Assembly: GCA_001804805.1 (NCBI GenBank)
Contig: MHBH01000073.1
Location: forward strand, 94,539-158,538
DNA: 64,000 bases
Source: Lentisphaerae bacterium GWF2_49_21
GTDB taxonomy: Bacteria; Verrucomicrobiota; Lentisphaeria; Victivallales; GWF2-50-93
Direction: 5' to 3'
Below the pieces are notes generated by a model that was not told the origin of the DNA, searched no databases, and saw nothing but the letters and a program-made list of their open reading frames with translations. The translations under genes were made by a program, and so were the position numbers. Positions 1 through 64,000 of this stretch are shown piece after piece. Positions within the stretch are counted from its first letter, which is position 1. Each line of letters opens with the position of its first letter.

Positions 1-1
1 T

Positions 2-247
2 GTAATATCCCATGGGGTAATGTTCATAAATGATCTTTTCAAGACAGGCAAACCCGCCTTCAGGGATAAAACCTTGTGGAAAGAGACAAGGATAGGATCA
101 AATGTCCTTATTGGATCTAATTCAACAATTCTGCCTGTAAATATTGTCGATGGCGTAGTGGTAGGGGCAGGTTCAGTCGTGACTAAAGATTTGACAGTCA
201 AGGGAATATACGCTGGTAATCCCGCAAAACTTTTAAGGAAAATATAG
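2..247 (+). CDS. Hexapeptide-repeat (LbH) sugar O-acetyltransferase, C-terminal fragment; the gene continues upstream of the window
   Basis: The frame is open to the window edge. It contains tandem [LIV]GxxxxI hexapeptide repeats (VLIGSNSTILPVNIVDGVVVGAGSVV) and ends ...YAGNPAKLL, as in WbbJ/NeuD-type acetyltransferases. Confidence 0.6.
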   Translation, partial: VISHGVMFINDLFKTGKPAFRDKTLWKETRIGSNVLIGSNSTILPVNIVDGVVVGAGSVVTKDLTVKGIYAGNPAKLLRKI

Positions 248-255
248 GTGATTCG

Positions 256-1371
256 ATGAAAGTCGCATTTGTTGACCTGAAAGCCCAATATCAGTCTCTG
301 AAAAATGAGATAGATACTGCCATAAGGAATGTGGTTGAAGAAACGGCTTTTATCAGAGGAAAATATGTCGAGAAATTTGAAAAGGAATATGAGTTACGCT
401 ATGGGGTAAAAAACTGCATAAGCATCGGGAATGGGACAGACGGCATATACATAGCCCTCAAAATGCTCGGTATTGGTTCAGGAGATGAAGTCATTACTTC
501 AGCCTGCAGTTGGATTGCTACAGCGGAGACAATAACCCAGGCGGGAGCCAAGGTAGTTTTTGCCGACATAGAACCGGATTATTACACGATAGATCCGGCA
601 GACATCGAAAAAAAGATTACAGAAAAAACCAGGGCGATAATTCCTGTCCATTTTTACGGACAGTCTGCCGAGATGGACAAGATTATGTCTATTGCAGGGA
701 AAAGAGGGCTTTATGTGATTGAAGACTGTGCCCAGGCTCATTTTGCGGAATACAAGGGCAAAAAGGCCGGCGTGATAGGCAATGCAGGCGTATTCAGCTT
801 CTATCCAAGCAAAAACCTTGGGGCATATGGTGATGCCGGATGTGTTATAACCAATGACAATGACTTTGCCAAAAAGATGCGTCTTTATGCCAACCATGGA
901 TCTATCGACAAAGTTGAACATCTCTTTGAAGGAGTTAATAGCAGAATGGATGGGTTGCAAGCTTCAATACTTTCCGCAAAACTGCCGCATGTACTTGAAT
1001 GGAACAGGAAAAGAAATGAAAAATCCGAATTGTACATGTCATTGCTTTCCGATGTAGATAAAATTATCCTGCCGAAAGTCCGCAAGGAATGTACACATGT
1101 GTTCCATCTGTTTGTTATAAGGTGCCAACGCAGAGATGAACTAAGGAATTTTCTTGCCTCCAAAGATATTCAGACAATGATACATTATCCAAAGGCACTG
1201 CCTTTTCTTCAGGCATACAAGTATCTTGATCATAAGAAGGAAGATTTTCCAACGGCATTCATATATCAGCCGGAAATACTGTCACTGCCTCTTTATCCTG
1301 AACTGACTTATGAGGAAATCCGCTATGTAGCAGATTCAATAAGGGAATTTTATAGGAATAAATCTTCTTGA
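256..1371 (+). CDS. DegT/DnrJ/EryC1/StrS-family PLP-dependent sugar aminotransferase
   Basis: 371 aa with an N-terminus (VAFVDLKAQY...IRNV) and central GSGDEVIT...F..DIEP motifs typical of DegT aminotransferases. It follows the acetyltransferase with a short gap. Confidence 0.8.
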   Translation: MKVAFVDLKAQYQSLKNEIDTAIRNVVEETAFIRGKYVEKFEKEYELRYGVKNCISIGNGTDGIYIALKMLGIGSGDEVITSACSWIATAETITQAGAKVVFADIEPDYYTIDPADIEKKITEKTRAIIPVHFYGQSAEMDKIMSIAGKRGLYVIEDCAQAHFAEYKGKKAGVIGNAGVFSFYPSKNLGAYGDAGCVITNDNDFAKKMRLYANHGSIDKVEHLFEGVNSRMDGLQASILSAKLPHVLEWNRKRNEKSELYMSLLSDVDKIILPKVRKECTHVFHLFVIRCQRRDELRNFLASKDIQTMIHYPKALPFLQAYKYLDHKKEDFPTAFIYQPEILSLPLYPELTYEEIRYVADSIREFYRNKSS

Positions 1372-3209
1372 ATCTCCTTCCGATGAACTCAAAAACACCT
1401 TATTTTATCCTCATTGTTTTAGCTGTGATGCTAATGTCCTTTGGGATATGGCATGCGCCTCTGCCTTTTGGAGATGAGGGAGGATACATAAACGATGCCA
1501 TAGTTCTCAACAATAGCCATCAACTTTCAATAAATCCGTATATTGATTTTTATAAGTTCATCCTCGCTTTCATAAATTCGGATCCTGTCCATGCCCATTA
1601 TATATCTAGGTTGATTGTCTCGCTTGTATCAGCGTTGGGAATGTGGCTCCTGTTGGACAGTTTTAACTTGCTGCGTTCGAACTGCGCGAAATTAATCACT
1701 ATTGCCTTCTGGATATCAAGTTATGCCGTAACTCCAAAAGCGCAGTTTGGCAATGTAAGCCTGTTTACATTCGATCTGATCCTCATAGGGATTATCCCTC
1801 TTCTTAGAAAACAGGATATATCCAGAATCCTATTCTTCCTAACAATGCTCCTGTGGGCATGCCAGATAAGGACGGAATATTATATATCTTTTACTTTGGC
1901 AATTTTATATTTCACAGGATGGGGTGTTTTTAATTGTTTAAAAACAAAGGAGGGCGGACCACTCCTTATGCGTGGTAAACATTCCTGCGTGCCTTGCCAT
2001 AGCCTCTTGGCGAAGGCAGGTCCGCCAAATCGCGGGTTGGAACCACAGCCATCCGGCGTGGCAAGAAACCCGCGCTCCGTTGAAAAGGAGCCTCAACGAG
2101 ATAATCATGAGATGATCAATAAGAATGGGTATAGAGAAGCCTTTTCATGGACTGCTGCCATTTCCGCGCTTCTTTTTGCGGTTTCCATATCCTTGATAGC
2201 GTATGACAGGAACAAGACTGAAAAATATATTGAACACGACTCCCTTCTGATATTTGGACAGCATTATGCAAGCTATTATGTAAGAGTGCACAAGGACGCC
2301 GGTGTTTCTGCAATGGCTGAATATAAGACGGTATTGAACAAGATGTTCAACACTCCGAAATCAGTTCCAGAAGCTTTGAAGAATAATCCAGCAGAAGCAA
2401 TACAATTCCTAGCAAATAATTTTGCAAGGAATTGTATAATAGTTGTTCCTGCCTTGCTAAGACACAGGCCCCTGTTCATACCGGAGAAATACGGCAAAAT
2501 GGGAGAAAGCGTTGAAATAGCGCTGATCCTGGCGATTCTTTCCATCGGAGCATTTATGGGTCTTAAAAGTACCGGTTTCAAGAGAACAGCTGATTATTTG
2601 GTTTCGTTGATGAAAAATTCTAAGTTGCATATCATGATACTTCTGAGTTTTTCGATGACAATAGCGCTGGTAATGCTTATACCTGATACCCGTTATTATC
2701 TGCCAATAGCTCCAATTATATTTATCGGGATTGCTTTTTTAGTCCAGATCTTGATTGAAAAATTAAGGTTTAAAATGAAAATAGCCGCTACTTCCATAAT
2801 ATTCCTGTGGCTTTGCCATCCTTATTTTATTGTTCAGGCAAATGACCATGAAATCGTTTTTAATATGAGGGAGCAGGCAAAAAAAATCCAGCATGAGCCT
2901 GTAATTGCAGGATTGACCCCGGCAAGCATATCGACATTCGCCTTCGGGATCAGTTTTAAGATTCTTCCTGAGAATGAATTCTCCATGCAGTCAATCAGGG
3001 ATGGAAGTTGCGATTTCATTGTCGTAAACAAGTATTTCAGGGAATCATCATTTTGGTTAAAGGACAAGGAAGGCTTTGTAAAGTTTGAGAAAAATCCTGA
3101 CGAATACGGATATGCATTGCTGGGTTCATCAAATGACAGGCATGAAATGAATGTCTATGTAAAGAGAAAGATAGACGACCCATTCGACAGGCTCAGGGCA
3201 GGCAGGTGA
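1368..3209 (+). CDS. Polytopic membrane protein, a putative glycosyltransferase or polymerase of the polysaccharide locus; carries a GC-rich in-frame insert
   Basis: 613 aa with many hydrophobic helices. Its start overlaps the upstream stop by 4 nt. An internal hydrophilic segment rich in Pro, Gly and Arg is encoded by an island of about 60% GC at 1945-2100. Confidence 0.55.
   Translation: MNLLPMNSKTPYFILIVLAVMLMSFGIWHAPLPFGDEGGYINDAIVLNNSHQLSINPYIDFYKFILAFINSDPVHAHYISRLIVSLVSALGMWLLLDSFNLLRSNCAKLITIAFWISSYAVTPKAQFGNVSLFTFDLILIGIIPLLRKQDISRILFFLTMLLWACQIRTEYYISFTLAILYFTGWGVFNCLKTKEGGPLLMRGKHSCVPCHSLLAKAGPPNRGLEPQPSGVARNPRSVEKEPQRDNHEMINKNGYREAFSWTAAISALLFAVSISLIAYDRNKTEKYIEHDSLLIFGQHYASYYVRVHKDAGVSAMAEYKTVLNKMFNTPKSVPEALKNNPAEAIQFLANNFARNCIIVVPALLRHRPLFIPEKYGKMGESVEIALILAILSIGAFMGLKSTGFKRTADYLVSLMKNSKLHIMILLSFSMTIALVMLIPDTRYYLPIAPIIFIGIAFLVQILIEKLRFKMKIAATSIIFLWLCHPYFIVQANDHEIVFNMREQAKKIQHEPVIAGLTPASISTFAFGISFKILPENEFSMQSIRDGSCDFIVVNKYFRESSFWLKDKEGFVKFEKNPDEYGYALLGSSNDRHEMNVYVKRKIDDPFDRLRAGR
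1945..2100 (+). repeat. GC-rich palindromic element inserted in frame in the membrane-protein gene; three consecutive stem-loops
   Basis: The island is about 60% GC inside roughly 35% GC coding sequence. Inverted repeats are gggcggacc (1952-1960) with ggtccgcc (2018-2025), a perfect 8-bp cgcgggtt (2030-2037) with aacccgcg (2069-2076), and gctcc (2076-2080) with ggagc (2089-2093). Confidence 0.5.
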
Positions 3210-3224
3210 CGGAAGACAGAGGAC

Positions 3225-3345
3225 AGATCATCAGATGACAGGGAACACATGGTCGGTAATCCGGGGTCAGTAATCACAGATGACGGAAGGCAGATAACAG
3301 GATTAGGACGAGGTCGGTAGTCCGAAGTCAGTAATCTGTGGTTAG
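3225..3345 (+). repeat. Two imperfect tandem units of about 60 bp (…cagatgac…ggtcggtaNtccgNNgtcagtaatc…)
   Basis: ggtcggtaatccggggtcagtaatc at about 3254-3278 and ggtcggtagtccgaagtcagtaatc at about 3313-3337. Each is preceded by a cagatgac(a/g)gg motif. Confidence 0.35.
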
Positions 3346-3466
3346 AGGTCTGAAATCCTTAAAATCCTGTTATCCTGTCAAAAAACTTTAGATTTCTGGA
3401 AATTTCTTGAAATTTATGGCGGTTGCGTTATGGTATCGATATGGAACCAATAAAAGGAGATTCAAC

Positions 3467-3706
3467 ATGTCTGCAATAACACTCAAAAACATCCCAAAAG
3501 GACTTCATGAAGTCTTAAGGCATAATGCCGATAATCATCGCAGAAGTCTTAATAATGAGATAATATTCTTTCTTGAAGAGGCTCTGGGTATTAAAAACCG
3601 GAATACACAGAATTTTCTTGAGGAAGCTAAAAATATGAGAAATAAGTTTAAATTCAGGATTAGCGAAAAGGATATTACAAATTTTAAAGCAGCGGGCAGG
3701 AAATGA
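3467..3706 (+). CDS. Ribbon-helix-helix (Arc/FitA-like) antitoxin
   Basis: The start MSAITLKNIPKGLHEVLR follows the RBS aaaaggaga (3452-3460). The N-terminus is RHH-like. Its stop overlaps the start of the downstream PIN gene (ATGA). Confidence 0.65.
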   Translation: MSAITLKNIPKGLHEVLRHNADNHRRSLNNEIIFFLEEALGIKNRNTQNFLEEAKNMRNKFKFRISEKDITNFKAAGRK

Positions 3707-4113
3707 TTGTTGCTGATGTAAATCTGATATCATATTTCTGGCTTCAGGGAGAATATTCTGAAATTGCCGAAAAAGTCTACCTGAAGGATCCGCGCTGGAT
3801 CTCAGTTCCTTTGTGGAAATCGGAATTCAGAAATGTCCTGGCTGGATATTTGAGAAAGAACTTGTTGTCGTTAGACCTAGCCTCAGATGTCATTCAAAAG
3901 GCTGAAAATCAATTAAGAAATAATGAATACGGAGTATCTTCCGTTGAAGTACTGAGGCTGGTAGGAAAATCGAAATGTTCGGCTTATGACTGCGAATACG
4001 TGGCTTTGGCAGACTATTTCGGAATAAAATGCATAACTTCAGATAAGATGATTTTAAACCAATTCCCTGGTAAGGCAGTATCAATTAGAGAATTTGCGGA
4101 ATCAAGCAATTGA
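3703..4113 (+). CDS. PIN-domain toxin (VapC-like)
   Basis: 136 aa beginning MIVADVNLISY (PIN start with conserved D), with acidic residues spaced as in VapC. Translationally coupled to the antitoxin by a 4-nt overlap. Confidence 0.65.
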   Translation: MIVADVNLISYFWLQGEYSEIAEKVYLKDPRWISVPLWKSEFRNVLAGYLRKNLLSLDLASDVIQKAENQLRNNEYGVSSVEVLRLVGKSKCSAYDCEYVALADYFGIKCITSDKMILNQFPGKAVSIREFAESSN

Positions 4114-4182
4114 CAAAAATCTTCACCATTAGTTGACACTAAATCAATTTCAGTCGGGAATATTCAAGTTTACTAATTTATA

Positions 4183-4229
4183 TTGCATCATGCTGCAATA
4201 TAACATAAATTTATTGCAATATGATGCAA
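4183..4229 (+). promoter_or_regulatory. Imperfect palindrome of about 47 bp (ttgcatcatgctgcaata…tattgcaatatgatgcaa), a candidate operator upstream of the radical SAM gene
   Basis: Outer 9-bp inverted repeat ttgcatcat (4183-4191) with atgatgcaa (4221-4229). The inner arms match at 7 of 9 positions. It lies 70 bp upstream of the ATG at 4302. Confidence 0.4.
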
Positions 4230-4301
4230 GTGCGTTATCTGTGGGAAAATGAGAGGTTGATAGTCGTCGATTTGAAGTCTGTGAAAGTCTGTGGCTGAAA
4301 T

Positions 4302-5699
4302 ATGAAAATATTCCTGATAAATCCCTCCCATGGAGAAGTATACGGCAAGCTTACGCCTCCGGATCACCCCCATCTCGGGCTGGCCTATCTTGGAGCTGTG
4401 CTGGAAGCTGAAAAACACCAAGTCAGGATAATTGATATAGACGCCGAACAGATGTCATTGGATGGGTTAGCTTGCATAATAAAGGATGAGAAACCGGACA
4501 TTGTTGGGATTACTGCTACTACTCCGGTCATATACAGCGCATTAAAGATTGCTGAAATAGTAAAGGTGAATTCCGATTCTAAAACAGTTATCGGGGGAAT
4601 GCATGCAACCTTGATGCCATTGGAATGCGCTGAGAATAAATCTATTGATTTTGTTGTTTTCGGAGAAGGAGAGGATACGATAGTAGAACTTCTGCACTGT
4701 ATCCAGAACAAAGGTGATTATTCGAAAGTCAAAGGGCTTGTCCATAAAAAGGATGATAAACCGGTACAGAATGAACCTCGTGAACCGATACAGGATCTTG
4801 ACAGCATTCCATTCCCTGCAAGATATCTGTTTAAGAATCAGAAGTATACGTATCCTGACGCGTTAAGATTTCCAGCTTTCCCAATTATTACGAGTAGGGG
4901 ATGTCCCGGCAACTGTACTTTCTGCACTGCTAAGTTCATGCATGGCAAAAGGTTCAGAAACAGAAGTGCGAGAAACATATTGGACGAAGTAGAATTTCTC
5001 ATAAAGGAGTATGGTGCCAGAGAGATACACATATGGGACGATAATTTCATAACAAACAGGAAAAGAGTCTTTGAATTCAGGGATGGAATAATCAAGAGGA
5101 AAATTAAGGTTCTATTCTCTTTCCCGAACGGCGTCCGGGCGGATTTTATAAACCGTGAAATATTGCAGGCTCTGAAGGACATGGGCACCTATAGCATCGC
5201 CATAGGTGTTGAATCTGGAAATCAGAGGATACTTGATAGCATTCAAAAGGGCATAAAGCTTGAACAGATTGAAAATGCATTTTCACTGGCAAAGGAATTG
5301 CATCTGGAAACCTGGGGATTCTTCCTTCTTGGTCTTCCGGAGGAGGATCTGAAAACAATTGAGGAAACAATTGAATTCGCCATCAAACTGGATCCTGATA
5401 TCGCCAAATTCCACATACTCAAGCCATATCCCAAAAGTATTGTTTATGAGCAGCTTAAACAGCAAGGGCTTATAATAGATGAGAACTACATCCATTATGG
5501 CATACACACCGGACCGGTTCACCGCCTTCCATCCGTTTCACAGGAACAGCTTCTCAACCTGCAGAAGCGGGCTTATCGAAGATTTTACATGAGGCCGGAG
5601 AAGATCATCAGGGAAATATCAAGGCTGAAATCCTTCAACAGGCTGAAGCTTAACTTTTCCGCTGGAATATCCATCCTCAGGAAAATATTCTTTTCATGA
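4302..5699 (+). CDS. B12-binding domain radical SAM enzyme
   Basis: An N-terminal Rossmann-like B12-binding domain (KIFLINP…LGLAYLGAVL) followed by CPGNCTFC (CxxxCxxC) and a radical SAM core. Confidence 0.75.
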   Translation: MKIFLINPSHGEVYGKLTPPDHPHLGLAYLGAVLEAEKHQVRIIDIDAEQMSLDGLACIIKDEKPDIVGITATTPVIYSALKIAEIVKVNSDSKTVIGGMHATLMPLECAENKSIDFVVFGEGEDTIVELLHCIQNKGDYSKVKGLVHKKDDKPVQNEPREPIQDLDSIPFPARYLFKNQKYTYPDALRFPAFPIITSRGCPGNCTFCTAKFMHGKRFRNRSARNILDEVEFLIKEYGAREIHIWDDNFITNRKRVFEFRDGIIKRKIKVLFSFPNGVRADFINREILQALKDMGTYSIAIGVESGNQRILDSIQKGIKLEQIENAFSLAKELHLETWGFFLLGLPEEDLKTIEETIEFAIKLDPDIAKFHILKPYPKSIVYEQLKQQGLIIDENYIHYGIHTGPVHRLPSVSQEQLLNLQKRAYRRFYMRPEKIIREISRLKSFNRLKLNFSAGISILRKIFFS

Positions 5700-6985
5700 A
5701 GAACATGAATTTCAGAGACAATACCAGGCTGCATATCCTGATCATAATAGTCCTCTCTTTTGCCATAAGGATTTCTGCAGCCTTCATTATTGGAGATAAC
5801 TTCAATCCGAAGGTAATGGAGTATGAAAAACTTGCAGGAAGCCTCCTTGATAAAGGAACGTTCTGCATGGAATACAGGGAGTATGGCGAATATAAGGCGT
5901 TGCTTGGCCCCGGATATCCGTTTCTGACATTTTTGGTCTACAAGACTGTCGGTATAAGCCATCCTGTAATGCTTTTTGTCCAGTTTCTGCTGATGACATT
6001 ATTTTCATTGGCAATCTACGGGATAGCATATTTCTTCTTTAAAAAAGCTGGAATTGCCTTTATTGCCGGCATCCTTTCCATATTGCATCCCGGACTTCTT
6101 TATTACAGTTCGGTGAATCTACATGAACTTAATCTTTATATGCCCTTATTCTACACCATGATTCTTTTGTCATGTCTGGCATACAGGGACAGCAAAACCA
6201 GATATTTCGTGGCAATAGGAATAATTGGAGGTCTTGCTGTCCTGACAAGATCGACAATCCTGCCCGTGATGATCCTGTGCCTGGCATTTTACTTTCTGGC
6301 AGATAAAAGAACCATTTTTAAAAGGAAACTGACGAATATCTCGATAGCCCTGGGGCTTGTCATCATTATCAATGTGCCATGGACGATAAGGAACTACATT
6401 CAATTCAATAGGATTATATTTTCACAGACCAATAAATGGGAGGCGTTCTGGATAGGGAATAATCCGAATGCATCAGGAGGACAGTACAAGGCCGATGGAA
6501 CTGCAGTCCTCTCATGCAAGGGGGTGGAAATGCAGGATAGGATAAATGCCAGCGTAAACGATGAAATTGCGATTGAAAACATCTTCAAGGATCATGCCTT
6601 CAAATATGTGAAGGAAAATCCGGGTAGCTTTATAAAGGGTCTTTTCCGGAAGTCCTTTTATTTCTGGTGGTTCTATCCCCAGACCGGCTTGTCTTATCCT
6701 AAATCTTTCCTAGTAGCATACAAGATCATCTATGTTGTATTGCTGGGATTTGTCGCAGCCGGCTTGTGGCTTTGCTGGAAGAGAAGGCTTTTCTGCTTGG
6801 AAATGATCTTCCCTGTCATTTTAATTTTTGGCATATGGGGCGTCCATACGGTGAATTTCATGGAGATGAGGCACAGGTGGACGGTCGAACCGGTACTCCT
6901 CATATTTGCGAGTGTCGCGATATATTTTCTTTTAGAAAATATATATCAATATTGGAATACCAGAAAACAAACATCCTCAAAATGA
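5696..6985 (+). CDS. Polytopic membrane glycosyltransferase (ArnT/PMT/GT39-like)
   Basis: 429 aa with at least 10 predicted TM helices. An extracytoplasmic loop after TM1 is followed by a membrane core. Translationally coupled to its neighbours (ATGA overlaps at both ends). Confidence 0.5.
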   Translation: MKNMNFRDNTRLHILIIIVLSFAIRISAAFIIGDNFNPKVMEYEKLAGSLLDKGTFCMEYREYGEYKALLGPGYPFLTFLVYKTVGISHPVMLFVQFLLMTLFSLAIYGIAYFFFKKAGIAFIAGILSILHPGLLYYSSVNLHELNLYMPLFYTMILLSCLAYRDSKTRYFVAIGIIGGLAVLTRSTILPVMILCLAFYFLADKRTIFKRKLTNISIALGLVIIINVPWTIRNYIQFNRIIFSQTNKWEAFWIGNNPNASGGQYKADGTAVLSCKGVEMQDRINASVNDEIAIENIFKDHAFKYVKENPGSFIKGLFRKSFYFWWFYPQTGLSYPKSFLVAYKIIYVVLLGFVAAGLWLCWKRRLFCLEMIFPVILIFGIWGVHTVNFMEMRHRWTVEPVLLIFASVAIYFLLENIYQYWNTRKQTSSK

Positions 6986-7701
6986 CATATTCCATAATCA
7001 CTGCATGCCTGAATTCCGCAAGGACTATCAGCCGTTCGATTGATTCCGTATTGTCTCAAAAAACTCTGCCTGACGAATACATTTTCGTGGATGGAGGATC
7101 TGCAGATGGGACTCTGCAGATAATAAAGGAGAGGGGTGGTGATTTTAAAACCAGTTTTAAAATTATTAATCAGACAGAAAAAACGGGAATAACAGGGGCC
7201 TGGAACCTCGGGCTTAAGGAAGTGAATTCTGATTTAGTATTCATCCTGAACAGCGATGATTGGTATGAGCCTGATGCCGTACCTGAAATTTTCAATGCCT
7301 TTGAAGCAAATCCAGATGCCGACATCGCATATGGGTCTATAGACTTCCATGAAGGGAACCGTAAATATACCAGGGACTGCCGACCTTTATGGATGTTTCC
7401 TGTCATGATGCCAATTGCCCATCCTGCATGTTTTGTCAGGAAAAGCGTCTATGACAAAATGGGCTGTTTTGATGAGAGATACAGGATTTCCGCAGATTAT
7501 GAATTCCTATACCGCTGTCATATAAAGGGTATAAAATTCTGCGAAATCCGCAAAGTACTGGTTAACATGGAGCTTGGTGGAACTGCCAACAGCAACAGAG
7601 CGGCCGCGCGTGCGGAGACACGTGAAATAGCGAAAAAGTACTGTCAAATACCATTTCTTCCGGACCTTGCATATTTTTCCAGGATATTGACCGGCCGCTA
7701 A
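6982..7701 (+). CDS. Family-2 glycosyltransferase
   Basis: Starts MTYSIITACLNSARTISRSIDSVLSQ…YIFVDGGSADGT, a GT2 signature. The track ORF's 5' extension (6766) overlaps the upstream gene, so I used the internal ATG at 6982, which overlaps the previous stop. Confidence 0.75.
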   Translation: MTYSIITACLNSARTISRSIDSVLSQKTLPDEYIFVDGGSADGTLQIIKERGGDFKTSFKIINQTEKTGITGAWNLGLKEVNSDLVFILNSDDWYEPDAVPEIFNAFEANPDADIAYGSIDFHEGNRKYTRDCRPLWMFPVMMPIAHPACFVRKSVYDKMGCFDERYRISADYEFLYRCHIKGIKFCEIRKVLVNMELGGTANSNRAAARAETREIAKKYCQIPFLPDLAYFSRILTGR

Positions 7702-7734
7702 TAAAATTATCCGGACGGAAAATTTTATAACTGA

Positions 7735-8343
7735 GTAATAGAAAGCCTGAAATCATTTCAAGATGTCGATGTAGATATAAAACGCCTGTCAATAGGTGAC
7801 TACCTTGTTGACAGGCGTTTTATTTTCGAGAGGAAGACATTGCAGGACTTTTCAGTGTCAATAGTACAAGGACGTCTTTTTACACAAGCTCAGAATCTTG
7901 CGAAATACGATTGTCATCCTGTAATGATTCTTGAAGGTACATCGAAGGATATTGCCGAATACGGAGTAAGCCGCGAAGCTGTCCAAGGAGCTATGATAAC
8001 GATAAGCATAACCTATGGGATTCCAATTCTACGGGCAAAAGACGGCGATGAGACAGCAAGGCTCATGATTATGACCGCCAGACAGGCCGTACGCATAGCT
8101 TCAGGAGGGATTCAAAGGCATGGATACCACCCTAAAGGCAAAAAGGCAAGGCAGTTGTTCATACTTCAGGGACTGCCTGGAATAGGCCGGAAAAGGGCGG
8201 AGCTTCTGATTGAAAAGTTTGGAACCATAGAGGCGGTTGTAAATGCGAAATCGGAAGATTTGGCCAGCGTTTACGGAATGGGCGACAAGACCATAGAGGA
8301 TATAAAAAATGTGCTTCATGAGGGAACTATCCCATATTTATAA
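7735..8343 (+). pseudogene. ERCC4-type nuclease (GDY…ERK…D) plus helix-hairpin-helix, truncated at the N-terminus with no ATG, GTG or TTG start before the motif
   Basis: The in-frame translation from the stop at 7732-7734 gives …VDVDIKRLSIGDYLVDRRFIFERKTLQDF. This matches the XPF/Hef spacing GDY-x8-ERK-x3-D, and an HhH2 follows (LQGLPGIGRKRAELLIEKFG). The only start codon in frame is TTG at 7840, which lies downstream of the catalytic motif. Confidence 0.45.
7779..7830 (+). terminator. Intrinsic terminator of the polysaccharide operon (14-bp perfect stem plus T-tract)
   Basis: aaaacgcctgtcaa (7779-7792), a 15-nt loop, then ttgacaggcgtttt (7808-7821), followed by attttc. It lies 78 nt after the GT2 stop. 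Confidence 0.6.
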
Positions 8344-8379
8344 AATTTCACCTTGTAAAATTTTATTATGAGTATAATA

Positions 8380-8403
8380 TGACTATAGGCATGACTATAG
8401 TCA
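8380..8403 (+). promoter_or_regulatory. Direct and inverted repeats (tgactatag ×2, with palindrome tgactatagtca), a candidate antitoxin operator; TATAAT at 8373-8378
   Basis: They sit immediately upstream of the Phd-like antitoxin start at 8416. Type II TA operons are classically autoregulated at such repeats. Confidence 0.4.
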
Positions 8404-8415
8404 CAAGGAGATGAT

Positions 8416-8649
8416 ATGATTACTGTTTCAAAGGGTGTTTTGAAAGCTAAGATGCTGGAGTATTTCCGCCGTGTCGAACGTACCGGGGAGGAGATTGTTG
8501 TTACAGATCATAGTATTCCTGTAATAAGAATTAACTCGATTAAGACAAAGAAAAAAACTGTTGACGAGGTTTTTAAGGATTTGCGTGGAAAGATCAAATA
8601 TTACGATGATATTATGAAGCCTGAAACAGAAGAATGGGGTGACGTATGA
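8416..8649 (+). CDS. Phd/YefM-type antitoxin
   Basis: 77 aa (KAKMLEYFRRVERTGEEIVVTDHSIPVIRINS) with a Phd-like fold pattern. Its stop overlaps the start of the PIN gene. Confidence 0.6.
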   Translation: MITVSKGVLKAKMLEYFRRVERTGEEIVVTDHSIPVIRINSIKTKKKTVDEVFKDLRGKIKYYDDIMKPETEEWGDV

Positions 8650-9038
8650 CTCCGGTTCTTCTTGATACATGCGCGCTGATATGGTGGACCTCCGATACAG
8701 GAAAGTTATCGGAAAAGGCCCTTGAAGCCTGTAACAGGATAAAAATCAGTGGGGCTGCGATTTCATCCATTTCCATATGGGAAATAGGGATGAAGATCAA
8801 GAACAAGAAAATTGACATGGGATGTTCAATTTCAGAACTTGTAAACAAACTTTATGAGATAGACAAGTTTGAGATTGTTCCTGTGGATGAAATAACGTGG
8901 TTGCAAAACCTCTCTCTTGAATGGGATCACAGGGATCCTGCGGACAGGACGATAGTGGCCACCGCAAAACTCAGGAATCTACCGATAATAACCAAGGATC
9001 CCCTGATCAGGAATTTCTATCCGAAGACCATCTGGTGA
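8646..9038 (+). CDS. PIN-domain toxin (VapC-like)
   Basis: Starts MTPVLLDTCALIWW (PIN N-terminal D), with a conserved …DPADR… acidic cluster. 4-nt overlap with the antitoxin. Confidence 0.65.
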   Translation: MTPVLLDTCALIWWTSDTGKLSEKALEACNRIKISGAAISSISIWEIGMKIKNKKIDMGCSISELVNKLYEIDKFEIVPVDEITWLQNLSLEWDHRDPADRTIVATAKLRNLPIITKDPLIRNFYPKTIW

Positions 9039-9039
9039 T

Positions 9040-9062
9040 AAATTTTCCCGTCGGGAAAATTT
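9040..9062. terminator. Bidirectional hairpin terminator between the convergent PIN and tkt genes
   Basis: aaattttcccg tc gggaaaattt is a perfect 10-bp palindrome with A/T runs on both sides. It sits between the stop at 9038 (+) and the stop at 9061 (-). Confidence 0.55.
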
Positions 9063-11058
9063 ATGACTGGAAATGGGCTTTAATACTTGAGACAACTTTT
9101 TCCGGAGTGAATCCGAACTTGTCCGCGAGCACCTTATACGGCGCGGACGCCCCGAAATGATCCAGCCCTATGCAGAGACCGTCGTCTCCTGCGAACGCCT
9201 TCCATCCAAATGTTGATCCCGCCTCAATGGTAACTCTCTTCCTGCATGAAGGAGGGAGTACCGAATCCCTGTATGATTTATCCTGCGCATTGAAAAGTTC
9301 GATGCACGGCATTGAAACTACCCTGACCCTCCTCCCTTCCTTCCTCAACAGATCTGCGGCCTTGAATGCAAGATTGACTTCAGAGCCAGTTGCAACCATG
9401 ACAAGGTCAAAACCCGCATCTTCACTGAGCACATAAGCTCCCTTTGAAACATCTATCTTCTTCACAAGTTCCGGAGGTATCGGCTCGAGATCCTGTCTTG
9501 TCAGAAGAAGAGCCACAGGTCCCTTCGCCTTCAATGCCACATTCCAGGCATGCGCCACTTCATTTGCCTCAGCCGGCCTTATCACTGTCATTCCGGGGAT
9601 AGTCCTTAGCATGACTATTTGTTCTATTGGCTCATGGGTCGGACCGTCTTCACCGACATAGAACGAATCATGGGTGAACACGTAAATTTCATGAAGGTTC
9701 TGGATGGCAGCGAGACGCAGGGCAGGCTTCATGTAGTCCGAGAATACGAAGAATGTCGCCGAATATGGTATGGAAGTGCCATAGAGAACCATTCCATTTG
9801 CCAGGAATCCCATTCCAAGTTCACGGACGCCAAAATGGAAATTCCTTCCGCTGCGGTCTGTAGCAGTGAAGCTTGTGGTGTTCTTGATATTGGTCTTGGT
9901 TGAAGGAGTAAGATCCGCGGCTCCTCCCATCAACGCAGGAACGAGATCAGCCACCTTGTTGAGCACCATTCCTCCGGAAACGCGGGTTGCAACAGGCTTG
10001 TCTACCGGAGCCGCCTTTATGAGTTCCTGAAGGATGTTTTCAGGAACGGTCTTGTTCATGAGGCTGGATATAAGCTTTGCGGAATCCTGGTTTTTCTCCA
10101 GGAATGACTGGAATTCCTTGTCCCATTTTGCCGCTTCAGAGGCAAGTTCCTGGCATCGCTTGGAGACAAAATCCTTTACTTCAGCCGGAACCGTGAAAGG
10201 AGGGTTGCTCAACATACCGAGTTTTGCCTTGGTTGCAGCGACTTCTTCTTCTCCTAGGGCTTCTCCATGGCATGAATGTTTTCCTGCCTTGTTTGGAGAA
10301 CCGAATCCTATGGTGGTCTTGCAGACGACAAAAGTGGGCCTCCCGTCGCTCTTCAATGCCTCTGCCAGCCCTTTATCGACTTTTGACAGGTCATTTGCAT
10401 TGTCAATCTTTATTACACGCCATCCGTAAGCCTCATATCTCATAGCGACATTTTCCGTGAAAGCCAGGGAAGTCGATCCTTCAATCGTAATGGAATTGTC
10501 GTCATAAAGGCAGATTATGTTGTCCAACTTAAGATGTCCGGCAAGTGATGCGGCCTCATGCGTAGTTCCCTCCATCATGCAACCATCGCTGGAAAGGATG
10601 TAAATTTTGTTGTTCATCAGGCTTGTCTTGTCCAGTTCGGTCCTAGCGGCGAAGTTTTTCGCGGCCATCGCCATTCCGACTCCTGTGGCGAATCCGCTGC
10701 CCAGAGGGCCAGTCGTGACTTCAACTCCCTCGGTATGGCCGAATTCAGGATGTCCGGGCGTCTTGCTGTCCCACTGGCGGAAGTTCTTGAGTTCTTCCAT
10801 GGGCATATTGTATTCGAAGAGATGGAGGAGGGTGTAGAGAAGAGGAGATCCATGTCCGGCGGAAAGGACGAACCGGTCGCGTCCGAGCCATTTGGGATTT
10901 TTCGGGTTGTGCTTCATGTATTTGTACCAGAGCAGGAATGCGAAATCCGCACATCCCATTGGCATTCCCGGATGACCCGACTTGGCCTTCTGCACGCCTT
11001 CTGCGGACAGCACTCTTATTGTATCAGCGGAAAGTTTTTCCAATCTGTAATCGCTCAT
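9061..11058 (-). CDS. tkt: Transketolase
   Basis: 665 aa. N-terminus …RVLSAEGVQKAKSGHPGMPMG…, then a TPP-binding GDG motif (SSDGCMMEG) and a C-terminal transketolase domain. Confidence 0.9.
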   Translation of the reverse strand: MSDYRLEKLSADTIRVLSAEGVQKAKSGHPGMPMGCADFAFLLWYKYMKHNPKNPKWLGRDRFVLSAGHGSPLLYTLLHLFEYNMPMEELKNFRQWDSKTPGHPEFGHTEGVEVTTGPLGSGFATGVGMAMAAKNFAARTELDKTSLMNNKIYILSSDGCMMEGTTHEAASLAGHLKLDNIICLYDDNSITIEGSTSLAFTENVAMRYEAYGWRVIKIDNANDLSKVDKGLAEALKSDGRPTFVVCKTTIGFGSPNKAGKHSCHGEALGEEEVAATKAKLGMLSNPPFTVPAEVKDFVSKRCQELASEAAKWDKEFQSFLEKNQDSAKLISSLMNKTVPENILQELIKAAPVDKPVATRVSGGMVLNKVADLVPALMGGAADLTPSTKTNIKNTTSFTATDRSGRNFHFGVRELGMGFLANGMVLYGTSIPYSATFFVFSDYMKPALRLAAIQNLHEIYVFTHDSFYVGEDGPTHEPIEQIVMLRTIPGMTVIRPAEANEVAHAWNVALKAKGPVALLLTRQDLEPIPPELVKKIDVSKGAYVLSEDAGFDLVMVATGSEVNLAFKAADLLRKEGRRVRVVSMPCIELFNAQDKSYRDSVLPPSCRKRVTIEAGSTFGWKAFAGDDGLCIGLDHFGASAPYKVLADKFGFTPEKVVSSIKAHFQS

Positions 11059-11178
11059 TTTTCAGAACCTTTCTTTAAAATGTGTCAAATATGCCTATTG
11101 TACTCAAGTTTACGTTATTTGAGAAACCAAGTACGATAATTTCCATTGCAGTTTTTGCAAATAGGAATCGGACCGATT

Positions 11179-12234
11179 ATGGACATAGAAAAAGAGAGAT
11201 TCATAACATCCTCGCTGAACAAGAAGGACGTGGAGTTCGACAACAGCCTGCGTCCGGCTGTGTTCAACTCGTTTCCCGGGCAGGTCAAGGTCAAGGAAAG
11301 GCTCCAGCTTTTCATAGATGCCGCGAACAAGCGCAAGGATCCTCTCGGGCATATTCTTCTCAGTGGTCCTCCCGGACTTGGCAAGACCACCCTGGCATAC
11401 ATAATAGCCAATGAGAAAGGCGCGAAAATAAAGACTTCCAGCGGGCCCGTGATCGAGAAGCCTGCGGATCTCGCAGGCCTCCTGAGCTCGCTTGAGGAAG
11501 GGGATGTCCTTTTCATTGATGAGATACACAGGCTGAATACGGTCGTGGAGGAGTTCCTATACAGTGCGATGGAGGATTTTTTCATCGACATAATGCTGGA
11601 CCAGGGACCGGGAGCGAGGGCAATAAGGCTGAACCTGCAGCGTTTCACCCTGATCGGGGCTACTACAAGGTCAGGACTCCTTTCATCCCCGTTGAGATCC
11701 CGTTTTGCCCTTTCCTGCAGGCTTGATTATTATTTCCCGGAGGATCTCAATAAGATAATCCACAGGTCCGCCAAGATCCTCAAGATCAAGATCGATGAGG
11801 AAGGGGCGATGGAGATCGCCCGGAGAAGCCGCGGAACCCCCAGGATCTCAAACCATCTTCTCTCATGGTCGAGAGATTACGCGCAGGTGAAGGCGAACAA
11901 CAAGATTGACAAGGAAGTGGCCTCGGCCGCTCTTGAAATGTTTGATATCGACAAGGACGGGCTCGATGAGATGGACAACAGGATCCTCGAGGCCCTGGTA
12001 CATAAGTTCGGAGGACGTCCGGTAGGAATAAAGAATCTTGCCGTGGCTGTCGGCGAAGAGGAAGGGACAATAGAGGAAGTCTATGAACCTTTCCTTATAC
12101 AGGAGGGGTACATACAGAGGACGCCCCAGGGGAGGATTGTGACTCCGAAGACTCTCGAGAGGCTTGGAATCGACAGCCTTCCGGAGATAAAACGCCGGAA
12201 ATCTGCTGATGACAAGCAGATGAAACTATTCTAA
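11179..12234 (+). CDS. ruvB: Holliday junction branch-migration helicase RuvB
   Basis: Walker A LSGPPGLGKTTLA, then DEIHRL and a RuvB C-terminal winged helix. The track ORF starts at a TTG (11146). I preferred the ATG at 11179, preceded by AGGAA. Confidence 0.85.
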   Translation: MDIEKERFITSSLNKKDVEFDNSLRPAVFNSFPGQVKVKERLQLFIDAANKRKDPLGHILLSGPPGLGKTTLAYIIANEKGAKIKTSSGPVIEKPADLAGLLSSLEEGDVLFIDEIHRLNTVVEEFLYSAMEDFFIDIMLDQGPGARAIRLNLQRFTLIGATTRSGLLSSPLRSRFALSCRLDYYFPEDLNKIIHRSAKILKIKIDEEGAMEIARRSRGTPRISNHLLSWSRDYAQVKANNKIDKEVASAALEMFDIDKDGLDEMDNRILEALVHKFGGRPVGIKNLAVAVGEEEGTIEEVYEPFLIQEGYIQRTPQGRIVTPKTLERLGIDSLPEIKRRKSADDKQMKLF

Positions 12235-12235
12235 A

Positions 12236-12260
12236 CGGGCTTCGGCCCGTTTTTTTTTTG
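12236..12260 (+). terminator. Rho-independent terminator after ruvB
   Basis: gggcttcggccc stem followed by T10. It starts 2 nt after the ruvB stop. Confidence 0.8.
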
Positions 12261-12278
12261 GGTTTGATTCAATAAAAA

Positions 12279-12296
12279 CCACAGAGGACTCAGAGG
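12279..12296 (+). repeat. Left arm of the 18-bp inverted repeat bracketing the GxxExxY gene
   Basis: ccacagaggactcagagg. The reverse complement of 12762-12779 is ccacagagagctcagagg, a 16 of 18 match. Confidence 0.55.
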
Positions 12297-12331
12297 GGAA
12301 ATGGAATTATTATATAGGGAGAGTTTTCTCT

Positions 12332-12721
12332 GTGAACTCATACGATGAAAAATATCCTTTAAAAGATATAACTGAGAAAATTATTTCAGCGGCGATTGAA
12401 GTCCATTCAACATTGGGACCAGGACTTCTTGAAAGCGTATACGAGGAAGCCTTGGCATATGAGTTTGATTTAAGAAAAATTAACTATGAACGACAGAAGC
12501 AAATAAATTTGAGATACAAAGGGAAGGCGATTGGAATTCATAGAATAGATTTTTTAATTGAAGATTCTGTAATATTAGAACTGAAAGCAGTTGAGAGCAT
12601 GAACAAGATTTTTGAAGCACAGGTGCTTACATATTTGAATGCAACAGATAAAAAAGTCGGTTTGCTGATTAATTTCAATGTTCAAAGACTGAAAGATGGA
12701 TTAAAGAGATTGGTAGTTTAG
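12332..12721 (+). CDS. GxxExxY-family protein (PD-(D/E)XK-like)
   Basis: 129 aa with the family hallmark …GPGLLESVYEEAL…. Compact gene flanked by inverted repeats. Confidence 0.75.
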   Translation: MNSYDEKYPLKDITEKIISAAIEVHSTLGPGLLESVYEEALAYEFDLRKINYERQKQINLRYKGKAIGIHRIDFLIEDSVILELKAVESMNKIFEAQVLTYLNATDKKVGLLINFNVQRLKDGLKRLVV

Positions 12722-12761
12722 AGGGCACAGAGAAGAGTTAATTCAAAAATAAATTAAATAT

Positions 12762-12779
12762 CCTCTGAGCTCTCTGTGG
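12762..12779 (+). repeat. Right arm of the inverted repeat bracketing the GxxExxY gene
   Basis: cctctgagctctctgtgg, the reverse complement of the left arm with 2 mismatches. Confidence 0.55.
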
Positions 12780-12817
12780 TGAATATTTCGGATTAAAACT
12801 AAAAAGGAGTACATATA

Positions 12818-13531
12818 ATGAAACAATGGATTACAGACCTGCTTGCCTTGCAGGAGGTTGATTTGAGGATTCGCGGGCTCAAGACAAGGCTTTCACTGGT
12901 TCCCGAGGAGATTGCGAAGATAGACAGGGAATTTGAAAACGAGAAGACCAAGGTCTCGCAGGCCAAGGAGGCAATGCTTGCGATCGAGCTCGAAATAAAG
13001 AAGAAGGAATCGGAGATAAAGGAACAGAACGAGCTGACGAAGAAATACCAGACGCAGTCGGCGATGATCAAGAAGAATGAAGAATACCGCGCAATGATGA
13101 ATGAGATCGAAGGTGTTAAGAAAAAGATAGGCGAAATTGAGACGGAGGAGCTTGTGCTCATGGAGAAGATCGAAGCTGCAAGAAATGTCTTCAGATCTGA
13201 GGAGAAGATATACAAGGACAGGGAAAAGGCCATTGTCGATGAGAAGAACGAGCTTAAGGAGCTCGAGGGGAAATTGAAGGCCGAAATTGAAAAACAGAAG
13301 TCCTCCAGGGCGGAAGTGGCGGCCAAAGTGACTCCGGATGTCATGTCTGTCTATACCAGGATGCTTGGAAAGAACAAGGGAACTCCTTTTGCCGAAGTCC
13401 ATCAGGGGATATGCGGCAACTGCCATTTGAAACTCACCCCCCAGACCATAAATTCCGTGAGGAAGGAAATGCAGGTATACTGCGACAATTGCGGTCATCT
13501 GGTCTACACAACAGAAACTGGTTCAGACTGA
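12818..13531 (+). CDS. COG1579-type coiled-coil protein with a C-terminal C4 zinc ribbon
   Basis: 237 aa. A long coiled coil rich in Glu and Lys, then CGNCHLKL…CDNCGHLVY. Confidence 0.7.
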   Translation: MKQWITDLLALQEVDLRIRGLKTRLSLVPEEIAKIDREFENEKTKVSQAKEAMLAIELEIKKKESEIKEQNELTKKYQTQSAMIKKNEEYRAMMNEIEGVKKKIGEIETEELVLMEKIEAARNVFRSEEKIYKDREKAIVDEKNELKELEGKLKAEIEKQKSSRAEVAAKVTPDVMSVYTRMLGKNKGTPFAEVHQGICGNCHLKLTPQTINSVRKEMQVYCDNCGHLVYTTETGSD

Positions 13532-13533
13532 AC

Positions 13534-14343
13534 ATGCCGGATACTCTGAAAGATATCTGCTGGTTCATGGAAGTTGCCTATGACGGCACGGATTTTTCCG
13601 GATGGCAGGTCCAGCCGGACAGCATCACCGTCCAGCAGGTGCTTGAGGAGAAACTCGGCATAATCTATGCAAACCAGCTGATACACACCGATTCGAGCGG
13701 AAGGACGGACGCCGGAGTCCATGCCATCGGACAGACGGTCACATTCCGGGCGCCGGGACGTCCTATCGTGCAGGACTGGAAGCTCTACAAGGCCCTGAAC
13801 AGGATGCTTCCACAGACCTTGAGGATCAGGGAGGTCATGGAAGTAGATGAAAAGTTCCACGCAAGATTCTCAGCCGTAGGCAAGGCCTATACCTACGTCA
13901 TCAACAGAGGACTGCCAAGCCCGTTTTCCGACAGATGGAGCTGGAACATCAGTGATTTTTCAGATCTCTGCGAACTTCGCAAGGCCGCAGACTGCCTGAC
14001 CGGGGTGCATGATTTTTCATCGTTTACCGTCGACAGGAAGGAAATAGACGATGCAGTGAGGACGATCTACCGGATAGAGATACATGAATTCGGTGATCTC
14101 GTTTGCATGACTTTTGTCGGAGACGGATTCCTCTACAAGATGATACGGAGCCTCATGGGTACTCTTGCTTTTGTCGGGACTGGGAAAGTCAAGGCCGTGG
14201 AAGTGAAGGATATTCTTGAAAGCAGGAAGAGGACTTCAGCTTATGACACCGCTCCTGCACAGGGGCTTTTCCTGATGAAAGTATTCTACGACGACAAATC
14301 GATGAAGAAATTCAAACTGGAAAAACCTCCGTTCTGGGCCTGA
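13534..14343 (+). CDS. truA: tRNA pseudouridine(38-40) synthase TruA
   Basis: MPDTLKDICWFMEVAYDGTDFSGWQVQPD…RTDAGVHA, the TruA catalytic-Asp motif. I used the internal ATG directly after the upstream stop. The track's 5' extension overlaps the previous gene. Confidence 0.85.
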   Translation: MPDTLKDICWFMEVAYDGTDFSGWQVQPDSITVQQVLEEKLGIIYANQLIHTDSSGRTDAGVHAIGQTVTFRAPGRPIVQDWKLYKALNRMLPQTLRIREVMEVDEKFHARFSAVGKAYTYVINRGLPSPFSDRWSWNISDFSDLCELRKAADCLTGVHDFSSFTVDRKEIDDAVRTIYRIEIHEFGDLVCMTFVGDGFLYKMIRSLMGTLAFVGTGKVKAVEVKDILESRKRTSAYDTAPAQGLFLMKVFYDDKSMKKFKLEKPPFWA

Positions 14344-14470
14344 GTAACTCGGGCATTCCTGCCCGAAGAGTTTGATAAATTCAGATTCGCCCCGTATTAC
14401 CCTTGCAAATCTGCGCATAAGGATGATATTAACCCTTGCATATGTTCAATTGATATAAAAGGGAACGCTG

Positions 14471-15838
14471 ATGAGACGCTTGGCAATGGAATATTTAGTG
14501 TCATGGAAAGATAATCCACGGCGCAAACCTTTAGTTCTAAGGGGAGCCCGCCAGGTGGGGAAATCCTATCTTGCCAGAAAATTCGCCGAATCTCACATGG
14601 CTGGAATAGCCGAAATTAATTTTGAAAAAAATCCGGAAGCCGGAGATTTATTTACCGACAAGTCACCCGTGAAGATATTACCGCGGCTGGAGATTCTTAC
14701 CGGAATTAAGATCATTCCTGGAGAAACACTTCTTTTTTTGGATGAAATACAGGCGGTGCCTGAAGTATTCGCGTCTCTCCGTTACTTCTATGAGAATCTG
14801 CCATCATTACACATAATTGCAGCCGGATCATTATTGGAGTTTGTCCTTCGCGAACATGAGTTCTTCATGCCGGTAGGAAGAATTGAATATCTGCATCTGG
14901 GGACAGTCACCTATGAAGAATATCTGGTCGCATCAGGCAGGGCGCATCTTGCCGAGTTTCTAGGTCAATATGAAATTGGGAATGAGCTTCCACTTCCTTT
15001 TCATGAACAGTTGATGGGGGCATTCCGCGAGTATCTGGTAATCGGAGGAATGCCTGAATCCATACAAGCGTTCTTGGATTCTTCATCCTTCCTTGAATCA
15101 GACAAGGTGAAACAGGCGATACTTTCCACATATCAGGATGATTTCAGAAAATATGGGGCAAGAGTCAATATACAAAGGCTACGCCATGTATTTCAAAAAC
15201 TTCCAATGCTTGTGGGAGGCAAATTCATGCACAGCCGTGTTGACAATGAAGCGCAGGCTAGGGACATAGGAGATGCATTGCGCATGCTCTGTCTTGCCCG
15301 TGTTGCATACAAGGTCTGCCATTCATCCTGCAATGGAATCCCTGTCTCTGCGGAAATCGACGACAAAAAATTCAAAGTATTATTCCTCGATGTCGGACTG
15401 CTTTGCCGCGCATGTGGACTAGGGCTGCTTGAATTTGAAAAAGCCCAGGACATAATGCTGGTGAATTCGGGATCAGTATGCGAACAGTTCATAGGACAGC
15501 ATCTCCTGTATTCGAAACAGTTCTTCGAGGAACCGGAACTGAATTACTGGAGCCGGGAAAAACGTCAATCCTCAGCTGAAGTGGATTATATTCTGTCGCA
15601 GGGGAACCATATTATTCCCGTAGAAGTAAAGGCCGGGAAGACAGGACGTTTAAAATCACTGCATGTTTTCCTGAAAGAGAAAAAACTCGGATTCGGGATC
15701 CGCTTCAATGCGGATTTGCCGTCATTGCTTGATACCACTGCGGTATTGCCGGATGAAAAATCCCTTGACTACCGTCTTTTGTCACTCCCACTTTATATGG
15801 TTGGACAAGTACGCCGTCTGATAAGGAGTTCGATATGA
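14471..15838 (+). CDS. AAA+ ATPase with a DUF4143 domain (AAA_14 family)
   Basis: P-loop GARQVGKSYLA, a Walker B LLFLDEIQ, and a C-terminal DUF4143-like region ending in the restriction-endonuclease-like EVDYIL…IPVEVK. Confidence 0.7.
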   Translation: MRRLAMEYLVSWKDNPRRKPLVLRGARQVGKSYLARKFAESHMAGIAEINFEKNPEAGDLFTDKSPVKILPRLEILTGIKIIPGETLLFLDEIQAVPEVFASLRYFYENLPSLHIIAAGSLLEFVLREHEFFMPVGRIEYLHLGTVTYEEYLVASGRAHLAEFLGQYEIGNELPLPFHEQLMGAFREYLVIGGMPESIQAFLDSSSFLESDKVKQAILSTYQDDFRKYGARVNIQRLRHVFQKLPMLVGGKFMHSRVDNEAQARDIGDALRMLCLARVAYKVCHSSCNGIPVSAEIDDKKFKVLFLDVGLLCRACGLGLLEFEKAQDIMLVNSGSVCEQFIGQHLLYSKQFFEEPELNYWSREKRQSSAEVDYILSQGNHIIPVEVKAGKTGRLKSLHVFLKEKKLGFGIRFNADLPSLLDTTAVLPDEKSLDYRLLSLPLYMVGQVRRLIRSSI

Positions 15839-17067
15839 AAATATCAATACTTAGCATTGGCGATGAGCTTCTCCGGGGGTCGACCACTAACACGAATCTT
15901 GCGGCAATAGGCAGGGAGCTTGGGGCGATCGCCCTGTTTCCCGTCATGGAAATGGCGGCGAAGGACGCCAAGGATGATATTCTCGATGCACTCGGTATTC
16001 TTTTCGAAAGATCTGACCTGATTATTTCGACCGGCGGCCTTGGTCCGACTTCAGATGACGTCACTAAGAACGTTGTTGCGGAATATTTCGGACTGAATCT
16101 CCATGAAGATGCGAAGATCGCAGACAGGATAAGGACTTTCTGGTCGGCGCGAAGATTTGGAAAAATGCCGGAGAACGTACTTAATCAGGCTCTTGTTCCT
16201 GACGGGGCGAAGGTTATTGAAAACAAGACAGGAACCGCACCGGGGCTTATCATTGAAAGTAGGAAACTGAAAAAGACGATAATCATGCTTCCAGGCCCTC
16301 CCCACGAGATGTATCCGATGCTGATGGAATCGGTGATCCCCTATCTGAGTTCGACATCAAAGGAAAAACTTTACACGGAGATCATCTATCTCTCGGGCAT
16401 TCCTGAGTCATGCGTCGAGCAGAAGGCTGCGCCGATTGCTTCTTCTGCGCCGGGGCTTTCAATAGCCTACTGCGCCTCCCCCGAATCCATAAAGGTATTC
16501 CTGAGCGGCAGGGACATGGCACTTGTAGCCAAAAAAATGAACCTGATCAAAAAAGAGCTCGGGGAATTCCTCCTTTCCGGCGATGCAAAGACGATAGCCG
16601 AGGAAATAATTTTTCTTTTGTCCAAAAGAAAAATTATGCTTGGGATTGCCGAATCCTGTACTGGAGGGATGATTGCCTCGGCCATCACTGATGTTCCAGG
16701 CTCATCGGATGTATTTTCAGGATCCGCCGTCGTATACAGCAATGCATGGAAGATGAAAATACTCGGAGTTAAAAAGGGAACCTTGGAGAAATACGGGGCG
16801 GTGAGCGGTCAATGTGCCAAGGAGATGGTTGAAGGTGCCTGTAAAAAGTTCAATACCGCTTCCGGGATATCAGTTACAGGTATAGCTGGTCCTGCGGGGG
16901 GGACTGTTGAAAAACCGGTCGGACTTGTGTTCATTGCCACAAGATATGAGGGGAAGACTGTTGTCGAACAATATAATTTCCCCGGCACCAGGGACATGGT
17001 CCGAAGAAGGGCTGTTTCTTCCGCCCTGAATCAGCTTCGGAAGCAGATAATTTCCTGTTCGGCATAA
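15835..17067 (+). CDS. cinA: CinA-family protein (MoCF-binding domain at the N-terminus, CinA/NMN deamidase domain at the C-terminus)
   Basis: MKISILSIGDELLRG…TGGLGPTSDD at the N-terminus, and …GIAESCTGGMIA…VSVTGIAGP at the C-terminus. Confidence 0.8.
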   Translation: MKISILSIGDELLRGSTTNTNLAAIGRELGAIALFPVMEMAAKDAKDDILDALGILFERSDLIISTGGLGPTSDDVTKNVVAEYFGLNLHEDAKIADRIRTFWSARRFGKMPENVLNQALVPDGAKVIENKTGTAPGLIIESRKLKKTIIMLPGPPHEMYPMLMESVIPYLSSTSKEKLYTEIIYLSGIPESCVEQKAAPIASSAPGLSIAYCASPESIKVFLSGRDMALVAKKMNLIKKELGEFLLSGDAKTIAEEIIFLLSKRKIMLGIAESCTGGMIASAITDVPGSSDVFSGSAVVYSNAWKMKILGVKKGTLEKYGAVSGQCAKEMVEGACKKFNTASGISVTGIAGPAGGTVEKPVGLVFIATRYEGKTVVEQYNFPGTRDMVRRRAVSSALNQLRKQIISCSA

Positions 17068-17214
17068 CATTATGCCTTTCCTGCAGTTATAACAGATTTG
17101 AATGGTAAACAAATCAAGGAGGTCTAAAATCTTGGCGAAAATTCAGTAAAGTGCACTTGACATATAATCCATCATATTGTAAAGTACAGTTGTCTAAATT
17201 AAGATATAGGAGGA

Positions 17215-18426
17215 GTGCACATGCTTGAGGAACTGTTCTACATCCATAGGAGAACTGTCGAGGATGTCCCCTTGAAATTCAAGAGGTATCTCCATGGCAG
17301 AATAGATTGGAATTCCTTACATGTCTGCATAACAGGATATCGTGGCACGGGCAAGACCACAATGCTTTTGCAGCATTATGCGGAAAAATACAAAGATGTT
17401 GAGAAATGTCTCTATGTGTCGGCGGACAATGTGGAGGTTTCGGCAATTGGTCTTTTCAGAATTGCCAGCGAATATTTCAAATTCGGCGGCGAAGCGATCA
17501 TAATTGATGAAATCCACAAGTATCCGGATTGGGAGATAGAGCTGAAAAACATAATAGACACTTTCAAGGGAAAGCGCGTCCTGGTGTCCGGAAGCTCATC
17601 CCTCCATCTCAAAATGGGGAAGGCCGATCTTTCAAGAAGGGTTGTGTATTACAATCTGCAGGAGCTTTCATTCAGGGAATATCTTGAACTCAAGGAGGGG
17701 TTGCTGTTCCCCGCGCTGTCACTCGATGATATCATCGGGCATCATGTGAAAATCTCGGGAGATCTTTCAAAGGGCAGGCCGATTCTGAAATATTTCAGGA
17801 ATTATTTGTCGACAGGAGCCTATCCTTTCATAATGGAGGGAGAGCCTACATATCTCTCAAGATTGCTGAATGTGATCGAAAAAGTAATATACGAGGACAT
17901 TGCCGTGGCCGGCGACATGAAACAGTCCAGCATCCCGGTCCTCAAGAAGATCCTGTGGCTTATAGCAAGCTCCGTCCCCTTCCAGGTTAACATAGACAAG
18001 ATGAGCAGGGAGATAGGGATATCAAAGGAATACCTGTATAACTATCTTGAGTATCTGGACAGGGCTGGAATGATAAATTCAATCGCCTCGGAGGGCAGGG
18101 GATACAGGCTGGTGCGCAAGCCTTCGAAAATCCTCATGGCGAACAGCAATATCCTGTTTGCGATAAACAGTTCAATGATGTCCGAGGCGGTAAAAGGGAC
18201 GGTAAGGGAGACCTTCTTTGTAAGCCAGACAGGGAACATCTGCAAGACGACACTCTCCGATGAAGGTGACTTCAGGGTCAATGACAGGTATGTCTTTGAA
18301 ATCGGAGGTCCGGGAAAAGGTGACGATCAAATCAAGGGGATTGACGATTCATATATTGCAGCCGATGGAATAGAAGTGGGATTCGGCAATAAAATCCCAT
18401 TATATCTTTTCGGATTCCTATATTGA
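17215..18426 (+). CDS. AAA+ ATPase with a DUF4143 domain, second paralogue
   Basis: P-loop GYRGTGKTTML, a Walker B IIIDEIHK, and a C-terminal DUF4143-like region. Strong SD aggagg 8 nt upstream. Confidence 0.7.
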   Translation: MHMLEELFYIHRRTVEDVPLKFKRYLHGRIDWNSLHVCITGYRGTGKTTMLLQHYAEKYKDVEKCLYVSADNVEVSAIGLFRIASEYFKFGGEAIIIDEIHKYPDWEIELKNIIDTFKGKRVLVSGSSSLHLKMGKADLSRRVVYYNLQELSFREYLELKEGLLFPALSLDDIIGHHVKISGDLSKGRPILKYFRNYLSTGAYPFIMEGEPTYLSRLLNVIEKVIYEDIAVAGDMKQSSIPVLKKILWLIASSVPFQVNIDKMSREIGISKEYLYNYLEYLDRAGMINSIASEGRGYRLVRKPSKILMANSNILFAINSSMMSEAVKGTVRETFFVSQTGNICKTTLSDEGDFRVNDRYVFEIGGPGKGDDQIKGIDDSYIAADGIEVGFGNKIPLYLFGFLY

Positions 18427-18432
18427 CAAGCC

Positions 18433-19083
18433 TCAGACCCCCTTTGTTTCCGGCTTCCATATGTACTTATGGATTTGAAGCTGGAGTCTGGCGGGGCTTT
18501 TATTCTTGATCATGAGCTTTGCCAGTGTCTCAGGAGTTATTTTACCGTAGACGGGACTGAAAAGGATGTTCCTGGTCTTCTTTAAGATCTGATATTTGCT
18601 GATCTTGTCCATGGCATAATTGAAATCCTTCTCGTCTGAAATTACGAACTTCACCTCGTCGTATGGCTTCAGCTTGTCGAAGTTCGAGATTAACATCTTG
18701 TCGGATTCCCCGCTTGAAGGGCATTTGCAGTCGACGATCCTTATCACGCCGTCGGGAAGGATGTCAATGGGCTGGCTGCCGTTGGTCTCGACCATCACGA
18801 TCAGTCCGGCTTCCTGGAGTTTCTCGCAAAGTGAAGAAACCTGGTGCTGGAGAAGCGGTTCTCCCCCGGTTATTTCAACTATTTGAACACCTTCCTTTTT
18901 TGCAAGTTCTACGAGTTTGAAGATGGACATTTCAGTCCCGAGATCAGGATTCCTGGCATATTTGGTGTCGCAGTATGAACAGTTGAGGTTGCATCCGGAG
19001 AGCCTAATGAAGTAGCAAATCTTCCCGGCATGGGTCGACTCCCCCTGGATGCTTGTGAAAGTCTCGACGATCTTAAGTTTCAT
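18433..19083 (-). CDS. queE: 7-carboxy-7-deazaguanine synthase (radical SAM)
   Basis: LSGCNLNCSYCDTKY (Cx3Cx2C) plus a QueE-like fold. Adjacent to queD. Confidence 0.8.
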   Translation of the reverse strand: MKLKIVETFTSIQGESTHAGKICYFIRLSGCNLNCSYCDTKYARNPDLGTEMSIFKLVELAKKEGVQIVEITGGEPLLQHQVSSLCEKLQEAGLIVMVETNGSQPIDILPDGVIRIVDCKCPSSGESDKMLISNFDKLKPYDEVKFVISDEKDFNYAMDKISKYQILKKTRNILFSPVYGKITPETLAKLMIKNKSPARLQLQIHKYIWKPETKGV

Positions 19084-19444
19084 AATACGTGGCTCCGGTA
19101 TCCTTTGATTCGGATATCCTGACCTTGGCGACCTTTACATGGCGGGCATTGATTTTAGCCGATAGCCTGTCATAAATGAATTTCGCCAGGCATTCGCTCG
19201 TGGGATTCGGCGAGCAGATGATATGGAGGTCATTGAGGTTTGAATGATCGAGTTTTGCGAGAACCGCATCAAGCTCGGTCTTCAGCTTCCTGAAATCCAC
19301 CGCAATTCCTATCTTGTCGAGTTTTTCGGATCTGACCGTCACCGTCACCGTCCAGTTATGTCCGTGGAGGGAAGCGCAGTTGCCCTTGTATCCCTTGAGC
19401 CTGTGTGCGGCGGAAAAATCCCTTCTGATGTCCACTTCAAACAT
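19073..19444 (-). CDS. queD: 6-carboxy-5,6,7,8-tetrahydropterin synthase
   Basis: 123 aa with CASLHGHNW…, the PTPS zinc-binding motif. Overlaps the queE start. Confidence 0.8.
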   Translation of the reverse strand: MFEVDIRRDFSAAHRLKGYKGNCASLHGHNWTVTVTVRSEKLDKIGIAVDFRKLKTELDAVLAKLDHSNLNDLHIICSPNPTSECLAKFIYDRLSAKINARHVKVAKVRISESKDTGATYYET

Positions 19445-19530
19445 AATTCAGTTCCATGATGTTTTTTAATTTCAAGATCACAGGAAGTATCCCGGTCATT
19501 CGACGGGACAAGTGCCTGTGGTACATTAAG

Positions 19531-20880
19531 TTATTTGAAAGTCACGAGGACCCTGATGCGTTTTACGGCATATGTGCCGGCGTTCTTCGCGAAAGTCCAG
19601 TCCGGCTTGCCCTTTTCCGGACTGTTTCCAATGCCAAGATCGGCATTGTTCCCTTCCGTCCAGTGGTTGAATGCAAAGATGGTCTCCCTGTCGTTGTAGT
19701 TATGTATTTGCATGGAGCCGTAGCCCTTTTCAGGTTCGAACATCTCATCTCCTGCATCGAACTCGCCGTCATAGGCATTCGGCACAGCCTTGGCGTTCTT
19801 TTCCCTGTAGTTGTTGGGCCAGAACTCGATGTTCCCCTTTAGATCCTTTCCGTTTGTAAGGCCTTTGACCTTGGAGATGACGGTCATTTTTTCGACGAGC
19901 TGCTGGAACTTGGCCTTCGATTCATAGGTGGGCACTCCGATCTTTGAGAGGTCGTCGGTGAAGGGATTCATTGAAACGAAAACCCACTGCAGATCACCGG
20001 TCTCGCCCTTGAGCTCCACATAATAGGCTACGCGGCTCAGTTTCTTGTTATATTTGGAGTGATCATCAACCTGATATTTGATCGCACCGTTGCTTTTGAC
20101 CAGATCCAGATCATAGATTAGGGTGTATTTCTTTGCATCAGGAACATTTACAGGAAGTGTATCCTTTGCAGGCTCTTCCTTCTTGGCGGTATCAGCAGGC
20201 TTTTTCTCCTCTTTCTTCTCCTCTTTCTTCTCTGGTTCAGCCTTGGCGGGTTCCGGCTCGGCGGGCTTGGGAGGTTCTGGAGGAGGGGGAGGTTCAGGAT
20301 CTATTCCTATGATGCCTTCCGGTGGAATCTTTGAAGGGGAAATGAAGTTTCTGGTTATCCTCACAAAGGGGATGAGGACATCTTCCGATTTGAGCTTGTT
20401 CAAGTTGTAGTGCAGGACGTATTCATTCTTTTCGTTGAAGGAAGGAAGCTGTACCTTGAAAAGCATGGTGTAAAGCTTGTCCGGTTTTGTGATGGCGAAC
20501 TCCCATTTGTCAGCTTCATAGCGGTTGTCTCCATCACTGATCCCCATGCATTTGAATTCATCCTTCTTCTTGTTCTGGAGGGAATAATCATAGACGCTCA
20601 GGGTCCTGCTTGGATCAAGCCTTACAGTAATTGTGGCAAAGGCCACATCCGTAGTGATCCTGGACGGAGGTTCAAACTTGCTGGCATTCAATACGATAGG
20701 GTTGAAAAAACCTTCAGGCATGAGTTCTGCGGCAAGAATGGTTCCCGAATGGAATCGTATGGAGGACGGCTTTTTCTTTTCCTTTTCAGCACCTTTCTTC
20801 TCAGCTTCCTGGCAGAATGACAGGCTCCCTGTTGCAAGGATCAGGGAAGCGGTTAAAATTGTTTTTAAAATGTTTCTCAT
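19531..20880 (-). CDS. Secreted hypothetical protein with a linker rich in Pro, Glu and Lys
   Basis: Signal peptide MRNILKTILTASLILATGSLSF, a central PEPPKPAEPEPAKAEPEKKEEKKEEKKP low-complexity linker, and globular N- and C-terminal domains with no recognisable motifs. Confidence 0.6.
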   Translation of the reverse strand: MRNILKTILTASLILATGSLSFCQEAEKKGAEKEKKKPSSIRFHSGTILAAELMPEGFFNPIVLNASKFEPPSRITTDVAFATITVRLDPSRTLSVYDYSLQNKKKDEFKCMGISDGDNRYEADKWEFAITKPDKLYTMLFKVQLPSFNEKNEYVLHYNLNKLKSEDVLIPFVRITRNFISPSKIPPEGIIGIDPEPPPPPEPPKPAEPEPAKAEPEKKEEKKEEKKPADTAKKEEPAKDTLPVNVPDAKKYTLIYDLDLVKSNGAIKYQVDDHSKYNKKLSRVAYYVELKGETGDLQWVFVSMNPFTDDLSKIGVPTYESKAKFQQLVEKMTVISKVKGLTNGKDLKGNIEFWPNNYREKNAKAVPNAYDGEFDAGDEMFEPEKGYGSMQIHNYNDRETIFAFNHWTEGNNADLGIGNSPEKGKPDWTFAKNAGTYAVKRIRVLVTFK

Positions 20881-20943
20881 GTCTTCTTTCCCGATAACTG
20901 AATAATATAAGCCTTTTTCTGCATAAAGACAAAAGATTTCAAA

Positions 20944-21606
20944 TTACTTTTTATCCGCGTCCAGAAGCCTCTGCATGGACATTCCGAATATTTCCAAGGT
21001 CCACTCGACGTCCGTGAAAGCGCGATGGGCCTGTCCGTCGCCGGTTCCAAGGCTGAAATGTCGCTGCAGATTCTGAAGGCTGTAGCTGGGCAGGCCGGGA
21101 TATGCATGCCTGATTATCGTGATGGAATCCATGGTCCTTCCGTTCCATAGGGCTATGCCGTGGCGGCTCAGGCTCTCCTGCAGGAATGCAAGATCGAACC
21201 TTCCATTGTGTGCGACGAGGATGCTGTCCTGCACGAATGCCATGAAATCTTTGCCGACGTTCGGGAAAGACGGGGATTTCCCGACCATCTCATTTGTTAT
21301 ACGGTGGATGCGTATGACTTCGTCAGGAATCCTGATTCCGGGTTTTACCAGCGAATGGAAGCGCGAATGAATGCCGTCGATGTCCACCCTGATCGCCGCG
21401 ATCTCCACGATCCTGTCGTTCACCGGAGACATGCCGGTGGTCTCCACGTCGAACACCGTGAACGGGCCCAGTTCATGCCATCTGGAAGGTTTTGAAGTCA
21501 ATTGTCCTCCTGAAAAAAATTCCAGATACTTTAGCGACCCAAAGCCGGAGTTAAACCTGAAAATAAAGGGAACCGATAAAATATTTCTTAGCCTGCGTTC
21601 AAGCAC
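20944..21606 (-). CDS. DEDDh 3'-5' exonuclease (DnaQ/PolIII-epsilon-like)
   Basis: Exo I FDVETTG, Exo II VAHNGRFD, and Exo III HRAFTDVEWT motifs. Confidence 0.8.
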   Translation of the reverse strand: MLERRLRNILSVPFIFRFNSGFGSLKYLEFFSGGQLTSKPSRWHELGPFTVFDVETTGMSPVNDRIVEIAAIRVDIDGIHSRFHSLVKPGIRIPDEVIRIHRITNEMVGKSPSFPNVGKDFMAFVQDSILVAHNGRFDLAFLQESLSRHGIALWNGRTMDSITIIRHAYPGLPSYSLQNLQRHFSLGTGDGQAHRAFTDVEWTLEIFGMSMQRLLDADKK

Positions 21607-21876
21607 TTACATGATTTTTAAACTTCAAGTCATCAAAAGAGTTTGATTTTATTGCTTTGAAAAGGAATAGTTCATAAATAGAGCCCGTCCACAAAAAGCT
21701 GTTTTTGTGGATTTGATTTCATCAAAGTCATCCGGGCTCTTAAAAAACTCCTCACTTTGGTGCGGTAAAATTATTTTTCTTTCTCGCGTTCGGATTTTTT
21801 TACTTTTGATTGATTTTGGGCGCAAGCACTCTTGCGGACTTCTGACCGCTTTGCCTCTTCAGTCTTTGAAACGGTT

Positions 21877-23358
21877 TTATCCGGTTTTCAAAAGTCCATC
21901 CTCTTCCGCTTCCGGAAGTCTTGCCAGTACCCAGAGGTTGTGGGAGAAAACAGCCCATGCCAGATCCCTCTCCCTCTGCTCAAAGCTTTTGCCGGATGCC
22001 GGATTCCCTACAAATCCATTTCTGACTATTGCTATTCTCCCCTCGGTCTGCGCCCTGCGCTTCTGCATCATTATGAACTTCTGTTCATCCTGGCGCTTCT
22101 TCAACTCTTCACGACTCCGCGGACAGATGGCGTTGTAGATTTTCTCCTTCATGAGTCGGTTCCTCGTGGTCGGTCCGTCGAACCCCCTGTCTCCGGCGAG
22201 CGCCTTTACTTCCAGATCCCTGGCTGAAAGACGGTCGAGACTTTCAGCAAGCTGCTTCACGTCTCCGGGTGCGGCATCCCTGTAGAGCTTGAAATCAACG
22301 ACAAGCCCGTCAGCCTGTTCAGCAAGATAGAGGACATTCCCGAACTCCACCTCGGAAGATTCCTTCCCGCGCGTGACAACACGGACCCCATCCTCATAGA
22401 GGCTCAATATCTTGTCCTTGTTCTCCGTTTTCCTCCCGCCGATGATCCTGTCATGCGCCTGCTTCACCGCCGCAGGCAGTTTTCCCAGGACGTTTTCCAT
22501 CCTGCCCATTATCTCCTGTGCACTGAGTTCGTCAAGATCGGTTTCAGCTTCCCAGTTTTCACGGAGCAGATCGCAATATCTCCTTCCGTGCTTCCTCACC
22601 ACCTCCGCAATCTTCTTCATTTCGCGCAGTACCCTCTTGCGTTCCTTCCTCGAATCCTTCCTCCTCCTCGAACTGGACATGTCCATGCAGCATTTGTTGA
22701 TCTGCGTCAGGAAGCTCCCGGGACTCGGGATCCGGTGGACCAGCCCATGCCTCCTTGTCGTGAGTATCGACTTTACAAGGGTTCTTACCGCATCCCGCAG
22801 AAGCAGCCAGTCCACGGGAAAATGTATGTTCGCCTCAAGGCAGCAGGCATCCACAAATATCTCGTCCGTGGCAAGTGCCGTCTCAAGCCCTATCCGCGCG
22901 TGGTTGTCCCGGGCGAGGACGACAACCTTGTCCACAAGCGAGGAAATCTTTTCCGCAGGAAGGAACTTCGAATACTTCTGGAGAAGGCTCTTGCAGGGGA
23001 CTTTCACTTCATCCATTGCCACTACGCCTATGAACCTCTGCAGTACGGGGCTTTCCGCGATCCTCCTGCTCAGGCCGATGAAGCTTTCATCGAGATAATG
23101 ACGCAGTATGTTGCATCTCATGGCTCTCACAGCGTATTTCGCAAGCCTCTTCCTCGCTGTGGGTTTCAGGCTTTGCCTGACATGATTCTCAACGTGCTCC
23201 CAGTATGCGGTGACCGCATCAAAGTCAACGCCTCCATCCCGTAAAATGTAATCAATCTTTTCAAGAAGAAGGCAGTACTCCCTGAATTCTTTGTTGTTTT
23301 TTACTACGGGAATTGCTGGACAAAGCTCGGCTTGGAATGATATTACGTCTCGGGACAT
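21877..23358 (-). mobile_element. DDE transposase gene (IS4/IS5/IS1182-like); the insertion-sequence boundaries are not resolved
   Basis: 493 aa. The C-terminal Q-x2-R-x3-E-x6-R pattern (QKRRAQTEGRIAIVRN) resembles the Y2R3E6K signature of IS4/IS5 transposases. It separates the DnaQ-like gene from dnaE. No convincing terminal inverted repeats were found by eye. Confidence 0.55.
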
Positions 23359-23533
23359 GCATGTGCCTTTCAGTTATAATTGCATTATTTTCGGACTTCT
23401 GGCGATTTTCGATTATAATGCAGTGTGCTGTGGTATATGCAAGTCCCTTTCTATTAATTATTTATGTTTTTATGGATAAGCTCTAAATATTTTCTTTGGG
23501 AGAGAAAATATTTATAAAGGGGAAAGATTTTCG

Positions 23534-26500
23534 ATGCCGACTGAATTCGTACATCTGCATGTTCATTCTGACTACAGCGTTCTCGACGGGGCATGTTCGA
23601 TATCGGGGCTCGCGGAACTTGCTGCGCAGAACGGGATGAGGGCCGTGGCGGTGACCGACCATGGATACATGGGAGGAGCCCTTGAAGCCTATAAGGAGAT
23701 GAACAAGAACAAGGTCAAGCCTATCATCGGCGTTGAAACCTATGTCTCACCGACTTTCATGTCCGACAAGGACAACAACCGCGAGGATATCCGAGGGTAC
23801 CACCTGATCCTTCTTGCCTCGGATTTTACCGGGTATCAGAATCTCTGCAAGCTTGCGACGGCATCGGTACTCGAAGGATTCTACTACAATCCGAGGATAG
23901 ACAAGAAGATACTGGCCGAGCACAGCAAGGGGCTGATCGGAATGAGCGCCTGCCTCAGCGGGGAGATTGCCAGGGCGATCCAGCATAACAAGATTAAGGA
24001 CGCCAAGAAGATACTTGCCCAGTACCTTGACATCTTCGGCAAGGGTAATTTCTACCTCGAAGTCATGGAACATGGGATTGCCGAACAGAAATTGGTGAAC
24101 AAGGAGCTTGTACTCCTGAGCCGTGAATTCGGAATTCCCCTTGTAGCCACTAACGATGTCCATTATCTGAAGAAGGAGCACGCCAAGTCCCATGAACTCA
24201 TGCTCTGCATCCAGACGCACTCCATCATAAGCGACGAGAAGAGGATGAAGATGCATGGGGACCAGTTCTATTTCAAGACCGGCGACGAGATGGCCGCAGC
24301 CTTCCCCGAACTTCCAGAAGCTCTTAAGAACACTCTTGAAGTGGCTGAAAGATGCAATGTCAGCATCCCTACCGGCACTGATGTCAACCATTATCCCGTC
24401 TACCAGGTGGGACCTGGAGAGACGCAGAAACAGGTGCTCAGGAAAATATGCATCGAGGGTATGAGGGAGAGATACGGTTTTGACGCTTCTGATGAATCAA
24501 AGCTCGATGAAGAACAGAAAAAGATACTCCAGCGCATGGATTATGAACTCGGTGTCATAGACAATTCCAAATATTCGAGCTATTTCCTGGTGGTCTGGGA
24601 TTTCATAAAATACGCACGTGACAACAAGATCCCCGTCGGACCGGGACGAGGCAGCGGTGCAGGAAGCATTGTCGCATATCTGAGCAAGATCACCGACGTG
24701 GATCCTCTAAGGTACAAGCTGCTGTTTGAAAGGTTCCTGAATCCTGAACGTGTAAGCCCGCCCGACTTCGATATAGACTTCTGCGAACTTCGCAGATACG
24801 AGGTCATTGAATATGTCCGCAGGAAATACGGCAAGGACAGCGTCGCCCAGCTTGGGACCTATGGAACACTTAAGCCCAAGGCGGTTGTGAAGGATATTGC
24901 AAGGGTAATAGGGAGGACATTCGCCGAGGGAAACCAGCTGACAAAGCTCATTCCCGAGAAGAAAGTGGTCGAAGGGGAAGGTGAAGATACGAAGATAACC
25001 CTCGACTCAGCAATAGAGCAGAGCAGGGAGCTCAGGGAGTTCATGGAGAAGGAGCCGTGGGTTCGTGAAGTCATAGAATATGCAAAACCTCTCGAGGACC
25101 TGATAAGGAACATGACGATACATGCGGCCGGAGTCATCATCGGCGACCAGCCTCTCAGCAATCTCGTTCCGCTTGCCGTCGGAGGCAAGGACGAAGTGAT
25201 TACCCAGTATGCGGCCAAGTACTGCGAGGATCTCGGTCTTCTGAAAATGGACTTCCTCGGGCTCAGTACTCTCACCATCATCGATGATGCTGTGAAAAGG
25301 ATCAAGGAACATAATGGCGATATTGACATAGAGAGAATTCCTTTAGATGATAAAAAGGCCTTCGAGCTCCTGAACAGGGGTGATACAATTGCCGTGTTCC
25401 AGCTTGAATCTACCGGTATGCAGGACCTCTGCAAGAAGTTCGGGGTCGACAAGATTGAAGACATCATAGCACTCATTGCGCTTTATCGTCCCGGCCCCAT
25501 GCAGTTCATTCCGGAGTTTATTTCCAGGAAGAGCGGCCAGACGAAAATTGAATATGATCATCCGGCAATGGAGAAGATCCTGAACGAAACATATGGAATC
25601 ATGCTCTACCAGGAGCAGGTGATGCAGGCCGTCCAGGAAGTCGCGGGTTTCTCGCTGGGCCAGGCTGACATCCTCAGGAGGGCGATTGGAAAGAAGAAGG
25701 TCAAGGAACTCGCCGCTCAGCACGAAAAATTCATACAGGGCTGCGCCGCGAACAAGATTTCAAAGGAGAGGGCGGAGCAGATATGGGAGAAGATTGCGAA
25801 GTTCGCAGGCTACGGTTTCAACAAGTCGCACAGCGCGGCTTACGGGATCATAGCCTACAGGACTGCCTATCTCAAGGCGAATTTTCCAGTGGAATTCATG
25901 GCGGCTGTCCTTTCAAATGTCATAGATAGCTCTGAAAAGGTCGCGTTCTTCATACAGGAATGCAAGGAGATGAATATTCCGGTGATGCCGCCGGATGTGA
26001 ACAGGAGCGATGCGAGCTTTACGGTCGACGGAAAAGGGGTGAGGTTCGGACTGGCCGCCATCAAGGGAGTTGGAACTGTCGCTGCGCAGGCGGTCATCGA
26101 TTCAAGGAGGAAGGAAGGTGAATTCAAGAGCCTGATAGAGTTCTGCGAGAGGGTGGGACCTTCCGTTAACATGAGGATGCTTGAAAATCTCGCAAGGGCC
26201 GGGGCCTTCGGAGGTTTCGGTCTCAAGCGTTCGCAGCTTGTGAAGATGTTCGAGCCGGCGATGGCTCTCTCAGCGAAGAAGGTCGCCGACAAGAAGAGCG
26301 GACAAGGCTCGCTATTCGACATGTTCGCAGGCGATGAGAAGAATGAAATGACCACCGTCCAGGTGCCGGACATTCCGGAATTCCATGAACAGGAGATCCT
26401 GAAGGATGAAAAGGAGCTTCTGGGATTCTATGTGACCGGACATCCGCTCGGTGAATATGAGAACATAATAAAGACATATTCGACTTCCTCAATCTCCAAG

Positions 26501-27121
26501 GTCAGCGAGCTTCCTATGGATTCGGGAGTGAGGATAGGCGGAATTATTAATACTATTTCGGTCAAGATATCGAAGAAGAAAACTCCCTTCGCCTTTCTCC
26601 AGGTGGAGGATCTGGAAGGTGCGATTGAATGCATAGCCTGGCCGGATATCTATGAAAAGCTGGACAAGGAGATCCTGAAGGAAAACGTACCTGTCTTCAT
26701 AGAGGGGCATGTTGATATCAGCGGAGAAGGGGATGCCAGGAAGGCCAAGATAATAATAACCAGTGTTTATCCTATGTCTTCAGTCCAGGAGAAATACACG
26801 AAGGAAGTCCATATCCGGATATACGAAGCGAGCACCGGCAGGGACAAGCTCGATGAGATACAAAAAATATGCGGGAAATATCCGGGCGAGAGCAGGACAA
26901 TCTTCTGCATAACATGCGCATCCGGGGAAATCGCCTTCATAGAGACGTCGAAGAAGTTCAATATCAGGGTGAACAATGAATTCGTAAATGATGTAAGGAA
27001 TCTGCTTGGCGAACATGCCCTCCATTTCAAGGCCGACCTAACCCCCATTCCGCAGAAGAAGAGATGGAAAGACAACGGCAACGGCAATGGAAGGCGGTTC
27101 AATAACGGCGGGGATGAATAG
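23534..27121 (+). CDS. dnaE: DNA polymerase III alpha subunit
   Basis: 1195 aa. PHP domain FVHLHVHSDYSVLDG, a polymerase core, and an OB fold. Confidence 0.9.
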   Translation: MPTEFVHLHVHSDYSVLDGACSISGLAELAAQNGMRAVAVTDHGYMGGALEAYKEMNKNKVKPIIGVETYVSPTFMSDKDNNREDIRGYHLILLASDFTGYQNLCKLATASVLEGFYYNPRIDKKILAEHSKGLIGMSACLSGEIARAIQHNKIKDAKKILAQYLDIFGKGNFYLEVMEHGIAEQKLVNKELVLLSREFGIPLVATNDVHYLKKEHAKSHELMLCIQTHSIISDEKRMKMHGDQFYFKTGDEMAAAFPELPEALKNTLEVAERCNVSIPTGTDVNHYPVYQVGPGETQKQVLRKICIEGMRERYGFDASDESKLDEEQKKILQRMDYELGVIDNSKYSSYFLVVWDFIKYARDNKIPVGPGRGSGAGSIVAYLSKITDVDPLRYKLLFERFLNPERVSPPDFDIDFCELRRYEVIEYVRRKYGKDSVAQLGTYGTLKPKAVVKDIARVIGRTFAEGNQLTKLIPEKKVVEGEGEDTKITLDSAIEQSRELREFMEKEPWVREVIEYAKPLEDLIRNMTIHAAGVIIGDQPLSNLVPLAVGGKDEVITQYAAKYCEDLGLLKMDFLGLSTLTIIDDAVKRIKEHNGDIDIERIPLDDKKAFELLNRGDTIAVFQLESTGMQDLCKKFGVDKIEDIIALIALYRPGPMQFIPEFISRKSGQTKIEYDHPAMEKILNETYGIMLYQEQVMQAVQEVAGFSLGQADILRRAIGKKKVKELAAQHEKFIQGCAANKISKERAEQIWEKIAKFAGYGFNKSHSAAYGIIAYRTAYLKANFPVEFMAAVLSNVIDSSEKVAFFIQECKEMNIPVMPPDVNRSDASFTVDGKGVRFGLAAIKGVGTVAAQAVIDSRRKEGEFKSLIEFCERVGPSVNMRMLENLARAGAFGGFGLKRSQLVKMFEPAMALSAKKVADKKSGQGSLFDMFAGDEKNEMTTVQVPDIPEFHEQEILKDEKELLGFYVTGHPLGEYENIIKTYSTSSISKVSELPMDSGVRIGGIINTISVKISKKKTPFAFLQVEDLEGAIECIAWPDIYEKLDKEILKENVPVFIEGHVDISGEGDARKAKIIITSVYPMSSVQEKYTKEVHIRIYEASTGRDKLDEIQKICGKYPGESRTIFCITCASGEIAFIETSKKFNIRVNNEFVNDVRNLLGEHALHFKADLTPIPQKKRWKDNGNGNGRRFNNGGDE

Positions 27122-27321
27122 GGACGAATCGGAGAAACGGCGTATCGGCGATTTAAAACCATGACACGTAATTTGATAATGGTTTTAAGTTTTAGGTGGT
27201 AAGTTTTAAGTAGGGGATTTTATTCATGGGTTCTTTTAATTCTCTTTGCTGCTTAGAACCTAAAACTTAACACTTAAAACCATGACGACTGACGACTAAC
27301 AACGGACGACTGACGACTATC
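27122..27321 (+). repeat. Structured repeat-rich leader with hairpin, direct and inverted repeats, and (gacgact)2…(gacgact)2
   Basis: Hairpin aaaaccat…atggtttt (27158-27189). aagtttta appears twice, and its inverse cctaaaactt follows. aaaaccatgac appears twice (27158 and 27279). gacgactgacgacta…gacgactgacgacta ends at the start codon. Confidence 0.45.
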
Positions 27322-28128
27322 ATGCTGATCACCAGTTTACAGAATGAACGTATCAAATATGCGGTAAAGCTCTGGAACCGGCGTTCCAGGGAAGAGGAGA
27401 AACGTACTCTCCTTGAAGGATACCGGGCAATAACCCGGGCGAACCAGTGCAGGATGAAGATAGAGGAATGCTTCTACTGTCCATCGATGTTCCTCGGCGA
27501 GAATGAAAATGAGCTTCTTGCGAAACTCGCGGAATCCGGAACCGTCACAACCGAAACCACCGACCGTGTGTTTGCGAAACTCGCATACCGGGACCGCCCC
27601 GAAGGTCTCATTGCAATAGCGGAAGCCAGGGAACACCGGCTTGACGATCTGCCGTTCGTGAAAAACGGTCTTTATCTCGTTGCGGAAAGAATCGAAAAAC
27701 CCGGCAATCTGGGTGCAATTTTGAGGTCGGCGGATGCCGCCGGAGCAAGCGGTATAATTGTCTGCGACAAATGTACCGACATCTACAATCCGAATGTGAT
27801 AACAGCCAGCACAGGTACGCTTTTCTCTGTTCCTCTTGCGGAGACTTCATCGCAGGAGGCTGCCTTGTGGCTGAAGAAGAATGGGATCAGGACTCTTGCC
27901 GCGACTCCGCACACTGACAAGAACTACACCGATATCGACATGACCGCCGGGATTGCAATAGTCGTCGGAGCCGAACAATACGGGCTCAGCGAATTCTGGC
28001 TGAAGAACTCGGACATCAGCGTGAAGATATCCATGCTCGGTCTCGCCGACTCACTGAATGTCTCCACTGCGACCACCATCCTCCTCTATGAAGCCGCCCG
28101 CCAGAGGGGCTGGCGGAAGAGCACTTGA
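27322..28128 (+). CDS. SpoU/TrmH-family RNA 2'-O-methyltransferase
   Basis: LVAERIEKPGNLGAILRSADAAGASGII (SpoU motif 1), then a C-terminal …LNVSTATTILLYE knot motif. Confidence 0.8.
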   Translation: MLITSLQNERIKYAVKLWNRRSREEEKRTLLEGYRAITRANQCRMKIEECFYCPSMFLGENENELLAKLAESGTVTTETTDRVFAKLAYRDRPEGLIAIAEAREHRLDDLPFVKNGLYLVAERIEKPGNLGAILRSADAAGASGIIVCDKCTDIYNPNVITASTGTLFSVPLAETSSQEAALWLKKNGIRTLAATPHTDKNYTDIDMTAGIAIVVGAEQYGLSEFWLKNSDISVKISMLGLADSLNVSTATTILLYEAARQRGWRKST

Positions 28129-28184
28129 TAAATCGCCTGCAGCATGTTACCTTACTTTAAAATAATAAGTAAGGAAGCAAGCCC

Positions 28185-28448
28185 ATGATAAGTACAATCA
28201 AGATTACAAGCAAACGTCAGGCCACTCTTCCTGTCGCATTGTGCAACCAGCTTGGAATAAAGCCTGGAGACAGGCTGCTTTTGGACAGCCGCCAGATTGA
28301 AGGGAAAAGGATGTGGATTGTCAGTATTCCGGAGAAAGCAAAGACCAAGTGGTTTGGAAGCCTGCGCAAGTACTCAAAAGGGAAAAAACACGGTATGGAT
28401 TCCATTAGGAAAAGCATAGCTGTGAAGCTTGCGAAGGAAAGGGATTGA
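28185..28448 (+). CDS. AbrB/SpoVT-type antitoxin
   Basis: 87 aa. N-terminal swapped-hairpin motif KITSKRQATLPVALCNQLGIKPGD. Lies upstream of a PIN gene. Confidence 0.55.
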   Translation: MISTIKITSKRQATLPVALCNQLGIKPGDRLLLDSRQIEGKRMWIVSIPEKAKTKWFGSLRKYSKGKKHGMDSIRKSIAVKLAKERD

Positions 28449-28451
28449 GCC

Positions 28452-28844
28452 TTGAAATCATTTGGACTTGATACGACGGTTGTCCTCAGGCTGCTTGTCG
28501 GAGAGCCGGAGGAACAGGCGAAAAGGGCATTCGATTTCCTTGATAAATGCCATTCCGATGGAATTGACCTCCATGTAAGCGACTTGGTAGTCGTTGAGAC
28601 TTACCATGCGCTGGTCTATCATTATGAAGCACCTAAGGCTGAAGCTGTTAAGGTCCTTTGTGAATTCATATCTTCGCCAATGATAAAGGCTTCTGGCCAT
28701 GCGAAAGAGGTTCTTTCGGAATACAGGGGTACCGGTGCCGGACTTGCCGACAGGATGATAAGGGCCGATTATCTGAAACATACTGGGAAAGTAGTGACAT
28801 TTGATGCGGATTTCGCAAAACTCGAAAATGTCAGCAGGATATGA
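28452..28844 (+). CDS. PIN-domain toxin (VapC-like); TTG start
   Basis: 130 aa beginning (TTG) KSFGLDTTVVL, with conserved D, E and D positions (…VVVETYHAL…TFDADFAK). It starts 4 nt after the antitoxin stop. Confidence 0.55.
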   Translation: MKSFGLDTTVVLRLLVGEPEEQAKRAFDFLDKCHSDGIDLHVSDLVVVETYHALVYHYEAPKAEAVKVLCEFISSPMIKASGHAKEVLSEYRGTGAGLADRMIRADYLKHTGKVVTFDADFAKLENVSRI

Positions 28845-28868
28845 ACTTATTTTTCAAGAAAGGATCTG

Positions 28869-29636
28869 ATGCCTGCATTTTCCAATATTGACAGTCCGCA
28901 GTTGTTCTGGATACTTGCATTCATATCAGCTTTCTTCATTGGTTTCTCCAAGAGCGGGATAAGCGGGGCGGGGATACTGGCGATTCCTCTCATGGCGTGC
29001 ATTTTTCCGCCCAAGGAATCGACAGGAATACTTCTTCCCATGCTCATCATGGGTGACATCATTGGAGTCTATTTCTACCGTCAGCATACACAGTGGAAGC
29101 ACATCCTGAGGGCATTGCCATGGGCTTTTGTTGGAATTATCGCGGGCTGGCTTTTCATGAAATATTCTGATATAAGCCAGGCTGATTTCAAGAAATATAT
29201 CGGGGTGGTTGTCATTGTAATGCTCATCGTTGGTGAGTGGTTCAACAGGACCAGCGACGAAAAGACCCGGCATATCCCCCATAGCTGGTATTTTGCAGCC
29301 ATTATCGGTGTGACCGGAGGGATAACGACGATGACAGCCAACGCTGCCGGGCCGGTTTTTGCGATCTATCTGCTGTCACTCGGTCTTCCAAAGGAAAATT
29401 TCATAGGCACTACGGCCTGGATATTTTTCATACTCAACACAAGCAAGGTTCTTTTCAGCTGGGAACTGGGATTCATAACCGAGGAAACCCTGGTATTCAA
29501 CGCCGGAATGATCCCAGCTCTTATAATCGGTTCCCTTGTGGGGGTGAAGACTGTGAAATACATTAAAAACAATACGTTCTCAATACTCGTGAAGATATTT
29601 GCGATTCTCGCAGCCGGATATCTGATCTTCAAGTAG
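28869..29636 (+). CDS. TauE/SafE-family membrane exporter
   Basis: 255 aa with 8 TM helices. N-terminal …GFSKSGISGAGILAIPLM… matches TauE/SafE. Confidence 0.7.
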   Translation: MPAFSNIDSPQLFWILAFISAFFIGFSKSGISGAGILAIPLMACIFPPKESTGILLPMLIMGDIIGVYFYRQHTQWKHILRALPWAFVGIIAGWLFMKYSDISQADFKKYIGVVVIVMLIVGEWFNRTSDEKTRHIPHSWYFAAIIGVTGGITTMTANAAGPVFAIYLLSLGLPKENFIGTTAWIFFILNTSKVLFSWELGFITEETLVFNAGMIPALIIGSLVGVKTVKYIKNNTFSILVKIFAILAAGYLIFK

Positions 29637-29670
29637 CACAGGCATCTTGACTTTATTTGATATTACATAA

Positions 29671-29817
29671 CTACTTCGGCTTCTTTTCTTCCGCCTTCTT
29701 GGGTGCTCCTACCTTGCTTTTCTTCTCGGCGTCCTTCAAGAGGTTTTCAAAATCCTTTTCCTCTCCCGGCCCGGTTCTTGAGGTGAGCTGATTGCCTTCT
29801 GAATCCGTGATGACCAC
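29671..29817 (-). CDS. Possible small hydrophilic protein (48 aa, GTG start), not in the ORF track
   Basis: Minus-strand frame VVITDSEGNQLTSRTGPGEEKDFENLLKDAEKKSKVGAPKKAEEKKPK*. It has no low-complexity mirror artefact and lies in a 240-bp gap between annotated genes. Confidence 0.25.
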   Translation of the reverse strand: MVITDSEGNQLTSRTGPGEEKDFENLLKDAEKKSKVGAPKKAEEKKPK

Positions 29818-29878
29818 AAACAATTGATATTCTCCTCATAAAAATCTCCTATGATATAAAATCAGCTCGCTGATTTTA

Positions 29879-31162
29879 TTACTTCTCATTCTTTATCAGG
29901 GGTTTTCCTGACAGAAGTTCATCGATTTCCTTTTTAATCTTATCTTTAGTGTCATTATCAAATCCTATATGAACTGACTGGATAACGCCATCTTTTCCAA
30001 TAATAAAGCTTGTAGGAAAAGCCTCGATCAGATAAGATTTGGCCGTTTCCGTGTCCTTGTCGAGGGCTACAGGCGATTTAAACTTCAAGCTGGCCATAAA
30101 TTCACTGGTCTTGTCCTTCTCGTCTCCGACATTGACTGCATAAAAAACGACATCCTTGCCGGCATATGAAGTACCGATCTCGTCCATTATTGGAAGAGTT
30201 ATCTCGCAGGCGGGACACCAGACGGCCCAGAAATCAAGAACAACTATCTTCTTGCCCTTCAGGACAGCAAGGTCGACTTTGCCTCCGTCTAGGAGATCGA
30301 GCTTTAAGGCTGGAGCATTTTTGCCCAATAAAGAATGTCTGGCTTCTTCCTTTGGAACTGGTTTTTCAGCCTGTTTCCCCTTTGTGGGAGGATCAATTTT
30401 CTTTGCATCTGCAGGAGGCGCGATCTTGAACGTGTCCGCAGGGAGAGTTGAATCCACGGACCAGTTGTCAAGGAGCACGGTCATATTGTACTGCATGTCC
30501 TTCGTGCCAGACATCTCCATCGTCTTTTCGATCTGTTTTTTCATGTCCGGGACAATTTTCCTTATGAATGGCCTGTCCCCTGTCTCAAACCATGCGTCCC
30601 AGATGAAATTTGGCTTCTGGAAGTTCAGGTGATGGCATTCCTTGTCGCCCAGTTTTTCCACACCAAGATACTTTACGTCCGTAATACCCTCCATTATTTT
30701 TTCATAGGGCTTGGGAGATACGATGGGATCTATGACGGGAAATCCGCTGGATTTGCTTACGAATTCCATGCATGCCATGGACTCATAATCTTCAGGTGCC
30801 GGTTCAATGCTATATCTGTTGATGGAAGGAGCATGCATTATGACATTTTTACCGTCGGAAACAACTTTCAAAGGAGACATCCCATTCTTTATGTTGTAGA
30901 AAATCTTATTCGGCCTTTCAATGACATACTCGGAATCAGTCAATGATTCCTGGTTCATTCCCTTGGACTTCATTTTAATAGTCATGATCATGTCGAATCT
31001 GATGTTCTTCGATTTCAATATGAGGTCGCTGTATTTCCTTACTACTTCAGCCGCCTTGGGATCAATCTTGTCCGCAATGGGACCGGCAGGATCCTGGGAG
31101 AAGAGAGGGGAAATCAAGGACAGGGAAAACAATGTAAATAAAAGGCAAATGAGTTTTTTCAT
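29879..31162 (-). CDS. Secreted lipoprotein with a C-terminal TlpA/thioredoxin-like domain
   Basis: Signal peptide MKKLICLLFTLFSLSLISPLFSQ. C-terminal LDFWAVWCPACEITLP contains a CxxC redoxin motif. A Lys/Pro linker precedes it. Confidence 0.75.
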   Translation of the reverse strand: MKKLICLLFTLFSLSLISPLFSQDPAGPIADKIDPKAAEVVRKYSDLILKSKNIRFDMIMTIKMKSKGMNQESLTDSEYVIERPNKIFYNIKNGMSPLKVVSDGKNVIMHAPSINRYSIEPAPEDYESMACMEFVSKSSGFPVIDPIVSPKPYEKIMEGITDVKYLGVEKLGDKECHHLNFQKPNFIWDAWFETGDRPFIRKIVPDMKKQIEKTMEMSGTKDMQYNMTVLLDNWSVDSTLPADTFKIAPPADAKKIDPPTKGKQAEKPVPKEEARHSLLGKNAPALKLDLLDGGKVDLAVLKGKKIVVLDFWAVWCPACEITLPIMDEIGTSYAGKDVVFYAVNVGDEKDKTSEFMASLKFKSPVALDKDTETAKSYLIEAFPTSFIIGKDGVIQSVHIGFDNDTKDKIKKEIDELLSGKPLIKNEK

Positions 31163-31199
31163 GGGAAAACCCTTGGTTGTTATTAAAGTCCGAATGACC

Positions 31200-31244
31200 G
31201 GTCTGACGTGTCAGACTTTCCAATCCTGGAGCAGTCCAGGATTG
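31200..31244 (-). terminator. Two stacked hairpins downstream of the flotillin gene (minus strand)
   Basis: gtctgacgtgtcagac (31200-31215) and a perfect 11-bp stem ccaatcctgga gcag tccaggattgg (31219-31244). Confidence 0.5.
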
Positions 31245-31271
31245 GAATCAGTCTGATATTCATAAAATGTC

Positions 31272-32729
31272 TTACTTCTTCTTCGGTTCCTGTACCTGGG
31301 ATTCATTGTCATATTTGACTTTCCCGAGGTAGCCCGGAAGATCTATCCCCGCCATGTTCGCAACGTCATGCAGTGGAGGGAGGCTCTGCATCATTCCGCT
31401 TAGAAAATTTGCGGTCGAGGTCTTTCCACCGGCGCCTTGTCCGCCTTCCCATACGGTGACCTTGTCGATCTTGATGTTCTTGATGGCCTCTGTCTGGAGG
31501 CTGACGATCGTCTCGAGTTTTTCGATGAGGAGCATCTTGGCGGCGGCGTCGGAATCACTGTTGCATGACTTGACGATTTCCTGGAAACCGGCGGCCTTCG
31601 CCTTGAGGATCTCGTAGTTACCACGGCCTTCGGCCTGGAGTTTTGCAAATGTCGCATCGGCCTGACCTTTGGCCTCACGGCGCAGTTTCTCGGCCTGTGC
31701 TTCGGCACCTATCTCGATCTGCTGCTTGGCTATTTCGGCTGGGACGATGATCTCGGCCCTCTGTTTCTCACGTTCCATGTTGGCGCGTGACATCTGGGCC
31801 TGCTGTTCAGCCTCGAAATGGGCTTTTTCGATCTGGGCCTCTGCTACGCGCTTGGCGGATTCGGCTTTCCTGAACGCTTCGGCTTCCTGTTCGGAACGGA
31901 CAGCATTGGATTTTGCGATTTCGATTGACGAGATATTTTCACCGTTGACGGCTTCAGATTCGGCCTGTTTTACGGCGATACGGCGGTCTCTGGCGGCGTT
32001 TGCTTCACCGGACTGTGCATCTGCATCAGCCTTTGAAACAGATATCCTCTGTATCTTGCTGGCATCGGCTTCACCGATTGAACCGAGTTTCACCTGTTCT
32101 GCGACATCGATCTTGGCTCTGTTGATGGCTTCAGACGCGGCCTTCTTACCGATAGCTTCGATATATCCGCTTTCATCAGTGATGTCGGTGATATTGACGT
32201 TCAGGAGTTCAAGACCGACCTTGTTAAGTTCCTGTGCGACGTTGTCCTCTACCTTGTTCAGGAATTTTTCACGGTCCGCATTGATTTCCTCGATGGTCAT
32301 TGAGGCGATGACAAGACGGAGCTGTCCGAAGATGATATCCCTTGAAAGTTCGATGATGGCATCCGGAGTCAATCCGAAAAGACGTTGTGCGGCATTACCC
32401 ATTATCGCCAGATCCGTGCTGATACCGACAGTGAACACAGAGGGGACGTTGATTCGGATGTTCTGTTTGCAGAGGGCGTTGCCGAGGTTGACTTCGATCT
32501 GCAGCGGGCGCAGGGAAAGGAAACCGTAATCCTGGACTACGGGCCAGATGAACTTTGCGCCGCCATGAATGCACATCGAGGCTTCCTTGCCTTTTGTCTT
32601 ACCGTAGATCACCATGATCCTGTCGGAAGGGCATTTCTTGTACCTGCTCGCCCAGATGAGGAGAAGGACAAATGCAAAGAATGCCGCAAAAAGCATCAAG
32701 CCAATAAGTGAACCAATTCCGCTACCCAT
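31272..32729 (-). CDS. Flotillin / SPFH (band-7) family protein (YqiK-like)
   Basis: N-terminal TM segment, an SPFH domain, then a long coiled coil rich in Ala, Glu and Gln (AEQQAQMSRANMEREKQRAE…). Confidence 0.8.
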   Translation of the reverse strand: MGSGIGSLIGLMLFAAFFAFVLLLIWASRYKKCPSDRIMVIYGKTKGKEASMCIHGGAKFIWPVVQDYGFLSLRPLQIEVNLGNALCKQNIRINVPSVFTVGISTDLAIMGNAAQRLFGLTPDAIIELSRDIIFGQLRLVIASMTIEEINADREKFLNKVEDNVAQELNKVGLELLNVNITDITDESGYIEAIGKKAASEAINRAKIDVAEQVKLGSIGEADASKIQRISVSKADADAQSGEANAARDRRIAVKQAESEAVNGENISSIEIAKSNAVRSEQEAEAFRKAESAKRVAEAQIEKAHFEAEQQAQMSRANMEREKQRAEIIVPAEIAKQQIEIGAEAQAEKLRREAKGQADATFAKLQAEGRGNYEILKAKAAGFQEIVKSCNSDSDAAAKMLLIEKLETIVSLQTEAIKNIKIDKVTVWEGGQGAGGKTSTANFLSGMMQSLPPLHDVANMAGIDLPGYLGKVKYDNESQVQEPKKK

Positions 32730-32762
32730 AATCGACTCCTTGGATTAGTTTATTTTAAAGTT

Positions 32763-33356
32763 TTATATTTTCTTGACGAGAAAACGCCGTCCGTCGATCT
32801 GCTGGGCGATAGTCACCGCCGTTCCCGTGGGAAGTTCATCGTCAGCTACTGCCGTTATCTCCCTTGTACAGCCCTTGAAATTGACAGTTACCTTGCCGCT
32901 CTGTGTCCTGCCTGCGGGAATGTTCATATAGACGGTGCCGGAACATCCGATGAAATCGTTGGCTTCGATGTTGCCGCTCTGCTGGAGCTTCATGAGATAG
33001 TAAAGGATGAAAGATGTGGCGAACATCATGAACAGACCGCACGCGAGGGCCGCAAAGAATCCGGTCAGTCCGTTCTTTCCCCATATTACACCGCCCCATC
33101 CGAAAAAGGTGATGAATGCGACGACGGACTGGACTGAGAAAAGCTTGAATATTGAAAATCCGGCGTCGGCATGGCCTGTTGCATCGACATCGTGTCCGCC
33201 TGCGGCGGACGTATCGACATCATGTCCGGCTCCGAATCCAAACATCGCCATGACAAGCTGGATAAGGAATATAAATGATCCAAAAAGGGCCAATGCCCAG
33301 TAGAATTTCATATCACCGGAAAGTTCACTGAAAAATCCATTCCAAATAGCATCCAT
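32763..33356 (-). CDS. NfeD-like membrane protein (YqiJ-like), upstream partner of flotillin
   Basis: Several TM helices, a Gly/His/Asp-rich loop, and a C-terminal OB-fold segment …GKVTVNFKG…. The NfeD-flotillin operon arrangement is well known. Confidence 0.65.
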   Translation of the reverse strand: MDAIWNGFFSELSGDMKFYWALALFGSFIFLIQLVMAMFGFGAGHDVDTSAAGGHDVDATGHADAGFSIFKLFSVQSVVAFITFFGWGGVIWGKNGLTGFFAALACGLFMMFATSFILYYLMKLQQSGNIEANDFIGCSGTVYMNIPAGRTQSGKVTVNFKGCTREITAVADDELPTGTAVTIAQQIDGRRFLVKKI

Positions 33357-33465
33357 AATGCCCCCTCTTTAGGGAATCGCCATGTTTTATAAGTTCCCTT
33401 TAGTTACAAACTTAAAAATATATTCATCCGAGGGCAATCTTCAAGCAGGGAAAGAGGGATTTTAC

Positions 33466-33606
33466 ATGTTTGTAGTAGGCGAATTCATTCGCCGTTCTTC
33501 AAGTAGGTACGTGCTTCAGCATGTACCATCTTTAATTTTAAACATGGGACAGGTTAAAACCCGTCCCTACTTCAAGAACGTGCAATAAATTGCACTACTA
33601 CGAACA
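33466..33606 (+). repeat. Structured repeat element, copy 1 (about 140 bp; TIRs gttTgtagtag / ctactacGaac; four internal hairpins)
   Basis: Shares the core …aagtaggtacgtgcttcagcatgtaccatctt…gggacagg…cccgtccctac…agaacg(t/c)gcaataaattgc(a/g)c…ctactac with 55176-55312 and 60876-60990. Confidence 0.75.
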
Positions 33607-35100
33607 GAGGGATTGAATCTCAATCTTTTCAAACCTGACAACACCATTTTGACAGGCAAGGAAAAGAGAGTTTCCTTTCAGTTCGTGGCAGCGGTTTATG
33701 ATGCACTGCCTGTTGTCAATGCAGATGTCTATGATGTCGTCCTTAAGTATGATCTCCAGCTTGAAGGGACGACCTAGGTCGACTGTAGACAAAATCGTCT
33801 CCTTGCCGAGTGAAATACTGTTCCTGTGGCAGTCGAAATTAAAATCAAACTTACTTTCATAATTGCCCGATCCTCGCAGGCCAAACCCGAAGAAATATGA
33901 ATTTTTCTTCGGTCGGACAACGCAGTTCAAATTATAATTCATCGGAAGATTTTCAAAAGCGGCAACTTCCAGTTTTTCCGCTGCATTTAATTCAACGGAG
34001 GCGATTTCAAAATTGCCGAATTCAAGGTAGGGATGGCTCTCCGAGCCGTCCGTATTGAAGCGGCGGTTTCGGAGAAACCGCCCTACCTTAGGTAATTTTG
34101 AAATCAGCTCAACGGATTTTCCTTTACACTTTGCTCCTGAAGTCAGTCGTCTCAAGGAGGTCTTGACGGCTTTTCCAGAAGGGATCATTTCCTTGAGGAA
34201 TCTTACTCCAAGCGTGCCATCTCTGTTCTGGATGATTTCGCGGAATACAGTCTGCCCTCCCCATAACATCCATTCGGAATCCTTGTTGTCCTTGCGCGGA
34301 CCTATCCAGCCGACGCCGATCCGCCTGTTTTTGCCGAATGGGGCAGTCTTCATGACCGCATTCAGATGGCTGTCAAGGACATCCACCTGCGGACGCTGCC
34401 AGGGGCCGAAAGGCTTTTTCGACATCCTGTAGAATGTCTGAAGTCCGATTCCGAAAAGCAGATAGTACCAGCCCTTCCAGAAAAAATGGTCCGGACATTC
34501 CGGTATGCCTCCCCATCCGGTTCCACCGACGGGAATGAGAAAAATACCTTCAAATTTCCATGTGCTCAGGTCTTTGGATGTATATCTTAAAAGACATCCT
34601 CCCCGATCATGCAGGGGATATTGTTCAATTTTGGACGTGACCAGCATATTGTACCTGCCGGTTTCGTCCTTGAATATAAAGGGATCCCGGCAGTCCTTTG
34701 GGGAAAATCCGGGCAGGGATGAGGCAAATGGATTCGGAGTCAATTTCCTGAACTTTATGCAGTCATCACTGACAGCATGGCTAAGGTGCTGGGTATGATC
34801 CGGCTTCCGTGTGGCATAAAACGCATGGTACTGTCCCTTGTCATAGAAAGTGGAGCCGGTGCAGATCGAGCCTTCCCAGTCCTCTTCCAGTGGAACTGCC
34901 AGGGGATGATGTTTCCAATGGACAAGATCCCTGCTTGAGCAGTGGGCCCACTGATGCCCGCCCAATCCTCCTTTTCCCTGATGATGCCCTTCGTCGAGAA
35001 GATAGAAAAGATGGAAAATTCCGTCGTGGTAAAACGGCATGCAGTCGCCGACGTAATATCCCGGTTTTGGCTGGAAATATTGCATATAGGCCCTTTCCAT
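33598..35100 (-). CDS. Glycoside hydrolase family 32 (beta-fructofuranosidase/levanase-like)
   Basis: N-terminal block YVGDCMPFYHDGIFHLFY (equivalent to the WMNDPNG…YHLFYQ nucleophile block), an RDP motif (CRDPFIF), and an EC motif (GIPECPDHF). Confidence 0.7.
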   Translation of the reverse strand: MERAYMQYFQPKPGYYVGDCMPFYHDGIFHLFYLLDEGHHQGKGGLGGHQWAHCSSRDLVHWKHHPLAVPLEEDWEGSICTGSTFYDKGQYHAFYATRKPDHTQHLSHAVSDDCIKFRKLTPNPFASSLPGFSPKDCRDPFIFKDETGRYNMLVTSKIEQYPLHDRGGCLLRYTSKDLSTWKFEGIFLIPVGGTGWGGIPECPDHFFWKGWYYLLFGIGLQTFYRMSKKPFGPWQRPQVDVLDSHLNAVMKTAPFGKNRRIGVGWIGPRKDNKDSEWMLWGGQTVFREIIQNRDGTLGVRFLKEMIPSGKAVKTSLRRLTSGAKCKGKSVELISKLPKVGRFLRNRRFNTDGSESHPYLEFGNFEIASVELNAAEKLEVAAFENLPMNYNLNCVVRPKKNSYFFGFGLRGSGNYESKFDFNFDCHRNSISLGKETILSTVDLGRPFKLEIILKDDIIDICIDNRQCIINRCHELKGNSLFLACQNGVVRFEKIEIQSLCS

Positions 35101-35205
35101 AGGAATATAAGCTTAGTTTGTGTTTGCCTCCTCCAGGGATGTCCCCATTCGACACTGCCTTGGGAAAGGGCCTATGATTATAAAGGAAAAATCCGTTAAG
35201 GATTT

Positions 35206-36312
35206 TTACTTTATCGCGACTTCTTTTCCACCGTTTGCGGCGGATTCATAGACTGCGTCGAGCATCTTCTGGACCATCAGCCCGTCTTCCGCAGGGGAAA
35301 GAGTCGGCTTGTCATAGAGGCAGTGCTCGACGAAATTGCGCATTTTCGGAGGCCATATCCCCGTCCATCCGTTGTTGGGCAGATATGTGGGAGACATGTT
35401 GACCATGTGGTCGTTCTGGTCTGTGAAGATCATGGCAGGATCCCATTGTCCACCGGCCTTGGTTCCCATGAGGCCGAAGTTCCAGACATCCTTTTCGATG
35501 TGGCCTGCAAAGGAGGCTTCGATATTCAACATGGCGCCGGTATCAAAGCGGATCATGCCGACGGCGAGATCCTCGACGGTATAGTTTTTCCAGTCCCAGT
35601 TCGGCCAGGAGCTCTTGGTCATGCTTGGCTTATTTCCAAGGTATGTGAAACAATTGCCGACTGCGGAGACCGGTTTCGGGGATCCCATCACGAAGTGGCA
35701 CATTTCAAGGCAATGGACGCCGATATCGATCATGGGGCCACCACCTTGGAGATCCTTGCGTCCGAAGACTCCCCAGTTCGGAATTCCGCGGCGGCGCAGG
35801 GCCTGGACTCGGGCATAAAGGATATCCCCGAAAGTTCCGTTCTTTACGGCTTCGCGCAGGAAAGCACTCCGTCCATCATAGCGGAACTGGAACCCGATCA
35901 CAAGCTTGCGTTTGACACGCCTGGCGATATCGATCATCTTCTGGGATTCTTTTGCGTTCATCGCCATGGGCTTTTCAACAAGCACATGTGCTCCAGACTC
36001 AAGTGCGGCGATGGTGTTGGCCTCATGTGCGCCGTTGGGTGAACAGACGCTGACAGCGTCCGGCTTGATCTTCTTCAGCATTTCATTGTAGTCGGTAAAA
36101 CAGTTGGAAAGAGGAATCTTGAACTGTTCGGCCTTTTTGACCATTGAATCCATTATCGGATCAGCAAGTCCGACCAGTTCGACATCTTTCATCTTGGCGT
36201 ATTCGGTCAGGTGCGCTCCGGCTATGCCGCCGGCTCCTATGCATGCGACTCTGAGTTTTTTCTCTGTGGATTTTACGGATTCTTTTTCGGCGGGACTTAT
36301 CTTCTTGGCCAT
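35206..36312 (-). CDS. Gfo/Idh/MocA-family NAD(P)-dependent oxidoreductase
   Basis: Rossmann motif LRVACIGAGGIAGAHL plus a C-terminal Gfo/Idh/MocA alpha/beta domain. Confidence 0.8.
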   Translation of the reverse strand: MAKKISPAEKESVKSTEKKLRVACIGAGGIAGAHLTEYAKMKDVELVGLADPIMDSMVKKAEQFKIPLSNCFTDYNEMLKKIKPDAVSVCSPNGAHEANTIAALESGAHVLVEKPMAMNAKESQKMIDIARRVKRKLVIGFQFRYDGRSAFLREAVKNGTFGDILYARVQALRRRGIPNWGVFGRKDLQGGGPMIDIGVHCLEMCHFVMGSPKPVSAVGNCFTYLGNKPSMTKSSWPNWDWKNYTVEDLAVGMIRFDTGAMLNIEASFAGHIEKDVWNFGLMGTKAGGQWDPAMIFTDQNDHMVNMSPTYLPNNGWTGIWPPKMRNFVEHCLYDKPTLSPAEDGLMVQKMLDAVYESAANGGKEVAIK

Positions 36313-36419
36313 TGAATATTCCTCCTTAAAGGTTTAGGGAACATAAAATAAGCGGGTAAAGATAGTTTTGAATGCGGTTCTTTCAAATAGTTTAGAAGAT
36401 TAAAGCATGGAAAATCACA

Positions 36420-36515
36420 CCACGAAGAATACCCGAAGCCCACGAGGTTAATTTATTTGCCCACGAATCACTCAGATATGAAATACAGATAAGAGATTTT
36501 CGCACAAAGCCACGG
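36420..36515 (+). promoter_or_regulatory. Four spaced ccacg(a/g)(a/g)g direct repeats in the sulfatase upstream region
   Basis: accacgaag, cccacgagg, cccacgaat and gccacggagg, spaced at 20-40 bp between divergent or adjacent genes. Confidence 0.25.
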
Positions 36516-36611
36516 AGGCACAAAGTTAAGATTACACCATTTCCATATCACAGGACGAACATGTTCGCCTGAGCCGATTCATTCAATAATAAATTTTTCA
36601 GAATGAAAAAA

Positions 36612-38126
36612 TTATCTGTTGTCCGTGTTCCTCGGGACCACGTCGCAGGTCTCCATGTACCATTTGAGCATGCGTTCCTTCATAGCGGAAAGAATTTTGG
36701 CATATTTAGGATCTTTGACGAGGTTCCTAGTCTCCCCCGGATCTTTCTTCAGATCGTAAAGTTCGTCGGACTCGTAGAGACGGCGTACGTACTTATATTT
36801 TTTCGTCCGGCACATTGTCGCCTTGGTATGGTAGGGAATCTTCCAATCGTCACCCTGGAGCTTCATTCTCGGATAATAAAGGCCGAATTCTTTCCCGTTG
36901 TAGGACTTGCTCTGCCTTTCCATTGCCTGCACCTCACCGATAAGACGTCCGCCTTCACAGAAAACTGCATCCCTGTGATTGTCAGTTTTTCCTGACATTA
37001 CAGGCAGTAGGCTTTTGCCAAAATGGTCGTATCCGGGCTCAATGCCAGTCAGTTCATAGACAGTTGCCGAGAAGTCGACGAGTTCGGCAAGTGCGTTGCT
37101 GACACGTGGTTTCACCGGAATCCCCTTTGGAGGCTTGATTATGAACGGTACGCGGGAAAGGCAGTCCTCGAAGGTGTTCTGTGTTTTTTCAACGATCCCG
37201 TAGTCGCCGGTATAGTCGCCATGGTCTGAAAAGAGGAACACTGCGGAATCATCGTAGATCCCGCTTGTCTTCAGCGCGTCCATCAGCATCTTGAACTGGT
37301 GGTCCAGACGCGAACACATCCCATAATATGTAGCCCTGAGCTCGGTCCAGCGCTCCTCGGTCCATCCATGAAGTCCCTGTTCTTCGGCAATACCCTTGAG
37401 GATTGATGCTTTCCCTTTGTAATTTTTCGGCGGACGGATGCGCTGCGGGATTTTCTTCCGGTCTGTAATGCTGTACCATGGTTCCTCGACGGCGTATGGA
37501 GGGTGCGGATATTCGATAGGAAGATAGATGCACAAAGGCTTGTCGCCGTCATAATTCTTTATTTTATCTATTGATCCGAGCACCATCGCCCAGTCGCCGT
37601 CGCAGTAGATCTCATCGCTCTTCTTGTCGAGCCTGCCCTTGAAGAAGCTGAAATAGTTGTCGTCTCCATGCTTCCCGCGCCACGACATGTCCCCGCCATG
37701 GTTGTTTTTTTGAGGTTCACAACCCCAGCGCCTATAGTCTGCCTCCGTCGGCCTGAAACGCTCATTGCAGTACTGTTCTACGGGCTGTTGTCCAGGAGTA
37801 AGATCATTCTTGCCTCCCCACCAGACATGATAGCCGTTGTCCTTGAGAATCTTCAGGAGGTTGGGCTCATTCCATTCGGGATGCAGCATGTGATACATGG
37901 TACGGTGCCCGCGGACATGCGGATACCAGCCGGTCATGAAGCTGCAGCGAGACGGCGTGCAGACCGTATTCTGGCAGAAGGCGTTCCGGAATGAGACTCC
38001 GTCCGTTTTTACAAAGCTGTCGAGGTTTGGAGTGACTGCGGCGGGATTTCCCATGTGTCCGAGGACATCGCCCCTCCACTGGTCGGGATTGAAAATTATT
38101 ATGTTTGGTCGTTTCTTGGATTTCAT
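36612..38126 (-). CDS. Sulfatase (formylglycine-dependent arylsulfatase family)
   Basis: CTPSRCSFMTG, the C-x-P-x-R sulfatase signature, plus a GKNDL… second motif. Confidence 0.85.
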   Translation of the reverse strand: MKSKKRPNIIIFNPDQWRGDVLGHMGNPAAVTPNLDSFVKTDGVSFRNAFCQNTVCTPSRCSFMTGWYPHVRGHRTMYHMLHPEWNEPNLLKILKDNGYHVWWGGKNDLTPGQQPVEQYCNERFRPTEADYRRWGCEPQKNNHGGDMSWRGKHGDDNYFSFFKGRLDKKSDEIYCDGDWAMVLGSIDKIKNYDGDKPLCIYLPIEYPHPPYAVEEPWYSITDRKKIPQRIRPPKNYKGKASILKGIAEEQGLHGWTEERWTELRATYYGMCSRLDHQFKMLMDALKTSGIYDDSAVFLFSDHGDYTGDYGIVEKTQNTFEDCLSRVPFIIKPPKGIPVKPRVSNALAELVDFSATVYELTGIEPGYDHFGKSLLPVMSGKTDNHRDAVFCEGGRLIGEVQAMERQSKSYNGKEFGLYYPRMKLQGDDWKIPYHTKATMCRTKKYKYVRRLYESDELYDLKKDPGETRNLVKDPKYAKILSAMKERMLKWYMETCDVVPRNTDNR

Positions 38127-38435
38127 GTCGATAAACCATTCTTAGAAAGTCAGAAAATAAATCAAATCAACTTAGTTGCCCCGGCAGGAATTTCAAGAAA
38201 GCTGGCATAAATCCGGAAACGCAATGAAGAATCTCCTGACGGCCATCCTGTCCCATCCGCATCCGGCTTTGCAAGACGACGCCGTGACAAGAGCAACTGG
38301 GTATTACGGATGTCATCCCTCGCTTCACGGCGGGCCGGAGATTCTTTATAACAAAAGAAAATCAAAGCCGTCCCAGGGGGAGGGGAATTAGCACCAACCA
38401 AGATTAAAAAGCGTCCCGGATTCATGTCACTTTGA

Positions 38436-41400
38436 TCATTTCACCGTGATGGTCGTGCTTTCCGAGTTCGCGTGATTGGCCTGGTTGTAATATTCATAGA
38501 TCTTTGCGGAAGGAGCTTTGACCTTCAAAGGATATTTAGCCTTCAGGAAATATGAGAAACGCAAGGGAGACTGCGGCTGAAGCTCGCGGAAATAGATGAT
38601 GATCTGGCTGCCAGTGATCTCATATTTTGCGATCATTCCCAGTTCCAGGAGCTTTTCAAAGGAATCTTTCTCTACGCTGAATCCGGCAGGAATACCGAGA
38701 TCGACAATCACCATCATGATCTGTTTATCCGTATTGTTGCATACGGAGACCTTCGCCTCGAGCGTGTCGTTGACCGCCAGATCGCGCCTGTCGAAATCCA
38801 CATTGATGGACATCTCCTGTTTCATGGCGGAAGGGGACTGTTTCAAATCATCCGGCATCCAGTAGGAACCTGCAATCTGATAGGCAAGATCTCCTTCCGG
38901 TTCCTGCTGCAGTTCCACCTGGTTTGCGCCCTGGCGAAGATATTTGCCCAGATCAAGGAGGCGCATAACATCATTGTTCTCCTTTGTTATATCCAGCTTT
39001 TTCACATCGAGTCCATTTACCTTTACGGTTACTGCCGCTGCATAATTGTTCCTTGCGCTTCCACTGCCGTCGAGCAGTGCCCGCAATGCCAGGATCGTCG
39101 CCTGTGTCGAATCCCATCCTCCTCCGGAACATTTCTGCGCCGAGATCCACCTGAGCGCGTCCGCGACCTTCGTTGGGAAACGTCCGTCCTTGATGAGCGC
39201 GAGGGTGGTCAGCGCCGTGGTTTCAACATCATACCCGCTTCCGCGGGAATATGTCATGCTGCGGCCTGATGAGTTCCAGCAGATGCCTTTTCCGGCCGGC
39301 ACTGCGGAATTCGCAAGTTCTTCAGCATAAATCCTGCCTGCAGGATCGTTCGCATTGCAGGCGAGAAGCGCATTCGCGATCAATGCCTTGCCATAATTGT
39401 TGGTCCTTCCTTTTTCAGCCCTGAGATATTCAAGCGCCTTTTCGAGCTGGGATGATCTTTCTCCGGATTCCGCCAGCGCCCAGGCGATATATGCGGTGAT
39501 GGATTGGATATTCCCCCAGGTATATGCAGGTCTTTCCTCATTCCATGAGCCGTCGCTCTTCTGTTTGCTGTACAACCAGTCCTTTGTACGTTTGATGATC
39601 AAAGGATCAACGTAACGGACCTGCGCCATGTCGTTGAACTCCAGGATCGCATACGCCGAAAGGCTGATGTTTGCGGGGGCGTGCCCATACCAGTCGAATC
39701 CGCCGCCGCTGACTTCGAAGGTGAGCAGACGCTGATAGCCGGTGTCTATGAATTTCCTGGCCTTCATCTCGGTCTCAGGAGAGATCCGCTTGCTTTCCTT
39801 CATGTAGCGGAGGGCGAGTACGTTCGGGTATGTGACCGATGAAGTCTGTTCAAAACAGCCGTATGGCATCCTAAATATTGAATTCATCCCCTCGACAACT
39901 TCGCTGAAACGGCTCGGATAGAGCTTCAGGACAAGTCCCTCGGATCCCTGGATTATGTTTTCGGGGATCTGCAGGCTGAATGAGGAATTGCCGCGCAGCA
40001 CGTCGTTGCTTGCCTCCTCGATCCTGCGCCCTGTTGGAAGTATCCTGATCTCCCTTTCTATTGCGTCGGACTCCTTCTGCCCGATGGCGCGTAGAAGAAG
40101 TTTCCTATTGCCGATCTTCATGACCTTTATCGGAAATCCGACCGCCTTGACTTCGTTGGGCTGGAGGACGACTGTCCGAGTGAGTCCGGCATCATCTGCG
40201 GCTTCAAACCAGTCCGCGGCTTCCAGCTCAAGACGGATTGTCTGCGGGGAGTCCAGATAGTTGTAGCAAACGACAGGTGTAGATATGCGATCGCCGAGAG
40301 CAAGGCTGACCGGCAGATCAAGATCCGCGAAGAAGTCCTGGAAGACTTTTATGGGAATTCCGGCTCCTCCGAGTTTTCCATCGGATCCTATCGCATCGAA
40401 ATCCACACGCCAGGTCGTTATTGAATCTGCGAGAGGCATTTCTATTTCAGCCCTTCCCCTGGCATCCGTGATGATCTCCGGATTCCAGAAAAGCGTTTCG
40501 GGGAACCAACTCCTCACCCTTGCCGGAGCTCCGGAGGAACCTGTCTTGTCCGACGGGAACTTCATGCCTTCCTGTTCGGCCATGTTCATTGCGAGTCCGA
40601 TCTGCTTGAGATCGCTGGACAGGCTTATCCTCCTCGACTTTTCCCTGGCCTGGCTCAACGCAGGAAGCATCATCCCGGCAAGTATTGCCAATACTGCTAT
40701 GACGACGAGCACTTGCAGCAATAAACTGACTCCGCTCGTTTCCTCTTTTGCCGGAAATCCAAGCATTGTGGACAGTTCAGACTTGCCTTTGTCTATGAAG
40801 GACATGACGATTAACGGTGCGACAAAAGAGCCTATTAACAGGAAAAAGCTGAAATAAAAGTTGTTTGCCGGAAGGATTTCAAGGACTATCAGTACCAGGA
40901 GGATCTGGAAGACGGCGAACTGGATGATATATGCGATTGCGCAGGTTATGAGTTCATTGCGGCAGTCCATGAACCTTGCTTCGATTTTCAAGGCGGAGAC
41001 AATGTTGATGATTGGAATCGACAAAGCTGCCAGGACAAAAGCATTGAAGGCTGAAATTACGACTATGATCAATTTGCCGTCAAGATTTATCTGGGACAGG
41101 GCAATCCCAAGGAACGGGTAGGAAAGCATGCACAGGATAAATTGGATTGTAAGATTCCATTTGAGCTTTTCATAGAGATCAATCAGAAGCCTTGCCTCCT
41201 CTGAAATTATCCTGCCATGACTTGGTCCTATTGCCTTTCTTTTCATCTTTTTAGAATTGTAGATTGCAATACCTACAAATACCAGGAACGGAGAAACGGC
41301 CAGGCATACACCGAGGATATTCATGAGAGCGTCCTTGCGTTTCTTCTCGAGAACCTCCTTTATCGGAGCGGTATTGATCTTGTATTTGCTGTTTTTCCCC

Positions 41401-43502
41401 TCGAGGATCTCCAGCATCCTGAGCTGGTCCGGATCCGATATGAAAGTTCTTGGATCTGCGGTCAAGCTGTTTTTCAAATCCTTGCTTCTTTTTATGAAAT
41501 CTTCTGAGATATATCCCTGCTCGACCAGCTTCTCGAGAGTTCCATTTATATTGTTGTTCTGGCTGGAGGCAGCCATAAGCAGGCAGGTGCTTGCCATGTC
41601 CTGGTCTGCTTTTGGATTTGAAAGCAGTTTCAGAGGAGATGCGAAAATCTTTATCTGGTATCTCGGTTCAAGGAGGCTTTTGTTGAGCTCGAAGATCTGT
41701 TTCAGGAAACCCGGCTCCCCGTCCTCCACATGGAATACGCTTTCATCAACTGCGGCAGCGCCCAGCGCAGCCTGGACGGCCTTTCCGTCCGGATCAGTGA
41801 CCTCCACCTGGATCTTCGCAGTTCCTCCGGGCGTATAGATCTTGCTGTCCGGTACTGCGCTGATGCGAAGTCCGGATGCAGCGTTCACATAGAGCATGCG
41901 GCTCAGTCCGCGGTCTTCGCCTTTTAAACCAATGACATATGCGTCGACCTGGAGCAGTCCGCTGAAGTCGGCGGATACAGGGATTAACTGTTCCCCGCGG
42001 CCGTTCCTGATCTCGACCGAACGTGTCAGCAGAGTCTGCCCGTTCTTTACAACGTCGATGAATACCTCCCTCACCGTCGGTTCCGCGAGTATGGACAGCC
42101 TGGCAGTCTCCCCTACGCGGTATGATGCCTTGTCCGGACGGAATATGAACGATGGCGACATGAAGCCAGGCGCTGCAAGAGACAGTTTTCCCCGGAGCCC
42201 TTTTTTGTCGGAGGCGATGATCTCAAAGCCTGAATCTTCATTTTTTGGAGTCAGCTTTATTACAGCAAATCCGTTTTCACCGGTCTTGAATCTATTCCCA
42301 TTGATGCGAAGTTCGCAGTCGGCAGGCGAACCGTCAGGATAGGCTGTTGCGACATAGACCTGGTTTTCAAGTCCCTTGACAAGGGTTCCGCCTTCCGGAA
42401 ATGCGATGACTTCGATCTCGTTTTCACTGACTGTCAGGGACAGGGTCCTTTTTTCAGTATGTGAGGCGGTGTCCGTAACGGAGATCTCAAGTTCAAGGAA
42501 TGCATTTCCCTGTTTGACAGGCATTCCGGTGAAATTTCCGGGCAATTGAATCTGGAAGGAAAGGCGGCCGGAGGAATCGGTCATGCCCTTGGCTTTTCCT
42601 ATATCAACTGGTTTTTCCTGGAGAGTCCGTGCTATTGCTGCTACCTGCGCACCTCCTGCAGGCTTTCCGAAGAAATACACCGCTTCGATGTCGCAATTGA
42701 CCTTTTCACCCGGCCGGTAATAATTCTTGTCGGAACTGGCGGTAATTTTAAATTTTGGAAGGACATAGTGTTTGACCTCGACTGTTTTTTCCGACGTGGA
42801 ACCATTGCACTCGGCCTTCAGCTTGTAACGTCCAGTGTTGACAAGGGAGGCAAGCTCGAACTCCCCGGCGGTGATACCGAACTTTGAACTGTTTAATTCC
42901 TTCCTGTAGACCTTGTTCCCCTTCGGATCTGATATTTCAAACGTAATCTTTTCACCGGGCAGAGGCTTCAGATTCTGGCTGTTGCAGATCAACGACTTGA
43001 ACAGGATCACCTGTCCAGGTTGGTATATCGGCTTGTCGCTGCTCAGGAATATCCTGGCTGGAGCACCCATATGTACTTTGTTTGCAACTCTGTCATATCC
43101 GAGCCAGGAGCTTGTTTCGACGACAAGTTCATAATCTCCGGGCTTGATGGCCGGGATCCGGATTCTTCCATCGACGGATCCCCTGGCATCAGTTTTGAAT
43201 TTCCCCAGTTCCGTCTCATCATTTTTCCTTGTCAGCGAAATCCGCACTTCTGCGTTTTCAAGCGCATTGCCAGTTTTCCTGTCCCTTACAACAATCCTGA
43301 CAGCCGAATCAGAATCGGGGGACATTTCTGTATCGAGGTAGACTATCGTCTGCTGCATGTCCTGGCATATGAACGTCCTGTAGGCACACCAGAGACAGAG
43401 AAGGACAAGGATGACAGCAAATGACAGTTTCCATTTAAATCCGACCTTTTTTATGTCTGTTTTTCCGGCAGATTCCGCCTCAATATTGGTACCTTTTTCC
43501 AT
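38436..43502 (-). CDS. Giant (1688 aa) alpha-2-macroglobulin-like protein with an internal polytopic membrane block and an embedded pilin-like helix
   Basis: N-terminal TM anchor. About 700 aa of beta-rich MG-like domains. At about aa 720-960 there are at least 5 hydrophobic helices. The segment SLLLQVLVVIAVLAILAGMMLPALSQAREKSRRISLSSDLKQIGLA is homologous to the N-terminus of the DUF1559 proteins in this window. The C-terminus holds a thioester-type motif, GCFEQTSS, in an alpha/alpha-toroid-like TED region. Confidence 0.7.
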   Translation of the reverse strand: MEKGTNIEAESAGKTDIKKVGFKWKLSFAVILVLLCLWCAYRTFICQDMQQTIVYLDTEMSPDSDSAVRIVVRDRKTGNALENAEVRISLTRKNDETELGKFKTDARGSVDGRIRIPAIKPGDYELVVETSSWLGYDRVANKVHMGAPARIFLSSDKPIYQPGQVILFKSLICNSQNLKPLPGEKITFEISDPKGNKVYRKELNSSKFGITAGEFELASLVNTGRYKLKAECNGSTSEKTVEVKHYVLPKFKITASSDKNYYRPGEKVNCDIEAVYFFGKPAGGAQVAAIARTLQEKPVDIGKAKGMTDSSGRLSFQIQLPGNFTGMPVKQGNAFLELEISVTDTASHTEKRTLSLTVSENEIEVIAFPEGGTLVKGLENQVYVATAYPDGSPADCELRINGNRFKTGENGFAVIKLTPKNEDSGFEIIASDKKGLRGKLSLAAPGFMSPSFIFRPDKASYRVGETARLSILAEPTVREVFIDVVKNGQTLLTRSVEIRNGRGEQLIPVSADFSGLLQVDAYVIGLKGEDRGLSRMLYVNAASGLRISAVPDSKIYTPGGTAKIQVEVTDPDGKAVQAALGAAAVDESVFHVEDGEPGFLKQIFELNKSLLEPRYQIKIFASPLKLLSNPKADQDMASTCLLMAASSQNNNINGTLEKLVEQGYISEDFIKRSKDLKNSLTADPRTFISDPDQLRMLEILEGKNSKYKINTAPIKEVLEKKRKDALMNILGVCLAVSPFLVFVGIAIYNSKKMKRKAIGPSHGRIISEEARLLIDLYEKLKWNLTIQFILCMLSYPFLGIALSQINLDGKLIIVVISAFNAFVLAALSIPIINIVSALKIEARFMDCRNELITCAIAYIIQFAVFQILLVLIVLEILPANNFYFSFFLLIGSFVAPLIVMSFIDKGKSELSTMLGFPAKEETSGVSLLLQVLVVIAVLAILAGMMLPALSQAREKSRRISLSSDLKQIGLAMNMAEQEGMKFPSDKTGSSGAPARVRSWFPETLFWNPEIITDARGRAEIEMPLADSITTWRVDFDAIGSDGKLGGAGIPIKVFQDFFADLDLPVSLALGDRISTPVVCYNYLDSPQTIRLELEAADWFEAADDAGLTRTVVLQPNEVKAVGFPIKVMKIGNRKLLLRAIGQKESDAIEREIRILPTGRRIEEASNDVLRGNSSFSLQIPENIIQGSEGLVLKLYPSRFSEVVEGMNSIFRMPYGCFEQTSSVTYPNVLALRYMKESKRISPETEMKARKFIDTGYQRLLTFEVSGGGFDWYGHAPANISLSAYAILEFNDMAQVRYVDPLIIKRTKDWLYSKQKSDGSWNEERPAYTWGNIQSITAYIAWALAESGERSSQLEKALEYLRAEKGRTNNYGKALIANALLACNANDPAGRIYAEELANSAVPAGKGICWNSSGRSMTYSRGSGYDVETTALTTLALIKDGRFPTKVADALRWISAQKCSGGGWDSTQATILALRALLDGSGSARNNYAAAVTVKVNGLDVKKLDITKENNDVMRLLDLGKYLRQGANQVELQQEPEGDLAYQIAGSYWMPDDLKQSPSAMKQEMSINVDFDRRDLAVNDTLEAKVSVCNNTDKQIMMVIVDLGIPAGFSVEKDSFEKLLELGMIAKYEITGSQIIIYFRELQPQSPLRFSYFLKAKYPLKVKAPSAKIYEYYNQANHANSESTTITVK

Positions 43503-43746
43503 TTTGACACCCCTCTTTTAGATAAATTATCAAATACTATCATATACTATTATACAATATCATATATCCATTTCAAGTATCATTCGCTAATTTTATTCAA
43601 AATCTTCTTGTTTGGGGTACTTTAGCCTCAAATAACTGAGCTGTTCAACATTAAATACCCCGGTAAGTCTTGAGATTGTCTTGATAATTGATTCCTTGTG
43701 GATTCTCTTAAAAAACGCTCAAAATTTAAAGACGATGACGAATCAT

Positions 43747-44193
43747 ATGAATATGAAGAAGGCAGGACAAATAAAGATCCGCAAAATGATCATCAGCGAC
43801 TATTCCGGAGTATTCGTACTCTGGAAGAACATGCCCGGAATCGGACTAGATAAAGACTGTGATTCGAAAAAGGGGATAAAGGACTATCTCAAGAGAAATC
43901 CAGGACTGAGCTTTGTCGCCTGCGATGGGAAGAAGATCGTCGGGACAGTGCTTTCCGGACACGACGGCAGGCGTGGCTACCTGCATCATCTTGCAATGGT
44001 AGCCTCGTATCGTAAACTTGGCATTGGAAAGGAATTGGTCGAATGCTGCCTGAAAGGACTGGCCCGTCAGAATATCCCGAAATGCAACATTTTCCTGTTC
44101 AAAAGCAATGCCAGCGGAAGATCTTTCTGGAAGCATAACGGTTGGAATTTGAGGCAGGATCTATCCATAATGCAGAAGGAGACAAGGAGATAA
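43747..44193 (+). CDS. GNAT-family N-acetyltransferase
   Basis: Starts MNMKKAGQIKIRKM… with the acetyl-CoA motif RRGYLHHLAV…RKLGIGKEL. Confidence 0.75.
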   Translation: MNMKKAGQIKIRKMIISDYSGVFVLWKNMPGIGLDKDCDSKKGIKDYLKRNPGLSFVACDGKKIVGTVLSGHDGRRGYLHHLAMVASYRKLGIGKELVECCLKGLARQNIPKCNIFLFKSNASGRSFWKHNGWNLRQDLSIMQKETRR

Positions 44194-44652
44194 ATGCAGA
44201 TACTCGTAGATGCCGACGCTTTTCCGAAAGACATCCAGGAAATTGTATTCCGGGCGGTGGAACGTGTCCGCATACCAATGATCCTGGTTTCCAACAAGCG
44301 TGTGAAGCATCCCCATTCCGAACTAATATCTAGGATCATGGTGGGGGAGGGACCAGATGTGGCGGACGACAAAATCGTCGAGTTGGTCCAAGATGGAGAT
44401 CTGGTGATTACCGCCGACATACCGCTTGCCTCACGTGTGATAGACAAGGGTGCGTTTGCGATTGATCCGCGAGGGGAACTCTATACAAAATCAAATGTGA
44501 AGCACCGGCTGGCAATGCGGGATCTGATGAAGGAACTCCGCCAGGAGGGAGAGATCACCGGCGGACCATCGGCATTCAGCAGGCGGAACGTCCAGTCATT
44601 CGCGAACGAATTTGACAAGTTCCTGACGAAGCATATTTTTAAACGAGTTTAA
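44194..44652 (+). CDS. YaiI/YqgV (UPF0178, DUF188) family protein
   Basis: MQILVDADAFPKDIQEIV…LVSN…ITAD matches the UPF0178 pattern. Confidence 0.7.
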   Translation: MQILVDADAFPKDIQEIVFRAVERVRIPMILVSNKRVKHPHSELISRIMVGEGPDVADDKIVELVQDGDLVITADIPLASRVIDKGAFAIDPRGELYTKSNVKHRLAMRDLMKELRQEGEITGGPSAFSRRNVQSFANEFDKFLTKHIFKRV

Positions 44653-44673
44653 AAATATAAATGGAGGTTTTTT

Positions 44674-45465
44674 ATGGAATATGCACAGATGGGGAAGCTA
44701 AAAGTGAGCAGGTACATTCTCGGAACTAACCAGTTCAGCGGATTTTCGCATTGGAGTCTGGAGAAGGATCTTGAGATGAAACGCTATTACACCATGGAAA
44801 AGATCAAGCAGACTCTCCATGAGGCTGAAGCACTAGGTATCAACACAATGATCGGGCGTACGGACAACTTCGTCATGAGGGTACTTCTCGAATACTGGGA
44901 CCAGGGAGGGAAGATCCAGTGGTTCGGTCAGACCTGCTCGGAATTTGCCACTCACGCGACAAGCATCAACAATGCCGCTTCCGGCGGTGCGAAGGCCTGC
45001 CAGATCCATGGTGGTGTGATGGACTATCTACTCGCCCAGAAAAAGACTGACGAGGTCCAGCCGGCTATCGACCTGATCCGCAAGAAAGGTATGCTTGCCG
45101 GAATTGCCGGACACAACCCCAAGGTTTTCGAATGGGCGGAGAAGAACTTGGATGTCGACTATTACATGTGCTGCTACTATGATGCATCCAACCGCAGCAA
45201 CAATGCAGGACATGTCCACGGTTCGGAGGAGGTATTCGACAACAAGGACCGCGACATCATGACCAAGCTGATAAAGACCCTTTCAAAGCCGGTCATCCAT
45301 TACAAGATCATGGGTGCCGGAAGGAACGATCCGAAGGAGGCATTCCAGTTCGCCGCCAAATGCATGCGCAAGAACGACACCGCCTGCGTCGGTGTCTACA
45401 CCAAGGATGATCCGGACATGATCAAGAAAGGCGTGGATCTGCTGTTGTCGAATCTCAAGAAATAA
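44674..45465 (+). CDS. Hypothetical protein; the N-terminus weakly resembles an aldo/keto reductase
   Basis: MGKLKVSRYILGTNQFSGFSH resembles the AKR N-terminal LGKTGLxVSxLGLGTWQFGG pattern. The rest could not be assigned. Confidence 0.35.
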   Translation: MEYAQMGKLKVSRYILGTNQFSGFSHWSLEKDLEMKRYYTMEKIKQTLHEAEALGINTMIGRTDNFVMRVLLEYWDQGGKIQWFGQTCSEFATHATSINNAASGGAKACQIHGGVMDYLLAQKKTDEVQPAIDLIRKKGMLAGIAGHNPKVFEWAEKNLDVDYYMCCYYDASNRSNNAGHVHGSEEVFDNKDRDIMTKLIKTLSKPVIHYKIMGAGRNDPKEAFQFAAKCMRKNDTACVGVYTKDDPDMIKKGVDLLLSNLKK

Positions 45466-45512
45466 TTGATTGTTCCGATATCAAATGATTTTATTATGAG
45501 AAAGGATAAGCC

Positions 45513-46085
45513 ATGAAAAGAATAATCTGCCTGATTGCTTTTGTGTCTTGTTTTCTTGCCTATTCCGAGTCAACCAATAAAATCGCAGCTGACGGATTTC
45601 CAGCAGGGCAAGGCACGCCTGAAGGGGTTGCCTGCGATGCCGTAAGATCTTATATAAATTCAGATCATGAATTATGGCTGTCGACACTGGCCCCTACTTT
45701 CTTATACGGAGATAAGAATAACGAGAAGGGCGCTGAAGCTCTTAAGAAATATGAAGATTTTAAAGAAGTTATGGTCGAGAAGAACAAGCAGAACGCAAAA
45801 GATCCCAAATTCCCCAAGATGAAGATCGTAAAAGTTTTCAAAGCGAGGAATTTCACAAAGAATGGCCCGGGATCGATGGCATATGCCTTGTTTGAATTCA
45901 CTGGAAACATGTTTGTTGATATCCTGGTGGATCAAGGTGGAGAAAAGCCATTCAGGGCCAGATATCATGTGATGCAGGACAAGGATAAGAAATGGTACTT
46001 TGAACCGCGTCCCGACATGATGCCTTTTCTATCAATGGGATTGAATGAGGAATCTGAATCCACCGAGGAATGGAAGAAGGAATGA
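45513..46085 (+). CDS. Secreted hypothetical protein
   Basis: Signal peptide MKRIICLIAFVSCFLAYS, then 170 aa of hydrophilic sequence. Confidence 0.5.
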   Translation: MKRIICLIAFVSCFLAYSESTNKIAADGFPAGQGTPEGVACDAVRSYINSDHELWLSTLAPTFLYGDKNNEKGAEALKKYEDFKEVMVEKNKQNAKDPKFPKMKIVKVFKARNFTKNGPGSMAYALFEFTGNMFVDILVDQGGEKPFRARYHVMQDKDKKWYFEPRPDMMPFLSMGLNEESESTEEWKKE

Positions 46086-46222
46086 GAAACAAGTATTGTT
46101 AGAATATCCACGAAATTATTGATTATAAAAAAGCGGCGCGTACACGCCGCACTCCGAAAGTCAGGCCGAAGAGCCTGACATAAAGACAATCCAGCCTAAA
46201 CGAGAAGACTTCTACATAGAAA

Positions 46223-46233
46223 TGTAAGTTACA
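46223..46233 (+). promoter_or_regulatory. LacI-type palindromic operator candidate tgtaaGttaca (site 1 upstream of the regulator gene)
   Basis: 11-bp odd palindrome. The same motif recurs at 46298, 56364 and 56453. Confidence 0.55.
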
Positions 46234-46297
46234 TAAGGAAAATGAGGAAATACTTCAATAGGCCAATTGACAAAGGAGGATGAAAGAATATAATAGC

Positions 46298-46308
46298 TGT
46301 AACTTACA
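46298..46308 (+). promoter_or_regulatory. LacI-type palindromic operator candidate tgtaaCttaca (site 2, 15 bp upstream of the regulator ATG)
   Basis: Reverse complement of site 1. Flanked as gctgtaacttacagtaa. Confidence 0.55.
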
Positions 46309-46322
46309 GTAATAAAAATGGG

Positions 46323-47450
46323 ATGCCTATGAAGAAAAGCATATATGACATCGCGAAGATGGCTGGCGTTTCCACCGCGACAGTGTCCCGCGTAATGAAC
46401 AACACCGACCAGATCAGCGAAGCCACCAGGACCTCAGTCCTGAAGGCCATCAGGGACGCGAACTATGTGCCCCGCGGAAGCGGCAATGCAAGAACAAGAA
46501 GGAAATCCCCTGACTCCTTTGGAAATTCAGGTGGCACCTTTGAACTGCTTTTCTGCTTCAGCCACGGAGGAGAACGCCTGCATGTCGACGAAAGTAAAAT
46601 CGAAGTGCAGGAATTCAAACACATACCCCCGGAGGAGTTCGTGTCAGGAAGCTCCTTCTACAGGCCGATCAGCGACGGTGCTATCGACGAGGCGAGGAAA
46701 TTCGGATTCAAGACCATAATGCACTGCATCCGGAAGGACGCTCTGAACAGCGCGGAACTCATCCAGTCGCTCTACGACGACAAAATATCAGGTCTTCTTC
46801 TTGCAGGAGAACAGCCTGACGGACTTGCAGAATTCCTGAAGAACTTCAAGCTGCCTGTCATTCTCGTGGACATGATGGCCGGCAACGGCGCCGTGGAAGT
46901 CACCACCGACAATCTGGAAGGCATATCGCAGGCTTTTGAGCATGTCTATTCCCTCGGACACAGGAAGATAGGGTTCATGATTGGAGACGACAGTGTTCCG
47001 GCCTACCGGGAGAGACATCTTTCATTCGTATATAAGATGGCGGAAAAGGGGCTGAAGGTGAAGGAGGAATGGGTATACAGGGGAACGAACCACATAACTG
47101 ATGCAGCCGAATGGGGCATGAAGTTCTTCAAGCGCCGGGATCTGCCCACCGCCTTTCTCTGTACGAACGACTATTGTGCGCTGGGATTGCTCCGGGCGGC
47201 GTTCAAGAATGGAGTCAGGATTCCTGAAGATCTGAGCATTGTCGGATTCGACGACATGGAGACTTCAAGCCTGGTTACCCCTACGCTTACGACTGTGAAT
47301 GTGGCGAAGTCGGAGATTGGACGCTTTTCCGCAAGGGAACTTATCGTCTCATTGAAAAACGGGAGAAGGCCTTCAAATGCCCCGCAATGCCGTGTTCATC
47401 TTAAACCCAGTCTTGTGAAACGTGAATCCACTGCAGCGGTGAAGAAGTAG
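46323..47450 (+). CDS. LacI-family transcriptional regulator
   Basis: N-terminal [24 protein letters not shown], then a periplasmic-binding-protein-like sugar-binding core. Candidate operators lie upstream. Confidence 0.8.
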
Positions 47451-47458
47451 AGGGCTAC

Positions 47459-48289
47459 ATGGAAAATTTGAAATTTAAAATCGGAAATCGGCAATCCCAC
47501 TTCGCCCGAGGAGCTTCGAGGGACAGGTCGGCAATTGGCAATGCATTCACCCTTATCGAGCTCCTGGTCGTCATTGCGATCATCGCAATTCTCTGTGCGC
47601 TGCTTCTTCCCGCCCTCGGCCGCGCGAAACTGGTCGCACGAAGCATTGCGTGCTTGAGCAACATCAAACAGCTTGGAGTCTGGGGTCTCTCATATGGTGC
47701 CGACTATGATGGATATCTTCCATATAACGGACAGAAATGGCCATGCTCCTTTGAAGGATACGATGATGGCAGTTCCGGCTGGAGCGATACATCCAAATGC
47801 TCCCTGACGATTTCAGGCAAGACCGACGACACTGTCATGCACTGCCCCCAGACCAGCACGGCAATCGGGAAAACTTTGACCGGCGGCAAAGGCTGCCATT
47901 ATAGTCTGAATGCAAGGCTCGGAGCCGTGGGTTCACCAAACGCGGTGACACACTGGCCATATCCGCACATATCAAAACTGACCGAGAAGAAATTCTGGTT
48001 CGCCGATGGAGCCCTGCGTTACCGCCCAAGTGCAAGTCCGAAGGAGATCGCAATACAGTCGGCTATGATGTTCGACTACTGGGACAGCAACCCCCTCTGG
48101 GACGGCATGAAGCTGCCGTGGATGTGGTACAACGAATACTATAAAGTGACCGGGGCCGGAGGCCCTGTCCCGTTTGTTACACATCCTGGAGGTGCGAATT
48201 TTGTCTTTGGAGACGGACATGCGGAGGCGGTAAGATATTTATCCTATTACAATATGTCGGCTGCTGAAAAAAATGCATTCTATAAGTAA
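47459..48289 (+). CDS. DUF1559 (H-X9-DG) protein with a type IV pilin-like N-terminal helix
   Basis: …[30 protein letters not shown]…, and a C-terminal [13 protein letters not shown] (H-X9-DG). Confidence 0.8.
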
Positions 48290-48357
48290 GGCGGCGTTTT
48301 AACCCGCCTATCAAATGCCGGGCTAAAGCCCAACATACATAAAAACAGGAGAAATGA

Positions 48358-49110
48358 ATGAGAAACTGGCTTAATAAAAACTTAGTCAACGGTCTGCTCT
48401 TTTCGTCTTTTATCTATGCAGGAATCTTTTTCACTGCGGAAGCGCAGAACGGGCCGACGCCATATCCGGCGAAGGACTCCGACTGGCCGGGCAAAGGCGT
48501 CATAAGGAAGTTCGGATGGATGGACGACAACCGCAAATGGTTCTGGACGCAGCGCGAGAAGGACCAGGGATCCGTGGTTTTTGTCGGAGATTCGCTGACC
48601 GGCGGCTGGAAAGATCTTGCCAAGGCGTTTCCAGGGCTGAAAGTGGCAAACCGCGGCATAGGAGGGGATGTCAGCCGCGGAGTCCTCTTCCGTTTCCAGG
48701 AGGACGTACTTGATCTCAATCCCAAGGCGATAGTCATCACGGTTGGAACTAATGATCTTACGGCAATGGAAAAGACAGATGACTACGCTTCCAACCTATC
48801 AGATATCCTTTCAATGATTGAAAAGAAAAATCCTGCATTGCCGGTAGTCCTGTGTACGACTCCCCCGAGCGCAAATCCAAAGGCGCCTGTGAAGCTTTCC
48901 GAACGGCAGTCCCTGAACGCAAAGATCCTAAAGTATGCAGAAGGAAGGAAGAATGTGGCGATATGCGATCTTTATGCAGTGATGGCGAATGAGGACGGGA
49001 CGCCTAAGCCTGAATTTTTCGGTGAAGACAAGCTTCATCTCGCAGTACCGGGGTATGAAAAATGGACTGAAATGATAAAACCTGTTTTTGAAAAGCTCGG
49101 GATAAAATAA
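48358..49110 (+). CDS. SGNH/GDSL-family esterase
   Basis: Block I VVFVGDSLTGGW, block II NRGIGGD, and block III TVGTNDL. Signal peptide present. Confidence 0.75.
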   Translation: MRNWLNKNLVNGLLFSSFIYAGIFFTAEAQNGPTPYPAKDSDWPGKGVIRKFGWMDDNRKWFWTQREKDQGSVVFVGDSLTGGWKDLAKAFPGLKVANRGIGGDVSRGVLFRFQEDVLDLNPKAIVITVGTNDLTAMEKTDDYASNLSDILSMIEKKNPALPVVLCTTPPSANPKAPVKLSERQSLNAKILKYAEGRKNVAICDLYAVMANEDGTPKPEFFGEDKLHLAVPGYEKWTEMIKPVFEKLGIK

Positions 49111-49155
49111 TTTCTAAGCTGTGGCTTGAAGATGCCATCAGGAAGATAAGGAAAA

Positions 49156-50601
49156 ATGAAGAACATTGTCGCATTTATAATTTCATCTGCGCTGATTTCT
49201 GTCATTTCCGCCGGCATTTCTGCGGAGGAATCGGCTGTGGCCGATCCTGTTCCTGGAGATCCGGTGGCCAAAAATGAAAAACCGCCTGCAGCAGTTCCAA
49301 AAAATCCTGTTGCGAGATTCAGTATTGTTCCCGCAAGCGGACTTGTGGCGACGAAATTCACTCTGGACGCATCGTCAAGCTATGCTGCCGAAGGGGAAAT
49401 TATAAAATATATGTGGGATGTTGGTGGCGATGGGAAGGACTATGCCGAAGGAAAAGGAACCTCCTGTGAGTTTAGACCTGGGAAGGCCGGAACATATGCC
49501 ATCAACCTTAAAGTTGTGGACGCCAATGGTGCCGAGGCCGTCGCCAGCCGGAAAGTAACTGTCGGCGAAAGCGTGACAGTCGGTGGTGGAACCCTTGCAG
49601 CACCTGCTATCGGGCCGGATCCGAGACTCAGCAATGACGGCGGAGGCGACTGGATCCTGGTCGCGAACTATACTTTCGGAGCAGATAAGAAAGGCACGCT
49701 GGACGATCCTACCATCACTGACCGCAAACAGCTTGTTCAGAATATGCACTGCTATAATCCATTTGGATCGCCGGACTGCAGCGGACAATACTGGGCGAAG
49801 ACATGGATTCCGCCGGAAGCCGTGGAGATAGGGGACAATCCATACAAGATGAACGTATATACGCACGAGGCGCCGAATCATGAGATCGTCGACAATGCTG
49901 TACGTTGCTGGGTACGTAGCCTTGACGGAGAGATGAAGCAGGGGCATTTCAGCTACGGATATCTGCGTACCAAGTTCAAATGGCCGAATCCGACCGTCTC
50001 CGGGCAGGACGTATATGCCGAGGTGAAGTTCCGGATGGTGCCCAATCCGAACCATCCTGACGACATGCGCTTCTTCTGGCTGGCGTTCTGGAGCAACGAC
50101 GTTCCCTATACAGGTGAAATGGACTGGTTTGAAGGTTTCGGATATGACAATGGTCCGGGCAACAACAACTTCAAGGCCGCAGGAAATGCAGTATATCATT
50201 CCGACTGGGCAAAAGGCAAAGGCGCCGTCGGTAAGATAAGTTCCAAGACTTGGACCACGCAGACGCCTCCGGGTTCGGATCTGAAACAGTGGACGATCTT
50301 TGGGGGGCTCCTCTGCAGCGACGGATATTGGTCGACTTATGCAAGCAGTCCTGGAAAGCCCGGCGTACAGTTCGTCCCCAACTTCGGAACCTACGGGAAG
50401 GAGACGTTCAAAGACAACTGGCAGTATTATCTTGAAGGGACGCATGGGAACCAGAAGGTGAAGAACTGCATGCCGCCGGGATTGAGCATGGAATCGAACA
50501 TAGATGCGACATGGTTCCCTTATTCGTATGAATGGCAGTACCTGCGCATCTACATGAGGGACAGGAAGGAAAAAATGAAGGGTGGTGGAGACGTCAAATA
50601 G
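49156..50601 (+). CDS. Secreted PKD-domain protein with a C-terminal GH16-like domain
   Basis: Signal peptide. PKD domain (FSIVPASGLVATKFTLDASSSYAAEG…YMWDVGGDG). GEMDWFEGF fits the GH16 E-x-D-x(x)-E catalytic motif. Confidence 0.65.
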   Translation: MKNIVAFIISSALISVISAGISAEESAVADPVPGDPVAKNEKPPAAVPKNPVARFSIVPASGLVATKFTLDASSSYAAEGEIIKYMWDVGGDGKDYAEGKGTSCEFRPGKAGTYAINLKVVDANGAEAVASRKVTVGESVTVGGGTLAAPAIGPDPRLSNDGGGDWILVANYTFGADKKGTLDDPTITDRKQLVQNMHCYNPFGSPDCSGQYWAKTWIPPEAVEIGDNPYKMNVYTHEAPNHEIVDNAVRCWVRSLDGEMKQGHFSYGYLRTKFKWPNPTVSGQDVYAEVKFRMVPNPNHPDDMRFFWLAFWSNDVPYTGEMDWFEGFGYDNGPGNNNFKAAGNAVYHSDWAKGKGAVGKISSKTWTTQTPPGSDLKQWTIFGGLLCSDGYWSTYASSPGKPGVQFVPNFGTYGKETFKDNWQYYLEGTHGNQKVKNCMPPGLSMESNIDATWFPYSYEWQYLRIYMRDRKEKMKGGGDVK

Positions 50602-50609
50602 GGATTATT

Positions 50610-52898
50610 ATGGAAATAAAAAGAGGGAAAAAGAAAGAAAAAATGAAAAAGAGAGGAACGAAGAAACCGGTTCTGAGCCCGATGGTGGCGCAGGCGGTGG
50701 AGTTCACGGAGACTTACAAGAAGCACATTGACGATCACATCGCGATCCGCGAGGCGGTGTGTTTGAAGACGCAGTATCCTGCGATCCTAAGGGATCTGCG
50801 TCCTGAAGATACTCTTGCCGGTCGTAGGCCGGAAGACATCATCGTCTATTTCGGGACGATATGGTGGCATTGGTACCCTGAATGGCGCAAAGGGATTGAG
50901 TCTGCTGGAAAACAGGGCGGATACTGCGTCAATTTTTCGGCAGCCAAGACCTGCGCGAAGAACGATGCTGAGAGGAAAGTCCTCGAGAAAGTTCTTGATT
51001 TTTGGGAGGAGGAATGCACACAATCTAAGATAAGGAAAATCTGGGACGACGAAGTGAAGAATAGCTTCCTTGGAGGAGCAAGTACAGGATTCTGCATGTC
51101 CATGGATTTCAACCGTCTTCTCAAGCGAGGAGTTCCCGGATTAATCGATGACATAAAGGCAAGAAAAAAGAAGATCAAGAAAATGGGAGGAGATGGAAAA
51201 TTCCTCGACGGGCTCCTCATAATGCTCGATGTCTTCAAGGACACCTGCCACCATTACCGGAAACAGGCCGAAGCATTAGCAGAAAATGCGAAATCCGCAA
51301 AGGACAGGAAGAGGCTTGAGGAGACCGCCAGGATTCTTGAAGCGATAACCATAAGAGCTCCGCAATCTTTCCGCGAAGCTGTCCAACTGCTCTGGCTCTA
51401 TCTCATAATGGGAAGCGGAAAGCATATCGAGCCCGGAAGATTAGACATATTCCTTGGTGATTTTTATGCAAACGACATAGAGAAGGGAGTGATTACCGAG
51501 GAAGAGGCGATGGAAACCATACTCGCGCTTTGGAATGTGATCGATGAGAACGGAGAACCTGCGGTGAGCCGCGTGGTCCTCGGCGGAAAAGGCAGGAGGA
51601 ACGAAAAGAACGCCGACAGGTTCGCAATGGCCGGACTTGAAGCGACAAGGCGATTTAAAAAAGTCAAGCCCCAGCTCACCTTCAGATTCTATGAGGGACA
51701 GGATCCGAAGCTGTTTACCAAGGCTTTGGACGTTGTCGGGGAAAACGGTGTCTTCCCGATGTTCTACAACGACGACACCAACGTTACCGGTGCATCGAAA
51801 AGCCTTGGGGTTTCCCTGGAAGAGGCTGTGCGCTACCATCCGCTCGGATGTGGGGAATACATGCTTGCCTGGTGCAGTCCGAGCCTGCTTGACAGCGCGT
51901 GGAGCGTTCCAAAATCGTTCCTTGCTGCGCTTCACGATGGATTCTACTGTGAAAGACGGAATATTGGTCCGCGCACAGGAACAGTTGAGAAATTTGATTC
52001 TTTCAACAAGCTTTATGAAGCCTACAAGAAACAGATAGATTATGCGATGGACATCTCCGCGCGTATCTACAAGGGGATATGCGATGGACATCCAAAACAG
52101 AACGCTTTCCTCTTCGCGAGTCTCCTGAGCGACGACTGCCTTGAACGCGGCAGGGCCATGTTCGACGGAGGCATCCGGTATCTGGGAGGATGCGAGATGG
52201 GGCATGGATACACTAATTCGTCAGATTCACTTACTGCCATTAAAAAAATCGTATATCAGGAAAAGAAGATTTCCATTTCTGAACTCGTAAAGATCCTCGA
52301 TAATAATTTTAAAGGGCGGGAAGATGTCAGGAAGATGCTCCTTGAGGCTCCGAAGTTCGGCAATGATGACAAGGATGCCGACGGAATGATGACTGACATG
52401 TGGAAATACATCCACAAATCTGCGAAACTCGCAGGAAAAAAAGAGGGTCTTGACTTCCTCGTTGTCAGCAGCGTAAATCCAGGCGGATATGGGATGGGCA
52501 AGGACTGTGGAGCAACTGCCGACGGGCGCAAAAAAGGTGAACCGTTTGCAATAGGAATGGCTCCGACGGCCGGATTCGACAAGAGAGGACTGACGGCGAT
52601 GTTCAATTCCATATCGAAAGTGGATCCTGCACACGGCGGGGCTACTACGAACATCAAGCTGTCTCGGGAATTCTTCACCAATGAACGAGCCAAAATGGAA
52701 ATGCTCTTCAAGGTCTATTTCAAGAAGGGTGGAATGCAGGCGAATGTAACCGTTGTCAACAAGAATGATCTCCAGGCCGCGCTGAAGGAACCGGAGAAGT
52801 ATTCGCATGTGATGGTCCGCCTCGGCGGATGGTCGGCACGATTCATCGATCTGGAGCCGATGATACAGGAGGAGATCTTAAGAAGGACGCTGTATTGA
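50610..52898 (+). CDS. Glycyl radical enzyme (PFL2/dehydratase-like clade) with an atypical radical-site motif
   Basis: C-terminus VMVRLGGWSARFIDLEPMIQEEILRRTLY matches RVSGYSAxFxxL…E(I/V)IxR, but with G-W instead of G-Y. Active-site loop YHPLGCGEY. Mid-protein GRLD…FY..D…G.IT.EEA.E motifs are typical of glycyl radical enzymes. I chose the ATG at 50610; the track ORF's 5' extension overlaps the upstream gene. Confidence 0.75.
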   Translation: MEIKRGKKKEKMKKRGTKKPVLSPMVAQAVEFTETYKKHIDDHIAIREAVCLKTQYPAILRDLRPEDTLAGRRPEDIIVYFGTIWWHWYPEWRKGIESAGKQGGYCVNFSAAKTCAKNDAERKVLEKVLDFWEEECTQSKIRKIWDDEVKNSFLGGASTGFCMSMDFNRLLKRGVPGLIDDIKARKKKIKKMGGDGKFLDGLLIMLDVFKDTCHHYRKQAEALAENAKSAKDRKRLEETARILEAITIRAPQSFREAVQLLWLYLIMGSGKHIEPGRLDIFLGDFYANDIEKGVITEEEAMETILALWNVIDENGEPAVSRVVLGGKGRRNEKNADRFAMAGLEATRRFKKVKPQLTFRFYEGQDPKLFTKALDVVGENGVFPMFYNDDTNVTGASKSLGVSLEEAVRYHPLGCGEYMLAWCSPSLLDSAWSVPKSFLAALHDGFYCERRNIGPRTGTVEKFDSFNKLYEAYKKQIDYAMDISARIYKGICDGHPKQNAFLFASLLSDDCLERGRAMFDGGIRYLGGCEMGHGYTNSSDSLTAIKKIVYQEKKISISELVKILDNNFKGREDVRKMLLEAPKFGNDDKDADGMMTDMWKYIHKSAKLAGKKEGLDFLVVSSVNPGGYGMGKDCGATADGRKKGEPFAIGMAPTAGFDKRGLTAMFNSISKVDPAHGGATTNIKLSREFFTNERAKMEMLFKVYFKKGGMQANVTVVNKNDLQAALKEPEKYSHVMVRLGGWSARFIDLEPMIQEEILRRTLY

Positions 52899-52905
52899 GA
52901 ATGTA

Positions 52906-52926
52906 GAACAGGCATCTTGCCTGTTC
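52906..52926 (+). terminator. Hairpin after the glycyl radical enzyme (gaacaggca tct tgcctgttc), first of three related 'caggc' hairpins
   Basis: Perfect 9-bp stem starting 8 nt after the stop. Related hairpins at 53001-53017 and 53072-53090. Confidence 0.4.
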
Positions 52927-53098
52927 ATTGAATTGAATATCCAATATCCAACAAGGAATTTCGAATGTCCAAGTGGAGATATTTTAAACAAGAGAAGACC
53001 ACAGGCGGGACGCCTGTTCCACATTGAAAGAATAAAAGAAAGTGGTACAGCCGTCTCGGCTGTAATTAGATCACAGGCAAGATGCCTGTGTTACATTT

Positions 53099-54007
53099 AT
53101 GGGAAAGCAAGGATTAATATTCGCAATCGAAAGATGCTCCCTGCACGATGGGCCGGGGCTGCGGACGACTGTCTTTTTGAAGGGCTGTCCGCTGCACTGC
53201 CATTGGTGTCACAATCCCGAATCACAGTCGTCATATCCTGAGCTCTATTTTCTCCGCGAGAAGTGCACCCTCTGCGGATCATGCGTCAAAGCGTGTCCGA
53301 ACAAATGCCACAGCCTGAGCGTGAGCAACCACGATATAAACCGTGTCCTATGCGCCAGATGCGGATGCTGTGTTTCAGCGTGTTCAAACTCTGCGCTTGA
53401 GATAAAAGGAAATCCCATGGGAGTTGAGGATGTTCTTGCGGAAGTCGAAAAGGACCATGACTTCTATGTTGAATCCGGAGGAGGCATGACGCTTTCCGGC
53501 GGTGAGCCTATGATGCAGTATGAATTCGCCGCAGAACTTCTTAAGCAGTCGAAGAAGAAAGGATTCCACAACTGCATTGAGACCAGCGGATTTGCACCTA
53601 AGGAAAGATATCTGAAGATCAGGAAGAACGTTGATATTTTCCTCTTTGACTTCAAGGAAAGCGATCCAGAGAGGCATCTGAAATACACCGGGGTGGATAA
53701 CAAGCAGATCCTGGAGAATCTTTTCGAACTGGACAGGAAAGGTTCGAAGATAATCCTGCGCTGTCCGATCATACCGGGATTGAACGACAGGAAATCTCAC
53801 CTTGAAGAAATTGCTAAACTCGCAGGGAAACTCAAGAATATAATCGAGATCAATGTCATGCCGTATCATCCGATGGGAAAATCGAAGAGCGGAAGAATCG
53901 GCAAGAAGCAACCGCATGACAGCGACAGTTTCACGGAGAATGAGAAAGTCGAGAAATGGATCAAGTTCATTGGAAGGAGAACTACTATTCCAGTGAAAAA
54001 GGGATAA
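53099..54007 (+). CDS. Glycyl-radical-enzyme activating protein (radical SAM with ferredoxin-like insert)
   Basis: GCPLHCHWCHNPES (Cx3Cx2C), two extra Cys clusters (CTLCGSCVKACP and CARCGCCVSACS), and GGMTLSGGEP. Confidence 0.85.
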   Translation: MGKQGLIFAIERCSLHDGPGLRTTVFLKGCPLHCHWCHNPESQSSYPELYFLREKCTLCGSCVKACPNKCHSLSVSNHDINRVLCARCGCCVSACSNSALEIKGNPMGVEDVLAEVEKDHDFYVESGGGMTLSGGEPMMQYEFAAELLKQSKKKGFHNCIETSGFAPKERYLKIRKNVDIFLFDFKESDPERHLKYTGVDNKQILENLFELDRKGSKIILRCPIIPGLNDRKSHLEEIAKLAGKLKNIIEINVMPYHPMGKSKSGRIGKKQPHDSDSFTENEKVEKWIKFIGRRTTIPVKKG

Positions 54008-54092
54008 ATAGAGGAGCGCCACCATCTTGGTGGCATAATAATAATTGCCGGCAGGATGCCGGCGCTCCATTTATACAAAAAGGGGAGAAGAT

Positions 54093-55175
54093 ATGAAAAG
54101 CGCGATGATTTTCGGATTATGCCTGGCGGCTTCGGTGTTTGCGGCGGCGGCTGATGCGCCCAAGCCATTCGACCACGGCGATGATGCTGACGTAAATAAA
54201 TTGAAACAGGCAGAGAAAAGCGATGTCGTCAATCCCATGCCTGACAGGCCGCTGGCCAAATGCGAGCTGAAGGACAAGATATACCACGGCGTCCTGATAT
54301 GGACAGATAAGAAGGATGGCTTCACGAAGATATACGACCAATATGTGAAGGTTGCCGGGAAGAAGCCGTCGATGATCGGCACATTCGACTGTATCTGGTC
54401 GAACAGCGTGAAACAGCCGGACGATTCATTTGAACAAAGACTTAAGATCATCGACGAGATTCCGAATGTCATTCCATTCATGAAGGTCTATACGGGCGAC
54501 TGGAAGCCGGGGTGTCCTTTCCTAAGCGCCGATGAGATCCTCGCCGGAAAACACGACCAGTATTTCAAGAACATGGCAGGATACTGCAAAAAATATGCGA
54601 AACCGATGATGGTCAGCTTCAACCATGAGATGAATGGTGATTGGTTCTTCTATTCGGAGCTATACAAGAAGGAGAAGACAGACTGGACTGCCGAGAAATA
54701 TATAAAGATATGGCGCAAGATACATGGAATATTCAAGGATGAAGGGGTGACGAATGTCGCATTCGTATGGTGTCCGCAGATGACTGGCCGTCCCTACAAG
54801 GAACTCAACGCCCAGAACAGTTTCAAGGCGTATTATCCGGGTGACGAATATGTCGACTGGATCGGACCGAGCTTCTACAATGACGTCAACCACATGTACA
54901 TGGACAATCTTGTAAAGACTTATCCGAGCAAGCCAATCGTTCTCGCCGAGTGGGGCACGGAACCCAACCGCGGACAGTGGTATGTGCCAAAGCCTTATCC
55001 GGGTGATGCAAAGCACATGGAAATGACATTGAACCTGTTCCCGAAGAAATATCCGAACATCAAGGCGATGACTTATTTCTACTGGGGGAAGGATGTCAAT
55101 ATCGAGAGGCTTCCGGAGCAGGTCGAGATCTACCAGAAGGGAATTTCAGGGGAGAAATTCCTGAGCAACGAATAA
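54093..55175 (+). CDS. Glycoside hydrolase family 26-like (mannanase/lichenase clade)
   Basis: Signal peptide MKSAMIFGLCLAASVFAAAA after the RBS aaaggggag. FNHEMNGDWFFY matches the GH26 HEMNGxWFWWG block. Confidence 0.6.
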   Translation: MKSAMIFGLCLAASVFAAAADAPKPFDHGDDADVNKLKQAEKSDVVNPMPDRPLAKCELKDKIYHGVLIWTDKKDGFTKIYDQYVKVAGKKPSMIGTFDCIWSNSVKQPDDSFEQRLKIIDEIPNVIPFMKVYTGDWKPGCPFLSADEILAGKHDQYFKNMAGYCKKYAKPMMVSFNHEMNGDWFFYSELYKKEKTDWTAEKYIKIWRKIHGIFKDEGVTNVAFVWCPQMTGRPYKELNAQNSFKAYYPGDEYVDWIGPSFYNDVNHMYMDNLVKTYPSKPIVLAEWGTEPNRGQWYVPKPYPGDAKHMEMTLNLFPKKYPNIKAMTYFYWGKDVNIERLPEQVEIYQKGISGEKFLSNE

Positions 55176-55312
55176 TGTTTGTAGTAGGCGTATTTATACG
55201 CCGTTAAGTAGGTACGTGCTTCAGCATGTACCATCTTAATCAGTAAGAAGGGGACAGGCTAAAGCCCGTCCCTACCTTATAGAACGCGCAATAAATTGCG
55301 CTACTACCAACG
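55176..55312 (+). repeat. Structured repeat element, copy 2; starts 1 nt after the GH26 stop codon
   Basis: TIRs gtttgtagtag / ctactacCaac. Hairpins ggcgtat-tt-atacgcc, ggtacgtgc-ttca-gcatgtacc, gggacaggc-taaa-gcccgtccc and gcgcaat-aa-attgcgc. Confidence 0.75.
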
Positions 55313-55334
55313 GAATAATAACAAAGGAGAGTTC

Positions 55335-56312
55335 ATGAAAAAAGCTATTATTGTCGCACTGGCCGCAGTGGCTCTGATGTCAGGCGCCCAGGAAAAGAAG
55401 GAGGCGAACATGTCAGATGCCGAGATACTCAAATGGAAGGATGGGAAGAAGGCCGTGTTCATGCTGGAATTCGACGACAGCTGCGTGACTCATGTGACCA
55501 ATGCAATTCCTGAACTTAAGAAGAGGGGAATGGTCGGAACGTTCTACATCAATGCCGGTAACGGTCCGTTCAAGAACAAACAGAACGACTGGGAGAAGGA
55601 AATTCCGAAGATGGGGATGGAATATGGCAATCACACCTTCACGCACAAGGGCGCGCCGACGCTTGAGGAGGTGGACAAGGACATCGCGCTTGCCAACGAC
55701 GAAATCAACAAGTGTTTCCCCGACCGCAAGACTCCACGCCTTATCTCCTTCGGTCAGCCCGGAGGAGTTCCATGGAAGATCACCAAGGAGGAATTTGAAA
55801 AGCTGCTGGCAAAATACAATCTCGTCAACAGGCCTTCCTTCTTCGGATATCCCTTCCATGCGAAGACGAAGGAGGATGTGCTGAAGCTGGTGGACAATGC
55901 GATTGCCAAGGGAGAGATGGGGCATCATGACTTCCATGGGGTAGGAGGAGACTGGCTCGTCACCCCGATGGACATCTTCACTGCGCTCCTCGACAAGCTT
56001 GAGGCGAACAAGGATCTTGTCTGGGTGACTGATCCGGTTTCATATCACAAATATCTTACTGAACGCAAGGGAGCTGAACTGAAAGTTGTCCAGAAGGATG
56101 CCGCCCAAATCAAGCTCCAGCTCACATGTAAGACGGACGCGGCTCTTTATGATCTTCCGCTGACACTTCACACGAAAGTTCCAGCTGACTGGAAGGAATG
56201 TTCGGTGGAGCAGGGGAAATCCAAGACAAGCGCAAAGGTTGAAGCTGGAGCAATTCGCTACTCGGCGGAACCTGTCAGCGGTGAAATTGTGATAAAGCCT
56301 GCTAAAAAATAA
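55335..56312 (+). CDS. Polysaccharide deacetylase (carbohydrate esterase family 4, NodB domain)
   Basis: Signal peptide MKKAIIVALAAVALMSGA after aaaggagag. NodB motifs EFDDS and YGNHTFTH. The track's 5' extension runs into the repeat element. Confidence 0.65.
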   Translation: MKKAIIVALAAVALMSGAQEKKEANMSDAEILKWKDGKKAVFMLEFDDSCVTHVTNAIPELKKRGMVGTFYINAGNGPFKNKQNDWEKEIPKMGMEYGNHTFTHKGAPTLEEVDKDIALANDEINKCFPDRKTPRLISFGQPGGVPWKITKEEFEKLLAKYNLVNRPSFFGYPFHAKTKEDVLKLVDNAIAKGEMGHHDFHGVGGDWLVTPMDIFTALLDKLEANKDLVWVTDPVSYHKYLTERKGAELKVVQKDAAQIKLQLTCKTDAALYDLPLTLHTKVPADWKECSVEQGKSKTSAKVEAGAIRYSAEPVSGEIVIKPAKK

Positions 56313-56363
56313 AAGTTAAATATTTCCTGTTCTCACGTCATAGGCGGAAAAAGTGCAGGCCGC

Positions 56364-56374
56364 TGTAAGTTACA
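56364..56374 (+). promoter_or_regulatory. LacI-type operator candidate tgtaaGttaca (site 3, upstream of the DUF1559 gene)
   Basis: Identical to site 1 at 46223. It lies 110 bp upstream of the TTG/ATG of the 56484 gene. Confidence 0.5.
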
Positions 56375-56452
56375 TGGCGATAAATGTAAATATTTTATCA
56401 TCCCCCATTGACATAAGAGGATAAAAAGCATAAACTGAAGGTATGCAGGCAA

Positions 56453-56463
56453 TGTAACTTACA
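56453..56463 (+). promoter_or_regulatory. LacI-type operator candidate tgtaaCttaca (site 4)
   Basis: Identical to site 2 at 46298, and in the same order, spaced 89 bp after site 3 (the pair at the regulator is 75 bp apart). It lies 21 bp upstream of the start codon. Confidence 0.5.
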
Positions 56464-56483
56464 GTGATAATGGCTGGAGGCTT

Positions 56484-57212
56484 ATGAAAAACTCGAAACT
56501 TGCAATCCGAAGTTCGAAAGACGGGAGAGGGAAAAGAGGTTATTTTACGCTCATTGAGTTGCTCGTGGTCATCGCCATCATCGCGATTCTGGCGGCATTG
56601 TTGCTTCCGGCGCTGAACAATGCCAAGTTGACGGCAAAAAGCGTAGTGTGTCTGAGCAATCTCAAACAAAATGTTTTAGCTGCCTACTCATATGGTTCCG
56701 AAAATGACATGTATGTGCCAATTATAGGAAAGCTCGCAGGGGGATGGAGAGATTATTCGTATTTGTTGACGCAAGAAAAATATATGGATAATAGCAATGC
56801 CCGAGCTTGTCCTCGCGGCCAACCCTACAAAAGCTGTTATGGCTATGGAACACAAAGTGGAACAGCCAGTTCTGGCCCCAGATTTGAAGCCCCTTATCCG
56901 GCTTTCAACATATCATATGGGGGAGGAGACTATATGAAATTTCGAGCACTAAATCAAATATCTCAGCCAAATAATTATACATATATTTGTGATGTAAGCA
57001 ATTGGGAAGCCAAACAATACTTCGACGTTACACCAACAAACGCCTGGGCTTCTTTGGGGCTGCGTCATTTTCGGAAGGCCAACGCTGCTCTATGGGATGG
57101 TCACGCAGAAGGGCGCACAGGGAAAAACTGGTACAACTCTGGATTCACCTCAGGATTTATTGTCCTCAGCGAGGCCATTGCCTCCAGCAGTGCTGCTCCG
57201 GTTAATTTTTAA
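56484..57212 (+). CDS. DUF1559 (H-X9-DG) protein with a type IV pilin-like N-terminus
   Basis: …[31 protein letters not shown]…, and a C-terminal [13 protein letters not shown]. Confidence 0.8.
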
Positions 57213-57258
57213 GGTTGATTGTTCTCGCAGCTCTGTTTTCGGGAACATCGTTTTATAA

Positions 57259-58020
57259 GTGAAAGGTCTTGTTATGAAAATCAAAATCCCTGACAGTCTG
57301 CTGAAAAAATACTATGTTGATTGGGGTTGTAGATGGGGACTCACCCGCGAGCGTCTTATGCAAGTGATTTATTACATGTATGCAGACAGTCCCAACATCC
57401 ATATTGGCAAGCGGGTCTATATGAGAAGTCTTCAGACAATAGGGAGTGTCCATCCCGATTCATCTCTGTCCATTGGAGACGAATCCGTCTTCTGGGGGAA
57501 ATCGAATATTTGCGCAAGTTATGGCGGGCAAATCAGCATTGGAAGCCGCTCTTTGATCGGAGATAACAACAACACCTTGTGTCGCAACCGAGTTTCCATC
57601 GGCAATTATGTGCTGACTGCTCAAAACCTGAGCATTCGTGATTATGAAGATCATCCGATTCCTCCACGCGAACGGAAGGCGCAGGTCAGCTACTGTATAC
57701 GTCAATACAATCCATTTCATGATCCTTCCAACATAGGGCTTTCGCCGGAAGAAATAGAGTATTTCGACACCTACTGGAACGATAAAAGATATTTTGTTTC
57801 TGCACCGGTTGAAATAGGCGACAACTGCTGGATCGGGCACGACGTTACCATTATGAAAGGTGTTAACATCAGCGAAAACTCCATTATCGCCGCCCGTTCC
57901 GTGGTGACCAAATCCGTACCTCCCAACTGTATCGCCGGCGGTGTGCCAGCTCGGGTGCTAAGGGAAAATCTCGACCAAGATGATCCGGAGGAATTCTGGA
58001 AAAACAGGCCGCAAACATGA
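57259..58020 (+). CDS. Hexapeptide-repeat (LbH) acetyltransferase
   Basis: C-terminal left-handed beta-helix repeats CWIGHDVTIMKGVNISENSIIAARSVVTKSV…GGVPARVL. Confidence 0.7.
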   Translation: MKGLVMKIKIPDSLLKKYYVDWGCRWGLTRERLMQVIYYMYADSPNIHIGKRVYMRSLQTIGSVHPDSSLSIGDESVFWGKSNICASYGGQISIGSRSLIGDNNNTLCRNRVSIGNYVLTAQNLSIRDYEDHPIPPRERKAQVSYCIRQYNPFHDPSNIGLSPEEIEYFDTYWNDKRYFVSAPVEIGDNCWIGHDVTIMKGVNISENSIIAARSVVTKSVPPNCIAGGVPARVLRENLDQDDPEEFWKNRPQT

Positions 58021-58088
58021 TTGACACTTTTCAATAAAGGTGCCGTTCCGGAAAAACTGTTAGATGGACAAAATAATATAAGGAGATT

Positions 58089-60878
58089 ATGAAAATCAAA
58101 GTTCTTATGGCAATCTTTGCTGTGGCGCTATTCCTTGTTATGGACGCCGTATCCGCCGCCGACGTTTCCCTGAACGACAATGGCATAGCTGTTACGGTCA
58201 AGGGAATGGGCGGATTCAACCTTGGTTATCCGGTACTTCAGCCTGGTGATTTGAAACCTTTGCAGAAGAAGGTTTCCGGCAAACAGGCAGATGTCACCTA
58301 CGCCAAAGACATAAAAGTCCACCTTGAAGTGGTTGATGGCGGAAAAGTCAACATGAAATTCAGCAATGCCTCTGCGGTCAAGAACTTCAGGCTCGATATC
58401 GGATTTGGTGCGCAGTTAGCGGATGGCGGCACCTGGACCATCGGCAAAGGCCAGCCGCAAACCTTCCCGGTCGAGAAACCGGCGAAACCTCACCTCTATC
58501 AGGGCAACTCGGGAGGCTTTACATTGATCGATGCGGCCGGACACATATTGTCTGTCACAGGTTTTCCCGACTACGCCTATCAGGAACTGACCGATCTTCG
58601 CGAATGGGGCAACAAGGCATACGCTTGGAAAGTGACTGTCCCCTACAATCCAGGATGGGAAGTTCACAGCATAGTAGTCAGCGAGAAACCACATGGCGCC
58701 GCTGCCACTGCTGCTCCAACGACCGTGAAAGTTCAGGTCGACCGCTTTGGACAGACCACACGCAAGGACTTTCCGGGCAAAGTGAAGGACGAGGCTGACC
58801 TGAAGGCTGATGTAGCAAACGAAGCGGCATACTGGGCCAGCTATAAGCCGATACCAGTTGACAAATGGGGAGGACTTCCCGGCAGCAAGGAAAAGCTCGG
58901 ATTGAATTCGACTGGATTCTTCCGGGTTGAAAAGAAGAATGATCGCTGGCTGCTCATCAATCCTGACGGCAACGTCACGTTCCACCTTGGAATCTGCGTT
59001 TTCAGCTATAATCCGGGTGATGAGGCGACATACATCAAGGACCGCCGCGACATCTACGAGTGGCTTCCTCCGCTAGATGGAGAATTCGCCGACGCCTGGC
59101 ACCCAGACAAGTGGTGGCATGATCAGGTTTTCTCATTCTATTCTGCAAACGTCATCCGCAAATATGGCAAGGAGACAACCAAGGACCAGCAGATAGCGCG
59201 TCTGATTGACCGCGTGCGCGCAGTGGGATTTAATGCCATAGGCGCGTTCTCAGGTTCATCCCGGGCATTCGTTGACAAGCATATCCCGCGCATGTCCGGT
59301 GTCGGGTTCAATCCAGAACTGCCCGGCATCCGCGGAGTAGCTGATCCATTTGATGAGGAAACGCGTAAGAAGACAGAGGAAATCTGGGCGGAAAAATTGC
59401 CCAAACAGGCGGACGATCCTCTGATCATCGGATTCTTCTTTGCAAACGAGCAGGGATTCGAGGATATTCCGCGGGCCGTTCCGCAGTTGCCAGGGAAACA
59501 TGCGGCAAAGAAAAAACTTGTCGAAATGCTGCAGAAGAAGTATCCGACCATCGCCGAATTCAACACCGCCTGGAACCTGCAGGTTGCGGATTTCGCAGCT
59601 CTTGCCGACAAGGGACTGCCAGTGTCAACCAAGGCCGCCTACGCCGACATGCAGGAATATACCGAACTGTTCCTCGACACATACTTTAAATTCCTCACCG
59701 AGACTTTCCGCAAATATGACAAGAACCATCTGATGGTGTCCAACCGCTGGCAGCCAGGCACCGCAAACAACGAGGCCCTCTGCCGCATCGCCGGCAAGTA
59801 TATGGACGTCATCAGCATCAACTATTATACCTGGGGTGTAGACAAGAACTTCATCGAGCGACTCTATAAATGGACTGGTGGTAAACCGCAGATGTGGAGT
59901 GAGTTCTACTACACCAGCGGTATCGAGAGCAACGTTGCGGCTGGCGGCTTGGACATGAAGTCGCAGCAGGCTCGTGGTGAGGCTTACCGCCAATACGTCG
60001 AGCAGGCTGCTGCCCTCGGGTTCGTGGTTGGTGTCGAATGGTTCACATTGATTGACCAGGCGGTGACCGGACGCTGGTTCTCAAAGCTTAACGGCGAACG
60101 CGCCAACAGCGGACTATTCAACACCTGCGACCGTCCATACGACACCTGTCTGCGTGAGATGGCGAAGTCGCATGAGGTCTTATACGACGTTCTGTTGAAC
60201 GGGAAGAAACCCTTTACCCTTGAAGACCCTCGCTTTGCAGGTGGTGCAGGCAAGACCCGCAAGCAGGTGCAGGCTGGCAGTGTGCCTGCCGGTAGCATTA
60301 AGATCGACGGAATGGCCGATGGATGGCCGGGCCGCCCCCCGGAGCGTGTCACAAACGATCGTCTGGTCGAGGGCAAGGACGGCAAGGGGCTTGAAGGATC
60401 CTTCAAGGTAGCCTGGGACACTGACAATCTCTATCTGCTAATCAATGTCACCGATCCGACGCCTCTCAATAACACTGCTCAGGGTGATAAACTGTGGAAC
60501 GGCGACGGAGTTGAGCTGTTCATCGGCAGCGAAAAGCTGGACCAGCCCGGAACATTGCTGTTCAGCGATCGTCAGGTGCTGCTTGCAGGCCGGACGGATA
60601 TCAAACCGGGAAGCACTCATATTGTGAACGCCGCAAAACAGCCTGAGATCCGCCTGATCAACGTGCCGTCGGTCGACGGCAGCGGTTATACCATGGAGGC
60701 GGCTATTCCGTGGGCCGCGCTCGATGTGAAGCCAGTCGAAGGGATGGATCTTATCTTTGACATGGCGATAGATGACGCTCCACAAGGTGGCAGCCGTACC
60801 CGCCAGATCATGTGGAATGGCGGCGAAAAGAACAGTAGTGATCGCTCATATTGGGGCCGCCTGAAACTGGTGCGATAA
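58089..60878 (+). CDS. Secreted large glycoside hydrolase-like protein with a C-terminal CBM9/DOMON-like carbohydrate-binding domain
   Basis: Signal peptide. Central TIM-barrel-like region with an NEQ acid/base-like motif (FFANEQGFED) and ISINYYTWG. C-terminal …IKIDGMADGWPG…FKVAWDTDNLYLLINVTD…GDGVELFIG is CBM9-like. Confidence 0.55.
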   Translation: MKIKVLMAIFAVALFLVMDAVSAADVSLNDNGIAVTVKGMGGFNLGYPVLQPGDLKPLQKKVSGKQADVTYAKDIKVHLEVVDGGKVNMKFSNASAVKNFRLDIGFGAQLADGGTWTIGKGQPQTFPVEKPAKPHLYQGNSGGFTLIDAAGHILSVTGFPDYAYQELTDLREWGNKAYAWKVTVPYNPGWEVHSIVVSEKPHGAAATAAPTTVKVQVDRFGQTTRKDFPGKVKDEADLKADVANEAAYWASYKPIPVDKWGGLPGSKEKLGLNSTGFFRVEKKNDRWLLINPDGNVTFHLGICVFSYNPGDEATYIKDRRDIYEWLPPLDGEFADAWHPDKWWHDQVFSFYSANVIRKYGKETTKDQQIARLIDRVRAVGFNAIGAFSGSSRAFVDKHIPRMSGVGFNPELPGIRGVADPFDEETRKKTEEIWAEKLPKQADDPLIIGFFFANEQGFEDIPRAVPQLPGKHAAKKKLVEMLQKKYPTIAEFNTAWNLQVADFAALADKGLPVSTKAAYADMQEYTELFLDTYFKFLTETFRKYDKNHLMVSNRWQPGTANNEALCRIAGKYMDVISINYYTWGVDKNFIERLYKWTGGKPQMWSEFYYTSGIESNVAAGGLDMKSQQARGEAYRQYVEQAAALGFVVGVEWFTLIDQAVTGRWFSKLNGERANSGLFNTCDRPYDTCLREMAKSHEVLYDVLLNGKKPFTLEDPRFAGGAGKTRKQVQAGSVPAGSIKIDGMADGWPGRPPERVTNDRLVEGKDGKGLEGSFKVAWDTDNLYLLINVTDPTPLNNTAQGDKLWNGDGVELFIGSEKLDQPGTLLFSDRQVLLAGRTDIKPGSTHIVNAAKQPEIRLINVPSVDGSGYTMEAAIPWAALDVKPVEGMDLIFDMAIDDAPQGGSRTRQIMWNGGEKNSSDRSYWGRLKLVR

Positions 60879-60990
60879 GTAGGTACGTGCTTCAGCATGT
60901 ACCATCTTAATTTCTAAGAAAGGGACAGGCTTCCGACTTCGCCCAATGGGCTACGCCGGACACAGAAAGCCCGTCCCTACTTTTAGAACG
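60876..60990 (+). repeat. Structured repeat element, copy 3 (5'- and 3'-truncated, with a 36-bp palindromic insertion in the loop of hairpin 3); overlaps the stop codon of the 58089 gene
   Basis: taagtaggtacgtgcttcagcatgtaccatcttaatt…gggacaggc[ttccgacttcgcccaatgggctacgccggacacagaa]agcccgtccctac…agaacg. It lacks the gtttgtagtag and ctactac termini. Confidence 0.65.
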
Positions 60991-61061
60991 ATCAAACACG
61001 AACTGTCCATCAACTCTAGGGTTGAATAAGAAATGATTAGTACAGCAAGAGAAAGATAAAA

Positions 61062-61730
61062 TTGAAAATTGAAAATAAATTTACCCTTATCGAACTGCTG
61101 ATCGTGATTGCGATCATCGCAATTCTCATCGCCCTTCTGCTGCCTGCCCTTAAGAATGCAAAGCTGTCTGCAAAAAGCGTGGTGTGCCTGAGCAATCTCA
61201 GGCAGAATGCCGTAGCGGCCCTGGCGTATTCCGCGGACAATGATCTGCGGGTTCCGCTTTTCACAATCAGTGGCAGCCATGATTATTCAAGGTTCCTGAC
61301 TGATGGCAAGTACCTTGAAGCAACACCTGCCAGAGGCTGTCCCTGGGCTCCGCCGTATGGCACAAAATACGGACCGGGCAACATATCTACATCTCGCGGC
61401 TATGGTGTCTTTGCTTCAGGTGCCAGTACAGAGAGCTTTGGAACGACCACGGTGTATATCCTTTCATTGTCGAAATTAACAAATCCTGCCAACAAGGTAT
61501 ATATCATTGATTCAAGCACAGGGCAGGGGGCCCAGTATCCCGATCTTGCCTGGGGTTTTCCTTCCTGGGCTGTTGGATTTGTGGGGCTTCGCCATTTCCG
61601 CAAGGCCAATGCGGCGCTCTTTGATGGACGTGCCGAGGGACGCGAAGGAAAAGCCTGGGGGCTTACTGGCGCCTATCTTGTCCTGAAAGATACGATTAGT
61701 TCAAACAGCGCGGTTCAGTTGAATTTCTAA
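61062..61730 (+). CDS. DUF1559 (H-X9-DG) protein with a type IV pilin-like N-terminus; TTG start
   Basis: (TTG) [34 protein letters not shown]…, and a C-terminal [13 protein letters not shown]. Confidence 0.75.
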
Positions 61731-61764
61731 TAAAGATTTACTTAATTATGAAAGGTTCAAGAAA

Positions 61765-62742
61765 ATGATGAGGCAAAAAGAAGTTATCCATGTAGTATTT
61801 GCGGCGATATTGCTTGTGTCACTCTCTGTGATCTGCAGCGGTGAGGAACCAGCTACAGCCACGACGTCAGTCATTAAAGACAGTCCCTACGTCCCTGCTG
61901 GCTACAAGAAGGTGTTCGGGGACGAATTTGACGGCGCAAGCCTTTCACTTACCAACTGGTGGACCCGTTACATCTACAACAACGGCATGCTCGACACACT
62001 CAACGACGAGAAACAGCTCTTCCGTGAAAACAACAACCATGTCATGACCGGTACGACCCTGCAGCTGACAGCCCGCAAGGTGTCGAACTCTAATCCGCGC
62101 TTCCAATATGAATCGGGAATGATCCGGTCGAAGATGACATTCAAGTATGGCTATTACGAGTCACGGCTCAAGGTGCCGGGCGGTCTCGGTGTCTGGCCCG
62201 CGTTCTGGCTAAACAGCGATTCCGACGCTAATGGAAAAACCTCCTGGCCGCCGGAGATAGATATACTTGAATTTGTCAATAATGGCAAGGATGACCGGCC
62301 CGACATGGTGCACATGACTGCGCAGGTGAAGAATAAGAAAGGTGAACCGAATCCCTGGGGAGGAGAGGAACTGTTCCGGGATCCGGACTTCAAGAAGCGC
62401 AACTATTATGCGCCATTCAAGTTCCCTGATGACTTCCATGTTTTCGGCCTGCTCTGGGATACGGATGATACCGTGACCTGGTTCGTGGACGGGAAGAAGC
62501 TTTTCACTGTATCCTACAAGTGGGTTTATGCGAACGGCAAGGATGCACCAAACGCCCATGTCCTGCTCAACCTGTCGATAGGAGGACAATGGGCTGGCCG
62601 GTACGGCGTCGACGACAAGGCTTTCCCACAGGCGCTCGATGTCGACTACGTCCGCGTCTACCAGAAGCCCGATCAAATCAAGACTGGCCAGAGCACCATC
62701 GGAAAAGATTTGCTTAAGGATCCGAACGAGGAGAAAAAATGA
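61765..62742 (+). CDS. Glycoside hydrolase family 16 (laminarinase/beta-glucanase-like)
   Basis: Signal peptide. Canonical GH16 catalytic motif EIDILE (E-x-D-x-x-E) in the context WPAFWL…WPPEIDILEF. Confidence 0.75.
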   Translation: MMRQKEVIHVVFAAILLVSLSVICSGEEPATATTSVIKDSPYVPAGYKKVFGDEFDGASLSLTNWWTRYIYNNGMLDTLNDEKQLFRENNNHVMTGTTLQLTARKVSNSNPRFQYESGMIRSKMTFKYGYYESRLKVPGGLGVWPAFWLNSDSDANGKTSWPPEIDILEFVNNGKDDRPDMVHMTAQVKNKKGEPNPWGGEELFRDPDFKKRNYYAPFKFPDDFHVFGLLWDTDDTVTWFVDGKKLFTVSYKWVYANGKDAPNAHVLLNLSIGGQWAGRYGVDDKAFPQALDVDYVRVYQKPDQIKTGQSTIGKDLLKDPNEEKK

Positions 62743-62884
62743 TCCGTCTTGCAAGGATGGGACTTGTTTCTCCCCTTCAGGGAGAATCAAATTTTCTGAA
62801 TTCTATACCTATGGTTGAAACCATAGGCTATATTATTTAACGCATTTCATGCGTAAAGAGAATAATAAACAATAGGATTCATAT

Positions 62885-63961
62885 ATGACAGGCAAAGAAA
62901 GAACATTGCTGGCGATCAATTTTGAACCGACAGACCGGATTCCGGTCGTAGGCGGATTTGTGCGGCATCCGCAGTTTCTGGCGGAGATGGCAGGTGTTTC
63001 CGTTGAAGAATTCTGGACTGATCCAAGGAAGACGGCCATCCGGGCCTTCCATTCTCTGGGAGTTGATGTCATCATCGGCCTGATCCTGCCAAATCGGGAT
63101 TCCTCCAGCGGGGCACAACACGACATACACAAGCAGACGCGTTTTGATTCTCCGGAAGCAATGCTTGACGACATCGCCAAATTACCGAGCCTGTCTGACC
63201 TGCATAAGAATTTTGTTTTCCAGAAGCATTATGACGATTATCTTAAGCGGTATAAGGATGGACAGACGGAAATTGGAGAAGAGATCCTCTGGATTCCAAA
63301 CACCTTCGACTGTGTCGCCCAGTTCCAGAACGAAGGCTATTTCGGCGCTGAAAATTACTACATGGCATTGTCATTGTTCCCCGAGGCAATGAACAGGTTT
63401 TTTGAACACTCAGGAGAGACCGCATTCCTGCGTAACACCGCAGTCGCCAAGGCGATTGTCGAGAACGATTTGCCGAGGGTGATGTGGCTCGGACAGGATT
63501 CCTGTGACAACCGCGGACCGTATATCGCCCCAGAGATCATGAACGATATCTACATTCGGCATGTCAAGCGCTCGCTCGAGCCTCTCAAGGATATAGGTGT
63601 AAAGATCATCTGGCACTCGGACGGCAATATCATGCCTATCGTCCCATATCTGCTTGATGCAGGCATTGACGGATTCCAAGGCATGCAGGAGACCATCGAG
63701 ACAAAGGTCGACGTTGAAAAGCTGGGAGGAGTGACCACCCGTGCCGGCAAGAAACCCATTATTGTGGGCAGTCTCTCCAGTATCACCATAATGCCCTTCG
63801 GCACACCGGATGATGTACGTGCAGACGTTGTCCGCTGTCAGGAACTGGCCCGGAAACGCGATGGTGGATGGCTGTTGAATTTTTCCTCGTCAATTGGTCC
63901 GGAAGTTCCGGCAGCGAACATACAGGCTTTTTTCGACCAGGCCTCCAGAAAGCCGAAATGA
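62885..63961 (+). CDS. Uroporphyrinogen-decarboxylase-like (URO-D/MtaA-like) family protein
   Basis: N-terminus MTGKERTLLAINFEPTDRIPVVGG…, as in URO-D-like proteins. (beta/alpha)8 pattern. Confidence 0.5.
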   Translation: MTGKERTLLAINFEPTDRIPVVGGFVRHPQFLAEMAGVSVEEFWTDPRKTAIRAFHSLGVDVIIGLILPNRDSSSGAQHDIHKQTRFDSPEAMLDDIAKLPSLSDLHKNFVFQKHYDDYLKRYKDGQTEIGEEILWIPNTFDCVAQFQNEGYFGAENYYMALSLFPEAMNRFFEHSGETAFLRNTAVAKAIVENDLPRVMWLGQDSCDNRGPYIAPEIMNDIYIRHVKRSLEPLKDIGVKIIWHSDGNIMPIVPYLLDAGIDGFQGMQETIETKVDVEKLGGVTTRAGKKPIIVGSLSSITIMPFGTPDDVRADVVRCQELARKRDGGWLLNFSSSIGPEVPAANIQAFFDQASRKPK

Positions 63962-64000
63962 GATTGACCATGTCACAGATTTCTTGACTTTTCTCCATTT

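What the first reader, a model, noticed from the sequence alone, without database searches (positions are those of the whole stretch)
33466..33606. New family of ~137-bp structured repeat elements (three copies in 64 kb) with terminal inverted repeats and four internal hairpins
Copies at 33466-33606, 55176-55312 and 60876-60990 share the core …t(c/t)aagtaggtacgtgcttcagcatgtaccatctt(t/a)aat…gggacagg…cccgtccctac…agaacg…. The two complete copies have the same termini, gttTgtagtag … ctactac(G/C)aac, which form an 11-bp TIR with a mismatch at the same position. All copies sit in intergenic DNA of CAZyme clusters. Copies 2 and 3 begin at or 1 nt after the stop codons of plus-strand genes, consistent with a 3'-UTR, terminator or stability element, or with insertion-site preference. 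The family does not resemble any known named element that I can recognise from sequence alone.
Basis: seen in the sequence. Interest (0 to 1): 0.65.

Follow-up and report, generated by a model that had tools for sequence, protein, structure and literature searches.

The report
Nested REP palindromic repeats in Lentisphaerae
The three repeats are real, but they are an undescribed local family of a well-known kind, GTAG-tagged repetitive extragenic palindromes (REPs) arranged as inverted pairs, and transposase genes of the REP-associated type lie in the same genome, so the finding is ordinary.

Summary
Three copies share an exact 32-nt core, none expected by chance, and fold far better than shuffles on both strands.

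The "137-bp element" is not one unit. It is a mosaic of two independent modules:
- **Inner module:** a head-to-head pair of hairpins on opposite strands, each preceded by GTAG.
- **Outer module:** a pair of arms, GTTYGTAGT + small hairpin + GTTCTT.

This is the anatomy of GTAG-tagged REPs (REPIN/BIME-like dimers). At least 155 distinct sites carry the core in several Victivallales/Lentisphaerae genomes. They lie between genes, in both orientations, mostly at gene 3' ends. The TAG of GTAG often serves as a stop codon. There is no consistent target-site duplication. Orthologous empty sites exist.

The window comes from Lentisphaerae bacterium GWF2_49_21. That genome encodes at least three REP-associated tyrosine transposases (RAYTs). 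One of them is flanked by units of the outer-arm family. No RAYT flanked by the inner hairpin class was found. There is no Rfam match.

Verdict: a new member of a known kind, of modest interest. RAYT mobilisation and any role in mRNA 3'-end stability are inferred, not shown.

The parts
33468..33499 (+). Copy 1, outer left arm: GTTTGTAGTAG + hairpin GCGAATTCATTCGC + CGTTCTT
   Evidence: Aligns with the REP units that flank the RAYT genes P0151 and R174.
33503..33527 (+). Copy 1, inner REP unit (hp2): GTAG-GTACGTGC TTCA GCATGTACC, with a G.T wobble at stem position 6
33546..33570 (-). Copy 1, inner REP unit (hp3), read on the minus strand: GTAG-GGACGGGT TTTA ACCTGTCCC. Forms a head-to-head dimer with hp2.
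33574..33605 (-). Copy 1, outer right arm (minus-strand sense GTTCGTAGTAG + hairpin + GTTCTT). Its first TAG (33598-33600) is the stop codon of the GH32 gene 33598-35100 (-).
55177..55205 (+). Copy 2, outer left arm. Starts 1 nt after the TAA stop of the GH26-like gene 54045-55175.
55206..55277 (.). Copy 2, inner head-to-head REP dimer: hp2 at 55208-55232 (+) and hp3 at 55251-55275 (-), joined by the linker ATCTTAAT..AAGAAG
55280..55311 (-). Copy 2, outer right arm: AGAAC + hairpin GCGCAATAAATTGCGC + TACTACCAAC
60877..60982 (.). Copy 3, inner dimer only. hp2 is at 60879-60903 (+). hp3 is at 60922-60980 (-) and carries a recurrent ~37-nt loop insertion (TTCCGACTTCGCCCAATGGGCTACGCCGGACACAGAA). 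The AAGTAG tag overlaps TAA 60876-60878 of the CBM9 gene.
   Evidence: The same loop insertion occurs in L056 and L067, with variants in L031, L016 and L035.
33998..34111 (.). Another REP composite of a different class (AAGGTAGG-GATGGCTC.. / ..GGCGGTTTC-CCTACCTT, inside a 23-nt inverted repeat). It lies in frame inside the GH32 ORF.
   Evidence: A 94% identical copy is intergenic in L148, and about 15 related copies exist.
52900..53097 (.). REP cluster of a third class (GTAG-AACAGGCA ... GTAA-CACAGGCA). This class flanks RAYT R156 in the same genome.

Best explanation
**What it is.** The elements are composites of GTAG-tagged repetitive extragenic palindromes (REPs).
- The basic unit is about 25 nt: GTAG followed by a 9-bp stem with a fixed G.T irregularity, GG-N-AC-G-NN-C / G-NN-T-GT-N-CC.
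- Two such units on opposite strands, with their GTAG tags facing outward, form a head-to-head dimer of about 72 nt (REPIN/BIME-like).
- In some copies this dimer sits in the centre of a second head-to-head pair from a different REP family: GTTYGTAGT + small covarying hairpin + GTTCTT.

**How it most likely works (inferred, not shown).**
- Single-stranded hairpins with their GTAG tag are bound and cut strand-specifically by REP-associated tyrosine (HUH/Y1) transposases. This would spread and maintain the repeats without target-site duplication.
- Copies persist mainly just past gene ends, where the tag's TAG can replace a stop codon.
- When transcribed, the paired hairpins probably act as 3'-end or intercistronic mRNA stabilisers, or as weak two-way terminators.
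For: **Anatomy**
- Every hairpin is preceded by GTAG on its own strand.
- 58 partner units show at least 6 stem variants that all pair fully apart from the G.T wobble. 55 of the 58 keep that wobble on the tag strand.
- Outer-arm hairpins: 64 of 69 units found by flanking anchors alone are fully paired, in 22 distinct variants, against 1.7% of shuffles.
- The modules occur separately and in mixed combinations.

**Abundance and spread**
- These give 155 unique sites in at least 5 Victivallales/Lentisphaerae genomes.

**Genomic context**
- Flanking gene arrangements: convergent 27, tandem 26 + 19, divergent 7.
- 60 of 261 units end an open frame of at least 100 codons at the tag, 45 of them with the TAG of GTAG. 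Random positions give 1 of 261.
- No consistent target-site duplication: 3 of 24 full composites have a flanking direct repeat of 6 nt or more, against 9% in controls.
- Filled versus empty orthologous sites exist, including AAGTAG|element versus AAGTAA.

**Transposases**
- The window's genome is Lentisphaerae GWF2_49_21. It encodes R156, R158 and P0151.
- R156, R158 and R174 (the GWF2_50_93 relative of P0151) match NCBIfam REP_Tyr_transpos at E 1e-18 to 1e-21, and the HUH and Y..NP motifs are conserved.
- Each gene is flanked by GTAG/GTAA hairpins.
- P0151, R174 and three R174 orthologues at a syntenic pgi locus are flanked on both sides by outer-arm-family units.

**Literature**
- GTAG-tagged REPs, head-to-head dimers, TAG stop donation and nesting in palindromes: PMC3733652.
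- Strand-specific single-strand REP recognition, the need for GTAG and for stem irregularities: PMC8266576.
Against: - No RAYT flanked by the inner GGNACGNNC hairpin class was found in 1.7 Mb of repeat-adjacent DNA, or next to 10 sampled RAYT homologues.
- RAYT scores of 66-77 bits fall just under NCBIfam's 80-bit cutoff. R174 has no Pfam hit in my scan, and neither R174 nor P0151 has a precomputed one.
- Both full copies in the window are flanked by direct repeats (9 nt AGAGGGATT and 7 nt GAATAAT). HUH transposition is not expected to leave these.
- One dimer has kept its place between araB and araD in four species. That shows long stasis rather than activity.
- There are no transcription or biochemical data.
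Confidence: 0.85

Rival explanations
1. A family of cis-acting structured RNAs (3'-UTR stability, terminator or regulatory element) selected at the RNA level, not a DNA-level repeat.
For: - Very stable folds and compensatory changes.
- Bias towards gene 3' ends.
- Each hairpin is followed by a T-rich linker that scores as a weak terminator.
- A dimer is conserved between araB and araD in four species, with conserved hairpins and a diverged linker.
Against: - Both orientations occur in tandem gene contexts (26 vs 19).
- In any one transcript, one hairpin of a pair would carry G.U and the other an A.C mismatch.
- Modules recombine freely.
- One copy lies inside an ORF.
- No Rfam family matches.
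- RAYT genes are flanked by the same kinds of units.
- An RNA role is compatible with REPs as a secondary function. It does not explain the family's origin.
Confidence: 0.1
2. A miniature inverted-repeat transposable element (MITE) derived from a DDE-type insertion sequence, moved through its 11-nt terminal inverted repeats.
For: - Terminal inverted repeats in the full copies.
- Both window full copies have flanking direct repeats of 9 and 7 nt.
- Presence or absence at orthologous sites.
Against: - Across 24 full composites, flanking direct repeats are no more common than in controls.
- Most copies lack the terminal arms.
- The left and right arms can be of different subtypes.
- The arms are themselves GTAG hairpin units, and these flank RAYT genes.
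- No DDE transposase with these ends turned up in the fetched loci, but none was specifically searched for.
Confidence: 0.04

Closest known systems
GTAG-tagged REPs and their head-to-head dimers (Di Nocera et al. 2013, PMC3733652); REPINs of Pseudomonas; E. coli BIMEs
   Same: - GTAG tag followed by an imperfect palindrome of about 20-30 nt with G.T pairs.
- Hundreds of copies.
- Inverted heterodimers with a semi-conserved spacer.
- Bias towards tandem and convergent intergenic regions.
- The TAG of the tag donated as a stop codon.
- Several coexisting families per genome.
- Dimers nested in longer palindromes.
- Intragenic copies in a PVC-superphylum genome (Opitutus terrae).
   Different: - The stem sequences (GGNACGNNC and the outer GTTYGTAGT-hairpin-GTTCTT unit) were found here by sequence scan. 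I did not compare them with the 24 published families.
- The host phylum (Lentisphaerota/Victivallales) is absent from the main texts I checked.
- One REP dimer regularly nests inside another REP-family dimer.
- No cognate RAYT was found for the inner class.
REPtrons: RAYT / TnpAREP genes flanked by their REPs (Nunvar 2010, PMC2817692; Ton-Hoang 2012, PMC3333891; Corneloup 2021, PMC8266576)
   Same: - P0151, R174 and its orthologues are single genes of about 195 aa with HUH and catalytic-Tyr motifs.
- They are flanked on both sides by inverted GTAG hairpin units.
- R174 and its three orthologues sit at a syntenic chromosomal locus (pgi).
   Different: - The R174 clade is divergent: it has no Pfam Y1_Tnp hit and scores 66 bits against the 80-bit NCBIfam cutoff.
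- Activity is untested.
IS200/IS605 ends and the palindrome-associated elements derived from them
   Same: Subterminal hairpins recognised as single-stranded DNA by a Y1 HUH enzyme, with no target duplication.
   Different: Those elements carry both hairpins on the same strand and lack a GTAG tag. Here the units are inverted and tagged.

Membership tests
GTAG-tagged REP / REPIN-BIME type repeats | Short (20-40 nt) imperfect palindrome able to form a stem-loop | tested here: met
   9-bp stems with 4-nt loops. Fold z-scores are -6 to -11. Stem variants are compensatory.
GTAG-tagged REP / REPIN-BIME type repeats | Conserved GTAG tetranucleotide at one end of each unit | tested here: met
   AAGTAG precedes hp2, and precedes hp3 on the opposite strand. 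GTAGT precedes the outer hairpins.
GTAG-tagged REP / REPIN-BIME type repeats | High copy number, dispersed, mainly between genes | tested here: met
   155 unique core sites. At least 75 are in GWF2_50_93 and about 28 in the window's genome GWF2_49_21 (23 in its IMG loci only, 2 shared, 3 in the window). 9 of 101 overlap a crude ORF call.
GTAG-tagged REP / REPIN-BIME type repeats | Units paired in inverted orientation (head-to-head or tail-to-tail dimers) | tested here: met
   58 of 101 hp2 units have an inverted partner 15-30 nt away, with the tags facing outward.
GTAG-tagged REP / REPIN-BIME type repeats | Preference for gene 3' ends (tandem or convergent rather than divergent spacers) | tested here: met
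   Convergent 27, tandem 45, divergent 7. 60 of 261 units touch a stop codon, against 1 of 261 random positions.
GTAG-tagged REP / REPIN-BIME type repeats | A RAYT gene in the genome flanked by the same REP class (REPtron) | tested here: inconclusive
   Outer-arm family: met. P0151, in the window's own genome, and R174 with three orthologues are flanked by such units. Inner GGNACGNNC class: none found in 1.7 Mb or next to 10 sampled RAYTs. Whole genomes could not be scanned.
GTAG-tagged REP / REPIN-BIME type repeats | Strand-specific binding and cleavage of the single-stranded unit by its RAYT | not testable with these tools
   Needs biochemistry. The only indirect sign is the G.T irregularity kept on the tag strand.
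MITE from a DDE insertion sequence | Target-site duplication of fixed length at most copies | tested here: not met
   3 of 24 full composites have a flanking direct repeat of 6 nt or more, against 9% in controls.
Curated RNA families (Rfam 15) | Match at the family's gathering score | tested here: not met
   No match in the window or in 12 related loci, apart from one tRNA. Sub-threshold hits are chance matches to microRNA hairpin models.
Intrinsic terminator | GC-rich hairpin immediately followed by a U tract | tested here: inconclusive
   The loose consensus scan flags hp2 (+) and hp3 (-) because of the T-rich linker. There is no uninterrupted T run. One dimer lies inside the araB-araD operon.

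The most novel reading that the evidence does not exclude
The inner hairpin class has no transposase of its own. It spreads by riding inside the outer-arm dimer, so the nested "REP within REP" composite is the mobile unit. The enzyme would be a divergent RAYT clade (R174/P0151), widespread in the PVC superphylum, fixed at the pgi locus in Victivallales and largely invisible to Pfam. Separately, dimers conserved at operon junctions such as araB-araD may have been co-opted as intercistronic RNA elements.
Probability: 0.15. Interest if true: 0.5.

Novelty: new member of a known kind. Interest (0 to 1): 0.3.

Why it matters
It extends REP/RAYT systems to Lentisphaerota. The REP surveys I could search do not mention this phylum in their main texts. 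The genome carries several REP classes and several RAYT genes side by side, with one class regularly nested in another. That makes it a convenient natural case for asking how RAYT specificity maps onto hairpin sequence. For annotation, knowing these repeats explains three things in these metagenome-assembled genomes: many "conserved intergenic structures", stop codons supplied by repeats, and odd in-frame insertions in genes. It does not reveal a new mechanism.

Tried and rejected
- **Rfam:** the gathering-threshold scan of the window and 12 loci gave nothing, and the permissive scan of copy 1 gave only chance microRNA-hairpin hits.
- **First RAYT search:** The same search succeeded only after the metagenome loci were added.
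- **RAYT for the inner hairpin class:**
  - A RAYT profile HMM was run against the six-frame translation of 1.7 Mb.
  - ORFs flanked by units on both sides were listed; none looked RAYT-like, though they were not scanned against Pfam.
  - The flanks of 10 RAYT homologues were read.
  - All of these RAYTs carry other REP classes. One further look-up returned no DNA.
- **Target-site duplications:** not supported across the family.
- **Orthologous empty sites for the three window copies:** none of the fetched loci overlaps the window.
- **Full-composite alignment:** the MAFFT alignment of 19 full composites was too heterogeneous in the arms for a formal pair count. I used anchored per-module counts instead.
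- **GH32 insertion:** comparison with solved structures did not align across the suspected insertion.

Full report
**Observation.** The three copies are present as described.
- The 32-nt core AAGTAGGTACGTGCTTCAGCATGTACCATCTT occurs exactly three times, with no match in 100 shuffles.
- A profile of 46 related sequences finds no further copy in the window.
The first and fourth hairpins differ between them by compensatory changes.
- Copy 3 (60877-60982) is only the central part, with an insertion in a hairpin loop.
- All three fold far better than shuffles, and equally well on either strand.

**Anatomy.** The element has a two-fold pseudo-symmetry. The left half resembles the reverse complement of the right half.
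- Each inner hairpin, read on its own strand, is GTAG followed by a 9-bp stem GG-N-AC-G-NN-C / G-NN-T-GT-N-CC, with a G.T wobble at the sixth pair.
- I collected 58 partner hairpins using anchors that leave the variable positions free. At least six stem variants occur. All are fully compensatory. 55 of the 58 keep the wobble on the strand that carries the tag.
- Within a pair the wobbles therefore lie on opposite strands. Any single transcript would carry one G.U and one A.C.
- The outer arms are also tagged hairpin units: GTTYGTAGT, 2-3 nt, a 4-6 bp hairpin, then GTTCTT. Of 69 such units found by their flanking motifs alone, 64 are fully paired, in 22 distinct variants, against 1.7% of shuffles.

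**Distribution.**
- A pattern scan for the first inner hairpin found 86 stretches in species-representative genomes and 116 in JGI metagenomes.
- After removing identical assemblies there are 155 distinct sites. At least 75 are in Lentisphaerae bacterium GWF2_50_93. About 28 are in GWF2_49_21 (23 in its IMG loci only, 2 shared with another assembly, 3 in the window). The rest are in three further Victivallales genomes and several metagenomes.
- The window itself is from GWF2_49_21.
- The 137-bp form is a minority. Of 101 core hairpins, 58 sit in head-to-head dimers. Of those, 34 have no outer arms, 16 have one arm and 8 have both. Left and right arms can be of different subtypes.
- Other tagged hairpin classes coexist in these genomes, including in the window at 33998-34111 and 52900-53097.

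**Context.**
- Relative to the hairpin's strand, the flanking genes are convergent in 27 cases, tandem in 26 + 19 and divergent in 7. So there is a 3'-end bias and no strand preference.
- Of 261 unique units, 60 terminate a same-strand open frame of at least 100 codons at the tag, 45 of them with the TAG of GTAG. Random positions give 1 of 261.
- All three window copies touch a stop codon.
- There is no regular target-site duplication, although both full window copies happen to have flanking direct repeats.
- Orthologous comparisons show a full composite present in one species and absent in another. They also show an inner dimer inserted where the empty site reads AAGTAA at the stop codon, and one decayed half-hairpin.
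- One dimer has sat between araB and araD in four species, with conserved hairpins and a diverged linker.

**Transposases.**
- Among the metagenome loci, three genes carry HUH and Y..NP motifs. They match NCBIfam REP_Tyr_transpos at E 1e-18 to 1e-21, or 66-77 bits against a cutoff of 80. Two also match Pfam Y1_Tnp.
- A profile search returns 5,889 relatives, many named RayT by their sources.
- Each gene is flanked by inverted GTAG or GTAA hairpins of its own class.
- R174, in GWF2_50_93, is flanked by outer-arm-family units.
- So are three R174 orthologues at a syntenic pgi locus in other Victivallales.
- So is the paralogue P0151 (A2X48_16585), which is encoded in the window's own genome and in the same assembly as the window.
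- No RAYT flanked by the inner hairpin class was found.

**Interpretation.** Every sequence-level defining feature of GTAG-tagged REPs is met, and so are the dimer organisation, the genomic bias and the stop-codon donation described by Di Nocera et al. (PMC3733652).
- The strand-tied stem irregularity fits what is known of RAYT recognition: strand-specific binding of single-stranded REPs, an essential GTAG, and irregular stems required in group 2 (PMC8266576).
- The sequence data show the repeat anatomy, abundance, context, lack of duplications, presence/absence polymorphism and REPtrons for the outer-arm family.
- Three things are inferred: that RAYTs actually move these units, which enzyme serves the inner class, and any RNA-level role. 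The weak terminator-like signal and the operon-internal copy point to stabilisation rather than strong termination.

**Novelty.** No Rfam family matches. The REP papers I could search do not mention Lentisphaerae in their main texts. This is a new member of a known kind.

Noticed in passing
window 33998-34111: A 114-nt REP composite of another class lies in frame (38 codons) inside the GH32 ORF 33598-35100 (-). It is a head-to-head dimer AAGGTAGG..CCTACCTT inside a 23-nt inverted repeat. A 94% identical copy is intergenic in GWF2_50_93 (L148 483-596), and about 15 related copies exist.
   Followed up: partly
window 52900-53097: Cluster of GTAG/GTAA-(A/C)ACAGGCA hairpins fills the spacer between genes 50532-52898 and 53099-54007. 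The same class flanks the RAYT gene R156 (A2X48_24050) in this genome and its orthologue in another Victivallales genome.
   Followed up: partly
window 27179-27283: An imperfect palindrome with 35-nt arms just after dnaE contains AAGTAGG at its centre. Only short pieces recur in other loci.
   Followed up: partly
L056 684-772: Three tandem copies of the first inner hairpin at a 32-nt period, followed by a normal partner hairpin. This is a head-to-tail array, rare in this family.
   Followed up: no
L002 ~4958-5250; also L010, L022, L042, L075, L080: A second repeat family of 250-500 bp has ends CTGTCTACTATACGCAT...ATGCGTATAGTAGACAG, each abutting a tagged hairpin. No Rfam match and no obvious ORF.
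   Followed up: partly
L032 1979-2070 and orthologues in L013, L039, L086: An inner dimer sits between araB (ribulokinase-like) and araD (epimerase-like, both judged from the ORF translations only) in four species. It supplies araB's TAG stop and ends about 15-25 nt before araD's start codon.
   Followed up: yes
L174 7796-8368; L210-L212: The R174-type RAYT occupies the same place, between pgi and a radical-SAM gene, in four Victivallales genomes. This suggests a vertically inherited, domesticated gene. Neither my Pfam scan of R174 nor the precomputed Pfam hits for most of its homologues detect the clade.
   Followed up: partly
window 47546-47709, 56544-56707, 61080-61243: Three diverged copies (64-70% identity) of a 164-nt stretch lie at the 5' ends of three ORFs. 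The one I read encodes a prepilin-type N-terminal motif ([16 protein letters not shown]), so these look like paralogous genes rather than a non-coding repeat.
   Followed up: no

Follow-up and report, generated by a model that had tools for sequence, protein, structure and literature searches.

The alpha-2-macroglobulins and the complement proteins are the textbook example of a protease-triggered conformational trap. To our knowledge, only two bacterial types of alpha-2-macroglobulin have been described, the lipid-anchored YfhM and the thioester-less MagD. Type I proteins, such as ECAM/YfhM of E. coli and Sa-A2M of Salmonella, are CxEQ-containing macroglobulins held to the inner membrane on its periplasmic side, and are presumed to trap proteases entering the periplasm (PMC4498604, PMC5764988). 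In the case of YfhM, the protein possesses an N-terminal lipid anchor, an ordinary soluble bait and bMG-type domains, and its gene adjoins that of PBP1C. Type II proteins, represented by P. aeruginosa MagD and E. coli YfaS, share the macroglobulin fold and an association with the inner membrane; they lack the thioester, are encoded in a six-gene mag operon, and depend on a separate membrane protein, MagB (PMC5764988). The metazoan thioester proteins (A2M, A2ML1, CD109, insect TEP1 and complement C3/C4) are soluble, the lone exception being CD109, which is tethered by a C-terminal GPI anchor.

The protein considered here is encoded by Lentisphaerae bacterium GWF2_49_21, within a 64-kb stretch of DNA that was analysed as a whole and is referred to as the window. 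The gene and the elements upstream of it are:

38436..43502, minus strand: membrane-integrated thioester alpha-2-macroglobulin-like protein; complete ORF from ATG to TAA, 1688 aa
43549..43576, minus strand: sigma-70-type promoter match, TTGAAA-16 nt-TATAAT, agreeing at 11 of 12 consensus positions and about 47 nt 5' of the ATG; a consensus match only
43539..43566, plus strand: two ATCATATA copies, 20 bp apart, on either side of the predicted -10 element

The ORF is uninterrupted, and the length and continuity given for it in the initial annotation are exact. Its product is identical to the deposited protein A2X48_04770 ("hypothetical protein") of the same bacterium, and an identical copy is present on three contigs. 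No family-level NCBIfam model spans the 1688-aa protein, and the PADLOC anti-phage defence models returned only noise on the gene. The region upstream is AT-rich and repeat-containing, as first noted, with a GC content of 30% versus 50% in the gene, and the two ATCATATA copies are the only ones in the 64-kb window. Positioned around the predicted -10 element, the paired copies are a possible operator. The surrounding genes encode a sulfatase, a GFO/IDH oxidoreductase, a GH32 enzyme, a GNAT protein and a DUF188 protein; no pbpC (PBP1C), protease, mag-like operon or sigma gene neighbours the macroglobulin gene, nor do pilus or T2SS genes adjoin it. An 87-aa ORF just downstream (38162-38425), which has no family hit and is of low complexity and Arg-rich, was treated as spurious.

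The protein is a member of the alpha-2-macroglobulin/complement thioester superfamily, with a full MG1-6/MG7/CUB/TED/RBD body and an intact CxEQ motif. This body, and the helix that precedes it, comprise the following features:

43362..43448, minus strand: N-terminal hydrophobic helix, aa 19-47 (Kyte-Doolittle 2.21; AlphaFold2 helix 18-45)
41730..43355, minus strand: half with the MG1-MG6 and bait-region domains, aa 50-591 (Pfam; beta-sandwich domains at pLDDT of about 85-95; predicted periplasmic)
40224..40508, minus strand: A2M domain (MG6 return strand and MG7), aa 999-1093, opening with the invariant motif R..FPETL.W.P
39075..39908, minus strand: thioester domain (TED), aa 1199-1476 (Pfam 4e-46)
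39846..39860, minus strand: thioester motif G-C-F-E-Q, aa 1215-1219, with the Cys1216 codon TGT at 39855-39857
38466..38717, minus strand: receptor-binding or MG8-type C-terminal domain, aa 1596-1679 (Pfam 2.4e-14)

Pfam places CarboxypepD_reg/MG1 at aa 68-138, MG2 at aa 150-243 (4.4e-28, 97.9 bits), MG3 at aa 245-319, A2M_BRD at aa 455-591 (41.2 bits), A2M at aa 1003-1093 (6e-18, 64.9 bits), TED_complement at aa 1199-1476 (157.9 bits) and A2M_recep at aa 1596-1679 (54.2 bits), with the matches to MG2, A2M_BRD, A2M, TED and A2M_recep each exceeding the Pfam gathering threshold. The set and order MG2, MG3, A2M_BRD, A2M, TED_complement (CxEQ), A2M_recep is shared with the metazoan proteins, as is the FPETxxW return strand that follows the bait/anaphylatoxin (ANA) site. 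The best structural matches found by Foldseek are CD109, C3, C4, C5 and A2M (1e-30 to 1e-36), together with A2ML1, and by sequence the metazoan thioester proteins are the closest entries of the PDB (E of about 1e-60 to 1e-40; human A2M, 1e-60). YfhM, in contrast, is matched at only E of about 1e-14 and in the TED region alone, and bMG3, bMG5 and bMG10 all fall below the Pfam cut-off.

No lipobox is present at the N-terminus, where a charged tail of 27 residues is followed by the hydrophobic helix. Across 52 homologues, the sequence before this helix is rich in Lys and Arg and the sequence after it is acidic. The helix is probably a signal-anchor that escapes cleavage, and the cytoplasmic tail ahead of it is rich in Lys. 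The protein is membrane-tethered, as is CD109, but differs from the metazoan proteins in being bacterial, in its inner-membrane location, and in its N-terminal signal-anchor.

Relative to canonical A2Ms, the two halves of the body are separated by an insert of approximately 410 aa (592-1002), consisting of a helical linker, six transmembrane (TM) helices and a disordered tether:

41370..41729, minus strand: conserved helical linker, aa 592-711 (about 120 aa), with the motif ..PG(F/L)L.Q....E..LL.PRYQIK.F..
40764..41369, minus strand: TM helices 1-5 of the insert, aa 712-913, weakly conserved in sequence
40572..40745, minus strand: pilin-like alpha-1 helix, aa 920-977 (..SGVSLLLQVLVVIAVLAILAGMMLPALSQAREKSRRISLSSDLKQIGLAMNMAE), comprising TM helix 6 and a periplasmic extension
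40509..40571, minus strand: disordered tether, aa 978-998, QEGMKFPSDKTGSSGAPARVR, between the pilin-like helix and the FPETLFW return strand; the proposed bait

The C-terminal match begins at about residue 730 of human A2M and at residue 16 of the C3b alpha' chain, and window residues 989-1006 align with SLGSSPHVRKHFPETWIW of CD109, the segment that follows the CD109 bait. With these boundaries, the insert occupies the exact position of the A2M bait and the C3 anaphylatoxin. This placement is the key to interpreting the insert, and was missed in the initial annotation, which had described a spacer of about 240 aa with at least five hydrophobic helices; the membrane block is real, and the number of helices is six, in addition to the one at the N-terminus. 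The linker, which the soluble relatives share, corresponds in position to the LNK region of C3. None of the metazoan thioester proteins has TM helices inside the bait/ANA site or an element derived from a pilin, and YfhM has a soluble bait in place of the six helices, out of seven in total, that lie in the bait site here.

The six helices are evident from hydropathy as 19-residue windows with Kyte-Doolittle means of 1.9-2.8 between aa 724 and 952, a further such window being that at 19-47. AlphaFold2 models all six as long helices (712-757, 768-803, 809-837, 842-873, 882-913 and 920-977) with pLDDT mostly 80-96, excluding a buried beta region, which had been raised as the alternative to TM helices. 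Lys and Arg residues number 3-4 on average in the cytoplasmic loops predicted for 52 homologues, as compared with 0.6-1.0 in the short periplasmic loops. Seven membrane passes are predicted, the N-terminal signal-anchor and the six insert helices. Since the number of helices in the insert is even, the chain would be returned to the periplasm, so that both halves can form one macroglobulin body on the periplasmic side of the cytoplasmic membrane. On this topology, the chain would lie outside at residues of about 50, 700, 806, 878 and 990, and inside at about 760, 845 and 918. The topology originally suggested, with an N-terminal anchor, an external half, membrane re-entry and a second external half, fits both the helix count and the positive-inside rule, and the presence of MG domains, polytopic block, pilin-like helix and GCFEQ in a single 1688-aa ORF is upheld by Pfam, hydropathy and AlphaFold2.

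Conservation within the bundle is low, and its cytoplasmic loops are short and poorly conserved. An exhaustive profile search found no relatives of TM1-5 outside the A2M family; short proteins among the top hits to the membrane block were rejected as such relatives, since they are members of this very family that are either fragmentary or carry internal deletions. Only aa 978-998 of the insert are both disordered and variable, the rest being mostly helical and membrane-embedded. The tether has a pLDDT of 28-42 (<50 at 979-998), its alignment columns are unconserved, and its length among homologues has a median of 20 aa and a range of 16-78.

The sixth helix displays the alpha-1 pattern of pilins, ..LVVIAVLAILAGMMLPAL..A(R/K)..(A/S)....L..LKQ(I/L)GLA, which is that of GspG and DUF1559 pilin N-termini. 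It is 46% identical, without gaps over 48 aa, to a prepilin-type protein encoded in the window (56484-57212), but this BLASTP match is not significant alone (E = 54), and the case for homology to pseudopilins thus rests on profiles. The GspG model TIGR01710 matches the window protein at 2.4e-6 over profile positions 5-67, under its curated cut-off, and DUF1559 (PF07596) matches at 2.2e-4 (21.8 bits, versus a cut-off of 23.3) over positions 2-52 of 268. A family profile of the membrane block retrieves 44,742 cluster representatives at E<=1e-10, and among the profile matches listed nearly all are short proteins whose N-terminus aligns with the last helix and nothing else; it is this profile that decides in favour of the originally proposed kinship with DUF1559-type N-termini. 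In addition, Pfam N_methyl exceeds its cut-off in two relatives (P0008 and P0027), and a T2SSG globular domain does so at the same site in a soluble relative (P0079). On these profile matches, the sixth helix is a descendant of a GspG/DUF1559-type pseudopilin alpha-1 helix. No full-length DUF1559 domain follows it, the chain passing directly into the A2M domain.

Cleavage by prepilin peptidase requires a Gly at position -1 of PilD/GspO substrates. When aligned on LLPAL, the window protein has Val at -1, with a Gly at -2, one residue out of register, and Gln930 rather than Glu at +5. Among 75 alignable relatives, Gly(-1) is kept in seven and absent in 68, where Arg is the most common residue; Glu or Asp is kept at +5 in 44. 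The helix also begins at about residue 925 of 1688, in contrast to the N-terminal helix of prepilins, and no pilin globular head is found in the subgroup of the window protein. With both Gly(-1) and Glu5 lost, the helix is most likely an uncleaved re-export signal-anchor. A domesticated alpha-1 helix of a pilin is the better reading, putatively an N-in/C-out signal-anchor packed into the bundle, and the helix is probably neither cleaved, methylated nor polymerised. The acidic +5 residue co-occurs with a buried Arg in TM4 (36/52 with the Arg versus 1/16 without; Fisher p = 8e-6), a statistic that is confounded by phylogeny and accompanied by 12 members with the Arg and a Gly at +5; we infer that the co-occurrence counts in favour of integration of the helix into the bundle. 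Both positions are Gln in the window protein (Gln866 and Gln930). Thus, the functional fusion with a pseudopilin system that was first suggested is not supported, given the loss of these residues, the internal position of the helix, and the lack of adjacent pilus or T2SS genes.

The architecture is widespread. More than 100 homologues of 34-59% identity, from independent contigs, samples and phyla, display the same colinear arrangement, which occurs in Verrucomicrobiota, Planctomycetota, Lentisphaerota and Chloroflexota. The named genomes that encode it span several phyla, and one of them is that of the cultured Singulisphaera sp. Ch08. The best 120 homologues comprise 73 polytopic proteins, 18 with a two-helix hairpin and 29 without a membrane helix; soluble relatives carry a GspG globular domain at the site of the insert. 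CxEQ is kept in all 120, inside a nearly invariant PYGCFEQTSSTTYPN. Several relatives have been auto-annotated as 'YfaS family' by JGI; unlike Type II proteins, the window protein has a CxEQ motif, built-in membrane helices, and no mag-like operon. The arrangement was initially considered undescribed for alpha-2-macroglobulins, and in the literature searched we found no description of it, nor of a macroglobulin linked to a pseudopilin, prepilin, anti-sigma factor or selenoprotein.

Relatives were also searched for split versus fused orthologues, and only the fused form was seen among complete ORFs, with no two-gene version divided at the insert. Four loci with broken ORFs (L021, L030, L041 and L069) were rejected as split orthologues because they represent scattered frameshifts in long-read MAGs, and the remaining ones belong to a class with TGA at the Cys codon. 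In a large sister clade of Chloroflexota, with genomes such as CP070811.1, a TGA and a SECIS-like hairpin are found at the codon for the thioester Cys. This arrangement suggests a selenocysteine at the thioester position of that clade.

By analogy with characterised A2Ms (PMC4498604, PMC5764988), from which the trap mechanism is transferred, we propose with middling confidence that the window protein is a thioester protease trap integrated into the inner membrane, tethered there on the periplasmic side, with the tether as its bait. The sixth helix, as an uncleaved N-in/C-out signal-anchor, would re-export the C-terminal half of approximately 700 residues and pack into the bundle. The protease-accessible bait would be the disordered segment 978-998, and perhaps also parts of 592-711. 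Cleavage at the tether would free the equivalent of the alpha'-N-terminus from the membrane and trigger the usual macroglobulin rearrangement, whereupon the exposed thioester would bind the attacking protease covalently at the membrane surface, the complex remaining anchored through the N-terminal half. Such a trap would be analogous to the lipid-anchored YfhM/ECAM and the GPI-anchored CD109, with an anchor of a different kind that lies inside the bait region. Against a trap, the proposed bait is short (about 20 aa) and near the membrane, and the gene has no neighbouring partner, such as PBP1C or a protease, that would corroborate a role in defence; pbpC is likewise absent next to the examined relatives. 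In addition, the planctomycete relatives are built as anti-sigma factors, which points to sensing instead of, or besides, trapping.

Of the 120 homologues, 18 begin, ahead of the first helix, with a zinc anti-sigma domain (HxxxCxxC), which scores 39.5 bits against Pfam zf-HC2 in the relative P0056. An ECF sigma gene lies immediately upstream in all three of the anti-sigma-domain genes examined, with overlapping start and stop codons in the case of P0056, and a sigma-like ORF is directly upstream at 9 of 15 planctomycete-type loci. Like zinc-binding (ZAS) anti-sigma factors, these planctomycete relatives have zf-HC2, one TM helix and then a large periplasmic sensor, and their genes show translational coupling to an ECF sigma gene; no paper was found in the literature in which an anti-sigma factor senses by means of a macroglobulin body. 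A serious rival reading is therefore that the window protein is a transmembrane sensor of proteases or envelope damage, whereby cleavage or rearrangement of the body would be relayed through the bundle to a partner in the cytoplasm, with trapping only a secondary activity. The membrane module would be a logical transducer, as it is found in exactly the part that moves on activation. However, the cytoplasmic part ahead of the first helix of the window protein is only about 27 residues long, and the protein differs from ZAS/ECF pairs in lacking both an anti-sigma domain and a nearby sigma gene. The zf-HC2 domain is also absent from every member of the Verrucomicrobia/Lentisphaerae subgroup, the cytoplasmic loops are short and poorly conserved, and the bundle is weakly conserved in sequence; for this protein, sensing is unlikely. 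A tentative proposal is that the bait-site module makes a thioester macroglobulin into a transmembrane receptor, in which an attack by proteases on the periplasmic body, or the rearrangement of that body driven by the thioester, would pass through the bundle; the planctomycete relatives would then release an ECF sigma factor from the fused anti-sigma domain, and the window protein would be a domain-reduced member of this receptor family.

The much closer sequence match to C3, CD109 and TEP-type proteins than to YfhM could also indicate a covalent adhesin or surface tag, comparable to complement C3 or to the thioester adhesins of Gram-positive bacteria, whose thioester would attach to a non-protease target such as a glycan, peptidoglycan or a foreign cell, with the membrane block serving merely as an anchor. 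The sulfatase and glycoside-hydrolase neighbours, typical of polysaccharide-degrading PVC bacteria, would suit such a role, but neighbouring genes are not conserved among relatives, and no conserved operon partner was found among the examined members without the anti-sigma domain. Moreover, a seven-pass inner-membrane protein of a diderm cannot reach external surfaces, and macroglobulins that trap proteases have this same domain set, BRD and RBD included, making an adhesin highly improbable.

If the sixth helix were instead a working class III signal, prepilin peptidase would cut before it to yield a two-chain molecule (compare C3 beta/alpha), the C-terminal half of which could be handled like a giant, modular pilin by the T2SS or the type IV pilus machinery. 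A canonical site is kept in P0008 (G|FTLIE) and in P0027 and P0059 (G|FTVIE), an acidic residue is frequent at +5, and the three prepilin-type proteins encoded in the window imply that the host must have a prepilin peptidase. Caldilineae relatives have an apparent internal lipoprotein signal at the equivalent helix, suggesting that processing signals recur at this site. For the window protein, such processing is highly improbable, since Gly(-1) is missing here and in most relatives, Glu5 is gone, the stretch before the helix is net acidic (AKEETSGV), and pilus/T2SS genes are not adjacent. Finally, a frameshift or chimeric assembly joining macroglobulin, membrane-protein and DUF1559 genes, conceivable for a metagenome-assembled genome whose many DUF1559 genes could seed misassembly, has a negligible probability given the identical copies on three contigs, the colinear homologues from independent samples and phyla, the lack of a version split at the insert among complete ORFs, and a membrane block not found outside A2M proteins.

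The window protein and its relatives represent an apparent third lineage of bacterial macroglobulins, widespread and by sequence nearer to the metazoan proteins, in which the trigger region (bait) has been rebuilt in one of three forms: a membrane-spanning bundle, a hairpin or a soluble pseudopilin head. A selenocysteine at the thioester position, if true, would be chemically new, as it implies a selenoester. The lineage raises the questions of how a macroglobulin folds and fires with its bait threaded through a membrane, of whether a pilin helix has been reused as an internal export signal, and of whether a thioester trap can be the sensor of an ECF anti-sigma factor in bacteria, all of which the cultured hosts (Pedosphaera parvula Ellin514 and Singulisphaera sp. 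Ch08) make open to experiment. Should members of the lineage prove to be receptors, the complement-like 'molecular mousetrap' would be a sensor in bacterial signal transduction.

The gene at 38436-43502 (minus strand) is a single unbroken frame of 1688 codons. An identical protein, A2X48_04770, has been deposited for the MAG Lentisphaerae bacterium GWF2_49_21 under the name hypothetical protein, and it occurs on three contigs. The product belongs unambiguously to the A2M/complement superfamily and has the following Pfam domains.

Pfam domains of the window protein
aa 68-138, CarboxypepD_reg/MG1
aa 150-243, MG2
aa 245-319, MG3
aa 455-591, A2M_BRD
aa 1003-1093, A2M
aa 1199-1476, TED_complement, with GCFEQ inside
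aa 1596-1679, A2M_recep

No above-threshold Pfam match was found for residues 592-1002, the insert. A search of 5.8 billion proteins identified more than 100 relatives that are full-length (1490-1850 aa) and share 34-59% identity with the window protein, and CxEQ is kept in all 120 homologues listed. Because the family is conserved in independent metagenomes and genomes, the architecture is not an artefact; the unbroken frame and the same architecture in these relatives bear out the initial annotation, which had described a single 1688-aa protein. A two-gene version split at the insert, the alternative that it had proposed to look for, was not found among the relatives and genome-scan loci, where broken ORFs represent scattered frameshifts or a class with TGA at the thioester Cys codon.

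Inserts were typed by the hydrophobic segments between the BRD and an invariant R.R..FPETL.W motif. The insert is polytopic in 73 of 120 homologues (4-6 segments detected, mostly 6), a two-helix hairpin in 18, and free of hydrophobic segments in 29. The latter carry a cleavable signal peptide and, at the insert site, a pseudopilin globular domain, followed in soluble relatives by an Ala/Gly/Pro-rich linker. For instance, the soluble-type homologue P0079 matches Pfam T2SSG (38.3 bits, cut-off 21) and has a 'DPWGNPY' motif at this site. When each species was represented by one genome, a scan recovered the clade from Planctomycetota, Verrucomicrobiota, Acidobacteriota, Chloroflexota and Armatimonadota, including the cultured Singulisphaera sp. 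Ch08. A further cultured host is Pedosphaera parvula (P0055). Anaerolineae proteins have six helices without a pilin signature and then a long Ala/Pro/Gly/Thr linker, and two Caldilineae hairpins close in the lipobox-like sequences ...FFWSAC/SAPAAP and ...LLWTAC/AAPASAP. At the last insert helix, different lineages thus seem to place different types of export signal at one site.

Two further observations concern unusual members. In the Caldilineae loci L025 (aa ~690-725) and L040 (aa ~660-710), the second hairpin helix resembles an internal lipoprotein signal peptide, with an Arg-rich n-region, a hydrophobic core, WSAC/S or WTAC/A, and an Ala/Pro-rich linker. The 350-aa metagenomic protein P0130 has the family's N-terminal anchor, the membrane block including its pilin-like helix, and the final ~40 residues of the C-terminus, with the entire macroglobulin body missing. 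It may have arisen by internal deletion or be a pseudogene; otherwise it is an artefact of assembly.

Hydropathy analysis of the window protein identified six strongly hydrophobic 19-residue windows (Kyte-Doolittle 1.9-2.8) at aa 724-952, and one more at the N-terminus (aa 19-47). Two AlphaFold2 models built with family alignments (aa 580-1010, pLDDT 78; aa 1-1200, pLDDT 79) both contain six long helices, at 712-757, 768-803, 809-837, 842-873, 882-913 and 920-977, the last a single continuous helix of ~58 residues followed by a segment of very low confidence (aa 979-998). Since both models show the hydrophobic block as six helices, a buried beta region is excluded. The initial description of MG domains, membrane block, pilin-like helix and CFEQ domain is therefore correct with respect to domains (Pfam), hydrophobic block (hydropathy) and helices (AlphaFold2). 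The predicted number of membrane passes is seven, one N-terminal and six in the insert. The even number in the insert predicts that both macroglobulin halves lie on the same side of the membrane, as the fold requires, because strands from both sides of the insert complete MG6. K+R are abundant in the predicted cytoplasmic segments of 52 six-helix homologues (3.0-4.1 per segment), and the two short predicted periplasmic loops are K+R-poor (0.65-1.0) and acidic. The natural insertion of a pilin alpha-1 helix is N-in/C-out, and re-export of the C-terminal ~700 residues calls for this same orientation.

TM1-5 are weakly conserved, chiefly in hydrophobicity. The last helix fits the type IV pilin alpha-1 pattern across the family. 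A canonical site with G at -1 is kept in the homologue P0008, and the sequence reads G/FTVIELLVV in P0027 and P0059, with Pfam N_methyl above threshold in P0008 and P0027. In the case of the window protein, the matches to TIGR01710 GspG (2.4e-6, profile positions 5-67) and DUF1559 (2.2e-4) are sub-threshold. A 48-residue ungapped alignment with the prepilin-type protein encoded in the window at 56484-57212 shows 46% identity, but once corrected for composition it lacks significance. What settles the origin of the helix is an exhaustive search with a profile of TM1-5 plus the pilin helix (261 positions): 228,117 representatives matched at E<=1e-3, of which 44,742 reached E<=1e-10. Past ~25 family members, the matches listed are confined to positions ~200-261 and involve the N-terminal ends of short proteins (E ~1e-17), and no relative of TM1-5 was detectable. 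Among these listed matches, the profile recovers prepilin N-termini through this helix only, in agreement with the pilin-like identity first assigned to it, and the helix is therefore a genuine pseudopilin derivative.

Gly(-1) is the sole residue required by prepilin peptidases (PilD/GspO substrates). When pilin helices of 75 relatives were aligned on LLPAL, Gly(-1) was kept in 7, Arg being commonest at this position, and Glu/Asp at +5 in 44. Cleavage of the window protein is unlikely, since its -1 residue is Val, the Gly being shifted by one position, and its +5 residue is Gln; in P0002, the closest relative, these residues are Val and Thr, respectively. An acidic +5 co-occurs with a buried TM4 Arg (consensus AFLxQFxxSR), in 36 of 52 relatives with the Arg versus 1 of 16 without (Fisher p = 8e-6, a comparison confounded by phylogeny), such that 36 of 37 acidic +5 residues accompany the Arg. 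Both charges are lost together in two Lentisphaerae proteins, the window protein having Gln at each position.

Charge-pair positions in the window protein
40905-40907, Gln866 in TM4, Arg in relatives
40713-40715, Gln930 at pilin +5, Glu/Asp in relatives

This pattern suggests that an intramembrane ion pair may hold the pilin helix in the bundle, and that in the two Lentisphaerae proteins both partners were lost or replaced together. The window protein is not itself a member of the prepilin class, as it lacks Gly(-1) and Glu5 and its pilin helix is not N-terminal. The window does encode prepilin-type proteins.

Prepilin-type genes with a canonical ..(F)TLIELL(V/I) N-terminus
47459-48289, plus strand, weak DUF1559 match
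56484-57212, plus strand
61062-61730, plus strand

From these three predicted genes, active prepilin-type proteins are present in the host and serve as comparators for the degenerate internal helix. A LacI-family regulator gene (46323-47450) precedes the first of them.

The best fold matches of the aa 1-1200 model are CD109, C3, C4, C5 and A2M (E 1e-30 to 1e-36). By sequence, metazoan A2M, CD109, A2ML1, TEP1 and C3 match the window protein at E 1e-60 to 1e-40, whereas YfhM of E. coli and Salmonella is far more distant (E 1e-14). In alignments to solved structures, the match of the C-terminal half begins at residue ~995, opposite human A2M residue ~730 and C3b alpha' chain residue 16, and residues 989-1006 (SSGAPARVRSWFPETLFW) align with CD109 SLGSSPHVRKHFPETWIW. 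Based on these alignments, the insert replaces the bait region of A2M and CD109, equivalent to the anaphylatoxin-domain site of C3. In the A2M superfamily, cleavage of the bait-site element triggers a conformational trap. The tether at aa 978-998, between pilin helix and FPETLFW, is the only disordered, unconserved, length-variable segment facing the periplasm (family median 20 aa, range 16-78), and it occupies the classical bait position. A protease cutting the tether would free the alpha'-N-terminus equivalent from the membrane, whereupon the conformational rearrangement would fire, exposing the thioester for covalent capture of the protease at the membrane surface, and the complex would remain anchored via the N-terminal chain. 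This proposed mechanism is borrowed from the one established for ECAM, Sa-A2M and eukaryotic A2Ms (PMC4498604, PMC5764988).

The main rival to a protease trap is that the macroglobulin body acts as a sensor. An N-terminal HxxxCxxC zinc anti-sigma domain is present in 18 of 120 relatives (13 of the 18 hairpin members and five polytopic members), with a zf-HC2 score of 39.5 bits in P0056. An ECF sigma gene lies directly ahead in all three such genes examined, with a stop/start overlap in P0056, and a sigma-like ORF is immediately upstream in 9 of 15 planctomycete-type loci.

Planctomycete zf-HC2 relatives with an ECF sigma gene
L001:5468-11274, just downstream of the sigma gene, overlapping
L003:5431-10782, just downstream
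L005:1-5359, just downstream
L010, L011, L015-L018, L022, L023 and L057, further loci

In these planctomycetes, domain content and gene order make it appear that an anti-sigma factor has a complete thioester macroglobulin as its sensor domain; no literature on such a role was found. However, the window protein and its Verrucomicrobia/Lentisphaerae subgroup lack both the anti-sigma domain and an adjacent sigma gene. The window gene has a promoter-like site to itself and no partner gene, its neighbours being a divergent GNAT gene and a sulfatase gene. A sensing role is therefore less likely for the window member.

In the 30% GC intergenic region, the octamer ATCATATA occurs in its only two copies in the 64-kb window, 20 bp apart (43539-43566) and flanking the -10 element of the predicted promoter; the pair may be an operator for some regulator. 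An 87-aa ORF (38162-38425, minus strand) begins 10 bp past the macroglobulin stop. It is low-complexity and Arg/Pro-rich, has no family match, is not conserved beside relatives, and is probably not a gene.

Two types of bacterial A2M are recognised: Type I, with a thioester, lipoprotein anchor and PBP1C linkage, and Type II (MagD/YfaS), which lacks a thioester and is encoded in the mag operon (PMC5764988). The window protein fits the definition of neither. Full-text searches for macroglobulins paired with pseudopilin, prepilin or anti-sigma found nothing relevant, and from automated JGI names of relatives (one is 'pseudopilin PulG / transthyretin-like protein') it is evident that annotation pipelines recognise the pieces and miss the whole architecture.

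In six independent Chloroflexota loci of the genome scan, a single in-frame TGA takes the exact place of the codon for the thioester Cys (...LRLP[HFY]G-TGA-FEQ[ST]TS.TYPNV...), past which ~480 conserved residues continue in frame to the normal C-terminus.

TGA at the thioester Cys codon (G-TGA-F-E-Q)
L024:8651
L026:8723
L038:3970
L043:3617
L045:2212
L052:8741
L089:5947-5949

All six genome-scan loci have the six-helix insert and, from ~10 nt past the UGA, a 6-7-bp hairpin, GUACGUC-GG(U/C)-GACGUAC or a variant, which is absent at this position from all ~80 TGC/TGT loci. The arrangement was confirmed directly on an independent 240-kb contig, with the same protein on 10 contigs. C-terminal 'genes' called separately in this way make up at least 120 protein clusters: when the C-terminal fragment was used as query, each of its best 120 matches was such a 'gene' (462-480 aa, 71-100% identity). 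TGA and hairpin together are what marks a bacterial selenoprotein gene with its SECIS element, making this a candidate selenocysteine macroglobulin clade; no literature linking selenoproteins with macroglobulins was found. If these are selenoproteins, a selenoester would stand in place of the thioester. The family, with the mechanism proposed for it, is of real interest to structural biologists of macroglobulins and complement, and to the field of ECF signalling.

Follow-up and report, generated by a model that had tools for sequence, protein, structure and literature searches.

Proteins of the DUF1559 family (SBP_bac_10, H-X9-DG-CTERM; PF07596, TIGR04294) are found in PVC bacteria, and planctomycete genomes carry at least 41 DUF1559 genes each (PMC8567305). 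In proteomic work, proteins combining N_methyl and SBP_bac_10 domains were present in detergent-soluble membrane fractions, and their genes are often flanked by genes encoding signal peptides (PMC8567305). The literature on the family covers its expansion, its membrane fractionation and these flanking genes; it does not connect the family with CAZyme loci or sugar regulators (PMC8567305, PMC2754498). Among glycyl-radical enzymes (GREs), a 2026 review lists only YbiW and PflD as sugar enzymes, their substrates being anhydro-hexitol 6-phosphates (PMC13450708). In this report, we describe a gene cluster of Lentisphaerae bacterium GWF2_49_21, an uncultured anaerobe, that holds members of both families and appears to serve the breakdown of a complex sugar polymer under the control of a repressor. 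The locus is thus a concrete test bed for the roles of the pilin-like DUF1559 family and of an uncharacterised family of radical enzymes.

The cluster occupies positions 46223-63961 on the + strand of the window (the whole stretch of DNA analysed, 64 kb); all genes, promoters, repeats and hairpins detailed below lie on this strand. It encodes a LacI repressor, three pilin-like DUF1559/H-X9-DG proteins and ten enzymes, in the order LacI, DUF1559 #1, SGNH esterase, PKD protein, GRE, GRE activase, GH26, CE4, DUF1559 #2, hexapeptide-repeat (LbH) acetyltransferase, 929-aa CBM9 protein, DUF1559 #3, GH16 and URO-D-like protein. Every gene listed in a preliminary description of this DNA is present. 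The SGNH, PKD, GH26, CE4, CBM9 and GH16 proteins have signal peptides and constitute the six Sec-exported glycan enzymes; LacI lacks one, as do the four cytoplasmic enzymes (the GRE, its activase, the LacA-like acetyltransferase and the URO-D-like protein). The genes beyond the URO-D-like gene, the last of the cluster, are unrelated.

The LacI-family repressor (46323-47450) joins an HTH_LacI domain (PF00356, E = 3.6e-18) to a periplasmic-binding-protein-type sugar-binding domain (PF13377, E = 5.5e-34). Four exact copies of the palindrome TGTAANTTACA (TGTAA-S-TTACA) are present, at 46223, 46298, 56364 and 56453, where 0.05 would be expected; none of 100 shuffles reached four. Elsewhere in the window, a search with one mismatch gave a single match, at 17178, which is within chance (expectation 0.87). 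The preliminary description had correctly placed the palindrome before the regulator and before DUF1559 #2, but it counted two copies where there are four, arranged as two pairs that each flank a sigma-70-type promoter. Upstream of lacI, the distal operator TGTAAGTTACA (46223-46233), an exact palindrome, is followed by promoter P1 (46267-46294; TTGACA-16-TATAAT, a 12/12 consensus match) and by the proximal operator TGTAACTTACA (46298-46308), which begins 3 bp past the -10 box. Upstream of DUF1559 #2, promoter P2 (56408-56436; TTGACA-17-TAAACT) lies between exact palindromes at 56364-56374 (distal) and 56453-56463 (proximal). P2 is homologous to P1, the two regulatory regions aligning at 75% column identity with the -35 core included. 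In this arrangement, one operator is located about 35 bp 5' of the -35 box and the other at or just past the start of transcription.

A phylogenetic footprint is evident in this DNA: the operators (the distal one of lacI among them) and the -35 box show no differences in two Lentisphaeria relatives (L005 and L091), whereas the rest of the intergenic DNA has diverged. Position and co-conservation mark the palindromes as putative binding sites of the LacI protein of the locus. Identical operator pairs at the lacI and DUF1559 #2 promoters tie the pilin-like genes, as had been proposed, to one predicted glycan-degradation regulon, and we consider it very probable that the DUF1559 proteins are locus-specific members of it. 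No palindrome, even with one mismatch, precedes DUF1559 #3 or the URO-D-like gene. Further, a 59-nt repeat with a hairpin begins 27 nt past the GH26 stop codon (55202-55260), and a second copy, 92% identical and flagged as terminator-like, overlaps the GH50 stop codon (60873-60931). With these facts, it is uncertain where the operons begin and end and how the last four genes are controlled.

The same two relatives, whose GREs are 88-91% identical to that of the window, retain the core LacI-DUF1559-SGNH-PKD-(GH50/CBM9)-GRE-AE-GH26-CE4-GH50/CBM9-GH16, in which AE denotes the activase. In both, an orthologue of DUF1559 #1 (77-83% identity) is found 3' of lacI; the spacing is 8 bp in the window and 1 bp in L005, and the coupling of the two genes is kept in all three genomes. 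Operators, lacI-DUF1559 coupling and enzyme core are therefore conserved in related genomes, where the preliminary description had named a lack of conserved synteny as evidence against itself. DUF1559 #2 and #3 are missing from both relatives and hence are dispensable for the core pathway; these two genes, the acetyltransferase and the URO-D-like protein are accessory. In L091, an ABC sugar transporter is transcribed divergently from the same operator-bearing region. A more distant locus, L101 (GRE 54% identical), has a pilin-like gene, GH16 and GH50/CBM9 beside the GRE, and L010 has LacI, DUF1559 and a 1285-aa CBM9 protein in succession.

The coupling extends beyond these genomes. Among 80 sampled loci of PVC bacteria, 69 DUF1559 genes were scored at the position directly upstream (-1), which was compared with the other positions within +/-4. 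A PBP-type, sugar-sensing regulator on the same strand was present at -1 for 8/69 DUF1559 genes and at 9/346 of the other positions (Fisher p = 0.003). In seven of the eight modules, the next gene encoded a different glycan-active protein (GH78, LamG, GH123-like, CBM4_9, beta-helix, sulfatase, CBM4_9+CBM9). Signal peptides, as called by a crude predictor, were also commoner in the immediate downstream neighbours of DUF1559 genes (34% vs 18%, p = 0.009). An order in which a regulator gene is followed by DUF1559 and then by a gene for a secreted glycan enzyme is seen repeatedly in Lentisphaerota. We did not find this module described in the literature that we searched, in keeping with the earlier statement that this is not a described system. 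Paralogues make DUF1559 a very large family (more than 7600 matches for #1, besides the planctomycete numbers cited above), so some adjacency is to be expected by chance, and three members in an 18-kb CAZyme cluster could be fortuitous; that #2 and #3 are unconserved in the relatives would suit this explanation. We nonetheless regard it as very improbable, given the regulators significantly enriched at -1, the lacI-DUF1559 coupling in three genomes, the operator pair directly 5' of DUF1559 #2, and the distribution of DUF1559-type genes in the window, all three of which lie in the 18-kb block and none in the other 46 kb.

The three proteins themselves are pilin-like at the N-terminus. DUF1559 #1 (47459-48289) has N_methyl and TIGR04294 matches, #2 (56484-57212) has a low GC3 of 0.44, and #3 (61062-61730) is a paralogue of #2 (52% identity). 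All three contain FTLIELL(V/I)VIAIIAIL, the family pattern LLLPAL...AK...C.SN.KQ and the C-terminal H-X9-DG motif; by contrast with the family at large, #1 alone scores above any HMM threshold (27.5 bits for TIGR04294, cut-off 19), its Pfam DUF1559 score being below threshold (20.5 vs 23.3). With Phe at +1 and Glu at +5, the hydrophobic FTLIELL helix alpha-1 resembles that of type II secretion system (T2SS) pseudopilins and type IV (T4) pilins (GspG-K, PilA); the DUF1559 family shows no variation at these two residues or anywhere in the pilin alpha-1N segment. An AF2 model of #1 (moderate pLDDT, 76) is likewise lollipop-shaped, with a long alpha-1 helix and a head domain; its fold matches are weak, the best being pilins. 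The head domains share 28-44% identity among the three proteins, and those of orthologues drop from >70% to <40%. Prepilin peptidases normally need Gly(-1). The residue preceding FTLIELL is A in #1, Y in #2 and K in #3, and Gly occupies this position in only 27-39% of the family. It is therefore questionable whether the proteins, or at least #2 and #3, are cleaved as prepilins and assembled into filaments.

These non-Gly residues raise the question of whether the pilin-like N-terminus is an anchor only. Uncleaved DUF1559 proteins could face the periplasm from the inner membrane, binding oligosaccharides and delivering them either to a transporter or to a signalling partner. The Pfam name SBP_bac_10, which suggests solute binding, the recovery of such proteins in detergent-soluble membrane fractions, the tight linkage to genes for sugar-sensing regulators and the ABC transporter adjoining the orthologous locus of L091 are consistent with this idea. 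It is improbable in our view, as the predicted fold is pilin-like and not the two-lobed one of solute-binding proteins, the invariant F(+1), E(+5) and alpha-1N segment are hard to square with a simple anchor, and domain annotation reveals no inner-membrane transporter in the window locus.

The preliminary description had DUF1559 proteins replacing the SusC/SusD machinery. A mechanism to suit this reading would be a retractile pilus or pseudopilus that they build, or at whose tip they sit, and that binds the glycan and pulls oligosaccharides through the outer membrane. Indeed, no SusC/SusD pair, TonB-dependent receptor or other outer-membrane importer was annotated among the genes of the locus, which also lacks the inner-membrane transporter just mentioned; the head domains diverge fast, as ligand-specific parts do, and the first structural gene, predicted to be co-transcribed with the sensor/regulator, is a DUF1559 gene. 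The replacement claim is not supported, however. One DUF1559 gene suffices in the relatives for the same core substrate, the transporter of L091 shares the regulatory region, and the residues at -1 speak against a filament. Pilus-driven uptake is therefore rather unlikely, and the presence of one pilin-like gene per enzyme sub-module is easier to reconcile with a role tied to the enzymes than with a single device for uptake. We tentatively propose, at somewhat less than an even chance, that these proteins are adaptors for secretion or display, which fits the position of each DUF1559 gene immediately ahead of at least one secreted enzyme.

The enzymes so placed are predicted to act on glycans. 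The SGNH/GDSL esterase (48358-49110; PF13472, E = 1.9e-22) is followed by the PKD protein (49156-50601; PKD_4), which has just 17 relatives among 1.84e9 representatives. Its GH16 domain, as earlier assigned, is not detected by Pfam or profile comparison; its predicted fold, with GH16 agarases and porphyranases as best Foldseek matches (E = 1e-8), and an E-x-D-x-x-E motif retained in the C-terminal family do favour a divergent GH16-like catalytic domain. The GH26 glycanase (54093-55175; PF02156, E = 3e-10) has the GH26 domain of C. thermocellum endoglucanase H as its nearest solved structure; it is closer to a GH26 lichenase than to mannanases. The CE4 polysaccharide deacetylase (55335-56312; PF01522, E = 1.4e-11) completes the upstream group. 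The 929-aa protein (58089-60878) bears out its earlier label of glycoside hydrolase with CBM9 (C-terminal CBM9_1, E = 1.6e-24), and we can add a family: residues 318-700 match GH50 agarases in the PDB (E = 2e-42). The GH16 enzyme (61765-62742; PF00722, E = 1.5e-20) is laminarinase-like, matching beta-1,3(4)-glucanases in the PDB (E = 3e-26). The family signals are GH16-agarase-like, GH50-like, GH26-lichenase-like and GH16-laminarinase-like; the substrate would be a beta-linked, probably acetylated glycan.

In the cytoplasm, the GRE (50610-52898; PFL-like, E = 1e-103; Gly_radical) carries the motifs GCGE and RLGGWSARF. A longer ORF from 50532 would overlap the PKD gene, and homologues are 745-762 aa long. 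Its best match to a characterised or solved GRE is 281 bits, and it fails to reach the cut-off of any NCBIfam GRE model; by sequence comparison, it is a member of a clade that is uncharacterised and that occurs in carbohydrate loci of several phyla. The neighbours of this clade in 77 metagenomic loci include activase (45), AraC (21), LacI (11), GH130 (11), GH92/GH43 (11), ABC binding protein (9), SSF transporter (7), GFO/IDH/MocA (7), GH2 (6) and URO-D (6); the clade adjoins GH94/GH130 in Anaerotaenia and GH43/GH130/sulfatase in Flavobacterium. Like the GRE eliminases and sugar isomerases (B12-independent glycerol dehydratase, propanediol dehydratase, HypD, YbiW/PflD), the GRE has a Gly-radical motif, a Cys-x-Glu loop, an equivalent of Asp447 and a dedicated activase with extra ferredoxin-type clusters. 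Unlike them, it belongs to a clade embedded in CAZyme loci (GH130, GH92, GH2, GH94, GH16, GH50) across phyla, and the substrate residues H164, H281 and S282 of glycerol dehydratase are replaced. The activating radical-SAM enzyme (53099-54007; TIGR02494, 337.8 bits, cut-off 174) is separated from the GRE by an array of four GC-rich hairpins (52899-53098), comprising three copies of ACAGGC-N5-GCCTGT (0.01 expected) and one variant. The LacA/Maa-like LbH O-acetyltransferase (57274-58020; Hexapep) has galactoside O-acetyltransferase as its best NCBIfam match (82.8 bits, under the cut-off). The URO-D/MtaA-like protein (62885-63961; PF01208, E = 8.5e-16; weak MtaA/CmuA match) is preceded by a hairpin (62808-62838) that is similar to the Acido-Lenti-1 RNA motif (RF01687, E = 0.007; 28.1 bits, where the gathering score is 37).

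The explanation we favour, to which as a whole we give an even chance, is an autoregulated, LacI-repressed glycan-utilisation regulon with DUF1559 adaptors for its exported enzymes. A LacI dimer or tetramer bound to both sites, possibly looping the DNA, would keep P1 and P2 off without inducer, and a sugar freed from the glycan would lift the repression. P1 would then serve lacI, DUF1559 #1, the SGNH, PKD-GH16-like, GRE, activase and GH26 genes and probably CE4; P2 would serve DUF1559 #2, the acetyltransferase and GH50/CBM9; DUF1559 #3, GH16 and URO-D may depend on read-through or unrecognised promoters. The six exported enzymes would deacetylate and depolymerise the glycan outside the cytoplasm. 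The DUF1559 proteins, as membrane-anchored, pseudopilin-like adaptors, might carry them across, or onto, the outer membrane by means of general type II secretion or type IV pilus-type machinery of the cell; no gene for such machinery lies in the 64-kb window. In the cytoplasm, the GRE and its activase could perform radical C-O cleavage or a 1,2-elimination on a sugar-derived product, with the URO-D-like and LacA-like enzymes in accessory roles.

This regulon shares with Bacteroidota SusC/SusD polysaccharide-utilisation loci and Gram-positive CAZyme clusters the co-localisation and predicted co-regulation of CAZymes (GH, CE, CBM) and a dedicated sugar-responsive regulator. It differs from the SusC/SusD loci in having no such pair, no adjacent transporter in this genome and a LacI-type regulator in place of a hybrid two-component system or ECF sigma factor, and from both in the DUF1559 genes interleaved among its enzymes. 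The autoregulated LacI/GalR operons (lac, gal, pur, cyt) have the same repressor architecture, HTH_LacI with a type-I periplasmic-binding-protein domain, and the same paired palindromic operators around a sigma-70 promoter, one over the transcription start; a LacA-like acetyltransferase is common to the lac operon and this locus. Many LacI-family operators have a central CG, whereas the candidate operator here is an 11-13-bp, odd-centred palindrome without one. Unlike those operons, the regulon takes in secreted enzymes that degrade polysaccharides, together with pilin-like genes and a radical enzyme.

In the block at 46223-63961 we see an autoregulated regulon with two promoters and conserved operator pairs, in which pilin-like genes appear, on sequence grounds, to lie under the same control as glycan enzymes. 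The candidate operator is the palindrome TGTAANTTACA, which has four exact copies in the window (46223, 46298, 56364 and 56453) where 0.05 would be expected; the sole one-mismatch match elsewhere in the window, at 17178, has a chance expectation of 0.87. Because the G-centred and C-centred forms are mutual reverse complements, they represent one site in two orientations. Each of two intergenic regions holds one pair of copies, and each pair brackets a sigma-70-like promoter. The promoter before lacI (P1) is TTGACA-16-TATAAT, a perfect 12/12 match, and that before pilin-like gene #2 (P2) is TTGACA-17-TAAACT. The proximal palindrome begins 3 bp (P1) or 16 bp (P2) past the -10 box, and the distal one is found about 35 bp before the -35 box. 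In the window search, no copy was found before pilin-like gene #3 or the URO-D-like gene. The regulator itself (46323-47450) has the N-terminal LacI-type helix-turn-helix and the type-I periplasmic-binding-protein effector domain of a LacI/GalR repressor (PF00356, 65.5 bits; PF13377, 118 bits; PF00532, 95 bits; each exceeds its cut-off). It would bind the palindromes, presumably with a glycan-derived sugar as inducer. The preliminary description had tied the pilin-like genes to the glycan enzymes through a common palindrome, and the pairing of these sites at the two promoters supports that link.

Gene content was established by ORF listing and by Pfam and NCBIfam scans; every gene first named for the block was recovered, all on the + strand. 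After lacI come pilin-like gene #1 (47459-48289) and genes for an SGNH esterase (48358-49110), a PKD-domain protein (49156-50601), a glycyl-radical enzyme (GRE; 50610-52898; PF01228, 74 bits), its activase (53099-54007; TIGR02494, 337.8 against a cut-off of 174), a GH26 enzyme (54093-55175) and a CE4 deacetylase (55335-56312). P2 is followed by pilin-like gene #2 (56484-57212), a hexapeptide acetyltransferase gene (57274-58020), a gene for a 929-aa CBM9 protein (58089-60878), pilin-like gene #3 (61062-61730), a GH16 gene (61765-62742) and the URO-D-like gene (62885-63961). Sec-type signal peptides occur on the SGNH, PKD, GH26, CE4, CBM9 and GH16 proteins, and none was seen on LacI, the GRE, the activase, the acetyltransferase or the URO-D-like protein. 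Judged by sequence, then, these six glycan enzymes are exported and the GRE-activase pair is cytoplasmic.

Downstream, on a 192-kb contig that carries this DNA, lie genes for a DUF748/AsmA-like protein and an MscS channel, followed by others; since these are unrelated, we place the end of the cluster at the URO-D-like gene (63961). Upstream of 46223 are genes for a GNAT protein, a DUF188 protein and two small proteins that match no family, with housekeeping genes and a scattering of single sugar genes (GH32, GFO-type oxidoreductase, sulfatase) farther out. A separate small sugar-related group occupies the minus strand at 33598-38126, comprising a GH32/GH43-like hydrolase, a GFO/IDH/MocA oxidoreductase and a sulfatase, with neither a pilin-like gene nor a copy of the palindrome. 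It adjoins a gene for a 1688-aa alpha-2-macroglobulin-like protein (38436-43502).

The locus is retained in two other Lentisphaeria, GCA_001804815.1 (locus L005; GRE 88% identical) and GCA_964600895.1 (locus L091; GRE 91% identical). Common to both is a core of LacI, DUF1559, SGNH, PKD protein, GH50-like/CBM9, GRE, activase, GH26, CE4, a second GH50-like/CBM9 protein and GH16, after which comes the same MscS gene. Before lacI, both keep the palindrome pair, 73-76 bp apart, and the -35 box; as the intergenic DNA has otherwise diverged, we regard these elements as a phylogenetic footprint. A DUF1559 gene directly follows lacI in all three genomes; the gap is 8 bp in the window, and 1 bp and 47 bp in L005 and L091, respectively. 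In the more distant locus L101 (GRE 54% identical), a pilin-like gene and genes for a 777-aa GH16 protein and a 940-aa GH50-like/CBM9 protein adjoin the GRE gene. Conserved synteny, whose absence would by the preliminary description have pointed to a fortuitous grouping, is therefore found. L091 further has an ABC sugar transporter (binding protein and two permeases; 1-2625, minus strand), which is divergent from lacI and shares the palindrome-bearing intergenic region, and a GlcNAc-2-epimerase-family gene (18527-19837) between those for GH50/CBM9 and GH16; the window genome has neither.

Pilin-like genes #2 and #3, the acetyltransferase and URO-D-like genes and the second palindrome pair are lacking in L005 and L091, and so appear accessory to the window genome. 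The regulatory regions at P1 and P2 are 75% identical across about 150 bp, promoter core included, which makes the second look like a duplicate of the first. The third-position GC content of pilin-like gene #2 and the acetyltransferase gene (0.44-0.51) is lower than that of the other genes (0.56-0.66), pilin-like gene #3 (0.52) excepted, consistent with an acquired module put under the same control. We consider a juxtaposition of DUF1559 and CAZyme genes by chance very unlikely.

The three pilin-like proteins, whose genes are the sole ones of this type in the 64-kb window, share an FTLIELL(V/I) N-terminus and a C-terminal H-X9-DG motif. All have the Phe(+1), the Glu(+5) and the hydrophobic alpha-1N segment of about 20 residues that mark pilin N-termini, and their matches to pilins and pseudopilins in NCBIfam and the PDB are confined to the N-terminal 25-60 residues. 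Pilin-like #1, which is 100% identical to A2X48_04800 of Lentisphaerae bacterium GWF2_49_21, matches TIGR04294 (27.5 against a cut-off of 19) and scores 20.5 bits with PF07596, below the gathering threshold of 23.3; #2 and #3 have no match to PF07596, and homologues of #1 do carry this domain. Over 69 homologues the residues F, T, L, I, E, L and L are invariant, and conservation is complete or almost so at two cysteines and at the His/Asp/His of the C-terminal motif. In the AF2 model of #1 (pLDDT 76), a helix of about 50 residues (32-82) leads into an alpha/beta head, and the H-X9-DG segment is modeled as a C-terminal beta-hairpin. The heads diverge fast: those of #1-#3 share 28-44% mutual identity, and among orthologues of #1 identity drops from >70% to <40% with none between.

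What might such proteins do? The residue at -1, which is Gly at a prepilin-peptidase site, is Ala in #1, Tyr in #2 and Lys in #3. Across a family alignment of DUF1559 proteins (A2), this position holds Gly in 27-39%, Ala in 26-41% and another residue in about 30%, with F(+1) and E(+5) still invariant. The three proteins thus lack a defining feature of pilins, and their cleavage and polymerization are in doubt. That they are uncleaved, membrane-anchored binding proteins we judge improbable. No gene for a prepilin peptidase, assembly ATPase, platform protein or secretin was found in the 64-kb window or in the 10 kb downstream. We tentatively prefer a reading in which the DUF1559 proteins would be locus-specific, pseudopilin-like adaptors that connect the neighboring enzymes to a general machine of the type II secretion/type IV pilus kind, for export or surface display; we hold it to be plausible, if somewhat short of probable. 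The adaptor role is favored by gene order, as each DUF1559 gene precedes one or more genes for secreted enzymes. Glycan capture and uptake by the pilin-like proteins, which as first proposed would replace SusC/SusD, seems to us rather unlikely.

The arrangement recurs outside this locus. We sampled 80 loci encoding DUF1559 relatives from PVC genomes. Among 61 immediate upstream neighbors of DUF1559 genes, ten carry the Peripla_BP_3 sugar-sensor domain; nine, largely the same set, have a GntR-type helix-turn-helix, and two more are of the AraC type. In an iterative search, 8 of 69 DUF1559 genes had a same-strand regulator with a periplasmic-binding-protein domain at position -1; at the other positions within four genes on either side, the figure was 9 of 346 (Fisher p = 0.003). 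All eight of these modules belong to Lentisphaerota or Victivallales. A glycan-active gene follows the DUF1559 gene in seven of the eight, and no family occurs twice among them (GH78 rhamnosidase, LamG, GH123-like, CBM4_9, beta-helix, sulfatase and CBM4_9+CBM9). In a further locus (L010), LacI is followed by DUF1559 and a 1285-aa CBM9 protein; in another (L009), the DUF1559 gene lies within a Pel9A/sulfatase cluster. Further, signal peptides were called in 34% of +1 neighbors of DUF1559 genes versus 18% of upstream genes (p = 0.009), by a crude rule that agrees with by-eye calls on 11 window genes. A strict, perfect-match search for similar paired palindromes upstream of the regulators in nine other regulator-DUF1559 modules found none, which speaks neither for nor against such an architecture being general.

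The glycan enzymes give some indication of the substrate. The 929-aa protein is GH50-like, to judge by its matches to four GH50 beta-agarase structures over residues 318-700 (E = 2e-42 to 3e-34), and it bears a C-terminal CBM9. The PKD protein is more elusive. Its 341-residue C-terminal domain (49576-50598) has no Pfam match, and comparisons of the protein with GH16 by Pfam (E <= 1), pairwise BLASTP and hhalign were all non-significant; its relation to GH16 was settled only by a full HMMER scan, a family alignment and a fold search. Among 1.84 billion representatives, the domain has three homologues by word index and 17 by HMMER, and some of its relatives carry CBM6/35, fn3 or Ig domains. In a 14-sequence alignment, the residues of an E-x-D-x-x-E motif (E181, D183, E186) are invariant or nearly so, and the AF2 model, of moderate confidence (pLDDT 67), has GH16 agarases, porphyranases and carrageenases as its top Foldseek matches (E = 1e-8, probability 1.0). 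The original label of PKD-GH16 thus finds support in the sense of a very divergent GH16-like family, and the domain may found a new, nearly orphan, extracellular one. The second GH16 protein is closest to laminarinases and beta-1,3(4)-glucanases, and the GH26 protein to the GH26 domain of C. thermocellum endoglucanase H, with mannanases next.

Given an SGNH esterase and a CE4 deacetylase alongside these glycanases, the simplest reading of the target is an acetylated beta-linked glycan. Beta-mannan is possible; GH26, the GH130 genes of other loci and the GlcNAc-2-epimerase-family gene of L091 prompt this suggestion. The GH50-like protein and the agarase-like GH16 folds had suggested agar or porphyran, with the GRE opening 3,6-anhydro-galactose. 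We set this candidate aside: the source is a groundwater MAG, GH117 is absent, the remaining two glycanases are lichenase- and laminarinase-like, and the usual neighbors of the GRE clade are GH130, GH92 and GH2.

The GRE has the glycine motif RLGGWSARF and the cysteine loop PLGCGEYML, and its partner is a radical-SAM activase. The Cys-x-Glu loop is that of GRE eliminases, and Cys433, Glu435 and Asp447 of glycerol dehydratase all align in the GRE; the substrate residues of that enzyme are replaced, His164 by Cys, His281 by Lys and Ser282 by His. The protein falls outside the 1,2-diol (glycerol/propanediol) dehydratase class (TIGR01774, 309 against a cut-off of 678), every NCBIfam GRE model scores far under its cut-off, and the best solved relative matches at 281 bits. 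A recent review lists only YbiW and PflD, which are 1,5-anhydro-hexitol-6-phosphate C-O lyases, as sugar-acting GREs (June 2026; PMC13450708), and our literature search for sugar-related GREs found the same two.

The clade to which this enzyme belongs (loci L003, L004, L007 and L093-L172; 38-91% identity) has invariant PLGCGE and RLGGWSARF motifs and occurs in carbohydrate loci of Lentisphaerota, Bacillota, Bacteroidota, Planctomycetota and other phyla. Homologues at 38-57% identity are found in Anaerotaenia torta, where the order is GH94-GRE-activase-GH130, in Flavobacterium nackdongense, where GH43, GH130, sulfatase, GRE, activase, GFO oxidoreductases, 3-keto-disaccharide hydrolase, MFS and PMI genes lie together, and in other phyla. 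Neighbors in 77 metagenomic loci were the activase (45), AraC (21) and LacI (11) regulators, GH130 (11, usually directly upstream), GH92/GH43 (11), GH2 (6), ABC binding proteins (9), SSF transporters (7), GFO/IDH/MocA proteins (7) and URO-D-like proteins (6). By this recurrence, the GRE belongs consistently to carbohydrate loci, and the URO-D-like protein is a recurrent partner, not a chance neighbor. The reaction is probably a C-O cleavage or a 1,2-elimination on a sugar-derived molecule.

Several elements in the intergenic DNA may bear on expression. The GRE-activase interval (52899-53098) packs four short GC-rich hairpins into 200 bp: three copies of ACAGGC-N5-GCCTGT, for which 0.01 would be expected in the window, and the hairpin TACAGCCGTCTCGGCTGTA. 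They are absent from the rest of the 64 kb. At the same position, L005 has three hairpins of different sequence and L091 has none. These hairpins may constitute an intercistronic RNA stabilizer, or an attenuator that uncouples the levels of GRE and activase. A 59-nt direct repeat, 92% identical between its copies, follows the stop codon of GH26 (55202-55260) and overlaps that of GH50/CBM9 (60873-60931). A strong hairpin, GGTACGTGCTTCAGCATGTACC, lies within it, and a second inverted repeat, GGGACAGGC...GCCCGTCCC, begins there; one copy was flagged as terminator-like. The repeat is REP-like or terminator-like and may mark sub-operon boundaries. The only match to a riboswitch or other known RNA in the block is a sub-threshold one to Acido-Lenti-1 (RF01687) at 62808-62838 on the + strand (28.1 bits against a gathering score of 37; E = 0.007). 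This hairpin, a single copy in the window 47 nt upstream of the URO-D-like gene, keeps the stem ends CCUA...UAGG and the 3' tail CUAxxUUAU, and the stem interior is changed compensatorily.

Few families of unknown function in Planctomycetota, Verrucomicrobiota and Lentisphaerota are as large as the DUF1559/H-X9-DG proteins. Published accounts record their expansion and fractionation and assign no function (PMC8567305, PMC2754498); searches combining DUF1559, H-X9-DG or prepilin/pseudopilin with PVC taxa or CAZymes returned only such notes. Members of these phyla degrade complex and sulfated glycans without SusC/SusD. The locus offers a defined test case, with a repressor, likely operators and three pilin-like genes under control common to six secreted CAZymes, and the recurrent regulator-DUF1559-glycan enzyme module is open to statistical and genetic tests. 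Further, the uncharacterized but conserved GRE clade lies beside GH130, GH92, GH2, GH94, GH16 and GH50 genes, and its substrate, once identified, would define a new radical step in anaerobic carbohydrate metabolism. The locus is of interest because the function of DUF1559 and that of this widespread clade become directly testable.

With considerable doubt, we raise a broader possibility: in Lentisphaerota, and perhaps in PVC bacteria generally, DUF1559/H-X9-DG proteins would be the specificity layer of a pilus- or pseudopilus-based glycan machinery. Each locus would have its own module of regulator, pilin-like adaptor and secreted enzyme, plugged into one shared type II secretion/type IV pilus motor as a functional counterpart of SusC/SusD loci; the co-regulated GRE would add a new radical sugar-processing reaction to the catabolism of mannosides or beta-glycans by anaerobes of several phyla.

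Set beside known systems, the block differs from a polysaccharide-utilization locus of Bacteroidota in the strict sense, which has an adjacent SusC/SusD pair; neither a SusC-like TonB-dependent transporter domain nor a SusD-like lipoprotein domain was found among the genes of the block and its flanks. It does resemble LacI/GalR systems, in which palindromic operators overlap or flank the promoter, as its four palindromes form two promoter-flanking pairs. The cluster is a repressor-controlled CAZyme cluster, of a known kind, with two poorly understood components, the DUF1559 proteins and the GRE.
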